DNA from: Mustelus asterias
Taxonomy: Eukaryota
Direction of reading: 5' to 3'
Assembly: GCF_964213995.1 (NCBI RefSeq)
Contig: NW_027590205.1
Location: 124,001 to 188,000, forward strand
Length of the DNA: 64,000 bases
Shown here one piece after another: positions 1 through 64,000 of this stretch (position 1 is its first letter; each line of letters begins with the position of its first letter). Position numbers and translations under genes: made by a program. The notes under the pieces are model-generated. The model was not told where the DNA came from. It worked only from the letters and a program-made list of their open reading frames with translations, and ran no database searches.

Positions 1-598
1 ACAGGAGTTGGGACGTTTTGTTGAAGTTGTACAAGACATTGGTAAGGCCACATTTGGAATACTGTGTACAATTCTGGTCACCCGATTATAGAAAGTATAT
101 TATTAAACTAGAAAGAGTGCAGAAAAGATTTACTAGGATGCGACCGGGACTTGATGGTTTGAGGCTGGATAGACTGGGACTTTTTTATCTGGAGTGTAGA
201 AGATTGAGGTGTGATCTTTAGCGGTTAATAAAATAATGAGGGGTATAGATCAGCTCGATAGTCAGTTTCTTTCCCCAAAGGTAGGGACGTCTAAAACTAG
301 AGGGCATAGGTTTATGGTGAGAGGGGCGAGATACAAATGTGTCCAGAGCGGCAATTATTTCACGCAGAGGGTGGTGAATGTCTGGAACAAGCTGCCAGAG
401 GTAGTAGTAGAGGCGGGTACAATTTTGTCTTTTAGAAAGCATTTAGACAGTTATATTGGTAAGATGGGTACAGAGGAATATGGGCCAAATGCAGGCAATT
501 GGGATTAGCTTAGGGGTTTAAAAAAAGGCTTCATAGACAAGTTAGGCCGAAGGGCCTGTTTCCATGCTGTAAACCTCTATGAATCTCTGACTCTATGA
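1..598 (+). mobile_element. CR1-clade LINE 3' fragment (RT C-terminus and tail)
   Basis: ORF fragments LYKTLVRPHLEYCVQFWSP and FTQRVVNVWNKLP, frameshifted; ends in (ctctatga)-type tail repeats. Confidence 0.9.
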
Positions 599-604
599 TT
601 GTAT

Positions 605-663
605 CATCCCCACATCTGAAAGGCCGATCCTTGGTACTTGAACAAAACTCACTGTGGAACCTC
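605..663 (+). pseudogene. TCR J pseudogene (psiJ-a)
   Basis: Reads P-I-L-G-T-*-T-K-L-T-V-E-P (630-662), a decayed FGxGTKLTVEP. Has an in-frame TGA, GC instead of the GT donor, and the CR1 tail sits where the RSS should be. Confidence 0.6.
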
Positions 664-942
664 GCATGCATCCTCACAAAGTGCAATGGTCTCACCCAGC
701 ATTTACAGAAAATCTGAACCATATTTGCTGAGATTGTAAAGTGGATAGAAATATATGACATATGGAGCTAACAGGCAAGGAGTGGGAATTAAATGTAAAT
801 TGGTGGATGGGGCGAACATATTTATTTCAGGATATAACCTGCCCTGGCTATTGAAGTCAGCAGAATCTGAAATTGAACTCAAAACTCAAACTCAGGATAA
901 ATAAAATATAAATGAATCTTATATTTCTGCTCAGGTGTTTGT

Positions 943-1030
943 ACTTTTTGCCGCATTATGTACACATGTACTAGCACCAGAACTTTGAATCTTATCTTTG
1001 GCAGAGGAAACAAATTCACTGCGCAATCCA
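943..1030 (+). pseudogene. TCR J pseudogene (psiJ-b) with decayed 12-RSS
   Basis: STRTLNLIFGRGNKFTAQS with an FGxG motif; RSS-like actttttgc-12-acatgta (943-970); donor mutated to ATAAGT. Confidence 0.7.
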
Positions 1031-1546
1031 ATAAGTGGTTTTAAATTTTCAGTTTGGACCTGGTTAGAGTATGAGTAACTGAAGTTACCTCGTTTTTTTG
1101 TTGCGTAGGAAATGGGCATTGCTGGCTAGGCCAGCACTTACATAGCCTGTCCCTCAATGTGGAAGGCAGTGGTGAGCTGCCTTCTTGAACCTGCTGCACT
1201 CGTCCATGTGTTGTGTGTATCATTCCATTCCTGCCTACAAAACATTTCCATTCTGTACAGAGATTGTGGGGAGTGTGGTGGCCAATGGCTACTTGAAGTT
1301 AGCAAGTGCATTAAGTTTCTGACCATTCTTTCCCTCAAAGTTCCTTTTTGCACGATGCAAGTAAATAATTTATTGACCTATTACGTTCAAATGGGTGGGA
1401 AGTGAGGGGGGAGACATTTATATTTTTCGCTGGATATAACCTGCCCTGGCTATTGAAGTCAGCAAAATCTGAAATTGAATTCAAACTCAAACTTAGGAGA
1501 CATATAATATAAATAAATCATTCTTCTGCTCATGTGGTTGGGTTTA

Positions 1547-1634
1547 GTTTTTTGTCCCATTGTGTACAGATGTGCTGGCACCAGAACTTTGTAACTTGTC
1601 TTTGGCAGAGGCAACAAATTCACTTTGCGACCCA
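1547..1634 (+). pseudogene. TCR J pseudogene (psiJ-c) with decayed 12-RSS
   Basis: gttttttgt-12-agatgtg (1547-1574), then TRTL*LVFGRGNKFTLRP; in-frame TAA, donor lost; tandem paralogue of psiJ-b. Confidence 0.7.
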
Positions 1635-1808
1635 ATAAGACATTTGAAAACGTCAGTTTGGATCTGGTTGGAACATAAGTAATTGACCTTTCCTTAAAGG
1701 TTCTCAAGGGCTCACCCTCATGTGAACTTTGTATATTCCCCTGCCTCCGAATTAATGAGTATGCTTCATCATTACTAAAGGACATCTGCAAACTTCACTC
1801 CAATGGAA

Positions 1809-1886
1809 GGTCTATGTCTGTGCCCTTTATACTATACATTATGACTATACTGTGAAGCTGCGGCACCCAGTTGACAGTTGTGCCAA
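1809..1886 (+). pseudogene. TCR J pseudogene (psiJ-d)
   Basis: SCGTQLTVVP followed by an intact GTGAGT donor; clearly similar to the J at 7609 including the upstream ggtctatgt nonamer-like sequence; FG motif lost. Confidence 0.65.
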
Positions 1887-2037
1887 GTGAGTACGATTGG
1901 AAGTTACTCTCATTCTGTTTCATGTCGATTATTTTTTCGCTATATTGTGTCTGACAAATAGCAACCAGGGCAACGATACAAAGTATTACATGAAATACAA
2001 GTGAAGGCATTCTGTCCGTAAAATGAACTTCAGAAAG

Positions 2038-4990
2038 ATAGAACATGGAACATTACATCGCAGTACAGGCCCTTCGGCCTTCGATGTTGCGCCGACCAGT
2101 GAAACCAATCTAAAGCCCATCTATCCTCCACTATTCCAAAATCATCCATATGTTTATCCAATGACCATTTAAATGCCCTTAATGTTGGCGAGTCCACTAC
2201 TGCTGCAGGCAGGGCATTCCATGCCCTCACTAATCTCTGAGTGAAGAACCTACCTCTGACATCTGTCCTAAATCTATCACCCCTCAATTTAAAGCTATGT
2301 GCCCTCGTGCTAGCTATCACCATCCGAGGAAAAAGGCTCTCACTATCCACCCTATCTAATCCTCTGATCATTTTGTATGCCTCTATTAAGTCACCTCTTA
2401 ACCTTCTTCTCTCTAACGAATACAACCTCAAGTCCCTCAGCCTTTCCTCATAAGACCTTCCCACCATACCAGGCAACATCCTAGTAAATCTCCTCTGCAC
2501 CCTTTCCAATGCTTCCACATCCCTCCTACAATGCGGCGACCAGAACTGTACGCAATACTCCAAGTGCGGACGCACCAGAGTTTTGTACAGCTGCAACATG
2601 ACCTCCTGGCTACGAAACTCAATCCCTCTACCAATAAAAGCGAACACTCTGTACACCTCCTTAACAACCCTATCAACCTGGGTGCCAACTTTCAGGGATC
2701 TATGCACATGCACACCGAGATTTCTCTGCTCATCCACACTACCAAGTATGTACCATTAGCCCAGTACTCTGTAATCCTGTTACTCCTTCCAAAGTGAATC
2801 ACCTCACACTTTTCCGCATTGACCTCCATTTGCCACCTCTCAGCCCAGCACTGCAGCTTATCTATGTCCCTCTGTAACCTGCAACAACCTTCTGCACTGT
2901 CCACAACTCCACTGACTTTAGTGTCATCCGCAAATTTACTAACCCATCCTTCTTCGCCCTCATCCAGGTCATTTATAAAAATGACAAACAGCAGTGGCCC
3001 CAAAACAGATCCTTGCGGTACACCACTAGTAACTGAACTCCAGGATAAACATTTCCCATCAACGACCACCCTCTGTCTTCTTACAACTCGCCAATTCCTG
3101 ATCCAAACTGCTAAATCACCCTCAATCCCATGCCTCCGTATCTTCTGCAATAGCTTACCGTGGGGAAACTTATCAAACGCTTTACTGAAATCCATATACA
3201 CCACATCAATTGCTTAACCCTCATCCACCTCTTTGGTCACCTTCTCAAAGAACTCAGCAAGGTTTGTGAGGCACGACCTACCCTTCATAAAACCGTGTTG
3301 ACTATCCCTAATCAAATTATTCCTTTCTAGATTATTATAAATCCTATCTCTTATAATCCTTTCCAAAACTTTGCCCACAACAGAAGTAAGGCTCACTGGT
3401 CTATAATTACCAGGGTTGCCTCTACTCCCCTTCTTGTTGTGGTGTATATGGATTTCAGCAAAGCGTTTGATAAGGTTCCCCGTAGTAAGCTTTTGCAGAA
3501 AATACGGACACATGGGATTGAGGGTGATTGAGTGGTTTGGATCAGGAATTGGCTAGCTGTAAGAAAACAGAGGGTGGTGGTTGATGGGAAATATTCATCC
3601 TGGAGTTCAGTTACTAGTGGTGTACCGCAAGGATCTGTTTTGGGGCCACTGCTGTTTGTCATTTTTATTAATGACTTGGATGAGGGCGTGGAAGGATGGA
3701 TTAGTAAATTTGCGGATGACACTAAAGTCGGTGGAGTTGTAGACAGTGTGGAGGGAAGTGACAGGTGACAGAGGGATATAGATAAGCTGCAGAGCTGGGC
3801 TGAGAGGTGGCAAATGGAGTTTAATGCGGAAAGGTGTGAGGTGATTCACTTTGGAAGGAGTAACTGGAATACAGAGTACTGGGCTAATGGTAAGATACTT
3901 GGTAGTGTGGATGAACAGAGGGATCTGGGTGTCCATGTGCATAGATCCCTGAAAGTTGGCACCCAGGTTGATAGGGTTGTTAAGAAGGCGTATGGTGTGT
4001 TAGCTTTTATTGGTAGAGGGATTGAGTTTCTGAGCCAGGAGCTCATGCTGCAACTGTACAAAACTCTGGTGCGGCCGCATTTGGAGTATTGCGTACAGTT
4101 CTGGTCGCCATATTATAGGAAAGATGTGGAAGTGTTGGAAAGGGTGCAGAGGAGATTTACCAGGATGTTGCCTGGTATGGTGGGAAAATCGTATGAGGAA
4201 AGGCTGAGGGGCTTGAGGTTGTTTTCGTTAGCGAGAAGAAGGTTAAGAGGTGACTTAATAGAGGCATGCAAGATGATCAGAGGATTAGATAGGGTGGATA
4301 GTGAGAGCCTTTTTCTTCGGATGGTGTTGGCTAGCACGAGGGGACATAGCTTTAAATTGAGGGGTGAGAGATATAGGACAGATGTTAGAGGTAGGTTCTT
4401 TACTCAGAGAGTAGTAAGGGCGTGGAATGCCCTGCCTGCAGCAGTGGTGGACTCGTCAACGTTGAGAGCGTTCAAGTGGTTAGTGGATAAACATATGGAT
4501 GATATTGGAATAGTGTAGATTAGAGGGGCTTTAGATTGGTACCACTGGTCGGCGCAACATCGAGGGCCGAAGGGCCTGTACTGCACTGTAATGTTCTATG
4601 TTCTATATTCTTGAACAAGGGGACAACATTTGCTATCCTCCAGTCTTCTGGCACTATTCCTGTAGTCAATGACGACATAAAGGTCAAAGCCAAAGGCTCT
4701 GCAATCTCCTCCCTAGCCTCCCAGAGAATCCTGGGATAAATCCTATCCGGCCCCGGGGACTTATCTATTTTCACACTGCCCAGAATTGCTAACGCCTCCT
4801 CCTTATTAACCTCAATCCCGTCTAGTCCAATAGCCTGTATCTCAGTATTCTCCTCGACAACATTGTCTTTTTCCTGCGTGAATACTGACGAAAAATATTC
4901 ATTTAGCGCCTCTCCTATCTCTTCAGACTCCACGCACAACTTCCCATTACTGTCCTTGACTGGCCCTAATCTTACCCTTGTCATTCCCTA
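2038..4990 (-). mobile_element. CR1 LINE (5'-truncated ORF2/RT), interrupted by a nested CR1
   Basis: Minus-strand ORFs 4520-4984, 3214-3513, 2692-3204 and 2030-2737 carry [29 protein letters not shown] and LEYCVQFW; tail at about 2040. Confidence 0.93.
3437..4607 (+). mobile_element. CR1 LINE nested in opposite orientation, with 6-bp TSD
   Basis: RT ORFs 3532-3768 and 3814-4518; (atgttct)n tail; TTCTTG duplicated at 3431-3436 and 4608-4613. Confidence 0.92.
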
Positions 4991-5359
4991 GTCATTACCC
5001 TCGATAGATGGATAGCGAGCTCAGATCTCAATGCTTAGTTAGACATGCCGCAGGTGGCAGACCAATCTCTGGGCCTCAGCAATGTGACAGACATGGATGT
5101 GCGACTCACTGGGTGACCTTGCATCCTGGTGAAGTTATGTAACTGGAGGGAAGCGATGTCCTGCTCGTATTACCGCAAAATTATTAACTCAGAAACTCAG
5201 CGAATATGTGAGGGACCTGGGTTCGAATCCCGTCATGGCAGATAGTGGAATTTGAATTCAATAATCTGGAATTAAGAATCTACTGGTGACCAGGAAAACC
5301 ATTGTCGATTGTCGGAAAAACCCATCTCGATCATTAATTTCCTCTCGGGAAGGAAACAT

Positions 5360-6500
5360 AGGAACATTGAAAATGGGAGCAGGAAGGGGCGTTTGGCCTT
5401 TCAAGCATGATCTGCCATTTATTATGATCATGGTTGATCATCCACTCAATAGCCTAATCCTGCTTTCTCCCCATTAACCTTTGATCCCATTCGCTTCAAG
5501 TGCTATATCCAGCCGCTTCTTGAATACATTCAATCTTTTGGCAACAACTACTTCCTGTGGTAATAAATTTCACAGGCTCACCACTCTTTGGGTTAAGAAA
5601 TGTCTCCTCACCTCCGTCCTAAATGGTCTACCCGGAATCCTCAGACCCCTGGTTCTGGACTCCCGCACCATCGGGAATATCCTCTCTTCATCTACTATGC
5701 CTTGTCCTGTTCGAATTTTATAAGTCTCTATGAGATCCATTGTCATCCCTTTAAGTAAGTCTCCCTAATCTATGAAGGCCAAATCACGCCTCATATCTTC
5801 ATAGTCTCCTTGATTAAGATTCAGCACAGTAGTCTCCGAGTCAACTACTTCACTCTCCACCTTGATAAAAAATTCTCTCATGTTTTGTTCACTCATCCCC
5901 AAGGGGTCTTGCACAGCTAGATTGGCAATTATTACCTTCTCACGACACAGTACCCAGTCTAAGGTGACCTGCTCCCTCGTTGGTTCCTTCACATATTGGT
6001 CAAGGAAACTATCCCGTATCCGGTCCAGGAAATCCTTCTCTACAGCATTGTGGCTAATTTGATTTACTCAATCAACGTGCGGATTAAAATCACCCTTGAT
6101 CACATGTATCTCTAATTTCGTGTTCAATGCCATTTCCAACATCACCACTGCAGTTTCGCGGTCTGTATATGACACCCACTGATGTTTTCTGCCCCTTGGT
6201 ATCTCTCAACTCTACCCATATAGACTCCACATTATCAGAGCTAATATAGTTTCTCACCAGTTAATTTCCTCTTTAACCAGCAGTGCCGCTCCACCACTTT
6301 TTCCTTTATGCCTGTCCATCCTAAATACTGAATACCCTGGAACAGTCAGTTCCCATTCTTGGGAACCCTGCAGCCATGTCTCCGTAATTCCAATTATAGC
6401 ATGCCCATTTATATCTATCTGCAAGATTAGTTCATCCACTCTATTGCAAATGCTCTGCGCATTAAGGCACAGAGCCTTTCAGCTTATCTTTTTAACATTA
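5360..6500 (-). mobile_element. Old CR1 fragments (APE endonuclease region and 3' end)
   Basis: ORF remnants IIGITETWL, VFRMDR..GG.ALLVKE and EPTREQVTLDWVL. Confidence 0.75.
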
Positions 6501-7580
6501 ATTGTCTCGTTTTTGAATTTTGGCCTTGGTTTCTCTGTATATCATTTTTCGTATTCCCTTTTCCACCTCTTGATTTTATCCTTGTTCCCTCCTTCTCTGA
6601 CTCCTTACATAATTTCCCAACCACCTGGCATATTAGTTTCATTGGGTGACCTTGCAGTATTGTGAGGTGGTGAAACTGGGGGTAGACGATAGCCTAGTGG
6701 CGTTATCGCTAGATTATTAATCCAGGAAATCAACTAGTGTTCTGGGGACCCTGTATTCAAATCCCGCCACGGCAGATGGTGGAATTTGAATTCAATAATC
6801 TGGAATTAAGAATCTACTGTTGACGATGAAAACCGCTATTGGAAAAACCCATCTCGTTGAGTAATGTCCTTTAGAGAAAGAAATCTGCCATTCTTATTAG
6901 ATCTGGCCAACATGTGCAATTTGGTTGACACTCAAGGGCAATTGGGAATGGATAATAAACTCTGGCCAGCCAACGGTGCCCATGTCCCACGAATGGATAA
7001 AATATATCTCTCTTTTGGAAAATGAGCTCGAGTAACTGTTGATTCAAGTAAACATAAACGCATCTTTCAGACTCAACATGTCTGTTTACCTCTTCGAAAT
7101 ATAACAGGATTATGACAATGCGAACAGATAATGGTGGGAAAAATCACAGCAGGTCAGGCAGCATCTGTAAGGAGAGAAAGCTTAGCTGACAAATTAAATC
7201 TGTTGAATTGTATTTCTTTTCTGCCAGGTGTTGAGGCGTCACTGGCAGGGCCATGTTGCAAATTTCTGTTAAGCCATTTCAGAGATTGGCAGAGCAGGCG
7301 CAAAGGGCTGAATAGCCTTCCCTTGTTCCTATGTTAACTCGCAAAGTTTCAGAGTCAAAATATATTTGTTGTTATATTTGACCAGTGGCTACCTTGGCTC
7401 AGAAATTCTTCACTTTGATAGAATCTGAGAGCATCCAAGGAGGCTCTTCGGCCCATTTAGCCTGTGATGGTGGGGAAGGGGCAGATATGCAATGTCTGTT
7501 ACCTGCAGCGAATCAGTGACTGTTCCAGCTTTTTCTTTGCCGTGAATTGTCTGAAATCTGAAACAGCTATCTCAATAGAA

Positions 7581-7608
7581 GGTTTCTGTCTGAGCAATTG
7601 TTACTGTG
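7581..7608 (+). other. 12-bp-spacer recombination signal sequence of J-delta-1
   Basis: ggtttctgt + 12 nt (ctgagcaattgt) + tactgtg, directly 5' of the J coding sequence. Confidence 0.9.
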
Positions 7609-7658
7609 CTACGCAAAGCTAACGTTCGGCAGCGGCACCCAGGTGACAGTTGTACCAA
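7609..7658 (+). CDS. TRDJ: TCR delta J segment 1 (apparently functional)
   Basis: YAKLTFGSGTQVTVVP, open frame, FGxG motif, phase-1 GTGAGT donor at 7659, 12-RSS upstream. Confidence 0.92.
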
Positions 7659-8418
7659 GTGAGTGTGAAGTCAGTGTGTTTCTATTCTTTCACTCCACAT
7701 CTCCTCTGTGATCTAGTTTTCTGTTGTTAGTAGGCTAGTCAAGTTGGACAGAGTGCCAATATAATATGTGGCATGCAGGCGAAGAGATTGCACAGTTTTG
7801 AGTCAGTTTTGATCCAGCTCAGCTTACCCAGTCATTAGAGGTACATGGGACAGGAGTTGGGACTGCACGCCTCAGTAATATGGTATTGAACTGAGAAGCA
7901 GATTTGTGTACTGTTAGTGGGATAGGAAGATTCCATCCAGAGAGTTGATCGAAAAGAAAGAGGGGAGACGAATAAGTACCATTGTTCTGTTTAAACCTTT
8001 GTAATTGTGAATGACACAGGCTTTTCATTTTCTTGTTGAAAAATAAATTCTCCTCATATCAGTCCCATATTCTTTGACTATGAACCCCGGTTCTGGACCC
8101 TGCTGCCATCCTGCATTTACCGTGTCTAATCCTGCATTATGGGCTTTAATGAGATCTCCTGCTCCTGCCTCCCTTCTTCTGAACCCCAGACAATAAAATC
8201 CTAGCCGACTCAATCTCCCCTCATATGTCAGTCCTGCCACTCCATTATCTGTCCGGTGAACCTTTGGTGCACTCCCTCTTTAGCCAGAACATCCTTTCTT
8301 GGATATTGTTTTGCATTTTTTTCTGGACGAAATAATGAACCAGCTGTGGAAGCAAATCGAATCTCAAAAACCTTAGCATGAAAAGCAATCCTTACATTGC
8401 TATTCATGTGGGTTATGT

Positions 8419-8446
8419 CGATTTTGTACCATCTGGAATCACTGTG
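8419..8446 (+). other. 12-bp-spacer RSS of J-delta-2
   Basis: cgattttgt + 12 nt (accatctggaat) + consensus cactgtg. Confidence 0.88.
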
Positions 8447-8506
8447 CAAACTATGCAACCAGAAAGCTTATCTTTGGCAGTGGAACCAAACTGACTGTAG
8501 AACCCA
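8447..8506 (+). CDS. TRDJ: TCR delta J segment 2 (apparently functional)
   Basis: NYATRKLIFGSGTKLTVEP, open frame, phase-1 GTAAGT donor at 8507. Confidence 0.94.
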
Positions 8507-9169
8507 GTAAGTGAAACTATTCTCTGCATTTTGTGTCTGGTTATAGTTTACGAAAGTAATGTCCGATTCTCATACACCTGTAAAGAATCTTTATCCTGTA
8601 ATTGCTGCTGTTGAGTTGATTAGGAGGAGCAGGAGGCGAGAGGGTGGAGTGAAAAATTAAAACGTCCTCTGACAACTCTGTGTTAGAATTTACAAACAGC
8701 AAATTATTAGACTCCTGCAACGATGGAGGAGACCATTAAGCCCATCGCTCTTGCTTTGGGGACAGTAGAATCATCGTCATTGAATTTTACAGAACAGGAA
8801 GAGGTCCTGCGGCCCATTGTGCCTGCTCCAGCCATTATAACCATATCTATTCCAATCGCATTTTTCAGCACTTGGTTGTAGCCTTGAATGCTACGGCATA
8901 AATGATCTTTGGACTTGCATGCCAAGGTCCCTCTGGTCCTCTGCACTTTCTCGCGTCCTGCAGTTCATGGCGTATTCCCGTGCCTTCTTACCCCTCGCAA
9001 AATGCATCACCTCACACTTTTCAGGTTTAAATTCCGTTTGGCACTGCTCTACCTGTCTGACCAGCTCGCCCATATCGTCCTGTAATCTTTGCAAGTCAGT
9101 GACACTTAACCTCACACGAAAAACATGTGTGCATCCTTGGCTTGACTTTGTGTGAAATTTGTATACAGC

Positions 9170-9445
9170 GCTCCCGAAATAATGCAAATTAAATGTCTTT
9201 CTTCTGTCCTCTGTGAGGTAAATATGACTCAGCTGCTGCAACGCGAAGTTTCTGTCTTGGAAATTCTTCCTGCATATTTATTAATCACAGTGAGACACCC
9301 ACATTCAGCAGTGAAATATGTGACCAGTAAGGATAAGCTTACTTAATGTCATTATCTGCTGTGTGATAGACAGGGAGCCAGCATCATGTGGGAAGGTAAT
9401 TGAGGACATTGCACTGATATAATGAATTTGCGCAGCTGAATATCC
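9170..9445. promoter_or_regulatory. Candidate J-C intronic enhancer (E-delta-like)
   Basis: Non-repeat island containing octamer 9182-9189, AP-1 9225-9231, CAGCTG E-boxes at 9230 and 9433, Ets 9266-9272, and three GATA sites at 9331, 9352 and 9364. Confidence 0.4.
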
Positions 9446-11679
9446 ACCTCAGCTCGTCCTAAATTGCAGTGTCCAGTCTTTTTTTAGCTCCAGTCCTTAG
9501 TAATGTCATATTGAACTAAAAATATCATAATTTTACTTTTACTTCTTGGATGTGGGCATTAAATCAAATCAAATCCGAATTGCCCTCTGGGCAATTTCAG
9601 GTTCCATGACATCGCTTCTTGGATCCAAACCACTGGACGACATATTTCCTTCTCCAAAGGACATTGTTGATCTAAATGGGCATTTACAACCTATGGCAGG
9701 AGTCCTGTTTTCATTCGCAAACTTGGCAATAATAAATTCACTTCCCTCGTCCAAGTCATTATGTATATTGTAAATAATTGTGGCCCGAGCATTGATCGCT
9801 GAGGCACTCCACTTGTAACAGATTGTCATCCTGAAAATGCTCCTCTTATCCCAACTCTCTGTATCCTATCGATTGGCCAATCCTCTGTCCATGCGAATAT
9901 ATTACCCCAAAAAGCATGAACTCTGAATTAGCCCTTTGTCCGAGATCTTATTCAAAGCTTTTTCCTGCAAAGATAAAATGCCAACCATTGAACGGCAATG
10001 CTTTTTTACGGCAATCGTCGATAGTTCCCGTAGTTTTTACTAGAGGCTACACTTAGATCAATTTATTTGAAATTACTCCGAGTGCTGGGGTGGGAATTGA
10101 ACCCATTTCTTCAGAGAAATTAGCCCGGGGCTCTGCGCTGCTAATCCAATGACATTGCCATTTCACTTCAACCATCCCACAATGTTGCATGAAGAATGTT
10201 TAGTGATAGTTTTAATCAAAAGTTTGTTACAGAGTCAGATATCACTGTGATTAATTTCGTCTTGTGAGCTTTATGAAAGAATTAATATTCAGCGCTATCA
10301 CCCATGGACTTCATGGACATATATAATATAGAGAAAGATAGAAAATAGGAGCACGAGTAGGCCATTCGACACTTAGACCCTGCTCTGCCATTCGACACGA
10401 CCGTGGCTGACCCTGTAACTCAATACCATACTAGCCCTCTCCTCATAATTCTTGACACCTTGAGAGTATAGAAATATATATCCTTTTAAAATATATTCAC
10501 TGATTTCGCATCCACAAACTTCTGTGGTAGAGAATTACAGTTTTACCAGCCTCTGAGTCAAGACAAAATGTCCTCATCTCAGAATTAAATGTCCAACCCT
10601 GAACACTGAAACTTTGCTCCCTTTTTCTGGACCCCACCCCGCCAAAGGAAACAACATCCCTGCATCCAGTCTGCTCATCCCTGCTAAAATTCTGTATATT
10701 TCAAGGACATCGCCTCTCATGTTCTAAACTCCAAGTGAATACAGATGCAGTCGCCTCTCCTGAAACGACAATCCTGCCATCCTAATAATCAGTCTGGTGT
10801 ACTTTTTCTGCACTCTTTCTATTGCAAGTGTATTTTTTCTTCGAAAGGAGACCAAAACTGCACACAATATTAGATTTCATCAAAAAAGGATTGGATTTAG
10901 GAAATGTCTTAATGGAGGAAAGTGAGGTATTAAGTTGAAAAATGTTTCCTGATTTCGCTCCTGAAAGTCTTAAACATTAAACATCGTCTAAAATCCAATT
11001 TGCTTGAATCTTGAACTCCCCAACCAGCAGCAAATGTTCCTGTTTATCAACCCTCTCCGTTTGGGAATGATTAAGTCACTCCTTAACTAAATTCCAGCGT
11101 TTTAGAGTTAAACATCATCTACACTGTTAATCGGGTACTCTGAACATACATACAGCTTACAGAGTAAAATTTCTTCTCCTCCTGCTCTGTTCAAGGAATT
11201 CTTAAATGCTGATTTTTAATTTTATGAAAACCAGAACAAAAATGTTGCCGGTTCTGATTGCGGACTCTTCTTTATTTCAATCCTGATCTCAGATCTTTAC
11301 ATTCAAACATGAATATTAAGCTCTGAATATATTTTTCGGTCTCTCAGTGTTTATGCATTCTGTCTTCTATACCTGTCTGAAGAATTTGAATAAAGACATT
11401 CGTTGATCAATGCTTAGTCTTAGCATATGGACAATTATAAACAACATGGTTCATTGATTTTTAATTCTAAGGTGCGTTAACTTACATTTCCCTGCACTGA
11501 AAACATCCATTAGTTTTATCCATTCACAAAATATTAATATTTCTTTGCAATTTGATGTTTCCAGCTACGCTGCTTACAATGCTGTTTATTGTGTCATTTG
11601 CATATTCAGCATTCTATCACATTTTATCACATTGTCTTAATAAACACGACTACACTGCATATCATTCTGTATAGATATA

Positions 11680-13100
11680 TATGTGCGTGCGTATTTGTGC
11701 GTGCGCGCGTGCGTGTGTGTGTGTGTGTTTATGTGTGAGTGTGTTTGTACGTCTGTATGTCCATACCTGTCTGTGTGAGTGTCTGCGGCGTGTGTATGTA
11801 TTCAAATCTCGAATCAACATAGGAGCAGGTATAGGCCATTTGGCCCATCAATACTGATCGAACATTCAAACTGATCATGGCACATTCACACACGTTCACA
11901 GACGTGCACACACGCACCCACCCATACAAAAGCACACACAGAAACACTCACACAGATGCACACAAACACACACACAAGCTACACGCACACTCACAGAATT
12001 TTGTGACACAGAAACGTAGCATTTGCCTTCCTCATTGTTTGCTGTACATGAATGCTAGCTTTTAGTGAACAGGTCTCTCTGGAAGTCAACTCTTTTCAAC
12101 CACGCACCATGTAGGACATATTCTGTATTTCTGTTCTTTTTCCCCCCAACCAGAGTGGATAACTTCATACTTAGTTACTTTTTATTCCATCTGCTATGTC
12201 TTTGCGCATTCACTCAGCCTGTCCAAATGTCCTTGAAGCCCCCATTGCATCCTCCTCTCCATTATGTCTGTGCCATCAGCAAGGTTTTACCTATTTTATT
12301 TGGTCCCCACATCAAGTTTCTGGGTGTGTTCCAGTCACTGTGTTTGTTTCTGGGCATGTCTGTCTCTCAATACCTCCGTCTGATTGTCTCTCGATCTGTG
12401 CGTGTGTGTGTTTGTATGTGTGTGTGTGGGTGTGTGTACGCCTGTGTGCCTGTACGTCCATGCTTGCCTGTGTGTGTCTGCGGCGTGCAAAAGTATTTCA
12501 GTCTCAAAGGAACACAAGAGCAGGAGTAGGCCATTTGGCCCAAAAATAATGCTCCAACTTTCAAACAGATCATGGTACACGCACACACACACACACACAC
12601 ACACGCTCTCGCGCTCCTATTTGATTCCACAAATATGTAGCATTTGCCTTCCACATGTCTTGCTGTGCCGACATGCTAATTTTTACTGACCCATGAACAA
12701 GGACATCCAGCTCTCTCTGGCAACAACCCTGTCCAATCTCGCACTGTTTAGGAAATACTCTGCTTTTCTGATGTCTTTTCTTTCTGCCAGAATGGATAAC
12801 TTCACACATATTCAGTTTTATTTCATCTACCATGTTCTTGCCCATTTACTCAGCCTGTCCCAATTCCCTTCAAGTCCTCCTTGTATCCTCCTCACCATTA
12901 GTTGTGCTCATCAGCAAGACTGGAAATATTTTATTTGGTCCCCAAATCCAGTCTCTCTGTGTTTGTGTGTGGTGCTGGGTGTGTGTGTCTCTCAATGTCT
13001 CAGTGTGTGTCTGTGTGTGGGGGGGGGGGCGGGGGGGGGGGGGAGGGAGGGGGAGGGGGGGCGGGGCGGGGGTATACATGCTTCCAGATGCATGTGTGTG
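11680..13100. repeat. (GT)/(CA) low-complexity tracts with an about 0.7-kb tandem duplication and a poly-G run
   Basis: The unit gtctgcggcgtg...ggagtaggccatttggccc recurs at about 11781 and 12477; G-run at 13019-13072. Confidence 0.75.
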
Positions 13101-14769
13101 TCATAGTGTCATAGAATCATAGAGGTTTACAACTTGGAAACAGGCCCTTTGGCCCAACTTTTTCATGGCGCCTTTTTCATAAACCCTAAGCCAGCCCCAA
13201 ATGCCTGCATTTGGCCCATATCCCTCTAAACCCATCGTACCCATGTAACTGTCCAAATGCCTTTTAAAAGACAAAATTGTACCTGCCTCTACTACTACCT
13301 CTGGCAGCTTGTTCCACACTCACCACCCTCTGTGTGAAAGAAATGCCCCTGTGGACACTTTTGTATCTCTCCCTCTCACCTTAAACCTATGCCCTCTAGT
13401 TGCAGACTCCCCTACCTTTGACTATCTGACTGATCTATGCCCCTCATTATTTTATAGACCTCTATGAGATCACCTCTCAGCCCCCTCAGAGAAAAAAGTC
13501 CCAGTCTATCCAGCTTCTCCTTATAACTCAAACCATCAAGTCCCAGTAGCATCCTGGAAAATCTTTTCTGCACTCTTTCTAGTTTAATCATATCATTTCT
13601 ATAATAGGGTGATCAGAACTGTACACAGTATTCAAAGTGTGGCCTTAACAATGTCTTGTACAACTTCAACAAGACGTCCCAACTCCGATATTCAATGTTC
13701 TGACCAATGAAACCAAGCATGCTGAATGCCGTCTTCACCAATCTGTCCACCTGTGACGCCACTTTCAAGGAGCAATGAACGTGCACCCCTAGATCTCTTT
13801 GTTCTGTATGTCTCCCCAACGCCCTACCATTAACTGAGTGAGTCCTGCCCTGGTTCAATCTACCAAAATGCCTCACCTCGCATTTGTCTAAATTAAACTC
13901 TGTCTGCCACTCGTCAGCCCACTGGCCCAATTGATCAAGATCCCGTTGCAATCCGAAATAACCTTCCGCACTGTCCACTATGCCACATATCTTGGTGTCA
14001 CCTGCAAACTTACCAACCATGCCTCCTATATTTTCATCCAAATCATTAATATAGATGACAAATAACATTGGACCCAACACTGATCCCTGAGGCACTCCGC
14101 TGGTCACAGGCCTCCAGTTTGAAAAACAACGTCTACAACCACCCTCTGGCTTCTGTGATCAAGCCAATTTTGTATCCATTTGGCTTCCTCACGCTGGATC
14201 CTGTGAGATTTAACCTTACAATCAACCTACCATGAGGAAACTTGTCAAAGGCCTTGCCAACTTCCATGTAGACAACATCAACTGCCTTCTTGGCTATCCC
14301 TTCAAAAACTCAAACTCACAAGGCCATGCTGACTGTCCCGAATCAGTCCTTGCATTTCTAAATGCCTGTAGATCCTGTCTCTCAAAATACGTTCCAACAA
14401 CTTACCCACCACAGATGTGAGACTCACTGGCCTGTAGTTCCCAGGCTTTTCCCTGCAGCCCTTTTTAAACAAAGGCACAACATTTGCCACCCTCCAATCT
14501 TCAGGCATCTCACCTATGACTAACAATGATTTAAATATCTCTGCTCGGGAACCCGCAAATTCCTCCCTAGCCTCCCACAATATCCTGGGATACACTTCAT
14601 CAGTTCTCGGGGATTTATCTACCTCAATGCGCTTTAAGACTTCCAGCACCTCTTTCTCTGTTATATGTACACTCCTTAAGACATCACTATTTATTTCCCC
14701 AAGTTCCCTAACAACCATGCTTTTCTCAACAGTAAAGACTGATGAGAAATATTCATTTAGGATCTCACC
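13100..14769 (-). mobile_element. CR1 LINE, truncated and decayed
   Basis: RT ORFs 14302-14718, 13613-14107 and 13101-13319. Confidence 0.9.
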
Positions 14770-15530
14770 TGATAAATGTGAGGTGATTCATTTTGGTAGG
14801 ACTAATTTAAATGTGGATTACGGGGTCAAAGGTACGGTTCTGAAGACTGTGGAGGAACAGAGAGATCTTGGGGTCCATATCCACAGATCTCTAAAGGTTG
14901 CCACTCAAGTGGATAGAGCTGTGAAGAAGGCCTATAGTGTGTGGAGTTTAAGAGCCGTGGGGTTATGCTGCAACTGTACAGGACCTTGGTGAGACCACAT
15001 TTGGAATATTGTGTGCAGTTCTGGTCACCTCACTATAAGAAGGATGTGGAAGCGCTGGAAAGAGTGCAGAGGAGATTTACCAGGATGCTACCTGGTTTGG
15101 AGGGTAGGTCTTATGAGGAAAGGTTGAGGGAGCTCGGGCTGTTCTCTCTGGAGCGGAGGAGGCTGAGGGGAGACTTAATAGAGGTTTATAAAATGATGAA
15201 GGGGATAGATAGAGTGAACGTTCAAAGACTATTTCCTCGGGTGGATGGAGCTATTACAAGGGGGCATAACTATAGGGTTCGTGGTGGGAGATATAGGAAG
15301 GATATCAGAGGTAGATTCTTTACGCAGAGAGTGGTTGGGGTGTGGAATGGACTGCCTGCAGTGATCGTGGAGTCAGACACTTTAGGAACATTTAAGCGGT
15401 TATTGGATAGGCACATGGAGCACACCAGGATGATAGGGAGTGGGATAGCTTGATCTTGGTTTCAGATAAAGCTCGGCACAACATCGCGGGCCGAAGGGCC
15501 TGTTCTGTGCTGTACTGTTCTATGTTTCTA
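14770..15530 (+). mobile_element. Young CR1 LINE 3' fragment
   Basis: ORF 14941-15453 is nearly identical to the C-terminus of ORF 19046-21094; ends in the tail ctgttctatgtttcta. Confidence 0.92.
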
Positions 15531-15676
15531 TTTTCACCCGTGTGTGTGTGTATGTATATGTGTGCGCGCGCGTGTGTGTGTATGTGTGTGTGTGTTTGTG
15601 TGCATATGTGTCTATGCATGTCCGTCTATCTGCTTATATGCCTGGGCATGTGTGCGTGTGCATGTGAGTGTGTGAA

Positions 15677-15714
<38 letters not shown>

Positions 15715-15931
15715 GGAGAGAGAAAGAGAAAGAGAGGTGTCCCTCCTCAGCCTTCTCTGTGCCAAGCGAAAAAGCCCTAATTATCCAGTCTCAGCATTCG
15801 GTAAATTAATGGAGAAAATCACATAGGGTTAAGACATAGAAAAAATGCGGGTCTAATCGAATGGCTCAGCAGGTTGGAGGAGGTCACTCTGTTGGATTCT
15901 GATTATTTCCTTTTATTTATTAAATTTTCAG

Positions 15932-16243
15932 AGGCGAAAGGCCCGGTAGAACCAAAATTGAGCGTCTTTTACCCGCCAGTGCCACGGGGAGCCACCGGCA
16001 CCGACACAGCTGCAGTATGCTTGGCCTCGGACTTCTCGCCCAACGCAATCCAGCTCTCCCTGTACACGGGATCCGGCCAGGAGGCCAATGTGACAAGATT
16101 CAGTGTCCTATTGGAGAGCGGGAATTACAGGAGCTCGGGTTTTCTCTCTTTCCCCCAATCCGAGGAATCGCCAAACATCACGTGCAAGGCATTTCACGAT
16201 AATCGAAATTACTCAGTAAACATCCCGCCCACAGCTGAAATTG
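15932..16243 (+). CDS. TRDC: TCR delta constant region exon 1 (Ig C domain)
   Basis: tttcag acceptor and GTAAGT donor, phase 1/1. Encodes (K)AKGPVEPKLSVFYPP...AAVCLASDFSP...SVLLESGNYRSSGFL...NITCKAFHDN with two Ig cysteines; the pattern resembles shark C-delta as I recall it, rather than C-alpha. Confidence 0.9.
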
Positions 16244-16679
16244 GTAAGTTTATTTTATTTTCGTTCACGTGATGTGGGTGTCCTTGGCTTGGCCAACATT
16301 TATTGCCCGTCCTAAATTGCCCTTCAGCAGAGGACATTTAAGAGTCACTTGCCGGCCAGACCATGTAAGGACGGCAGATTTCGTTCGCTAAAGGAAGTTA
16401 GTGAACCAGATGAGTTTTAATGATAATCGACAATGGTTTCAGGGTCATCATGAAACTTTTAATTCCAATTTTTAAAAAAATGTTCAAATTTCGCAGCTGC
16501 CATCCCCAGGTCAGCATTCTGGGTCGTTGGATTACCAGTCCAGTGACAATGCCACTGCGCCACTGCCTCCTCTCAGAATGTTTTATGACAGGAAGAACTT
16601 GCACTAAATATTATCCATCCTCTTAACGACCTAAGGACTCTCGGTGTCATCGTCACTCAAAGTGTAGTCTTTTTGAAAG

Positions 16680-17670
16680 GTTAGCTGACTAATGATTGAC
16701 GGTCAATTATCCTAGTCTGGGGACTTCACTGCAGGAGTTCCTCAGTGTCTCAGGCCTAACCAGCTTCAGGTGCTTCATCAATCACCTTCAATCCATTATA
16801 AGGTCAGAAGTTGGGATGTTCGCTGATGACTGAACAATTTTCAGCACCATTCGTGACACCTCAGATCTTGAAGTAGTGCATTACAAATGCAGCAATAGCT
16901 GGACAATACCTAGGCTTTGACTGACAAGCTACAAGTAACATTTGCGCCACACATGTTCCAGGCAATGACCAACTCCAACAGGAAAGAAGCTAACAACCGG
17001 CTCTTGACATTTAATGGCATTACCATGACTGAAACAAAGAACAAAGAAAATTACAGCACAGGAACAGGCCCTTCGGCCCTCCAAGCCTGCACCGACTATG
17101 CTGCCCGACTTAACTAAAACCCCTTTCCCTTCCGGGGACCATATCGCTCTATTCCCATCTTATTCATGTATTTGTCCAGATGTCCCTTAAAACTCCCTAT
17201 CGTATCTCCTTCCACTACCTCCCCCGGCAACGAGTTCCAGACACCCACCACCTTCTGTGTAAAAACTCTGCCTCGTACGTCTCCTTTAAACCTTGCCCCT
17301 CGCACCTTAAACCTATGCCCCCGAGTAATTGACTCTTCCACCCTGGGAAAAAGCTTCTAACTATCCACTCTGTCCATGCCTCTCATAATCCTGTAGACTT
17401 CTATCAGGTCAACCCCCACTATCAACATCCTGAGGGTTAACGTTGCTCAGAAACTGAACTGGACTATCCATATAAGTGCTGTAGCTGCAAGAGAATGTCG
17501 GAGATTGGGAATCCTGTGGTGAGTAACGTATCTCCTCATCCCCCAAATTCTCTGCCCCATCCACAAGACATAATCATGACTGTGGTAGTGTATTCGCCAC
17601 TTGCCTCGATGAATGCAGCTCCAATAACACTCAGACATTTGACACGACCCAGGACAAAGCAGCTCCGCTT
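16680..17670 (+). mobile_element. Older CR1-type LINE RT fragment, with a nested minus-strand CR1 3' end at about 17031-17410
   Basis: AGVPQ, EVGMFADD and QVTFAPH remnants; the host frame ITE|PTINIL is split by the insert. Confidence 0.75.
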
Positions 17671-17689
17671 GATTAACAGTGTGTTTATG

Positions 17690-18060
17690 AGTGTCACAAG
17701 TCGGCTTACATTAAAACTGCAATGAATTTATTGTGACAATCCCATAGTCGCCACACTCTGTGCCTGTTCGGGTTACACTGAGGGAGAATTTAGCATGGCC
17801 AATGCATCTAATCAGCACGTCTTTCGGACTGTGGGAGGAAACCGGAGCGCCCGGATCAAACCCACGCTGACACGAGGAAAACGTGCAGACTCTGCACAGA
17901 CAGTCACCCAAGCCCGGGAATCGAACACAGGTCCCTGACACTTTGGGGGGGGGGGGGGGGGAGAGGCGGGGGGGGGGGGGGGGGGGGGGGCGGAGGGGAG
18001 TGGCGGGGCGTGGGGGGGGGGGTGGCGGTGCAGCAGTACTAACCACTGTGCCACTGTGCG
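17690..18060 (-). mobile_element. HE1/V-SINE-type SINE with internal poly-G expansion
   Basis: Reverse complement of a tRNA-like head plus the core gtgggtttcctccgggtgctccggtttcctcccaca; G-runs at 17945-18027. Confidence 0.8.
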
Positions 18061-18978
18061 GCTCAAGCATTAAGTACTCTATTCACAAACATCCACTTCT
18101 TCCACCACCGAAGCACAATGGCAGCAGTGTGTGCCATCCACAAGATACACAGCAGTAACTCTCCAAGTCTCCTTCCGCTGAATCTTCCAAACTCACGACC
18201 GTTATCATCTCGGAGGACAAGGGCAGCAGATACCTGGGAACACCATCATCTGGACGTTACCCTCCATGTCACTCAGCATCCTGACTTGGAAATGTTTCGG
18301 CAGTTCCTTCACTGTCGCTGAGTCAAAATGGTGGAACTTCTTCCCTAACAGCACTGTGTGAGTACGTACCCCTGACAGACTGCAGAGGTTCAAGCAGGAG
18401 ACTCACAACCATCTTCTGAAGGGGGCAGTTAGGGATTGGCAATAAATGCTGACCTGCCAGCGATGTCCACATTCCGTAAATGAATAAAAATAATAAGAGC
18501 TAACTATTATAATTCAGGGCAGTGTGCAGGGCCCGTAACTGCTGGTACATCACCGAATTTAGGAACGTATTAAATACTAACCAGGGTACTGGAGAATCCC
18601 GTTCCTCTGGAGAAATGCCCTGATATCATTTAATCCACTGCAGAGCTGAAATCAGGCCTCGGTTTCACGACGTTTTCGGAAGACAGTGAAATACTGCACT
18701 GATGGAACGGCTCTGGATCCTGGGTTTTAATCCCTGATGGGGAATCGATCCTGCACTCTTTGAACTCAGAATTGGGCCGAACTAAATGGCAGAGCTACCA
18801 ATGTTTCTCCGTTGTGAATAATCAAGTGAACAAGTCCAATCGTGCTGTTTGATTCTTACTTTCTTCGTGGCTTTTGGTTATGACAACAACATTATTCAAA
18901 GTGATATTGAGAACAAACATGGTTACAGTAATGTCACTTGCTCACTTAATAAGTCAAATGTCATTTTTGCCCTTCCAG

Positions 18979-19041
18979 ATAAACCTAAATGCCCTACAGG
19001 TCGAAGTGATTCCTTGACAGAATCAAGTGACACGGAAAACG
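18979..19041 (+). CDS. TRDC: TCR delta constant region exon 2 (connecting peptide with interchain Cys)
   Basis: cttccag acceptor, GTATGT donor, 63 nt, phase 1/1; DKPKCPTGRSDSLTESSDTEN. Confidence 0.85.
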
Positions 19042-19072
19042 GTATGTGCTTTATTCAACATTTATCAAAGTA

Positions 19073-21170
19073 AAAGGCACTGATGAAAAGTGGAACTTTT
19101 TCAAGGAACAAATACTGGGTGTCCTTGATAGGTATGTCCCTGTCAGGCAGGGAGGAAATGGCCGAGTGAGGGAACCGTGGTTCACAAAAGAGGTGGAATG
19201 TCTTGTGAAAAGGAAGAGGGAAGCTTATGTCGGGATGAGGAAACAAGGTTCAGATGGCTCGATTGAGGGTTACAAGTTAGCAAGGAATGAGCTGAAAAAG
19301 GGGCTGAGGAGAGCTAGGAGGGGACATGAGAAGTCCTTGGCGGGTCGGATCAAGGAAAACCCCAAGGCTTTTTACTCTTATGTGAGGAATAAAAGAATGA
19401 CCAGGGTGAGGTTAGGGCCGGTCAAGGACAGTGGTGGGAACTTGTGTATGGAATCAGTAGAGATAGGCGAGGTGATGAATGAATACTTTTCTTCAGTGTT
19501 CACCAAGGAGAGGGGCCATGTTTTTCAGGAAGAGAAGGTGTTACAGGCTAATAGGCTGGAGGAAATAGATGTTCGGAGGGAGGATGTATTGGCAGTTTTG
19601 AATAAACTGAAGGTCGATAAGTCCCCTGGGCCTGATGAAATGTATCCTAGGATTCTTTGGGAGGCGAGGGATGAGATTGCAGAGCCTTTGGCTTTGATCT
19701 TTGGGTCCTCGCTGTCCACGGGGATGGTGCCAGAGGACTGGAGAGTGGCGAATGTTGTTCCTCTCTTTAAGAAAGGGAATAGAAATGACCCTGGTAATTA
19801 TAGGCCGGTTAGTCTGACTTCGGTGGTTGGTAAATTGATGGAAAAGGTCCTTAGGGATGGGATTTACGACCATTTAGAAAGATGCGGATTAATCCGGGAT
19901 AGTCAGCACGGATTTGTGAAGGGCAAATCGTGCCTCACAAATTTGATAGAATTTTTTGAGGAGGTAACTAGGTGTGTTGATGAAGGTAGGGCGGTTGATG
20001 TCATATACATGGATTTTAGTAAGGCGTTTGATAAGGTCCCCCATGGTCGGCTTATGATGAAAGTAAGGAGGTGTGGGATAGAGGGAAAGTTGGCCGATTG
20101 GATAGGTAACTGGCTATCTGATCGAAGACAGAGGGTGGTGGTGGATGGAAAATTTTCGGACTGGAGGCAGGTTGCTAGCGGAGTGCCGCAGGGATCGGTG
20201 CTTGGTCCTCTGCTCTTTGTGATTTTTATTAATGACTTAGAGGAGGGGGCTGAAGGGTGGATCAGTAAATTTGCTGATGACACCAAGATTGGTGGAGTAG
20301 TGGATGAGGTGGAGGGCTGTTGTAGGCTGCAAAGAGACATAGATAGGATGCAAAGCTGGGCTGAAAAATGGCAAATGGAGTTTAACCCTGATAAATGTGA
20401 GGTGATTCATTTTGGTAGGACTAATTTAAATGTGGATTACAGGGTCAAAGGTAGGGTTCTGAAGACTGTGGAGGAACCGAGAGATCTTGGGGTCCATATC
20501 CACAGATCTCTAAAGGTTGCCACTCAAGTGGATAGAGCTATGAAGAAGGCATATAGTGTGTTAGCTTTTATTAACAGGGGGTTGGAGTTTAAGAGCCGTG
20601 GGGTTATGCTGCAACTGTACAGGACCTTGGTGAGACCGCATTTGGAATATTGTGTGCAGTTCTGGTCACCTCACTATAAGAAGGATGTGGAAGCGCTGGA
20701 AAGAGTGCAGAGGAGATTTACCAGGATGCTGCCTGGTTTGGAGTGTCGGTCTTATGAGGAAAGGTTGAGGGAGCTGGGGCTGTTCTCTCTGGAGCGGAGG
20801 AGATTGAGGGGAGACTTAATAGAGGTTTATAAAATGATGAAGGGGATAGATCGAGTGAACGTTCAAAGACTATTTCCTCGGGTGGATGGAGCTATTACAA
20901 GGGGGCATAACTATAGGGTTCATGGTGGGAGATATAGGAAGGATATCAGAGGTAGGTTCTTCACGCAGAGAGTGGTTGGGGTGTGGAATGGACTGCCTGC
21001 AGTGATAGTGGAGTCAGACACTTTAGGAACATTTAAGCGGTTATTGGATAGGCACATGGAGCACACCAGGATGGTAGGGAGTGGGATAGCTTGATCTTGG
21101 TTTCAGATGAAGGTCGGCACAACATCGTGGGCCGAAGGGCCTGTTCTGTGCTGTAATGTTCTATGTTCTA
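19073..21170 (+). mobile_element. Young 5'-truncated CR1 LINE with an uninterrupted RT reading frame
   Basis: About 670 stop-free codons (ORF 19046-21094) containing all RT motifs; tail atgttctatgttcta. Confidence 0.96.
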
Positions 21171-21581
21171 AAATACTTGCAAATAGACGGATTGATAAGT
21201 GGACAAATAGGCACGGATACAGACCCGGAGATTGAATGATAAACATATAGTGAGATGGGGAAAAAGATAGATTGTCACACAGAGTGAGGGAGAGAGATAT
21301 ATCAATCGAGGGGGATAGCGAGAGAGGAGGAGAGGCGGGGAGAGAGAGAGAAACTCAGAGTGAAAGAGAGATGAAGATAGATAGACAGGCAAGCAGACGG
21401 TCGGACGGACGGACTGACAGAGATGGACAGACGGACGGACGGACAGGGATGGACAGACGGACGAAAGTCAAGCTGTTAGATAATGGAAAAAATATCACAT
21501 TAGTGGTATACAGTTGTTTTTCAATACCAAATCATATATCCATTAAACCAGATCTATCATTTGTTTCTCTTATTTTGGCAG

Positions 21582-21691
21582 ATCGACTGAGGGTGAACTT
21601 TTTGTCTTTGACGGTGATGGGGCTAAGAATTTTGTTTTTCAAGAGCATTGTCTTCAATGTCATGATGACGGCCAGGGTGTGGCTATTTTGA
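21582..21691 (+). CDS. TRDC: TCR delta constant region exon 3 (transmembrane/cytoplasmic)
   Basis: DRLRVNFLSLTVMGLRILFFKSIVFNVMMTARVWLF*, with the R and K TM residues typical of alpha/delta chains; donor GTAAGG at 21693, just after the stop. Confidence 0.93.
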
Positions 21692-22902
21692 GGTAAGGTC
21701 GGTCACCTGAATGCGTGCCAAGAAAGACAAACTGTGATGAACAATGACCATTGACGGGATCTCGCGAGGCCACTGTTAAGGCAGACGCTGAAACTAACCC
21801 GTGGAGTGAGCATTAACTTGGATGCATTTAGACAAATGAACTCTTACTCCAGTGCCCCATCCTCATCGCTTTTCATCCCTCCCTTGCCACCGCACCACCG
21901 CCCACCCCCGCCCCCGCCGCCCCCCCCCCCCCCCGCCCCCCCCCCCCCCCCCCCCGCCCGCCAACCCCCGCTCCCAATCGCAGCCTTGACTTCTTAAACC
22001 TCTCCAGATTTTTGTTTAATTATGGGTGTCACTGACTAGCCTAACTTTTTCCGCCCATCCCTTGGTCTTGAGCTGTGTGGCTCTTTCGGAGAGTCGGTGC
22101 AGACTCTATGGGCCAAATCGCATCCTTCTGCACTGTCGGGGTTCTTGTGCAATTGCAGTGGCTTCTGAGAATATTATTGGAGAATGTTAATGGAGACCCT
22201 AAAGATACAAGGTGTTCTTTGCTTGCTGACTCTTTGATGTGCTACTACTGTTGCTCCTTCCATTCCAAACAGAACTGCATTGGACGATGAAATGGATTCA
22301 GGTGTGAACTCATTGACTGGGGCATCAAAATCCAGAGGCTTCCTGATCAGAAGTTCCGCTTCAAGCAATTCAATCTCGCTTGTTTTAAATGGCGACTTAA
22401 CTTTAAAAGACCCTCATTTCGGTAACTTTTTTCCACTGTTATTTTGATTTGAAACTCGCGGTTCTGCGTGAATTCTACTGCTTATGCTACATAAACATTT
22501 CAATTATGCATTTCAGCAACAGCGTGGAGCTAACATTTATATGGTTTCTGCCTGCATTAGTGTCGGAGACATTTTTGAAAACAGCATTTTCAATTTTAGG
22601 ACGTATAGAACTTCGATTTTTATATTCTTTGCTTAGAATAGTAGAATCCTATTCCAGAGAAAGCAGCCAATCAGCCCATAGTGACAATGGCAGCCCTTTA
22701 CAGGGCAATCTAAGTAATGGCACGTCACATGTTCCTTTTGGTTGTTTTACTCTGGTAGTTATTTTAAACATTGTATTTTAATGCATGCAATTTAAGAGCG
22801 TAAGATACATTAAACCAGCAAGGATCTGATTGGATTTTCATCAAACTTTTAGACTGTTGCCAAGGTGATATTCTTTCTCCTGTACTTAATCTTGGACTCC
22901 AG

Positions 22903-23375
22903 ATTTTCCTCCCAGTGCCACGGAGGCACCAAACCCCAGCCTGTACATCTGGACCCTTAGAGATAATCGAGCAACCACTTGCCACCGTGCAGAGCTTTAT
23001 CATGACACGGCATTTCACAAGTAAGATGAACAAGAGTTTTTGAACATCTCGCCATGAGCTTAGCCTAAACTCAGGTTATTGCTCTCAGGTTATTTCACAG
23101 ATGGGACATTCATACACATTTAAGATCATCCGGTTAGTCAGGGGAAGCGAGAGTTATGGGGCTAAGGTGGTAAAGTGGAGTTGAGGATAATATCAAACTC
23201 GCCATGATTTCATTGAAAGGCGAAGCAGCTCCGGTGGGCCGAATGGTCTACTTCTGCTCCTCCGTCTTATGCTCTTCTGGTTCGTTAATCACACCTTTGT
23301 GCCTATCTGTCACCTTGTTATTTTTTCATATGCATCACTTATAATGTTTAATAAATTTGCAGTCTTTAATGAAGG
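22903..23375 (+). other. TRDC: Probable untranslated last exon of TRDC with polyA signal
   Basis: The donor after the stop implies a 3' UTR exon; pyrimidine-rich acceptors end at 22902 and 22915; AATAAA at 23350-23355 is followed by GT-rich sequence. Boundaries uncertain. Confidence 0.5.
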
Positions 23376-23965
23376 GTGTCTTCTGTTTCTTTGTTAACGT
23401 GATGGCAAGACATGCATTTGGTTTGGTTAACAGAGAGCTCTTGTAGTCGCGCAGCACAAATGAAGGCCACTCAGCCCATCATGAGGATACCGGCCCCCCA
23501 TGGCAGATCCCGCCAATTGGAGCCAATTTATTTCTTGAAGTCCAACAATTGAAAGTCCACAGGTTTGAAGCCCCTGGTCTCAGGGCTGAGGCTCATTCGC
23601 TCGATGGTCATTCCAGTACAAAGAACAAGGAACAAAAAAAATTACAGCACAGAAACAGGGCCTTCGCCGCCCACCCCCCACCCCCAACACCCGCCCCCCC
23701 AAGCCTGCACCGACCATGCTGCCCGACTGAACTAAAACCCCCTATCCTTCCGGGAACCATATCCCTCTATTTCCATCCTATTCATGTATTTGTCCAGACG
23801 CCCTTTAAAACTAACAATTGTATCTGCTTCCATTACCTTCCCAAGCAGCGAATTCCAGGCACCCACCGCCTTCTGTGTAAAAAAACTTGCCTCGTACTTC
23901 TCTTTTAAAACTTGCCCATCGCACCTTAAACCTATGCCCCCTAGTAATTGACTCTTCCACCCTGC

Positions 23966-26900
23966 AGTGGTCGTCTCTCATAGCAGGAAGGGCTTGGCTC
24001 TTAGTGAGCAATTAATGGAGGGGTCACCTGTGGTTCTCCCCCTCCAAAACAAGTATATTGTTTTGGATAGTGTGGAGGAGGATGACTCTCCAGGGGGAAG
24101 CCACAGTGACCAGGTCACTGGCACAGAGTCAGGTTCTGTGGCCCGGAAAGGAAAGAGAGGAATTCGGAGAGCAATAGTGGTGGGGGACCCGTCGGTTAGA
24201 GGCACGGACAGGCGATTCTGTGGGTGCGAACGGGACTCCAGGATGGTAGTCTGCCTACCTGGTGTTGGGGTACTGGATGTCTCCGAGCGGATAGGAGGCA
24301 TATTAAAAGGGGAAGATGAAGAAACCGATGTCGTTGTATACATTGGTGCAAATGACGTAGATAGGAAGTGCAGGGGGATCCTACGAGAGCAATTCAGGGA
24401 GTTGGGAAATAGGCGAAAAGGCAGGGCCTCCAGGGTGGCAATATCTGGGCTGCTCCCAATGCCTCGTGCCAGTGAGGCTAGGAATAGGGAGTTAATACAA
24501 TTGAACACTTGGCTAAAGGACTGGTACAGGAGAGAGGGCTTCATTTTCCTGGATCATTGGGAAGTTTTCAAGAGAGGATGGCACCTGTACAAGAAGGATG
24601 GGTCACAACTAAATTGGAAGGGCACGAATATCCTGGCTGGGAGTTTTGCTCGTGCAGTTCGGGTGGGTTTAAACTAACATGGCAGTGGGGTGGGGATCAA
24701 AAAATTAGGTCGACAAGTGTAGAGGCTGGGGACAGGCTTGGGGCTGGGACAAGGCTGGCAAAGAAGAAGAGCACTCTGGGAGAGGATGAACTCACTGGGC
24801 CTGGAGGTCTGGAGTGCATCTACTTCAAAGCTAGGAGCGTAGCAGGTAAGACAGACGAACTTAGGGCCTTAATGCTTACGAAGAATGTGGATGTAGTTGC
24901 GGTGACAGAGACTTGGTTGAAAGAGGGACAGGACTGGCAGCTGAATATTCCGGGGTACAAGTGTTTTAGCCGAGACAGAGGAGGGGCCAAAAGAGGTGGG
25001 GGAGTAGCAGTATTAGTTCGAGAACATATTACAGCGGTGCAGAGGGAGGACAATTCAGAGGGGTCGTGTAACGAGTCACTGTGGGTGGAGCTCAGAAACA
25101 GGAAGGGCGCAGTCACTATGTTGGGGGTATACTACAGGCCCCCCAACAGCCCAAGGGAAGTGGAAGAACGGATATGTCAGGAGATACTGGATAGGTGCAG
25201 GAAAAAACAGGGTTGTTGTAGTGGGAGACTTCAATTTCCCTGGTATAGACTGGAAATCGCTTAGAGCTGGGACTCTGAATGGGGAGGAATTTGTAAAATG
25301 CGTACAGGAAGGTTCTTTGGAACAATATGTAGATAGCCCGACTAGAGGGGGGGCTATACTGGACCTAGTACCGGGGAATGAGCCCGGTCAGGTCTTCAAA
25401 GTTTCAGTAGGGGAACATGTGGCAAATAGTGACCACAATTCTGTTAGCTTTAGGATAGCGATGGAAAAGGATGAGTGGTGTCCCAAGGGTAAGGTGTTGA
25501 ATTGGGGGAAGGATAACTTTAGTGGGATTAGGCAGAAATTGGCAGTTGTTGATTGGGAGAGGCTGTTTGAGGGTAAATCCACAACTGGCATGTGGGAGTC
25601 TTTTAAGGAAAAGTTGTTAGGGCTGCAGGACAGGCATGTGCCTGTAAAAAAGAAGGATAGGTAGGGTAGGATTCGAGAACCGTGGATAAACAGGGAAATT
25701 GAGGGACTGGTCAAAAAGAAAAGAGAGGCGAACGTTAGGTCCAGGCAGTTAAAAACGGAGGGACCTCTGGAGGAATACAAAGAAAGTAGGAAAGAACTCA
25801 AACGAGGAATTAGAACGGCAAAAAGGGGTCACGAAATGTTCTTGGCAGACAGGATTAAGGAGAATTCCAAGGCATTTTATTCATACGTTAGGAACAAAAG
25901 GGTTGTCAGGGAAAAAAATCAGACCTCTCAGGGACAAAAGTGGGGAATTATGCTTGGAGCCCAAAGAAGTAGGGGAGATCCTAAATGAATACTTTGCATC
26001 GGAATTCACAAAGGAGAGGAATGTGTTGACTGGGAGTGTCTCGGAGGGGAGTGTTGAACCATTAGAGAAAATCTCCATTACAATGGAGGAAGTGTTAGGT
26101 TTTTTAGAGAATATAAAGACTGACAAGTCCCCAGGGCCTGATGGAATCTATCCAAGGCTGCTCAGGGAGACGACAGATGAAATCGCTGGGCCTCTGACGC
26201 AAATCTTTGTCTCATCACTGGACACAGGTGAGGTCCCAGAGGATTGGAGGATAGCTAATGTGGTCCCGTTATTTAAGAAGGGTAGGAAAGATAACCCTGG
26301 TAATTATAGGCTGGTGAGCTTGACGTCCGTGGTAGGGAAGTTGTTGGAGAGAAATCTTAGAGATAGGATGTATGCACATTTAGAAAGGAATAAACTCATT
26401 GACGATAGTCAGCATGGTTTTGTGAGAAGGAGGTCATGCCTCACTAACCTGGTGGAGTTTTTTGAAGAAGTGACCAGAATGGTTGACGAGGGACGGGCCG
26501 TGGATGTCGTCTATATGGGCGTCAGTAAGGCGTTTGACAAAGTCTCTCATGGTAGGCTGGTGCAAAAGGTTGGATCTCATGGGATAACGGGGGAGGTGGC
26601 TAGATGGGTGGAGAACTGGCTTCGTCACAGAAGACAGAGGGTGGTAGTGGAAGATTCGTTTTCCGGCTGGAGGCCTGTGACTAGTGGTGTTCCGCAGGGC
26701 TCTGTATTGGGACCTCTGCTGTTTGTGATTTACATAACTATAGGGTTCGTGGTGGGAGATACAGGAAGGATATCAGAGGTAGGTTCTTTACGCAGAGAGT
26801 GGTTGGGGTGTGGAATGGACTGCCTGCAGTGATAGTGGAGTCAGACACTTTAGGAACATTTAAGCGGTTATTGGATAGGCACATGGAGCACACCAGGATG

Positions 26901-27941
26901 ATAGGGAGTGGGATAGCTTGATCTTGGTTTCAGATAAAGCCCAGCACAACATCGTGGGCCGAAGGGCCTGTTCTGTGCTATACTGTTCTATGTTCTATGT
27001 TCTAAACGATCTGGAAGAAGATGTAACTGGGGTGATCAGTCAGTTTGCAGACGACACGAAATTGGCTGGAATTGGGGATAGTGAGGAACATTGTCAGAGG
27101 CTACAGATGGATATAGATCGGCTGGAAATTTGGGCAAAGAAATGGCAGATGGAGTTCAATCCTGATAAATGCGAAGTGATGCATTTTGGTAGAGCTAATG
27201 TAGGGAGGAGCTATGCGATAAATGGCAGAACCATAAAGGGTGTAGATACTGAAGAAGGGAAAGGGTTCATGTTTTTTGTATTCAATGACGTCACAAGTGG
27301 AGAAGGTGGTGAAGAAGGCATATGGCATGCTTGCCTTTATAGGACGGGGCATAGAGTATAAAGGTTAGGGTCTGATGTTGCAGATGCATAGAACGTTGGT
27401 TCGGCCGCATTTGGAATACTGCATCCAGTTCTGGTCGCCACACTACCGGAAGGACGTGGAGGCTTTGGAGAGAGTACAGAGGAGGTTTACCAGGATGTTG
27501 CCTGGTATGGCGGGGCTTAATTATGAGGAGAGATTGGGTAAACTGGGGTTATTCTCACTGGAAAGACGGAGGATGAGGGGAGACCTAATAGAGGTGTATA
27601 AAATTATGAAAGACATAGATAGGGTGAACGGTGGGAAGCTTTTTTCCAGGTCGGTGGTGACGTTCACGGGGGGTCATAGGTTCAAGGTGAAGGGGGGTAG
27701 GTTTGACACGGATATCAGAAGGACATATTTTACACAGAGGGTGGTGGGGGCCTGGAATGCGCTGCCAGGCAAGGTGGTGGAGGTGGGCACGTTTAAGACT
27801 TATCTGGATAGCCACATGAGCCATATTCCCCACATGGGAATGGAGGGATATAAAAGAATGGTCTAGTTTGGACCAGGGGGCGGCGCGGGCTTGGAGGGCC
27901 GAAGGGCCTGTTCCTGTACTGTATTGTTCTTTGTTCTTTGT
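23966..27941 (+). mobile_element. Near-full-length CR1 LINE: ORF1 (SGNH esterase-like) plus ORF2 (APE endonuclease + RT), inactivated
   Basis: ORF1 has RAIVVGD..VRGTDRRFCG..MVVCLPG; ORF2 has VAVTETWL, VYYRPP, GDFNFP, SDH and RT motifs; several stops and frameshifts. Confidence 0.93.
26737..27004 (+). mobile_element. Short CR1 3' end nested inside the RT domain of the previous element
   Basis: Matches 20910-21170; splits the host codons FVIYI|NDLEE. Confidence 0.9.
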
Positions 27942-29349
27942 TGAAAAAAGCTTCTGACTACCCACTCTGTCAATGCCCCTCATAATCTTGTACATTTTTA
28001 TCAGGTCACCCCTCAACCTCCGTCGTTCTAGTGAGAACAACGCAAGTTTCTCCAACCTCCCCTCATAGCTAATACCCTCCATACCAGGCAACTTCCCGGT
28101 AAATCTTTTATGTACCCTCTCCAAAGCCTCCACATCTTTCGGGTAGTGTGATGACCAGAATTGAACACTATATTCCAAGTGCGGTCTAACTAAGGTTCTA
28201 TAAAGCTGCAACATGACTTGCCAATTTTTAAATTCAATGCCCCGGCTGATGAAGGCAAGCATGCCGTATGTCTTCTTGACTACCTTTTCCACCAGGGTTG
28301 CCACTTTCAATGACCTTTACACCAGATCCCTCTGCTATCAATACTCTTCAGGGTTCTGCCCTTTACTGTATATTTCCTATCTGTATTATACCTTCCAAAA
28401 TGCATTACCTCACATTTGTCCGGATTGAGCTCCATCTGCCATCTCTCCGCCCAAGCCTGTAACCGATCTATATCCTGCTGCATCCTCTGATGGTCCTCAT
28501 CGCTATCCGCAGATCTACCAATCCGCAAATCTACCAACCTTTGTTTCGTCTGCAAACTTACTAATCAATCCAGTTACATTTTCTTCCAAATCATTTATAT
28601 ATATTACAAACAGCAAAGTCCCAGCACTGATCCCTGAGGAACGCCACTTGTCACAGCCCTCCATTCAGAAACGCTTTTATTTTGGTGGTCTAACCATTAT
28701 TCTGCCGTCCCCCCACTCCCATCCTCCCCCCCCCCCCCCCCCCCCGCCCCAACCCCTTCCCCAACCCGCCGAAAAATATAACAACGAAAAACAATGGGAG
28801 TTAAGGTAATTCCTGATAGGAATGACGAATTGAAGAACAGGCTGGAAAAGCGAGAAGATCCCAAAAATGTTCCCAATATCCAAAGCGAAACGCTGCTCCT
28901 GTGCCTGGTTTAACTACATTGGCTGCAGCAGTGATTAGGGCCATTTGGAATAGGCTATAAATGTTCGCCAGGCCAGCGACTCCCACACACAATGTATTTG
29001 TTGCTTCACCCAACGGTACGTGCATTTCCGGCAGTGCCAGAATCTGTTTCCCATCCCGAATCACCATTGAACCGCGTGGCTTGCATTGACCATGGTGTTG
29101 TACTTGAAGTCTCAGGTAGTGAACCAGATGGGTTTTAACAACAATTGACTCATGGTTCGATTGTTGAATTCCAGGTTGCTTTTATTGAATTCAGATTTCT
29201 CCAACTGCCATGGCAGGAATGCAATCCTCATGTGTGTCCGAAGCTTTAGTCCTGGCTTTCTGGATTAATCGTCATGCCGTTACAACACCCCTGAAGGGGG
29301 AGGGAGGAACAATTGATCATGATGGGTTTTGTGCCCGTGTTCACCATAG

Positions 29350-29680
29350 AATATAATAATAGAATCGTAAAAACCATACACTGCAGAAAGAGGCCGTTCG
29401 GCCCATCGAATCTGCACTGATTCTCCGAAAGAGAAATCAACCCAGACCCTCCGCTCTGCCCACGGTCAATCCACCTAACCTGCACATCTGTGGGACACAA
29501 AGGTGCATTTTGTCATGGCCAATCTACCCAATCTGTACATCCTTGGACTGAGGGAGACCAGAGCACCCGGATGAAACCCACGCAGACACGGCGAGAACGT
29601 GCAAACTCAACACAGGCAGCCACCCGAGGCTGGAATCGAACCCGTACCACTGGCACTGCAGAGCTAACCACTGTGCCGAG
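29350..29680 (-). mobile_element. HE1/V-SINE-type SINE
   Basis: Reverse complement of the V-SINE core and CR1-like tail. Confidence 0.7.
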
Positions 29681-29899
29681 GACTCTGGATGACTTGCCCA
29701 GAGATCGCTCTCCCTAGCAACAAACCCATAAAACTTTCGTGTGACTTCTCAACCTGTACTTGATATTTTAAGAGGAATGATCCAGCTCTCTAACAGGAAT
29801 GGCACAAATTACACTTCTCAGTCTCGAAGTCCATGCTCTAAATTTCCTATCAGGTGTTGATTTTCTTTTGCTTCTCGGCAGCAGGGGGGTTAATCGACT

Positions 29900-30165
29900 T
29901 TGGCTTGCTTATTTTGATAGAAACTGTTGAGATAAAATGATACATGCGTTCACTGCTGATTGGGGGAACCAGGGTCTGGTTGACAAGGCGACCAACGGCA
30001 GCAGGAAGTGGGCCGAGTGTGCGGTTTCAGTCAAGAGGTCGCTGAGCCTCTCAGTTTACTCAAAGACCAGAACGTGTGGTTTAATCACCCGGGACTGGAA
30101 ACTCCAGCAGCGAGGTGGCAGTGAGGCAGTGCGGGGGGAGGTGTGAGAGGCCAGATGTTGCCAAC
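29900..30165. promoter_or_regulatory. Candidate 3' T-cell enhancer
   Basis: GATA at 29915 and 29930, Ets CAGGAAGT 30002-30009 beside Runx TGCGGTT 30020-30026, TCF/LEF-like TCAAAG near 30060, Runx TGTGGTT 30075-30081, E-box CAGATG at 30152. Confidence 0.5.
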
Positions 30166-33136
30166 TGTCGACAAGCATGAATCTTTTCAGAGACTTTCCC
30201 AGCGACTGAAGCTGCAATAGATTTCTGCAGACGACAGTTCCAAAGGCATACAGGCATCTGAGAGAAGAAACAATTATTTTCTTCGCCCTCTTTCCTATCT
30301 GTCCCGCAAAGGTTAAACATTCCGTCAGCTTCCACCCTCACACCGCTGGCCCCATTACCCCTCCGAACCCCCACCTCCCCACAACAACCGCCCCCCCCCC
30401 CGCCCAAAAAAGATCATATATGTTTCAAAAAATCATCACTCAATCTTCTGCACTCCAATGAACTCTGTCCGATCTTTCCTCGTATAACCCCATTCCAACT
30501 CCCCAATTCAGTCGAGCTTCCCCGCCTTAAGAAAGAAAATCTGCGGTCTTTACGCCGTCTGGCTTTCATGAGACTCCTGACACGCAGTATTGTTTATTCA
30601 TTCTTGGAACATGGGCGTTTATTGCCCATCTCCAGTTGCCCTTGGAGGGCAGTTGACAGTCAACCACATTGATGTGGCTCTAGACTCACGTGTTGGCCAA
30701 ACCAGGTAAGCACGGCAGATTTCCTTCCCCAAAGGACATCGTGACCCAACTGTTTTTTTCTGACAATTGGCAATGATTTTACTGTCATCAGTAGATTCGA
30801 AATTTCAGATATTTTTATTGAATTGTGTTTCAAACACGGGACCCCAGAACATTAGCTGAGTTTTTGGATTGATACTCGAGCGATAATATCACTACGCCAT
30901 TCCCTCCCCTGGGGAGATGGCCATGAGCAAACTATACTGTTCAAGGGCAATTAGCAAGAGCAACACAAAACCAGAAAATGCTGGAAAAGCTCTGCACTTC
31001 TGACATCATCTGTGAAGAGAGAATAGTGTTAGCGTTTCGAGTCCGGATGGCCCTGACGAATCGTCATCGAGACTCGAAACTTTGGCTCCATTCTCTCTCC
31101 GCAGATGCTGTCAGACCCACTGAGATATTTCAGAATGTTTTGTTTTTGTTTTGGATTATAGAATCCGCAGTCATTTGCGTTTCGGACTAGCAACAATTTT
31201 TGGCCTTGCCAATAATACTCAGCCCAATGAATGAAAATTATTGAGAAAGAATCCAAGAATTAACAAGTATCTGTTTAACCGATTCTTCAGGCAGCAACTA
31301 TTAGTGAATCAAATGAAAGTGTTGCACTCCAGTCAATCATGTCACTCATCCGGTTCATACATTAAAGAACGAGGCAATTCGGCCTAACGAGCGCATGCTT
31401 GCTATCTCAATGAGCTAAAACAAACCCCACTGCATTTGCCGTTGGCACATGTCCCTCGACATGTTATATTTTCGATTTTGTAATCATTCTCTTTCGAAAG
31501 TCACCACGGAAAATGTTTACTCTGGTCTTTGAGACAATGAATCCCAAACCCTAACAATTGGCAATGTAAACCCGACTTGCTCATCTTCGATTCAGGAACA
31601 ATTCTTGCTACGTCTCTTACACGTGCACCTTACCAAGCCACCGCGAAATTTTAATATGTATACAGTAACATACAGGGGACTGAGAAGTAGGAGTTGGTCA
31701 CTTCCGGCCTGCTCTGCCAGTAAATAAGATTATGGCTGATCTTATTATAAGCTTCTGCCAACACTGATCACCTTTCACCCTCCTTGTTTACTAAGAATCT
31801 AGCTCCTTTACTGGAGCATTGCAGCAGGCTGAGGAGGGACTCGTAGGCAGGAAGAGTGAAGATGAAAACAGGCTGTGCGTTGGAATTCTCGAAATGAGCC
31901 ACACATTTCTTTTCAGGGAAGAAACCAACGTGAACTTAAGAGGCCAAAGTGCAGCATTTCAGACAAAAACAGGAAACGCTGCTTGCATCATGCCAGCCAG
32001 TAACTGTGCAAGTGAGAAACCGAGTTAAGGTTTCAGATTGATGTCTTTGCATGAAGGCTGGAAGATGTAAGAGATGACGAGTTATTTTTATTCTTCCGCC
32101 CTATGTGGTTGCTGCAGCCTCTCGCCTCTTGTCTCACTAAACATTTCAGAAGATAGCTAAATGTCGGCCACATTTCTCTAGGTCTTGTCTCACACATAGT
32201 CCAGGTTGTAGGCAGAAAGAACATAAAAACTCGAAGCAGGAATAGGCCATCTGGCCCTCCGAGCCTGATGCGCCATTCAATAAGATCATGGCAGATGTTT
32301 TCATGGGCTCAGCTCCACTTACCCGCCCGCTCACCATAACCCTGAATTCCTTTACTGCTCAAAAATCTATCTTTGCCTTAAAAACGTTTAACGATGTAGC
32401 CTCAACTGCTTCACTGGGCAGGGATTTATACACATTCACAGCCATTTACGTGAAGAGGTTCCTTCTCTACACAGTCCAGAATCTCCTCATCTTTATTTTG
32501 AGGTCTTGTCCCTTAGTTCTAATTTCATCTGCCATGGAAACAACCTCCTTGCTTCTATCTTATCTATTCCTTTCATAATTGTATGCGTTTCTATAAGAAC
32601 CCCCATTTTCTTCCAAACTCCAATGAGCATTGGTACAACATTGGTGCGCAGAATGTGCTTTTGCAACAACGGATGACAGTTTTCTTAAGTTCTCTATTAT
32701 TCAGCCGAATTTTCAATTCTACATTTTTATTAATTAAATTTAAATTCCACCTGTCATCGTTGGTGGGATTTGAACTCGTGTTTCCAGAGCACCAGACAAT
32801 ACTTCCCCGAGCCACAGCCATTACCACGATAAAATCACAAGGGCAGCAGATACCTGAGGACACCATCAAAAGGAGATTCACCCTCCAAGCCACTCACCAT
32901 CCCGGCTTGGGAATATATCGGCAGTTCCTTCAGTACTGCCGGGTCATAATCCTGCAATTGTCAGAATTTTATATCTTTCAATGAGATCTCCCATTCTTCA
33001 GAATTTAATTGAATGCACACCTCAATCTCTCCTCAAAGGACAATGCTTAAATCCCAAGTATCAGTCTGGTGAACTTTTGGTGCACCCCATCTATAACAAG
33101 TATGTTCTTTCTCGCCTTCCTATCTAAACCCAGATT

Positions 33137-33440
33137 GGCGGGACATTGACATAGTGGTTAGCACTGCTGCATCATAGCACCAGGGACCCGGGTTCGATTC
33201 CTGGCTTGGGTCACTATCTGTGCGAAGTGTGCATGTTGTCCCCGTGTCTGCTTAGGTTTTCTCCGGGTGCTCCAGTTTCCTCCGACAGTCTGGAAGATGT
33301 ACTGGTTAGGTGCATTGACCAAGCTAAATTCTACATCAATGTACTGGAACAGGCGCCGGAGTGTGACGACTAGAGGATTTTCACAGCGACATTATTGCAG
33401 TATTAATGTAAGCCTACTTGTGACACAAATAAATAAACTT
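33137..33440 (+). mobile_element. HE1/V-SINE-type SINE
   Basis: tRNA-like head agtggttagcactgctg...gggttcgattcc plus the V-domain core. Confidence 0.75.
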
Positions 33441-34039
33441 AAAAGTTATTGCTGAATGCAAAAATTCGGTGCACTGAGGGTGCTGGGTGGGGAATTGGAT
33501 TGAACCCCTGTGCCCAGAATATTAGTCTGGGACTCTTCAGTGACCTGGTCATTGCCCTACGATCTCCACCTTCCAAATATGTTATTCAGATTTGAATTAA
33601 TTATTGAGCAACCCATATGAATGCATGAACATTTCTGTTTCAGTGTCCAGATGCGCCCTACGTCCGCCCCCTGCTGACTGCCCATTGCACAGCGGGAACA
33701 GGCGGATGCCACGATTCTCTCTGTCTTTCCTCTGGATGACCAGAGGTGCAGAAAATAATACAACTCAAACATTAGGCTGCAAACGGCAAGAACCAAAAGT
33801 ACAACTGCAGAGTCCAAAAGCAGAAAGAAAGGCACATTCTGGGCTGTTTCGACGGTTTCAGGGCATAGAAATTAATCTGTTCTTATGTGTGCTGTAGATT
33901 TGAACCTAACGGCTCAGCGCTGAAAGAGTAAATCGAAAAGTGAGCATGCGATGAGCAGGAGCTACTGTAAGTGCTTCAGTGCAAGGGAGCCCCATCAGTA
34001 AGACCAGAGCCTTGCAGTCATGGAGTATAGTGAGGAATC

Positions 34040-34810
34040 TCACTCTCTCTCTCTCTCTCACTCTCTCTCACGCACACATACCCTCACACACGCACATACA
34101 CACACTCAAATAAACACGCACACAGGAAAACGCACACTCAGACATGCACACACACTCAGGTAAACGCGCACACACACTCAGACAATCAGAAACAAACACA
34201 CATACAAACACGCACCCAAACGCACAGACAAATACACGCACACAAACACACACCCATAGGCATACACACACACTCAGACAGAAATGCAAACTCTCTTAGA
34301 CAAAAGCTGACACACACAAACACAGACGTCGACAAAGACACACAGATTACCTCTGGCAAAATAACACACACAAATATACACACGCACACACACAGATACA
34401 TACATGCACACAAGCACACGCATAGATACACACACTGTCAGATAAACACACACACAGGCACACACACACATTGACAAGCAAACACAAACACACACTCTCA
34501 GACAATACAAATATACACACACTCAAACAAGAACATAGAAACACACACACTCTCATAGAGCAGACACAAATGCTCAGACAAACTCAGACACACATACACA
34601 CACGCTGCCTCTCAGCTAAATACACACACTCAGACAATCACAAACACAGACACACACAAACAGAATTTCAGAAATCATACGCACGGATACACCCACACAG
34701 ACCCCAGACAGACACACACATGCAGTATCAAAAGAACATGCAGAGAAAGATATACACTGTTGCTCAGGGAAAACAAAAAACATACACAGACCCACACACA
34801 CAGAAACAGA
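34040..34810. repeat. Degenerate (CA)n-rich tract
   Basis: Low-complexity CA/ACAG sequence producing spurious C/V- and H/T-rich ORFs. Confidence 0.9.
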
Positions 34811-34814
34811 AAAA

Positions 34815-36250
34815 ATAGAAACCGGAAAGGCCTTTCGAGCCTTCTTCACCACTCATTATGATCATGGATGATCATCAAATTCAATATCCTGATCGTGCCT
34901 TCCCTCCAAATCCCTTGATCCCTTTAGCCCCAAGTGTTATGTCTAATTTCTTCTTGAAATCCTGCAACGTTTTGGTCATAATCACTTCCTGTGGTCGTGA
35001 ATTCCACAGATTCACCACTGTCTGGGTGATGAAGTTTCTCCTTCACCTCAGTTCGAAAGGTTTTACCCCTTATCCTCAAACTATGACCCCCCTAGTTCTC
35101 GACTCCCCAGCCGTCTGGTATATTCTTTCTGAATTTACCCTGCCTAATACATTTAGAATTTTATCAGTCGCTATGAGATTCCTTCTCACTCTTCTAAACT
35201 CCAAATAATATAATCCTAACTGACTTCGTCTCTCCTCACACGACAGACCAGGAATCAGTCTGGTAAATCTTCACTGCCCTCGCTCTGCAGTAAGGACATC
35301 CTTCCTCAGATAAGGACACCAACACTGCACACAATACTCCAGTTGTGGGCTCACCAACGCCCTATAAAATTGCAGTAAAATATCCCTATCCTTATACTCA
35401 AATGCTATCGTTATGAAGGCCAGCATACCACTTGCCTTCTTTACCGCCTGCTGAACCTGTGGTGCTTTCTTTCAGCGCCAATACACGTGGATGCCAAGCT
35501 GTCGCTGAATATTCACCTCTCAATTTATTCAAATAATAATCTGCCGTCCTATTGTTGCCACCGAAGTGGATGATCTCGCATTTGCCCACATTATACTGCA
35601 TCTTCTATGCATATGCCCATTCACTCTGCCTGTTTAAATCACGCTGAAGCATCGCTGCATCCTTCTCAGAGCTCACCCTCTCACCTAACTTTGCGTCACC
35701 TGCAAATTGGAGAAAACACATTTAGTTCCCTCTTTGAAATCAATTATACATAATATGAACAGTTGGACTCCTAGCATGGATCCCTGCGGTACCCCACTGG
35801 TCACTACCAGCCAATTGGAAAAACACTCATTTCTGCCAACTCTTTGCTTCCTATCTGCTAAGCAGCTTTCTATCCAGCTCAAGACACTATCCAGGCCACT
35901 TTTATGGTCGTACGCTATATGAGACCTTGCCGAAAGCCTTTTAAAGTCTCAATAACCCATACCCACCAGTTTTCCTTGGTCACCACTATTAGTTACATTC
36001 TCACACAATTTACCAAGCATGATTTCCCCTTTGCTAATCCATGTTTACTTCGTCTGATTTTACCACTGCCTTCCAAATGCTGAGTTATGAAATCCTTAAT
36101 AATTGATTCGAGCAATTTCCCAGTTCTAATGTTCGGCTCTTTGCCTTATGGTTCACCCTATTTCTCTCTACCTCCCTTTTTGAATGGCGGGCGTATATTA
36201 GCTACGCTCCAATCTGTAGCGACCAGTTTAGAGTCTAAATATTTTTTCGA
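34815..36250 (-). mobile_element. Decayed CR1 LINE
   Basis: MQYNVGKCEIIHFG and [12 protein letters not shown] remnants. Confidence 0.75.
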
Positions 36251-36489
36251 AAATGCCCACAAATGGATCAACTATTTGTTATGTTTCCCGCCTTCTTACT
36301 TTCATACTCTATTTTTTCCCTTCCGAATCAATTCCTTTTGTGCTGAATTGAAACTGCTCCAAATTCTCAGGTCTATGGATTTATTTGCCAATTTGCATGT
36401 TTCTTCTTCCCTTGTAAGCGATGGCTTGGCCACAGTTCCCTTACCAGTCTTCCACATCCTCTGTGCTAATATCTTTCTTCAATATCACA

Positions 36490-36802
36490 TAGGATCCCTA
36501 CAGTGCAGAAGGAGGCCATTCGGATTATTGAGTCGGCACCGACCACAATCCCAGGCCCTATTTCCGTAACCCAAATTATTTACCCTGTCAATCCCCTGAC
36601 ACGAGGGTCAATTTCGCATGGCCAATCAAGCTAACCCACACATCTTTGGACTGTGGGAGGAAACTGAGGCACCCGGAGGAAACCCACGCAGACACCGGGA
36701 GAATGTGCCAACTCCACACAGGCAGTGATCCGAGGTCGGAATTGTACCCGGGACCCTGTCACTGAGGCAGCAGTGCTAACCACTCTGCCACCGTGCTGCC
36801 CC
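36490..36802 (-). mobile_element. HE1/V-SINE-type SINE
   Basis: Reverse complement of the SINE at 37143. Confidence 0.8.
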
Positions 36803-36954
36803 GCTTTAAGAAACAATGTACTCCATTTTTTTTGTTTTCTGTCTGTCCTTCCTAAACATCGAATGGCCCTCAATGTTTAGTTCCCATCCTTGCTAACCTT
36901 GGAGCCATGTCACCATAATGCCAAGTATATCATACATTTTGATATATTTCAAAT

Positions 36955-38510
36955 GTTCACACACACACACACACAATCCGAGACCAACACACATATACAT
37001 ACACAACACACACACACACACACACATTCAGAAAAACACACAAGATCTGAGAAAAGCAGACACAAGCAAACTCGCAAACGCATACACACATACAGACACA
37101 CGCACCTCTGAAAAACACACACACACACACAAACAGACAAATGGGCGGCACGGTAGCACTGCTGCTTCACAGCTCCAGGGACCTGGGTTCGATTCCCGGC
37201 TTGGGTCACTGTCTGTGTGGAGTTTGCACATTCTCCACGTGTCTGCGTGGGTTTCCTCCGGGTGCTCCGGTTTCCTCCCACAGTCCAAAGATATGCGGGT
37301 TAGGTTAATTGGCCATGCTAAAAATTGCCCCTTAGTGTCCTGAGATGCGTCGGTTAGAGGGATTAGTGGGTAAATATGTAGGGATGTGGGGGTAGGACCT
37401 GGGTGGGATTGTGATCGGTGCAGACTCGATGGGCCGAATGGCCTCTTTCTGTACTGAAGGGTTTCTATGATTTCTATGAAACAGTCACGAGCACGCACAC
37501 ACAGAAACACACACACAGGATCTCACAAAAACCGATACAGGCAAATTCGCACACACAGGCCCATACACGGATATACACGCTCAGACAAACACACGCACGC
37601 AAACGCACACACATACTTTCTCTCTCTTTCAGACACGCAGACACGCTGTCAGACAAATACATGCACACACACACAGACAACCACACAGACACAAACACAC
37701 ACACGCATTTAGACAAGTACAGAAAACATACACGCAAACACACAGGCAAATGCAGGCACACGTATTTCTTAGACGGACAGACACAGGACAACTCGCAAAC
37801 ACAGAGACACTCTCAGAAAAACACAGGCACACAGTCACAGACAAAGATATAATCACAAGAACACACTCAGACAAACACACACAAGCAAACTCTTGAACAC
37901 AGACATATACAGAGAAAAACTCAGACAGACAAAGAAAACATACACTCTCAGACATGCATGCACACACACAGACACACTCGCTGGCAAATATACACACACA
38001 GACCCACACACAGCTGTACTATCAAACGAACACACAGGCACACACATACAAATTCACTCTGATGCAAACACACAGATACACACAATCTCTCAGACAAAAC
38101 ACACACACTTAGAGACAAACACATAAGCACTCAGTCAAACACTCAGACATACATACAATCACAGAAAAACATATAGGCACAAACACCCAGGCAAACACAG
38201 TCACGCACACAGAAACACACGCACACAGTCCAACATAGGCACACACATGATCTCAGTCAAGCAACATAGGCAAGGTTGTAAACTCACAGACACACACTTT
38301 CAGCATAATACACACACAGACACACACATGAACAGACAAGCAAACAGACACAAGCACACGCACACACACACACACACAGACTCAGGCAAAAACAGTCACG
38401 ATCTCAGAGAAATAGACACAAGCAAAGTCGCACATACGGACACATACTAATAAATACTCAGACAAAAGCAAACACACACACACTCTCAGATAAACAAAGA
38501 GACAAACCAA
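36955..38510. repeat. Degenerate (CA)n-rich tract
   Basis: Low-complexity CA sequence, interrupted by a SINE. Confidence 0.9.
37143..37478 (+). mobile_element. HE1/V-SINE-type SINE, well preserved
   Basis: gggcggcacgg..gggttcgattccc head, V-SINE core, CR1-like tail gggccgaatggcct..ttctatgatttctatga. Confidence 0.85.
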
Positions 38511-39849
38511 AAAAAATCAAGATGGCGTCGGACCATAGCGACTTATTGCATGCTGTGCCCCTCATCTCTCTAATGCTATCTTTTACTCACGGTCTTTGCT
38601 TCTAAAACTCTATTCTAATTCTTTTGAAATCGATAACAATGTTTGAATTAAATTGACCTTTCTCTACCCCCTAGCTATGACTGTAACATTACATTCTGCA
38701 ATCTCTCCTTTCCTTCTCTATGTGCGTGTAATGCCGTGTTTGTGAAACCTACCTTTCCACTCACGTAATGAAGGAGCAGCGCTCCGAAAGCTCGTGATTC
38801 CAAATAAACCTTAACCTGGCGTTTTGAGCCTTCTTACTGTTCTCTATGTGCGGTATGCTTTGTTTGTATAGCGCGCAAGAAACAATACTTTTCACTGCAT
38901 ACTAATACACATGACAATAATAAATCAAATACAACAAAATCAAAAACATATACTCTCAGAAGAACACACAGAGACACACACACACAGACATACACACTAT
39001 TACGGACAGTCTCACAAACACAGAGACAGAGACCATAAAGTCTTGATGTCAATTTCAGTTTACTCAACCTGCTGGGTAACGGAAGCAAACTTAAAACCGG
39101 TGTGTGGGTTTTATTGTGTGATGAGATAATGTATAAATGTATCACCATAGCCCAGAGTGGGGTTGTAGTTGATCATTTATCTGCTGTCTGTACCCCTGAA
39201 CAAATGTCAAATTGGAGAGGTTATCAAGTTTGTGTTATAATGTAATGATGTGAAATATGTGAGAGAATAATTGGTGTGATAAAGGGTGGAAAACAAACTT
39301 GGGGAATGAGACTGAAGCTGCTGTGCAGACTGAATAGTTCTTGTTGTGTGAATGGAGGGACACATGTAGGGACGGATGGAGGGAGGAAGGAATGGACGGA
39401 TCGAAGGACCGATCGAGGGAGGGAGCAATGGATGGAGGGATGGATGGGGGTGACCTGGGGGAAGTCATTGGGCAGAGACTGTGCTTGCTGCTGTTTCCCC
39501 TCCTGGCGCCAGGGGTCACTGGGACACTCCCTGCAGCTGCTGCTGCTGCTCCTCCCAATGTCACATCTTGGCCGTACCCTGGACCAGCTGCAGCTCTTTG
39601 GCGGAACATCAGGAGCCAGTGGTGGGGAAGGACTGGCCGTCCTATTTCAGTGACGTCACCACCAGCCCCGACACCCGCCGTTTATTTTAAGAAAAAAAAC
39701 GACTGTTCAGAAATGGCGAAAGTGACTGAAATTCTGAACCAGACAGGCCACCGGGAGGTGATTTATATGTAAATAAAAATACAATTATTAATTTAATATG
39801 AAAGATGCCGAAGGCGAAACTGCACATGCGCCGTATGTTCTCTGCGGGA

Positions 39850-40270
39850 ACATGGATACAGAACAGGTTTAGCCATAGAAGACAGAGGGTAGCGGTAGAG
39901 GGGTGATTTTCTGACTGGAAGGCTGTGACTAGCCATGATCCACAGGGATTAGTTCCGGAACCTTTGCTGTTCGTAGTATATGTAAATGATTTGGAGGAAA
40001 ATGTAGCTGGTATAATTGTAAGTTCACAGACGACACACAAATGTGTGGAGTTGCGGAGAGTGAAGAGGATTGTCAGAGGATACAGCTACAGCAAAAGATA
40101 AACCGGTTGGAGACTGGGGCGGAAAAATGACAGATGGAGTTTAATCTGGACAAGTGTGAGATAATGCATTTTGGAAGGTCCAATGCATGTCGGGATTATA
40201 TAGGAAAGGTAGAACCCTTAGGCGTATTGATAAGCAGAGAGATCTCGACGTACATATCCACCGATCACTG
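39850..40270 (+). mobile_element. Decayed CR1 RT fragment
   Basis: RQRVAVEG, FTDDT and QMEFN.DKCEIMHFG remnants. Confidence 0.75.
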
Positions 40271-40929
40271 ATAACATCAAAGGATAGCGGCTGAATGACA
40301 GAATCTCCAAGGTTCAAACCCGAAAAAAAGAAATAAGACGGTAGTGGGTTTAAATTTGTGATTCAAACCATGCTTGCGAACAGAGAGAAAATGTGCGACA
40401 TGTTTTGTCCACAATTCCCAGTCTGGTGAGGTGACTGCGAGTAAATGGAAGAACACTGAACTGGGATATAATTAATGTCCTTATCGGGGCAAGGTGTCCT
40501 TTGGTGTTATTCACATCAGAAGAAAATCCTGATCTAGTTATGGTAAGGCCGTAAAAGGTATCAGGAAACAACAAAGCTCTAAAATTACGCTCGAAATGAC
40601 AGTGGCATTGTGGGGAAATTCAGTAATATTCGCAAAAAAGCATTCACACAAGCACGCTGTGTACCGACTGTGATCAAATGGACCGAGAAACGGAAAGGGG
40701 AGATGGGAAAGGGCTGGCCAATAATTGATACAGACTAGGAAATAACACCAAAGACAAAATGTCAGCTGACGCACCACTAACTCACTTTGGTGAGTGCCTT
40801 CGCTCGGAATTATAATACATTTCTGTTACTCTCGCTTATTATTCCTGTTTTTCGGGTGAGCGCGCCCTCTGCTGATCACTAACTGGAACTATCAGTGCGG
40901 TGCTTTTGTCTGGGATCCGCTCTTTCTCT

Positions 40930-41178
40930 GCAGCAGAAACACAATCGGAGAGAAGCGTCCTGGTGACATTTGAGGAACAGTGTTCCTTTGTACAAAGTAG
41001 GCAATATTTTTCCACATCCTCCGAGCTATAAATCCTCATTAAATATCTCGGAGTTTCGCTGGGATGCAGGAACAGAGTAGAGAGAGTAGCTGTCGAGTAT
41101 TTACAATCCAGCATTATGCTCTGTGCTTGGAGAACCCTTAATTCAGATTGATCATTGGACACAGAATCATCACTATTT
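40930..41178 (-). pseudogene. TCR V pseudogene (heavily deleted)
   Basis: After a ttgcag acceptor: DSVSNDQSELRVLQAQSIMLDCKYST...PSETPRYLMRIY...NVTRTLLSDC. Trp41, YYC and the RSS are lost. A possible leader remnant lies at 41447-41482. Confidence 0.7.
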
Positions 41179-42239
41179 CTGCAACAAAACACAGAATGTA
41201 TCAAATATCTGGGAGTGAAAATAACACTTGGAACAAATATTCCCCATTTTTTAGTTCGTTTATGTCTGTTTTGCTGCAGCTGTTTCTCTGATTGTATCTT
41301 CCTCTAAATCTATTCCTGATTCATTCATTTATATCACCGGTTCTTGCTCTGCTTAACTCCAGGTCTCGCCTCCAATTCCAATTATTCAATCCCTCTTGTT
41401 TTCTTCCCATATCTCCACCTACATTTCTCCCTTGTCTCTCCCTTACAGGTTTCAATAACAGATATCCCGCATAATGGACCATCAGCTGGTGCTCAGGTCC
41501 ATCGTAATATTTTGATACTTTGAAAAAATTCCAGTAGTCATTTTACATTCCACTCCATGGAAGTACTCCAGAATGTGATGCATGTTGCTGTTGTTAGGAG
41601 TGAGATTAATCAACAACTTGCAGCCAATGCACATAGTACAAATCATGTATATCCAACGCCCAACATATCGACAGACATATCAAACACTCCCGCATTAATA
41701 TCAAATATTAATTTCCACACCAAATGCCGTTATTAGTCATTTCCTTGGATATAATGAAACACAGGAGGAATTGCAACATTAAACCGACGGGTATGTTCTC
41801 GGTGCCAATATGAAATAATGGATGTCTATGTGTACATATGATAGGGGAGATCTGAAATAAAAACAGAAAATTGCTGGAAAGACTCTGTGGAGAGAGAAAC
41901 TGAGCTAAGCTTTTGCGACTTTGAAACTCCGAGTTGGCTGAGCGAAGGAGATAATTCTGCCTTTTACTGAAAAGGATATATGAAAATTCTGTCCCAAGGC
42001 AACTAATCGAAAACCACACATCAGTGTTGCATTTCTACTTTGTCCTCGGTGACGACATGAAAGATATTTACCATGGAAGTAATATATACGATTACTTATT
42101 CAATTAAACCTCCATTGACGTCATTCTCCTTTAATATTCTGGATCGAGAGAATGCAGAAACCAGGAAACGGCAATTAGTGGAATTGCAGCTTCCCGTTTT
42201 GATTTTAAGCGAGCAATTTTTGAAGGAGAGTGTTGACCA

Positions 42240-42582
42240 TAAAAAACAACTTTCGTTTGCATGGACAATTATCGGTGGAGTGTCTGCGATCTCTCAATCA
42301 CAGCAGATATTAACACAAGAGTGACAATCGATTGAAATCCAATGAAATACAATCATCTGATGCCCTGGGAGCATCCGCTCGTTCAGCATGCAACAGAACC
42401 GTGGCCTGAAATTTGTAATTTCATCTGTTAGCAGAAACGCCACAGACTCTTCAAACTCTTCATTCACTCAACAAGACCTTTGACCAGTCCTAATGGAGAC
42501 AGCACATCGGTATCAGGCGCTGGGGTGTGTTACTGTGTCAGTGAGTCACTGAGACACAAAACCCGAACGTAGCAGATAAACT
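42240..42582 (+). pseudogene. TCR V-like pseudogene, decayed
   Basis: GVSAISQSQQILT..VTID*, then IRSFSMQQNRGLKFVI, NKTFD and SGAGVCYCVSE, followed by RSS-like cactgag...agataaact; stops and frameshifts present. Confidence 0.5.
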
Positions 42583-42594
42583 ATCCATTTATAT

Positions 42595-43430
42595 CCCGAG
42601 GTGATGAGAAGCTTTTTTTATTGGTCGAGGTTCATCCTAAGCAACTCCGTGATGAAGGACTCTGTGCTCTACGAGCTGTTCCCAGGGACAAACCGAGACA
42701 AGCACCAATTGCTGTTGGAGAATTTTCAACTCGGTAAAATGCACGATTTGCCTTCCCGAAACGAGTTGATCTTCATGTGCAAAGAATTGTCCTCGATCGA
42801 GTGTTGCAGACAACACATTCCAGGGCGCAGGACTACCGATTGAGGGACGCACTAAACCGTGAGGCAGTTGCTGCAAAGGCGCAATGGGGAAAACTGCGAC
42901 CTTTCGGCCATTGTGATCTGAGGGGAGCAGAACTCTATATGAACGCCCCGTGCTGTTGGACTCACATTGAATGAATGCAGTGAATATTACACCTCTCGCA
43001 ATTCTACTGAAGCACCTGAGAGTGTAACTTGTTCAATGTAGACAACCTAAATAACATCTCCCTTCCTGTATTGACGATCTTGAAATATGTATGATGTTCC
43101 ATTGATTGCACTGAAGCTCTTCAATGTGCAACATTATCTTTGCAGAAAACTTCAGTATCACTGCACTTTCTGAAATGACCATTTTGCAACGTTCTGTAAT
43201 GTTTCATTGAATGCGTTGAAGCGCGTCAGCGTGCAAAATTATCTGTGTCCGAAACCTAAACGTTATTGCACTTTCTGTAAAAACCGTTCTGAAAAATTCT
43301 GTAATGTTCCTTTAATTATACACTGAGTGCAACAGCTTCATTGTCGAAACCTTGAATGTTATTGCACTTGCTGTTATGGCCATTTTGAAGTATTTTGTAA
43401 TGTTCTTTCAGATACTTTATGAATAAGTTT
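42595..43430 (+). mobile_element. Tx1/L1-clade LINE 3' end, with roughly 100-bp imperfect repeats in the presumed 3' UTR
   Basis: SRFILSNSVMKDSVLYELFPGT...CKELSSIECCR and QDYRLRDAL...AAKAQWGK. Confidence 0.65.
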
Positions 43431-43559
43431 TCTTTTGGAAAAAAGCACAACGTCCCAGTTTGCGAGTTCACAATCCTCACAGCTGTCACTGCGCCCTTCA
43501 GTAAGTTGACTACATTGTGAACTACTGGTGAATACAAAGAGCTTCTACAAATACATAAA

Positions 43560-45362
43560 AGGCAAAAGAGTAACAAGGAAGAGAGTAGGGTCTGTTAAGG
43601 ATCAACTAGGTCATCGATGTGCGGATCCACAACAGCTGGGTCAGATCCTAAATGAATATTTCTTATAAGTATTTATTGTTGAGAAAAGCATAGATGTTCG
43701 GGGCCTTGGGGAAATAAATAGTGATGTCTTGAGGAGTGTACATATTACTGAGAAGGAGGTGTTGGAAGTCTTAAAGCGCATCAAGGTGGATAAATCCCCG
43801 GGATCTGATGAAATGTATCCCAGGACATTGTAGGAGGCTAGGGAGGAAATTGCGAGTCCCCCAGCAGAGATATTTGAATCATCGACAGTCACAGGTGAGG
43901 TGCCTGAAGATTTGAGGGAGGCAAATGTTGTGCCTTTGTTTTAAAAGGGCTGCAGGGAAAAGCCTGGGAACTACAGGCCAGTGAGCCTCATACCTGTGGG
44001 GGGTAAGCTGTAAGGTATTTTGAGAGGCAAGATCTGCAGGAATTTAGAGATGCAGGAACTGATTAGGGACATTCAGCATGGCTTTGTGAGTGGAAAATCA
44101 TGTCTCACAAACTTGATGGAGCTTTTTGAAGGGGTAACCAAGAAGGTAGATGAGGGCAGTGCAGGTGATGTTGTCTACATGGACTTTAGCAAGGCTTTTC
44201 ACAAGGTACCGCATGGCAGGTTGTTGCATAAGGTTAAATCTCATGGGATCCAGGGCGACGTAGCTAAATGGATACAAAATTGGGTTGATGACTCAAGCCA
44301 GAGGGTAATTGCCGAGGGTTGTTTTTCAAACTGGAGGCCTGTGACCAGAGGTTTGCCTTCGGGATCAGTACTGGGTCCGCTGTTATTTGTCATTTATATT
44401 AAGGATTTGGATGAGAATATAGGAGGCATGGTTAGTAAGTTTCCAGATGACACCAAGATTGGTAGCATAGTGGACAGTGAAGAAGGTTTTCTCGGACTGC
44501 AACGGGATCTTGATCAATTGACCAGTGGGCTGACGAATGGCAGATGGAATTTAGTTTAGATAAATGCGAGGTGATGCATTTTGGTAGATTGAACCAAGGC
44601 AGGACTTACTCAGTTAATGGTAGGGCGTTGGGGAGAGTTACAGAACAAAGACATCTCGGGGTACATGTTCATCGCTCCTTGAAAGTAGAGTCACGGGTAG
44701 ACAGAGTGGTGAAGACGGCATTCAGAATGCTTGTTTTCATTGGTTAGAGCATTGAATACAGGAGTTGGAATGTCTTGTTGAAGTTGTACAAGACATTGGT
44801 AAGGCCACACTTGGAATACTGTGTACAGTTCTGGTCACCCTATTATAGAAAGGATATTATTAAACTAGAAAGAGTGGAGACAATATTTACTAGGATGCTA
44901 CCGGGACTTGGTGGTTTGAGTTATAAGGAGAGGCTGGATAGACAGGGACTTTTTTTCTCTGGAGCGTCGAAGGCTGAGGGGTGATCTTACAGAGGTCTAT
45001 AAAATAATGAGGGGCATAGATCAGCTAGATAGTCAATATCTTTTCCCAATGGTGGGGGAGTCTAAAGCGAGAGGCATAGGTTTAAGGTGAGAGGGGAGAG
45101 ATACACAAGTGTCCAGAGGGGCAATTTTTTCACACAGAGGGTGGTGAGTGTCTGGAACAAGCTGCCAGAGGTATTAGTAGACGCGGGTATAATTTTGTCT
45201 TTTGAAAAGCATTTAGAAAGTTACATGGGTATGATGGGTATAGAGGAATATGAGCCAAATGCGGGCAATTGGGACTAGCTTCAGGGTTTGAAAAAAAGGA
45301 CAGCATGGACAAGTTGGGTCAAAGGGCCTGTTTCCATGTTGTAAACCTCTATGACTCTATGG
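43560..45362 (+). mobile_element. CR1 LINE, 5'-truncated and frameshifted
   Basis: RT ORFs 44020-44559, 44544-44747, 44775-44984 and 45087-45278; same family as 1-598. Confidence 0.9.
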
Positions 45363-45684
45363 TGCTATCTATAACTCAGGAAAATGGTTACTCGGGCCGG
45401 CTGAAGCATGTTAGCATTTTACTGCTCTTTATTTCTGTGCATTTTGTTAACCTTGAGCTCTTGACTGTTGTGCGGGAAAGGTTAATCCAAATTAATATCA
45501 TCACCGCGATATTGAGCCAGGTCTGCACCGACAGCAGTTATTAGTTCAGTCACTTCAGTTGCAGACGGAGATCTGTACACCGTACAGACAAGGAGGAGTC
45601 TGTTGACCCATTGTGCCTGTGCCAGGACTTCGCATGGGCTATCCAAATAAGTCCACATCCCTGCTCTTTACAAAGAGTCCTGAA

Positions 45685-46090
45685 GGAAACTTGGTCCATC
45701 ACGCAAACCAGCCTCCCATCCATTGACTCTGTCTACACTTCCCGCTGCCTCAGAAAAGCGCCCGGCATAATCAAGGACCCCACGCACACCGGGCATACGC
45801 TTCTCCACCTTATTCCGTTGGGAAAAAGAAACGGATGTCTGAGGTCACGTACCAACCGACTCAAGGACAGCTTCTTCCCTGCTGCCATTGGACTTTTAAA
45901 TGGATCTACCATACATTAAGCTGTTATTTCTCTACACCCTGGTTTTAATTGTAACACTGCATCCTGCACTCTCTCCTGTCCTTCTCCCCGATGTTCTCTA
46001 TATATGGTAAGCTTTGTCAATATAGCATGCAAGAAACAATACTTTCCACTGTATACCAGTGTATGTGAAAATGCTAAATCAAATTTATCC
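45685..46090 (+). mobile_element. Rex1/Babar-type LINE 3' fragment
   Basis: IIKDPTH.GH.L..L.P.GKR...RTNRLKDSFFP; same family as 52960-54392. Confidence 0.7.
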
Positions 46091-46489
46091 AAACCCAAGA
46101 CAATTCCTCCTTTACATCTTTTGAAACAATATTCAGTTATTTCATTCAGAAAAACAATGAGAGAAATAAAACCTGAAATAGAGGCATGCATTCTAATGAG
46201 CATTTTCTAAAATTTTATACTGTTGACGGATTGCGATATTAAGAATGCTGAACATTTATTGTACTGAGCTGGTGCTCCCAGTTTGTCTGATTCTAGAGCA
46301 GCGCTCCGAAAGCTTCTGCTACCAAATAAACCTGTTGGACTTTAACCTGGTGTTGTGAGAGTTCTTCCTGTCATGAATTAGAGCAGAAAGGAGCTCTCAG
46401 CTAATTGGATGAATCCAGAGAATAGAGCCCAGGAGCTTATTGGATATCACCTAATGACGCTGTCAGGAATAAACCAATTTGTAGATTGT

Positions 46490-46600
46490 GGTATCCAATC
46501 AGCTCTTTATTCTCTATTCAGTGCTCTCCACTCTTCTGACCATAGGTTCTGTAGGGTGTGACGTCAGATCAGCCACAGCCAATGCTCTCAGCTTTATCTT
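46490..46600 (+). promoter_or_regulatory. V promoter: CRE plus CCAAT boxes
   Basis: TGACGTCA at 46559-46566 and CCAAT at 46495 and 46579, about 100 bp upstream of the leader ATG. Confidence 0.65.
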
Positions 46601-46657
46601 GTTCAACCTTCTGCAGCTGTCGGAGAAACAAGTCCCTGGACTCCAGGAGCAGCAGCA

Positions 46658-46703
46658 ATGCGGCTCCCCGTTTTCACTCTGATCTGGGTGACATTCATTG
46701 TTG
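46658..46703 (+). CDS. TCR V leader exon
   Basis: MRLPVFTLIWVTFIV, 46 nt, phase-1 GTAAGT donor. Confidence 0.88.
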
Positions 46704-47408
46704 GTAAGTTTAACATTTTAAAAATGAGTTATTTTCTGGAGGAATAAAGTTGAAAAGCAGGACATTCATGTTATACAGGTACTGGACATGCCGTAGAACA
46801 CAAATGAATTCTTGCGAGTGGTTTTAGTCTTTTGAAAATAGATTCGAAAAGCACACTGAAAAGGCGATTTCGAGAAGTGGTACTCGGATTGGGAGATGAG
46901 AGCTATCAGAATGCAAGATTATGATTACTTTCTCGACTGACCAAAGAAACTAACGCAAATCTGACTGATCTATTTATAATGATAACGAGGATTGGTGTGG
47001 TGGACGGGGAGAGGATGATTCCACTTGTAGGAGGAAGCCAAATATATGTCCCACAATTCCAATGAAACAAAGAGATCAACTGGGAATCGGAGAGAAACAG
47101 CTTTAGAAAGAGTTGGGTAGAATGTGACTCATATTAACACAATGAACACTTGAGGAGAGGAGCAAATACTTATTTAAAGGTAAACTAAACTAAACAGCTG
47201 AGGAAGAAAGGGACAAATGCATTGAGAAGAGGCGAGAGGGAGGAATCTCCAGGGGATTGTAAACGAGAACATAGATCAGTTGGAGAGAATGTGGTATGAT
47301 TCAATACATTCAATACATATTTTTATGTTACACTGTCAGTGAATTTTCTCCCTTAGTTCAATTGAACTTTTAATCAATGTTTTTCCTTTCTTTAACCGTG
47401 TGTTTCAG

Positions 47409-47688
47409 ATCTGAGCCATGGAGATTCTGTTACTCAGCGGGAATCCTCACTCACACGGACAGAGGGAGAAGATGTCACTTTAAACTGCACCTTTACCGAC
47501 GATGCTTATTATTTATTTTGGTATCGTCAATACCCAGGAAAACAGCCTGAGTTTGCAGTCCGGAGAGACAAGAAGGGCGGTTTTGAATTAAAGGCGGATT
47601 TCGCTCGGACCCGGTTTTCTGATTCAGTCCAGTCTATTTCGGAGCTGCGGCTGTCTGACACCGCGGTCTATTACTGTGCACAGAGTCT
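47409..47688 (+). CDS. TCR alpha/delta-type V exon, open frame, with an 8-aa FR3 deletion
   Basis: tttcag acceptor; DLSHGDSVTQRESSLTRTEGEDVTLNCTFTDDAYYLFWYRQYPGKQPEFAVRRDKKGGFELKADFARTRFSDSVQSISELRLSDTAVYYCAQS. Absent from the ORF track. Confidence 0.92.
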
Positions 47689-47727
47689 CACAGTGATGAG
47701 AACGAGTGAAATCCTCGTACAAAAACT
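47689..47727 (+). other. 23-bp-spacer RSS
   Basis: CACAGTG + 23 nt + ACAAAAACT. Confidence 0.95.
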
Positions 47728-49091
47728 GCCGCAAGTTTCTGAGTCACAGCTGCTGTCTGTCGAGTGTTGTTTCTAACAGCGGGTTATACACTAACACGTC
47801 AATACATTCCTGTGAACGCAAACCAGCCCACAATTCACACAAACACCATCTAAAATCGTTCACAGAATCCGTCTGATTATTACATTCACTGTGCGAGGGA
47901 AGAATTAGCTGTTGTTTATTTGGAATCACCGGGAAATCGGCACTAATATTGAGAATTCAAAATGCTGCAGGTAGCCTTGAACTAGTTGTACCCTTGTTCT
48001 GATGTTTCAAAGAAACTCGGGGCAAAGAAACGAATACAGTTTGGTTTGATATGTCAGTCAATAGTGTAAACTGATGCCCGCCTGCTGAGGCAAATCCTCA
48101 TAATCACAACAGCCTGATTAAACATCTCTCAATGTTACAGTAATGAAATAAAATATCAACTGAGAATCGAAGAGAAACTTCATTGGAAAGAGTTCGGAAG
48201 AATGTGACTCATATTAACACAATGAACACTTGACACATATTAAAACTAAGAATCCTTAACAGTAAAGGTACAAAAGTTTATTTCAATACATGCTTAGAAT
48301 CCAATGAACAATGATTAATATCTCTATTAATAATCTCTAAGAACAGGTTTGGTGTACTCTAGAGACTGGAACATTTGGTAAGAAAATCGACTGAATGCAA
48401 AAATCTAATTGAGAAGAGCGTCAGAAAGTTCCTGAAGGACAACTAGGGATGGGCAATAAATAGCGGCCGAGCCCGCGATGCCCACATGCCCGAAAGTCTT
48501 TCTTTAAAAGTCTGCTGTAATCACCAGAAGTGCTTTGGGAAATCGAAACCGCGGGATAAGTCTTCATGCTCAGACAAATATTTTGTTGGGATATGGGCCA
48601 AACGCGGGCAATTGGGACTTGCATAGTGGTTAGAAAAGGGTAGCATGGACAAGTTGGGCAGAAGGGTCTGTTTCCATGCTGTAAACCTCTATGACTCTGT
48701 GACTATTTCCATATCCGTTATTTCCCTGAATATCCACAAATCTATCAACTGCCTTCAAGAAATCAAACGACTGAACAATCATTGCTCTCTTTGACACATA
48801 GAGTGCATTAAAGCGAATGTATGGTTTTTGACTGAGATGATTTTTGAGATATGACTCTGATGAGTTTTATTTCATGTTGTAATAACAGCACCAGAGTCTC
48901 CTATTCAGAGTTGCTCGTAAACGACAGAAACTACTATAAAGAGGGATTTTACATACACTGACAGACATTCAGCACAAAGAACCTGATCATTCGGTTTAAT
49001 TGGTTTTAATGAGATGATTTTGTTTCTATTAACTGTTCACAATCCAGCTCAGAGATCGGATTCAGTGTGAGGAGGTGAGAATGCCTTTGCT

Positions 49092-49568
49092 GGTTTTTGT
49101 ACGGACTAACTGTGTCTCTGTAACTGCGGTTCAGCGCACACTGTTACAGATACACGGCAGAGTCAGAGACACGGACCCCGGTGATATTTAATGGAGCTGT
49201 TTTCTTGTCTCTGTCCAAATTAGCAGAAAACTGGTCCGAAAAATCAGGAGACTTATCCCCCTTCCCCTGGCCGTAACTTTTCAATAAATATCTCGGAGCT
49301 TCTCCGGGATACAGGATGTACCAGAATAGAGTTTGGTCAACGTACTTATCTTTATAACTGCAGTTCAAAATTACCGTCTGTACTTCCTGAACCGTTAATT
49401 CAGGCGGCTCCTGGGAAACTGAAGTTTGGCCATTGGTTCCTGTAACAACATATAGACTGTGTGAGAAATCTGTGAGTGAATATAACCCATTGAACACACA
49501 CTGAGGATTTGAGCTCAGACTCACGGGGCAGCATGTCCATTATCATCAGTAGAACACGCAGGGAACAT
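49092..49568 (-). pseudogene. TCR alpha/delta-type V pseudogene (inverted), with leader and RSS
   Basis: Leader 49568-49525 is 44 nt and frameshifted. V exon 49439-49129 reads GTNGQTSVSQEPPELTVQE..LNCSY..LFWY..DSAVYL*QCAL. RSS is cgcagtt-21-acaaaaacc. Confidence 0.9.
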
Positions 49569-49664
49569 GTGGTTCCTGACTGGAGAGGAACAGCGACACT
49601 GTTTCAAATATGTTGTTGCTTCTAGTCTTATATCACGGAGTAAACTCAGATCAGAGGCAGCTTC

Positions 49665-49735
49665 AATCATTGGCAAATTGGGGGGTTTTCCCAGTGTTGC
49701 AATTGGCTGGTCGCCTTGAGATGACGTCAGCTGTG
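49665..49735 (-). promoter_or_regulatory. V promoter: CRE plus CCAAT boxes
   Basis: TGACGTCA at 49722-49729; minus-strand CCAAT near 49670 and 49704. Confidence 0.6.
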
Positions 49736-50457
49736 GACCAAACACTGTTAGTGGTGGACTAAACACAGCTGGCTCCCTCCAAACACATTCCATCCCGGGC
49801 TGTGTGTGTTTTTCTCACTCTCTCCATGAAAGGTGAATAACGTTATCAGTTACACTGTCTCTTTCTCGGTTAACCCTCTTTCGTTCGAACTCAATATCCC
49901 CCTTTTTATAGATAGATTTTTCTTTCTAAATAAAGTTAAAAATGAAATAAATAATTTACCCTCATTTACTCTGCGGGTATTAATGAGTGCATCCACTGCA
50001 TGAACATAATAGTAGTCACTGCTTTATTCATACCAGGGATAAGTATTCACCCAAGTCCACATTGACTTGCGTTTCCACTGGGATTACTCTTATACTGGGA
50101 AAGTACTGATTCAATCAGTCATTATTTCTGTCCAGAAACTTCAAAATGTGACAACTCTCAGTGTGCCTTTAATATTGGATCACATTTAACAGGTTCCCCT
50201 GACAGATAGGCATCTGATGCAGAAAGATTAGAAGTATTGATTTATTAAGTTATTCACCCGAGACATCTGTGGGTTTTGTGATTGGATTTATCCAGGAGTA
50301 ATCTGAGCGCCAAATGTCACATTTTCCCAACTGTGACAATCACTGACGTTAGGGAGGGAAAGCCACTCAGATGAGGCTGCATTGTCAGGTTCATTTTCTC
50401 TGAAATTCAACGCAATGTGTTTTGCGGACAAGGAACCATTGATTGTGGACCTGCGCC

Positions 50458-50496
50458 AGTTTTTGTACGAGGTCCGCGGGAGCCTCATTTACTGTG
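50458..50496 (-). other. 23-bp-spacer RSS of the inverted V
   Basis: Minus strand CACAGTA + 23 nt + ACAAAAACT. Confidence 0.92.
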
Positions 50497-50983
50497 GGTC
50501 TGAGTGCACAGTAATACACGGTGTTGTCTAACATCTTCAAATCTTTCATGGACAAGTGAAAAGTGTTTTGTGTCTGGCTGAGATTCCCGCTGAAATGTTT
50601 AAAGCCGGGAGCCGTATCGGTAAATCCATAACTATCGGCTCTGAGCAGATACTGAGGAGCTCGGTGTGGATACTGGCGATGCCAGAACAGGACATAGACT
50701 GCAACTGAACTCGATACAGAGTAACTGCAGGGTATTGCTGAATCTTCACTCTCTGCTGCTTCAACTCCTGGTTCTGACTGAGACACTGAGTCACCGTTAC
50801 TCATGTCTGAAAATAGACAACAGACACGCAGCGGGTTAGAAGGAGTAACAACAACGGAATAATCGCCGAGAAATGGAAATGGGCAATGAATATGGTGATT
50901 GGCGGATTTCATTCAAAGGTTCAAAATGACCGACCGATGACCAGGGCAATAACCAGAGACAGACAGAGCTGTCATAGCTCCAT
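50497..50983 (-). pseudogene. TCR alpha/delta-type V (inverted): open V exon 50806-50497, leader 50983-50935 with a premature stop
   Basis: V exon DMSNGDSVSQSEPGV..IPCSYSV..LFWHRQYP..PQYLLR..DNTVYYCALRP; leader MEL*QLCLSLVIALVI with TGA at 50974-50972. Confidence 0.88.
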
Positions 50984-51249
50984 AGTTCCAGTCTGAACAC
51001 CAGAGACAGACTGTCTGCATAAGACCTGGAAATTGAGAAGTTGAAACAGTCAGTGGACTGTTATGACGTCCAATGTGACTCCGTCTCTCCGCCCATTTTT
51101 AATCTTCCAACAATCGCTCCCTCCTGAAGGGAATCGTGATTTTTCATAAGTGATCAGAGAGCGCCCTCCCGTGGACAGCACTGCTGCATATTGGAAACAG
51201 ACACACGCACGGCAACCTGCAAAGACTGACACATATCTAGATAATAGAA

Positions 51250-51470
51250 TCATAGAATCATAGAATTTGTACGGTATGAGGTTTGTACGGTATGAGGTTA
51301 CGGGAATAGGGCCTATCCAGGCCCTATTCCCGTAACCTCATACATTAACCCCGCTAATCTCCCTGACACTGGGGTCAATTTAGCATGGCCAATCAAACTA
51401 ACCTGCACATCTTTGGACCGTGGGAGGAAACCGGAGCACCCGAGGAAACCCACGCAGAGACGGAGAGAGC
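51250..51470 (-). mobile_element. Rearranged HE1/V-SINE fragment containing a 25-bp perfect inverted repeat
   Basis: V-SINE core on the minus strand; hairpin arms at 51290-51314 and 51319-51343. Confidence 0.75.
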
Positions 51471-52074
51471 AGATACACACACGGCCACGTGCAAAGACCA
51501 ACACGTGTAAGGATATATAACCATATAGATATATGCCCAGACACTGACATCAATTCTAACGTCCCTCGTTATAAATCCAGAATTATTCTGTAGATTTCTG
51601 ACACATTAGTCTGAGTTGCTAACTATGAAAATACATGAATAACTCCAACTCCGTGTTCACTGGAAGCCTCGTGAACCGCACAGAATCAACAAAAGCATAG
51701 ACACAGGGACAAGTAAACACAGTGATCGATTCTCAAACTGATCGACTCAAACATAGACACACAGACAATCACTGAGGAAGATAAACAATCAGATTAACAC
51801 AGCCACTGACACACTCAAGAGAAGTGCACCCATGGACAATGTCAAAAGCGTACCAGCTCCAGAGTAACTTTCTGAACTGGAATTCCCTAGAGTCATGTCA
51901 GTGCGGCAATATCGTGTTAGATATTCATTGCGATGGAACTGTCCATTTTAACAACAGGAACTGCCAGAAATCTATTTCTCATCAATGGTGATCATTAATT
52001 GATGACTCCACAGTGGACACTTTTGGAGAATAAGCAATAATGGATGTACTTATTTTAACAGCCAAACACATATC

Positions 52075-52370
52075 TTGTTTAAAGTTTATTTATTAATGTC
52101 ACAAGTAGGATTACATTAATACTGCAATGAAGTTACTGTGAAAATCCCCTAGTCGCCATACTCCGCCACCTGTTCGGGTACACTAAGGGAGAAATGTAGC
52201 ATAGCAATGCACCTAACCAGCACGTGTTTCAGATTGTGGGAGGAAACTGGAGCAAATCCACACAGAAACAGGAAGAACGTGCAAACTCCACTCAGACCCA
52301 AGCCAGGAATCAAACCCGAGTCCCTGGCGCTGTGAGGCAGCAGCGTGCCATTGTGCTACCGTGCCACCCC
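52075..52370 (-). mobile_element. HE1/V-SINE-type SINE
   Basis: Same subfamily as 17690-18060 and 33137-33440. Confidence 0.75.
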
Positions 52371-52959
52371 GTATGAGGTCGGTGTAGGTAAGACAGATTC
52401 CCCACCATTCTCGAGGTTGCCAGATCGGATGTTCGGGACACAGGAGGACAACACAAGGAGACTGCTTCAGGTATAGGTGATTCATTCTCCTCTGTCATAT
52501 TCCACACTCTGTGGAAAGTTGCGGAGTTAATATTATATATAATTCAGAAATAATGAGGAGATGCTTTATCCGATTAAACTCGTTTTGTAAATTCGATTTG
52601 AAATCAATTGCATAAATAAATATATGTTTACATTGAAAACTATATTGGGAAGCTATATCCAATACTTTATGCCATTGGGTCAGCGAAACGTTGTTACTTA
52701 AAGCAAACTGTACATGGATTCCACAGAAACTCCTTCTTCAAATGGGGATTGGACAATGACTTGAAAGGGAGAAAAATCAACTTCATGGAATGAGAGGAGG
52801 AAATTGAAATGAGAACAAAGAACAGTGCAGCACAGGAACAGGCCCTTCGGCCCACCAAGCCCGCACCGACACGTCAGTTTGGTAGCTCGTCATAAAACAG
52901 CTGGCATAGGCATGGTGGGTTGAAGGGACTCTTATTGTTCTTTGCCATTGCCAACCATT

Positions 52960-54392
52960 TTCAATCATTACAACAATCTGAGGTCCCTGTCTGCTTCAAG
53001 AAGACGACCATCATCCCGGTACCTAAGAAAAATCAAGCAGCGTGTCTTAATAACTATCGGCCGGTGGCTCTGACATCCATCATTATGAAGTGCTTTGAAA
53101 GGTTTGTCATGGCACGAATCAATTCCAGCCTCCCGGACTACCTGGATCCACTACAGTTGCCTATCGCCGCAACAGGTCCACAGCAGACGGCATTTTCCTG
53201 GCCTTGCACTCAACCCTGGATCACCTAGATAACAAGGACACACTCCTATTTATTGACCACAGCTCAGTCTTCAAAACTATTATTCCCACGAAACTCATCT
53301 CCAAACTCCGTGGCCTGGGCCTCTGCACCACCTCTGTGACTGGATCCTGAACTTCCTAACTCACAGACCACAATCTGTAAGGATAGACAACAACACCTCC
53401 TCCACAATCATCCTCAACACCAGTACCCAACAAGGCTGTTTTCTCAGCCCCCGACTATACTCCTTATACACCTATGACTGTGTGACCAAATTCCCCTCCA
53501 ATTCGATTTTCAAGTTTGCTGACGACACCACTATAGTGGGTCGGGTCTCAAACAATGATGAGACAGAGTACAGGAATGAGGTAGAGAATCTGGTGAATTG
53601 GTGCAGCAACAATAATCTCTCCCGCCATGCCAACAAAACGAAGGAGATTGTCATCGACTTCAGGAAGCGGAAAGGAGAACATGCCCCTGTCTACATCAAC
53701 GGGGACGAAGTAGAAAGGGTCGAGAGCTTCAGGTTTTTAGGTGTCCAGACCACCAACTATCTGTCCTGGTTCCTCCCCCCCCCCCCCCCCAACCCCCCCA
53801 CCCCTTCCCCAATGCCGACACTATAGTTAAGAAACCCACCAACGCCTCTACTTCCTCAGAAGACTAAGGAAATTTGGCATGTCAACTACGACTCTCACCA
53901 ACTTTTACAGATGTACCATAGAAAGCATTCTTTCTGGCTGTGTCACAGCTTGGCATTGCTCCTGCTCTGCTCAAGACTGCAAGGAACTACAAAAGGTCGT
54001 GAATGTGCCCAATACATCACACAAACCATCCTCCCATCCATTGAATCTGTCTACACTTCCGCTGCCTCGGCAAAGCGGCCAGCATAATTAAGGACTCCAT
54101 GTCCCCGGGCATTCTCTCTTTCACCTTCTTCCTTCGGGAAAAAGATACAAAAGTCTGAGGTCACATACCAACCGGCTCAAGAATAGCTTCTTCCCTGCTG
54201 CTGTCAGACGTTTGAATGGACTTACCTTGCATTAAGCTGATCTTTCTCTGCACCCTAGCTATGACTGTAACACTGCATTCTGCACACTCTCATTTCCTTC
54301 TCTATGAACGGTATGTTTTGCCTGTATAGCGCGCAAGAAACAATACTTTTCGCTGCATGTTAATACATGTGACAATAATAAATCAAATCAAA
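52960..54392 (+). mobile_element. Rex1/Babar-type LINE, 5'-truncated and decayed
   Basis: [54 protein letters not shown] and FYRCTIESIL; (aaatc)n tail. Confidence 0.85.
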
Positions 54393-54480
54393 GTCATTCT
54401 TGGATCAATATGTCTACAGCAGTCCCAATGAATGTTGCAACATTTCAAGAGAGTTCCATTGTGTCCTACGGACGCCAGCA

Positions 54481-54552
54481 GTTTCTGTAGTGTAATGGTG
54501 GTTGCATTTAACTCAGACACAAAAGTCCCTAGTTCAAAACCATGCCGAAATA
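54481..54552 (+). pseudogene. tRNA-Val pseudogene (decayed copy)
   Basis: gtttctgtagtgtaatggt...ctagttcaaaaccatgccgaaata aligns with the copy at 55583; anticodon arm destroyed. Confidence 0.7.
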
Positions 54553-55582
54553 TTATTAACATTTGTTCATTAAGAGTGAGGGAAGTTTACATGATTGAAA
54601 TTTGTTGCTCAACATTATCCGAAACTCAATATTAAAGCCATGTTATCTTTGCTCTGTCCTCGGCCTCAAAATCTTTCAGCAAAATCAGAGATCTTGTATT
54701 TTTATGACTTAATGAGAGGAAATAAATGTTGTTGTTTTGACACCGTGGACATATCAGCAACTCATTCAGTCCACAACAGAATTTAATGGCTTTGTTGATG
54801 CAGACTAACAAAGTGAATCATCATCTGAACCATGTCTAATAGTATTGTGTGCTCAAAAAGGCAGACACAAGTGAAACTGTAACTGAACTAGAGGAATTGG
54901 CGCACATTGCGCGGCACCATTATTTTAACATCGTTCTTCAGAGTAAACAAAGAGGGAAAACGACTCAGACGGTTGAGGAAATAGAGAATCAGTGCGGATG
55001 TACTGGACTTTCCTACAGCTGAATGGGATTTAGACGTCTGAGTGTTTCATACAGAGAATAAAGAGGGGTCAGGTATAACTAACAAATCATTCTTAAATCT
55101 ATTCCCTTTAAAGATATTTGATTTTGTTCAAAAGCTGATTGTGGTCAATCTCAATGAAGCACCGTGACATGTGTATTACCCAGTGATTCGATTCCTTTCG
55201 TTGGTCAGCCATGTTTGAAATTCAATGTTGTCTATTTCGGAGATATGTCATTCAGAATGAGGAGATATGTAATTAATAAAAATATATTAATATTAAACAT
55301 TGAACAACGAACAAATACTGGGTAGAATTGGTTGAAATTATTCGAAGGAAGATGAGAATGATGCATTAATGATTGAGCAGAAATCATTGCTTCCTTCGAT
55401 ATTTGCCCGACGACCGCTTTTAAAGGTTGAAGTTCAAGATAACTTGAGAAATCAGGTTGAAAGAAACGATTTTTGTCTTGTATTCAGTGACATGGGCTCT
55501 CAGTATAACCATTCGAACCTGCAGCAACACAGTGGAGTTGAACATTGTGGCCAGGCCAATTGGCGGCGCTATGCAATCAGTT

Positions 55583-55655
55583 GTTTCTGTTGTGTAGTGG
55601 TTATCACGTTCACCCCACACGCGAAAGTTCCCCGGTTCGAAACTGGGCAGAAACA
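55583..55655 (+). tRNA. tRNA-Val(CAC), probably defective
   Basis: 73 nt, close to vertebrate tRNA-Val-CAC; acceptor stem GTTTCTG/CAGAAAC pairs and the B box GGTTCGAAAC is intact, but there is an A-C mismatch in the anticodon stem and C at position 33. Confidence 0.8.
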
Positions 55656-56809
55656 TTCACTTTATTTAGTGTGAGGGAAGTTTTGCATGGTCGTTGTTGC
55701 TGAACATTATCCGATTCTCCATGTTGCAGCCGTGTTATCTTTGCTCGGAACTCGGCCACAAATGCTTTCAGCAAAATCAGAAATGCTGTATTTTAAGACG
55801 CAATGAGGAAATAAAAGTTTGTACTTTTAACACCGTGCGCATATTAGCAACTTGTTCAGTCCATAACAGAATTTAAAGGATGTATAAATGCAGACTAACA
55901 TAGTTAATCACCATCTGAAACATGTGTAATAGTAGTGTGTGCTCATAAAGACAGACACAAGTGAAAGTGTAACTGAACTAGAGGAAATGGCGCACATTTC
56001 CCGGCAGCATATTTTTAAAATTGTTCTTCATAATAAAGAAATGGAAAAAAAAATCACTGAGGCAGATGAGTAAATCGAAACTCAGCGTAGATCTGCTGGA
56101 CTTTCCTATAGATGAACGGGATTGAGGCGCCAGAATGTTTCACATGCAGAATAAAGAGGGATCAAGTATAACTAGCAAATCATTATTAAATCTTTTCCCT
56201 TTAAAGATATTTGATATTGTTTAAAAGCTGACTGTCTCAAATAGGCACCATGGGATGTGTATTACCCAGTGACTCGATTTCTTTTATTGGTCAGTCAAGT
56301 TTGCAATTCAATGTTGCATATTCCCGAGATATTCAATTCAGAATGAAGACGTATGTATTAAATACATGTATTAATATTTAATATCGAATAACAAAACAAA
56401 TATTGAGTAACTAGCCAACAATACAAGTCTGGATGGCCCTTCATCAGAGCTAAGAGCAAAGAAAAGCAGAAAAGATTTAAATTATGGGTGGAAGGCGGGT
56501 GCTGTAAGTGGACAAAGGGAATCCAAATTAGGATAAAGACGGCTGAGAGAGATGCTAAAAATGTCCATTAAGCAATCAGAATGGCAGAGCAGAGGTAAAT
56601 GTGGTTAAGGCAGTTGCCCTGAAAGAGGAGTGTTGGGGGGGGGGGGGGGGGGGGGCGGGGGGTGCGTGGGAGGGAGGCAAGAAGGAGAGCAGGAATCAAG
56701 AAATAGAAAAATGGAAGCGAGAAAGAAGTATGATAAAAATGGGTGAATGAGATGAAAAGAAGAAACAGAATGAAATGAAATAAATGGAAAGGGGATAAAC
56801 GTGCAGGGG

Positions 56810-57550
56810 AGAGTTCATGCTCTGAAGTTGTTGAACTCAATGTTTAGTCCGGAAGGCTGTAAAGTGTTCAATCAAAAGATGAGGTGCTGTCCCTCCAGTT
56901 TGCGTTGGGGTTCACTAGAACATTGCAAAGTGCCAAGGATGGACATGTGGACAGGAGAGCAGGGTGGTGTGTTGAAGCGGCAAGAACTGGAAGTTCTGGG
57001 TCCTGCTTGCAGATGGACTGAAGGTGTTCAGCAAAGCGATCACCCAGTTTGTGTTTGGTCTCTCCAATGTAGGAGAGTAGACTTCATGGGGAGGAGCGAA
57101 TGCAATAGACTAGACTGAAGGAGATGCATGTGAAGCGCTGCTTCACCTGAAAAGGGTGTTCAGGACTTGGGATGGTGAGCAGGGAGGAGGTAAAGGGGCA
57201 GGTGTTGCACCCTCTACCATTGCATGGGAAGATGCTGTGGGCAGAGGATGGGATGTTGGGTGGGATGGAGGCGTGGACCAGGCTGTCCCAGAGACAACCT
57301 TCCGCGTGAAATGCTGTTGGGTGTGAGGGGTGAGGTGAAGATGTGTTGAGGAGTGGCTTCATGCTGGAATTGGCAGCAATGGCGGAGGATGATACTTTGA
57401 ACACGGAGGCTGGTCTCTGGTCTGGTAAAACGTGAGGACGTGGGAACCCTGTCCTCTTTCTAGGAGGGAGGGGAGGGGGTGCGAGCAGTGGCCTGGGGGA
57501 TGAGTTGGACACAGTCAAGAGCCCTGTCAACCACAGTGGATGGACTCCGC
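56810..57550 (-). mobile_element. Penelope-like element fragment (GIY-YIG endonuclease)
   Basis: Minus strand C..CNTCPF..FQVKQRFTCIS..LVYCI, then LYIGETKHKLGDRFAEHL. Confidence 0.8.
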
Positions 57551-57959
57551 ACAGTCACCCAAGGCAAGAATCAAATCCAGATCCCAAGCACTGTAAATGC
57601 TAACCACTGTTCCACCCGGAAGGATCAGCCTGGTGGTAGCTTTACTCATGATATCCAGTTGCACTGGAGGTAGAATGGGAAGGAAATAAAAGTAAAATAC
57701 TGCGGATGTTGGAATTGGGAAATTTAAACTGAAAATACTGGATAAACTCAGCAGACCTGGCGGCATCTGTGGAGAAACCTATTAACAATGGATTCTTATA
57801 ATTTTGGTTGCTGAATGAGGAGACAAGGTCCTTTCGGTTTTATTGACGTTTTATGCGGCGTTACGGTTGAAGCGATAAAAGCAATATTTTAAATATCTCT
57901 GAAATTAAGTGATGTCCATCTTTGTGTGGGGCAGACGTCCTCCGTTTGGACAGAAGATG

Positions 57960-58330
57960 AAGAACCAATGTGCCCTTAACAAAGATGGCGGCGACGTGGG
58001 GGCGGGGCAATGGGCGGTGTACGCAGAACGCTGAGGAGGTTGGGATCGCACATGCGCATTGCAGCGGAGTGTTTTGTTGACGGAAGCGCGCGGGTTCTTC
58101 TCCGGATCGGAATCAGATTTGAAAGGGGGAACGGTTAACGGTGGCAGGCGTTGCCATGGCGGCAGGGGCGGGGCTCGCCAACAGCGCGCGCTGGCACACG
58201 TGGACCCTCGAGCTCAACCTGAGCGACAGTGGCAGCAGGTGCGGAGGCCGCGCGGGGAGCCGGGGGCTCGAGTAGGAGGCAAGCCGGGTCAGCTCGCCTC
58301 TCCAGCGGAGGCGACCTGGGGATGTGACAC
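57960..58330 (+). promoter_or_regulatory. CpG-rich housekeeping promoter of EMC4
   Basis: GC/CpG-rich; YY1-type AAGATGGCGGCG 57982-57993, GC boxes, NRF1-type CGCACATGCGCA 58047-58058. Confidence 0.7.
58156..58238 (+). CDS. EMC4: ER membrane protein complex subunit 4, exon 1
   Basis: Kozak gccATGG; MAAGAGLANSARWHTWTLELNLSDSGS(R); phase-2 donor. Confidence 0.82.
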
Positions 58331-58876
58331 CAACCCAAAACTTCTCAACTTCGGGTTATTCACGTCTCTTTTACCCCTCACCGAGCTCCTCAGCACAAAG
58401 CAGCCCCTCAAATCCCCCACAAACCACTCAGACCCCACTTGGCATCTTTTCCCCAGGTCATAACCCTGAGATGCCCTTTTGGTTTCAGCCCCTCCACCTG
58501 GTCAGGTGCCAACTGCGGTGGTGGTTGGAGGAACGATTGGTCGTTTCCAGGGCCGGGTGCTGAACTGGATCTCTCTCAATATCCCTCAGTTTGTTTTCAA
58601 GATACAATTTGGTACATCTGGTGATTTGTCACTTTGTCCCTAAATGGAGGGCAAGCGGATTGGCACCCTGATTATCAATTCACACTAAATCCACTTCTGC
58701 ATCCCTCCATTACCCTGGCAGTTTGGTACACGCAATGGCAGTGTGTGTCTGAGGTTTGCCCAAGCTTTAATTCGTGCTGGCACTATTGCCACCACGTTGG
58801 GGTCCTCAACAGAGAGACTCCCTCTTGAGAAAAGGTCTTGAAAGGGTGACCAATTTGTGTTTTCTGTTTCTCATAG

Positions 58877-58988
58877 GAGCCGTGATCAACAGTGTGGCCA
58901 GAGAGACTCCACGTGCCCAGTCGCATGTTCGGACAAACAGCTACCGGACATCTGCGTCCAAGAAACAGACCGGATCCTGGTCGAGAAA
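58877..58988 (+). CDS. EMC4: EMC4 exon 2
   Basis: [37 protein letters not shown]; canonical splice sites; phases match exons 1 and 3. Confidence 0.9.
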
Positions 58989-59194
58989 GTAAGTTGGATT
59001 TGAATGTGTCTTTAGTGTGTGACTGACAACGCCCCTGGTTTGTCCACGGTGGTGAAGTACCTTGGTGAACCACAGCAGCCTGTGTGATAAAGGGTTAATC
59101 ATCATCCTTACTTCCAGGCCTGGGTATAAGATCAGCATATGGCCTCCCCTAACCGGCCCCCTTTACTGATACACTGCTCACTTTCTGTTTTCAG

Positions 59195-59348
59195 TCCTGC
59201 TGGGACATCGCCTTGGACCCACTGAAACAGTTGCCCATGAATCTGTTCATCATGTACATGGCTGGCAACACCATCTCCATCCTCCCTATCATGATGGTGT
59301 GCATGATGGCCTGGAGACCCATACAGGCCTTGATGTCCATGTCTGCAA
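59195..59348 (+). CDS. EMC4: EMC4 exon 3 (later exons not found in the window)
   Basis: [51 protein letters not shown], the conserved EMC4/TMEM85 core. Confidence 0.95.
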
Positions 59349-59742
59349 GTGAGTATTGTATTGAATCTACAGCTCAGAAACAGCTCTGAACCGGCATCAC
59401 TTGAGTGCAGCTTAGAATAGAGTTCTGGGAGTTGGGTAATTAAGGGAGTTAGGGAAGGAAGGGAAAGGGGTGCCCTTTTGCTTTCCAACTTTCTCAGCCT
59501 TTGGGAAGTGATCTTACTCTTCTACAGGAGAAGAAGCCAGATTTTTGGTGAGTATCTGCGAAGTAACTAAGATTTATTCTGTTCCTAAGGATCAAAATAG
59601 TATAGCAACAGGTGGTAAGGTTAATAAAATACTTAAAAACAAAAATAAATTATCATTGGATAAAAGAAATAGTTTATTAGTACACATTCAAGCTGCAGCA
59701 TTTGGGAGTTCCTGGGTGTCAGTTTGATCCATGGCAAACAGG

Positions 59743-60486
59743 CATAGAGGTTTACAGCATGGAAACAGACCCTTCGGCCCAACTTGTCCATGCCACCCTT
59801 TTTTTGAAACCCCTGAGCTCGTCCCAATTGTCCGCATTTCGCCCATATCCCTCTATACCCATTTTACCCATGTAACTGTCTCAATGCTTTTTAAAATGCA
59901 AAACTGTACCCCCTCTACTACTACCTCTGGCAGCTTGTTCCAGACACTCACCACCCTCTGTGCGAAACAATTGCCCCTTTGGACATTTTTCTATCTTCCC
60001 CTCTCACCTTAAACCTATGCCCCCCAGTTTTAGACTCCCCTACTTTGGGAAAAGATATTGACTATCTAGCTGATCTATGCCCCTCATTATTTTATAGGCC
60101 TCGATAACATCACCCTCAGCCTCCTCAGCCCAAGAGAAAAAAGTCCCAGTCTATCCAGCCTCTCCTTCTAACTCAAACCATCAAGTCTGGTAGCATTCTA
60201 GTAAATCTCTTCTGCACTCTTTCTAGTTTAATAATATCCTTTCTATAATAGGGTGACCAGAACTGTACATAGTATTCCAAGTGTGGCCTTACCAATGTCT
60301 TGTACAACTTCAACAAGATGTCCCAACTCCTGTATTCAATGTTCTGACCAATGAAACCAAGCATGCCGAATGCCTTCTTCACCACTCTGTCCACCTGTGA
60401 CTCCACTTTCAAGGAGCTATGAACATGTACCCTTAGATCTCTCTGTTCTGTAACACTCCCCAACACATACCATTAACTGAGTAAGT
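59743..60486 (-). mobile_element. CR1 LINE 3' fragment
   Basis: ORF 60173-60466; same family as 1-598. Confidence 0.88.
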
Positions 60487-62981
60487 CATACATCGAACAT
60501 AGAACAGGCCCTTCGGCCCACGATGCTGTGCTGAGCTTTATCTGAAACCAAGATCAAGCTATCCCACTCCCTATCATCCTGGTGTGCTCCATGTGCCTAT
60601 CCAATAACCGCTTATATGTTCCTAAAGTGTCTGACTCCACTATCACTGCAGGCAGTACATTCCACACCCCAACCACTCTCTGCGTAAAGAACCTACCTCT
60701 GATATCCTTCCTATATCTCCCACCATGACCCCTATAGTTGTGACCCCTTGTCATACCTCCATCCACCCGAGGAAATAGTCTTTGAACGGTCACTCTATCT
60801 ATCCCCTTCATCATTTTATAAACCTCTATTAAGTCTCCCCTCAGCCTCCTCCACTCCAGAGAGAACAGCCCGAGCTCCCTCAACCTTTCCTCATAAGACT
60901 TACCCTCCAAACCAGGCAGCATCCTGGTAAATCTCCTTTGCACTCTTTCCAGCGCTTCCACATCCTTCTTATAGTGAGGTGACCAGAACTGCACACAATA
61001 TTCCAAATTTGGTCTCAGCAAGGTCCTGTACAGTTGCAGCATAACCCCACGGCTCTTAAACTCCAACCCCCTGTTAATAAAAGCTGACACACTATTGGCC
61101 TTCTTCACAGCTCTATCCATTTGAGTGGCAACCTTCAGAGATCTGTGGATATGGACCCCAAGATCTCTCTGTTCCTCCACAGTCTTCAGAACCCCACCTT
61201 TGACCCTGTAATCCACACTTAAATTTGTCGTACCAAAATGAAAAACCTCACATTTATCAGGGTTAAACTCCATCTGCCATTTTTCAGCCCAGCTTTGCAT
61301 CCTATCTATGTCTCTTTACAGTCTATAACAGCCCTCCACCTCATCCACTACTCCACCAATCTTGGTGTCATCAGCAAATTTACTGATCCACCCTTCAGCC
61401 ACCTCCTCTCGGTCATTAATAAAAATCACAAATAGCAGAGGACCAAGCACTGATTCCTGTGGCACTCCGCTAGCAACCTGCCTCCAGTCCGAAAATTTTC
61501 CATTCACCACCACCCTCTGTCTTTGATCAGACAGCCAGTTACCTATCTAATCAGCCAACTTTCCCTCTATCCCAACCTCCTTGCTTTCATCATAAGCTGA
61601 CCATGGGGGACCTCATCAAACGCCTTACTAAAATCCATGTTTCTGACATCAACTGCCCTACCTTCGTCAACACACTTAGTTACCTCCTCAAAAAATTCTA
61701 TCAAATTTGTGAGGCACGACTTGCCCTTCACGAATCCGTGCTGACTATCCCGGATTAATCCGCATCTTTCTAAATGGTCGTAAATCCCATCCCTAAGGAC
61801 CTTTTCCATCAACTTACCAACCACCGAAGTAAGACTAACCGGCCTATAATTACCAGGGTCATTTCTATTCCCTTTCTTAAAGAGAGGAACAACATTCGCC
61901 ACTCTCCAGTCCTCTGGCACCATCCCCATGGACAGTGAGGACCCAAAGATCAAAGCCAAAGGGTCTGCAATCTCATCCCTTGCCTCCCAAATAATCCTAG
62001 GATATATTTCATCAGGCCCGGGGGACTTCTCGACCTTCAGTTTATTCAAAACTGCGAGTACACCCTCCTGCCGAACATCTACTTCCTCCAGCCGATTAGC
62101 CTGTAACACCTTCTCTTCCTCAAAAACATGACCCCTCTCCTTGGTGAACACTGAAGAAAAGTATTCTTTCATCACCTCTCCTATCTCTACTGACTCCATA
62201 CACAAGTTCCCACTACTGTCCTTAATCGTCCCTAACCTCACCCTGGTCATTCTTTTATTCCTCACATAAGAGTAAAAAGCCTTGGGATTTTCCTTGATCC
62301 GACCCGCCAAGGACTTCTCATGCCCCCTCCTAGCTCTCCTAAGCCCCTTTTTCAGCTCATTCCTTGCTAACCTGTAACCCTCAATCGAGCCATCTGAACC
62401 TTGTTTCCTCATAAGCTTCCCTCTTCCTTTTTGCAAGACATTCCACCTCTTTTGTGAACCATGGTTCCCTCACTCGGCCATTTCCTCCCTGCCTGACAGG
62501 GACATACCTATCAAGGACACACAGTATTTGTTCCTTGAAAAAGTTCCACTTTTCATTAGTGCCTTTCCCCGACAGTTTCTGTTCCCATTTTATGCCCCCT
62601 AATTCTTGCCTAATCGCATCATAATGACCTCTCCCTCAATTATAAACCTTGCCCTGCCGTAAGGCCCTATCCCTCTCCATTGCAATAACAAAAGACACCG
62701 AATTGTGGTCACTATCTCCAAAGTGCTCTCCCACAACCAAATCTAACACTTGGCCCGGTTCATTTCCCAGTACCAAATCCAATGTGGCCCCACCTCTTGT
62801 CGGCCTATCCACATATTGTGTCAGGAAACCCTCCTGCACACACTGCACAAAAACTGCCCCATCCAAACTGTTCGACCTACATAGGTTCCAATCAATATTT
62901 GGAAAGTTAAAGTCCCCCATGACAACTACCCTGTGACCCCCACACCTATCCATAATCTGCTTAGCAATTTCTTCCTCCACC
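60487..62981 (-). mobile_element. CR1 LINE (end of APE domain plus RT), same family as 19073-21170
   Basis: ORFs 62636-62980, 61567-62436, 61316-61513 and 60554-61300. Confidence 0.93.
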
Positions 62982-63059
62982 CGGTTTCAGCAGCAGGTGA
63001 GCTGAGGCCAGGACAAAGTGGGGCGGTGTCACTGAGGTGGAAATAGGTAGTGTAGGTGG

Positions 63060-63860
63060 TGATGTGGCAAATAGAGTTAAATACAGATCAGTGTGAGGTG
63101 TTGCATCATGGAAAGTCAAACCAAGGTAGAACTTTCACGGTGAATGGGAGGACCTCAGGGAGTATCGTGGAACAGAGGGACCTTGGAGTTCAGGTACACG
63201 GTTCTCTTAAGTTGGAGTCACACGTAGATAGGGCAGTGAAGAAGGCTTTTGGCATGCTGGCCTTTATCAGTCAGGGCATTGAGTATAGGAGTTGGGAAGT
63301 TATGTTGCAGTTGTACAGGACTTTGGTGAGGCTGCACCTGGAATATTGTGTTCAGTTTTGGTCACCTTGATTTGGAAAGATGTTATTAAACTGGAGAGAG
63401 TGCAGAAGAGATTTACAAGGATGTTGCCAGGACTCGAGTTACAGGGAGAGATTGGACGGGCTAGGACTTTTTTCTTTGGAGCGTCGGAGACTGAGGGGTG
63501 ATCTTATAGAGGTGTGTAAGATCATGAGAGGCATGGATAGGTTGAATGCACTCAGTCTTTTTCGCAGGGTTGGGGAATTAAGAATTAGAGGGCATAAGTT
63601 TAAGTTAAGAGGAGAAAGAATGAATGGGAACCTGAGGAGCAGCTTTTTTACACAGAGGGTGGTACGTATGTGGAATGAGCTGCCGGAGGAAGTGGTTGAG
63701 GCAGGGCCATTGTCAACATTTAAAAGGCATTTGGACAGATACATGGATAGGAAAGGTTTAGAGGGATATGGGCCAAATGGAGTTAGCTCACATGGGCATT
63801 TTTGGTGAGCGTGGACCAGTTTGGGCCGAAGGGCCTGTCTCCGTGCTGTAGATTCTATGA
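63060..63860 (+). mobile_element. CR1 LINE 3' fragment
   Basis: ORFs 63056-63370 and 63380-63808. Confidence 0.88.
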
Positions 63861-64000
63861 GGATATGTTTGGAAGCTCAGTTTGAAGTGAAACATGTCAC
63901 TGAGGTTGTGAATATTCCGGTTCAGCCTCAGACAGTCGCAATGGGGACAGATGGAGTCAGTGGTTAGGAAGTGGGATTTGTTGCAGGGCTGATGATGACA

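Follow-up and report, generated by a model that had tools for sequence, protein, structure and literature searches.

The window analyzed here, a 64,000-nucleotide stretch of the Mustelus asterias assembly (contig NW_027590205.1, positions 124,001 to 188,000), contains the 3′ half of a compact TCR-delta unit. J-delta segments and a C-delta gene are followed by a repeat-rich spacer, V-alpha/delta segments, a tRNA gene, and an EMC4 paralogue. In window coordinates, the features are as follows:

949..1035, + strand: J-delta pseudogene (FGRGNKFT) with a degenerate RSS; no canonical donor seen
1546..1640, + strand: J-delta pseudogene with an in-frame stop ahead of FGRG
1815..1888, + strand: J-delta remnant (GTQLTVVP); donor present, FG motif lost
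7581..7658, + strand: J-delta with 12-RSS (YAKLTFGSGTQVTVVP) and GT donor
8419..8506, + strand: J-delta with 12-RSS (NYATRKLIFGSGTKLTVEP) and GT donor
15932..16243, + strand: C-delta exon 1, C1-set domain with CLASDFSP; 19 copies in the assembly
18979..19041, + strand: C-delta connecting-peptide exon, carrying the interchain Cys
21582..21692, + strand: C-delta transmembrane exon, with Arg and Lys in the TM and the stop codon
22273..23370, + strand: C-delta 3′ UTR exon, AATAAA at ~23350; present in 18 of 19 copies, the 19th cut by a contig end
23400..41000, no strand: repeat-rich spacer (LINEs, SINEs, CA tracts) without J, C, or signal joint
41028..41165, − strand: V-alpha/delta fragment, pseudogene
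46658..47727, + strand: V1, V-alpha/delta, with leader (46658-46703), V exon (47409-47688), and 23-RSS
49132..49440, − strand: V2, V-alpha/delta pseudogene lacking an RSS and interrupted by a stop at the second Cys
50458..50983, − strand: V3, inverted V-alpha/delta with 23-RSS, a probable pseudogene because of a TGA in leader codon 4
55582..55656, + strand: tRNA-Val(CAC) gene
58156..59348, + strand: EMC4 paralogue, exons 1-3 in frame, among ~100 co-amplified copies

The original prediction that the exon at 15932 encodes C-delta rather than C-alpha was upheld by signature, BLASTP, and tree. The C-delta exons of the window have AG/GT sites, and exon 1 was assigned to the C1-set domain by Pfam; a PDB search returned generic Ig C1 matches only. 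The trd signature CLxxxFxP is present and the tra signature CLxTD(x)F is absent in the C exon, both signatures being those given in the methods of PMC10322711. In BLASTP, a protein named "TCR delta constant" gave an E value of 1e-12 for C-delta versus 3e-4 for a J-alpha-linked C, and in the tree both J-alpha-linked C genes of the assembly split from all C-delta copies at 100/100. The exon resembles named C-delta of sharks/rays more than it does C-alpha, the one reference named delta being Hemitrygon P0015, by automatic annotation. A D segment with 12/23 RSS (C173:118368-118387) and 12-RSS J segments lie upstream. The probability that the C of the window is really C-alpha is negligible, given that a D segment and a NAR cassette precede it, that it bears the trd signature, and that its J segments are few. 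C-alpha genes proper, ~29% identical to a whale shark C-delta query, were located elsewhere behind 39 and 147 J segments, and a C-alpha identity was rejected on these separate arrays, the signature, the tree split, and the E values.

The whole unit spans 53 kb and is arranged as NAR V, germline-joined D-J, supporting V-delta, IgH-like V, D-delta, J-deltas, and C-delta; other copies repeat the same plan. Its NAR-TCR portion (C173:94375-99717) has the expected order, with a NAR-type V-D-J and a supporting V-delta before D-delta as well as J-delta and C-delta. The label NAR is drawn from this V-D-J-V arrangement together with what PMC12227049 and PMC5931798 describe, and the database models for the three-domain NAR-TCR chain (P0004-P0008) are predictions.

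Downstream of C-delta, the spacer aligns colinearly, at ~80-97%, to the DNA that follows other C-delta copies. An RSS scan of 23.4-58.1 kb at ≤2 mismatches found just two 23-RSSs (47689, + strand; 50496, − strand). Within the same interval, none of nine relaxed 12-RSS-like sites was followed by the [FW][GA]xG motif, and the sole J-like motif (29060, − strand) has a stop directly ahead and no RSS. A second C exon was found neither there nor in the 69 kb past the window end, so the lack of J-alpha/C-alpha first noted between C-delta and EMC4 holds and extends into the next 69 kb. The "V cluster" proposed for this interval does contain V segments, but there are four and they are mostly decayed; V1 itself has a 24-nt in-frame deletion in FR3 relative to its paralogues. 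EMC4 had been read as the flank of the locus. No match to the last exon of the window's copy was found, and this exon appears absent. EMC4 exons match 137 places on the contig set of the C-delta units, many with stops, and therefore cannot serve as a synteny marker here; as one of ~100 co-amplified paralogues, the gene was rejected as a conserved flank or locus border.

Copies and positions of C-delta and C-alpha were sought in the assembly, as had been suggested. Such searches score the best candidates, and among these (43) C-delta gave 19 matches; the whale shark query returned the same 19 and one weak C-alpha match, and a 3′ UTR search recovered 18 C-delta 3′ UTRs. Where a canonical TRA/TRD translocon has a single C-delta, the assembly holds 19 copies. 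Each of the 19 keeps an open frame across three coding exons with AG/GT sites, and together they represent 16 distinct coding sequences and 15 distinct proteins. Three lie on a single 20-Mb sequence shared with one TRA array, and the other 16 are on shorter contigs that are not ordered relative to the TRA arrays. Several copies may be alleles, since some differ by merely 0.04-0.6% in intron 1; counted from the assembled copies, the floor is about 10 C-delta loci. Four of 21 listed sequencing runs were compared; no RNA run was listed as holding the exon, which argues neither for nor against expression. In runs X5 and X6, from other organisms, one unbroken contig covered the C exon in each, which hints weakly that C-delta is single there.

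Fifteen of the 19 units have their own NAR-TCR cassette, with the NAR V 16-58 kb upstream on the same strand and a NAR J and supporting V in every case. The remaining four comprise one with an IgM-type VH, one with a dead V-alpha/delta, and two cut by contig ends. J-deltas were listed or scanned upstream in 18 of 19 (the exception being C850, whose J is not listed), with 1-5 J segments per unit by pattern. D-delta is unjoined with 12/23 RSS in 11 units, joined in 7, and past the contig end in 1. Two properties of miniclusters were examined. The cassettes are self-contained: V, D, J region, and C were mapped in 17 of 19, with 2 cut by contig ends. Germline joining is also present, with V(D)J joins in 9 of 18 readable units and seven different junctions, one of them common to three units. 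In all units seen, the supporting V is unjoined or V-D joined only, and a fully pre-joined V of the marsupial type was not found. The C138 unit reads VH-(DH-D-delta)-J-C-delta, and IgM-type V-D-D-J-C clusters share contigs with C-delta units; one of these clusters stops 9 kb short of a NAR V.

Two separate J-alpha/C-alpha arrays were identified, on C71 (39 J) and C546 (147 J). The Pfam PF09291 profile missed shark C-alpha, which was located through a J pattern. Upstream of the C71 array, 256 gap-free kb contain no V or C-delta; on C546, a V field and 75 kb without C-delta lie in front of the J segments. Neither the whale shark query nor local tblastn found a diverged canonical C-delta near J-alpha. 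The canonical order (C-delta, then J-alpha and C-alpha) was not encountered in the window, in the 69 kb beyond it, or in front of either J-alpha array; behind other copies, the C115 contig ends inside the 3′ end of the C-delta gene and 13 kb are visible behind C3311. Another origin considered was reintegration of the circle excised by a germline deletion between V-alpha and J-alpha. Six scanned regions contained no head-to-head RSS signal joint, and the DNA behind C-delta shares no unique homology with the DNA before either J-alpha array; this origin is not supported. The original interpretation is partly supported: the TRD unit does stand apart from J-alpha/C-alpha, and both arrays lack a C-delta in front. 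Its placement at the end of one rearranged TRA/TRD locus gives way to membership in a set of 19 assembled units, a number that also replaces the alternative of a second stand-alone TRD as in birds.

Taken together, the findings make it probable that the window is the 3′ half of one of 19 assembled TCR-delta units, which are located among IgM-type clusters, separate from both J-alpha/C-alpha arrays, and are likely to rearrange semi-autonomously, in the manner of antibody miniclusters. An ancestral rearrangement may have moved a D-J-C-delta block away from J-alpha, together with the NAR-TCR cassette preceding it and, on its other side, part of the V-alpha/delta field plus EMC4; segmental duplication of the antigen-receptor region could then have multiplied the block, and RAG-type joining in germ cells would have fixed partial rearrangements in the 9 readable units that have them. 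Within a single unit, a T cell would connect NAR V with D-J and link the supporting V to D-delta and J-delta, and splicing to that unit's own C-delta would give a three-domain NAR-TCR delta chain predicted to pair with TCR-gamma. V or VH segments from elsewhere can probably enter units too, judging from two germline joins that came from outside the cassette (V-alpha/delta to D-delta and IgH D to D-delta). The broader proposal has roughly even chances: that this shark lineage abandoned the translocon for TCR-delta, uncoupled TRD from TRA, and now carries 10-19 working NAR-TCR miniclusters edited by germline RAG, among them a fixed hybrid unit of IgM VH with TCR-delta. One sevengill shark scaffold carries two different C-delta models, which suggests that a similar event occurred more than once in sharks. 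No earlier report of a multi-unit TRD was found in the literature searched, whose scope did not include Deiss 2019, Ott 2021, and Criscitiello 2006.

The units may instead be passengers of general segmental duplication, because EMC4 and IgH clusters, as well as V segments, are amplified on the same contigs; the copies would then be real but mostly neutral, with one or few working in a repeat-rich antigen-receptor region. The pN/pS among C-delta copies is 0.77, and amino-acid constraint on them is therefore weak. Class A copies are young (1.7% mean distance in intron 1), and in the C71:11.04 Mb and C401 units a dead V is joined to D-delta. Against this, no C-delta gene of the 19 is disabled, versus ~6.5 expected at intron rates (rough P 0.0015), and coding indels among the copies are only 3 and 6 nt. 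All 15 NAR V exons and the inspected RSSs are also open or near consensus, while neighboring V and EMC4 copies have decayed. We consider neutral passengers unlikely, and still less probable that the units are repeated D-J-C ends in one multi-megabase TRA/TRD/IgH field, where any V joins any D-delta by long deletion or inversion. Table S1 of PMC12227049 does list, for other sharks, V-alpha/delta segments and C-less NAR-TCR cassettes scattered across megabases; this assembly has 84 NAR V-like matches, with cassettes lacking C scattered, and the two joins from outside the cassette described above fit such a field. That 15 of 19 units retain a same-strand NAR cassette of their own no more than 58 kb away accords poorly with such a field, as does the absence of any other V in the 94 kb upstream of the window's unit. 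Four units are closed to outside V segments because the supporting V of the mapped NAR cassette is already fused to D-delta.

An assembly artefact, with uncollapsed haplotypes or misjoins inflating one or two loci and a canonical C-delta/J-alpha junction hidden in a gap, is very improbable. It could draw on the many copies on short contigs, on the closest pairs being 0.04-0.2% apart in intron 1, and on a single 200-N gap in C546 ~9 kb before the J array; both flanks of that gap, however, are colinear with gap-free C71. A diploid has two alleles per locus, yet there are 16 distinct coding sequences, three copies share one sequence, and the classes are 14.6% apart in intron 1. Even the closest C-delta pairs carry different upstream cassettes, and contigs of both classes were recovered from a public sequencing run that may derive from the assembled animal (17/17 and 6/6 diagnostic sites).

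In mammals, TRA rearrangement usually deletes TRD. Separation of TRD from TRA in semi-autonomous miniclusters would remove this deletion, raising the question of how the alpha-beta versus gamma-delta choice is made and how exclusion operates among many delta loci. Copy-specific markers offer a means to test autonomous cluster rearrangement, RAG action on TCR genes in germ cells, and the origin of TCR-mu-like loci. Reviews describe shark TCR genes as translocons and miniclusters as limited to shark Ig genes (PMC6795676, PMC12227049), and among jawed vertebrates TRD is reported to be almost always within TRA or next to it (PMC12698447). Both rules are broken by a genome in which 10-19 TRD units are intact and two TRA arrays lack TRD; if the reading is correct, this genome would be a present-day counterpart to the way TCR-mu arose, and cluster versus translocon layout would not be fixed by B versus T lineage.

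The shark TRA/TRD locus, with NAR-TCR and IgH-like V (TAILV), is published as a translocon (PMC12227049, PMC6795676), and Table S1 of PMC12227049 gives one TRD row, then TRA, in both stingray and catshark. The M. asterias units share with it the NAR V-D-J and supporting V-delta, an IgH-like V before D-delta (the same kind precedes C-delta in the catshark homologue P0013), C-delta, linkage to IgM clusters, and scattered V-alpha/delta. They differ from that published description in that each of 19 C-delta genes has a D-J of its own and, in most cases, a separate NAR cassette; no C-delta was seen before J-alpha. Marsupial and monotreme TCR-mu, as described in PMC7615758, likewise has repeated V-D-J-V-C clusters, a three-domain delta-derived chain, a position apart from the conventional TRA/D order, and germline-joined elements. 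There, 5-9 clusters use a VH-related V, with a fully pre-joined second V in marsupials, beside a retained TRA/D; M. asterias instead combines a NAR-type V with C-delta itself as the constant gene, its joins are of varied kinds and only partial, and a canonical TRD was not seen. This likeness is an analogy in organization only. Shark IgH/IgL miniclusters (PMC2193156, PMC6795676) are similar in their many V-D-J-C cassettes, part of them partly germline-joined, and in trimmed, RSS-free junctions, but are described as B-cell receptor genes with one J each, whereas the TCR-delta units have 1-5 J and two rearranging V domains. Duck TCR-delta2 is a stand-alone VH-D-J-C-delta cluster outside TRA/D, comparable to the C138 unit; in the account of PMC5278385, the avian second TRD is a single additional cluster alongside an intact TRA/D locus, compared with 19 units in M. 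asterias. The newt resembles M. asterias in having TRD apart from TRA and a duplicated TRA (PMC12698447), with 1-2 TRD clusters on another chromosome, in contrast to the many units found here, three of which share a 20-Mb sequence with a TRA array.

The finding proved real: the constant gene of the window belongs to a TRD/NAR-TCR minicluster, one member of a family that has many copies and is uncoupled from TRA. The original prediction had placed no J-alpha or C-alpha between C-delta and EMC4, and this was borne out by a scan of window 23.4-58.1 kb for RSSs, J segments, and C genes, in which neither a J with a 12-RSS nor a second C was found. The only good RSSs in this interval are two 23-RSSs, both of V segments, and the four V segments behind C-delta are decayed for the most part. 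J-alpha and C-alpha in canonical order were also looked for just past the interval, and no J or C was found in the 69 kb beyond the window end. The anatomy of the unit on C173, the contig that holds the window, is as follows.

Segments of the C173 unit
C173:94375, same strand as C-delta, NAR-type V with a 22-spacer RSS
C173:95100, same strand as C-delta, NAR J
C173:99416, same strand as C-delta, supporting V-delta with five tandem 23-RSSs
C173:106109-106402, same strand as C-delta, V-like exon (open V-set) without an RSS
C173:108597, same strand as C-delta, IgH-like V, dead
C173:110798, same strand as C-delta, IgH-like V, intact
C173:118368, same strand as C-delta, single D-delta with 12/23 RSSs
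Window 949-1888, three decayed J segments
Window 7581 and 8419, two intact J segments with 12-RSS
Window 15932 to about 23370, constant gene with four exons

Three further J segments lie upstream of the window on the same strand as C-delta, and no V segments were found in the initial 94 kb of C173. The RSS-less V-set exon is 95-100% conserved among the five clusters found to contain it. Behind the supporting V (C173:99717-100000) a 61-bp unit occurs five times in tandem, every repeat forming a perfect 23-RSS; the copy at C71:7.09 Mb has two such units. A 2.1-kb LINE insertion occupies the connecting-peptide/TM intron (window 19073-21170), and four of the 19 copies (C173, C106, C115, and C123) have an intron this long. 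The C173 exon is nearest that of C401, yet C401 lacks the long intron, which suggests exchange between copies. Farther downstream, a segment of ~770-1100 bp that includes a tRNA-Val(CAC) gene is duplicated in tandem (window 54481-56409), its partner near 54480 being a decayed tRNA-like sequence. A GC-rich element (window 39450-39850) contains TGACGTCA as a motif, has a second match on C546 at ~18.5 kb, and is possibly a promoter relic.

The closest database proteins are from Mustelus asterias (82-94% identity), followed by Heptranchias (53%) and Rhincodon (48%). Several bear the automatic name "alpha chain"; despite these names, the gene is C-delta by its sequence, as originally assigned. It contains the trd signature CLxxxFxP but not the tra signature, both as defined in PMC10322711, and it matches a stingray "T cell receptor delta constant" protein at E 1e-12, versus 3e-4 for a J-alpha-linked C. 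In a C-domain tree of 24 rows (19 copies, three other sharks, and two J-alpha-linked C genes), the J-alpha-linked pair separates from all others with 100/100 support.

The TRA genes lie elsewhere. A J pattern search gave 242 matches (100 of them listed) versus 12 for a control, and located an array of 39 J on C71 at 18.37-18.42 Mb (locus 18.366-18.432 Mb), with a C-alpha carrying a CLATDYF motif and a TM exon. A second C-alpha, 74% identical to the first, lies on C546 (138-242 kb) behind 147 J, an array that explains 126 of the 142 matches outside those listed. V, D, and C-delta are absent from 256 gap-free kb upstream of the C71 array, which hold only C2H2 zinc-finger ORFs and repeats, and no V was found in ~140 kb downstream of the locus, which has a C2H2 zinc-finger array next to it. 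On C546, a V field is separated from J-alpha by 75 kb that contain no C-delta; both flanks of its single 200-N gap are colinear with gap-free C71, so the gap is unlikely to hide a locus.

The original prediction had left copy number to an assembly search. The C exon gave 19 matches at 82-100% (43/43 candidates scored), and C-alpha the two loci just described; a whale shark query returned the same 19 places plus one weak C-alpha hit, and the C-delta 3' UTR gave 18 matches. The C, connecting-peptide, and TM exons are present in every one of the 19 copies, all in open frames and bounded by AG/GT sites. The copies amount to 16 different coding sequences that encode 15 different proteins, and their indels are of 3 and 6 nt only. 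In intron 1, the 16 copies of class A differ from one another by a mean of 1.7%, down to 0.04% for the closest pair; three class B copies differ from them by 14.6%. Contigs from a public run, which may be the assembled animal's, match class B at 17/17 and class A at 6/6 diagnostic sites. We infer the exact copy number from the assembly; one 20-Mb sequence carries three copies, and about ten loci remain even if every locus was assembled twice.

In 15/19 copies a NAR V lies in the same orientation 16-58 kb before C-delta (best 150 of 583 candidates scored), and fetched DNA contained NAR J and a supporting V in all 15. At C138 the NAR V is replaced by an intact IgM-type VH that shares 97% identity with its counterpart in an IgM-type cluster; the C71:11.04 Mb copy has a dead V-alpha/delta in front instead, and the C401 and C3311 units are truncated by contig ends. 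Scoring of the best 40 of 143 candidates placed a V resembling V1, the V-alpha/delta segment behind the window C-delta, 27-35 kb behind C-delta in 13/19 copies, with two copies truncated by contig ends. In each of the six other copies compared, the DNA that follows C-delta runs colinear with the window, and the split of C-delta from J-alpha would therefore be older than the amplification; the C115 contig terminates within its C-delta gene, a caveat for DNA following that copy.

D-delta is unjoined in 11 units and already joined in 7; in 1 it cannot be seen. Nine of the 18 readable units contain joined segments, through seven different junctions.

Joined segments in C-delta units
C173, and C90: NAR D-J
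C96/C119/C436: supporting V to D-delta, one junction common to three units
C850, and C401: supporting V to D-delta
C71:11.02 Mb: V-alpha/delta to D-delta
C138: IgH-type D to D-delta

The fused C173 NAR D-J has an open frame; relative to the unjoined C71:7.09 Mb copy, both inner RSSs and ~390 bp are missing, with ~3 nt trimmed per end. The junction common to C96, C119, and C436 predates duplication and is hence inherited, and the others are probably germline because they are located in consensus contigs. Autonomous rearrangement of the units is likely. C138:217.2-218.6 kb contains an intact IgM-type VH with a 23-RSS and a D-delta to which an IgH-type D is fused; J-delta and C-delta follow, and the whole is apparently an inherited Ig-TCR hybrid locus. 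A germline-joined IgH VDJ pseudogene with an FR1 insertion (C71:10998.6-10999.3 kb) lies 25 kb before a J-delta set.

C1-set exons, including IgM-type V-D-D-J-C clusters, share contigs with the C-delta units. EMC4 exons gave 137 matches genome-wide, including ~100 exon-3 copies, many with stops or without the last exon; no match to the last exon was found for the window copy (58156-59348). The best-scoring copy (C71:20.3 Mb; 20.31-20.33 Mb), with its last exon 25 kb later, is probably the parent gene. Multiplication of C1-set clusters and EMC4 on C-delta contigs indicates that the entire antigen-receptor region was segmentally amplified. The pN/pS among C-delta copies is 0.77, indicative of weak constraint. 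None of 19 is disabled, against ~2.8 frameshifts and 3.7 nonsense changes expected at intron rates (P 0.0015, a rough estimate that ignores tree structure), unlike the decayed neighbouring V and EMC4 copies. The units are presumably expressed.

Two predicted Heptranchias perlo models (P0010 and P0014), whose contigs have the same listed length, represent distinct C-delta genes; their C domains are identical at 84/103 positions and group in a separate clade (97/91). In one of these predicted models, C-delta is spliced to a supporting V and a NAR-type J. The pair hints at an independent TRD duplication. In runs of two other organisms, a single unbroken contig spanned the C exon in each case, a faint hint of a single copy there. 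Table S1 of PMC12227049 is based on gene models, with no systematic C-delta count, and gives stingray and catshark one TRD row each, then TRA. No report of many C-delta genes in a shark was found in the available portions of PMC12227049, PMC10322711, PMC12698447, PMC7615758, PMC6795676, PMC5931798, PMC3964593, PMC5278385, and PMC2193156. PMC12227049 terms TCR-alpha/delta a translocon, and PMC2193156 describes RAG-like joining of Ig genes in shark germ cells.
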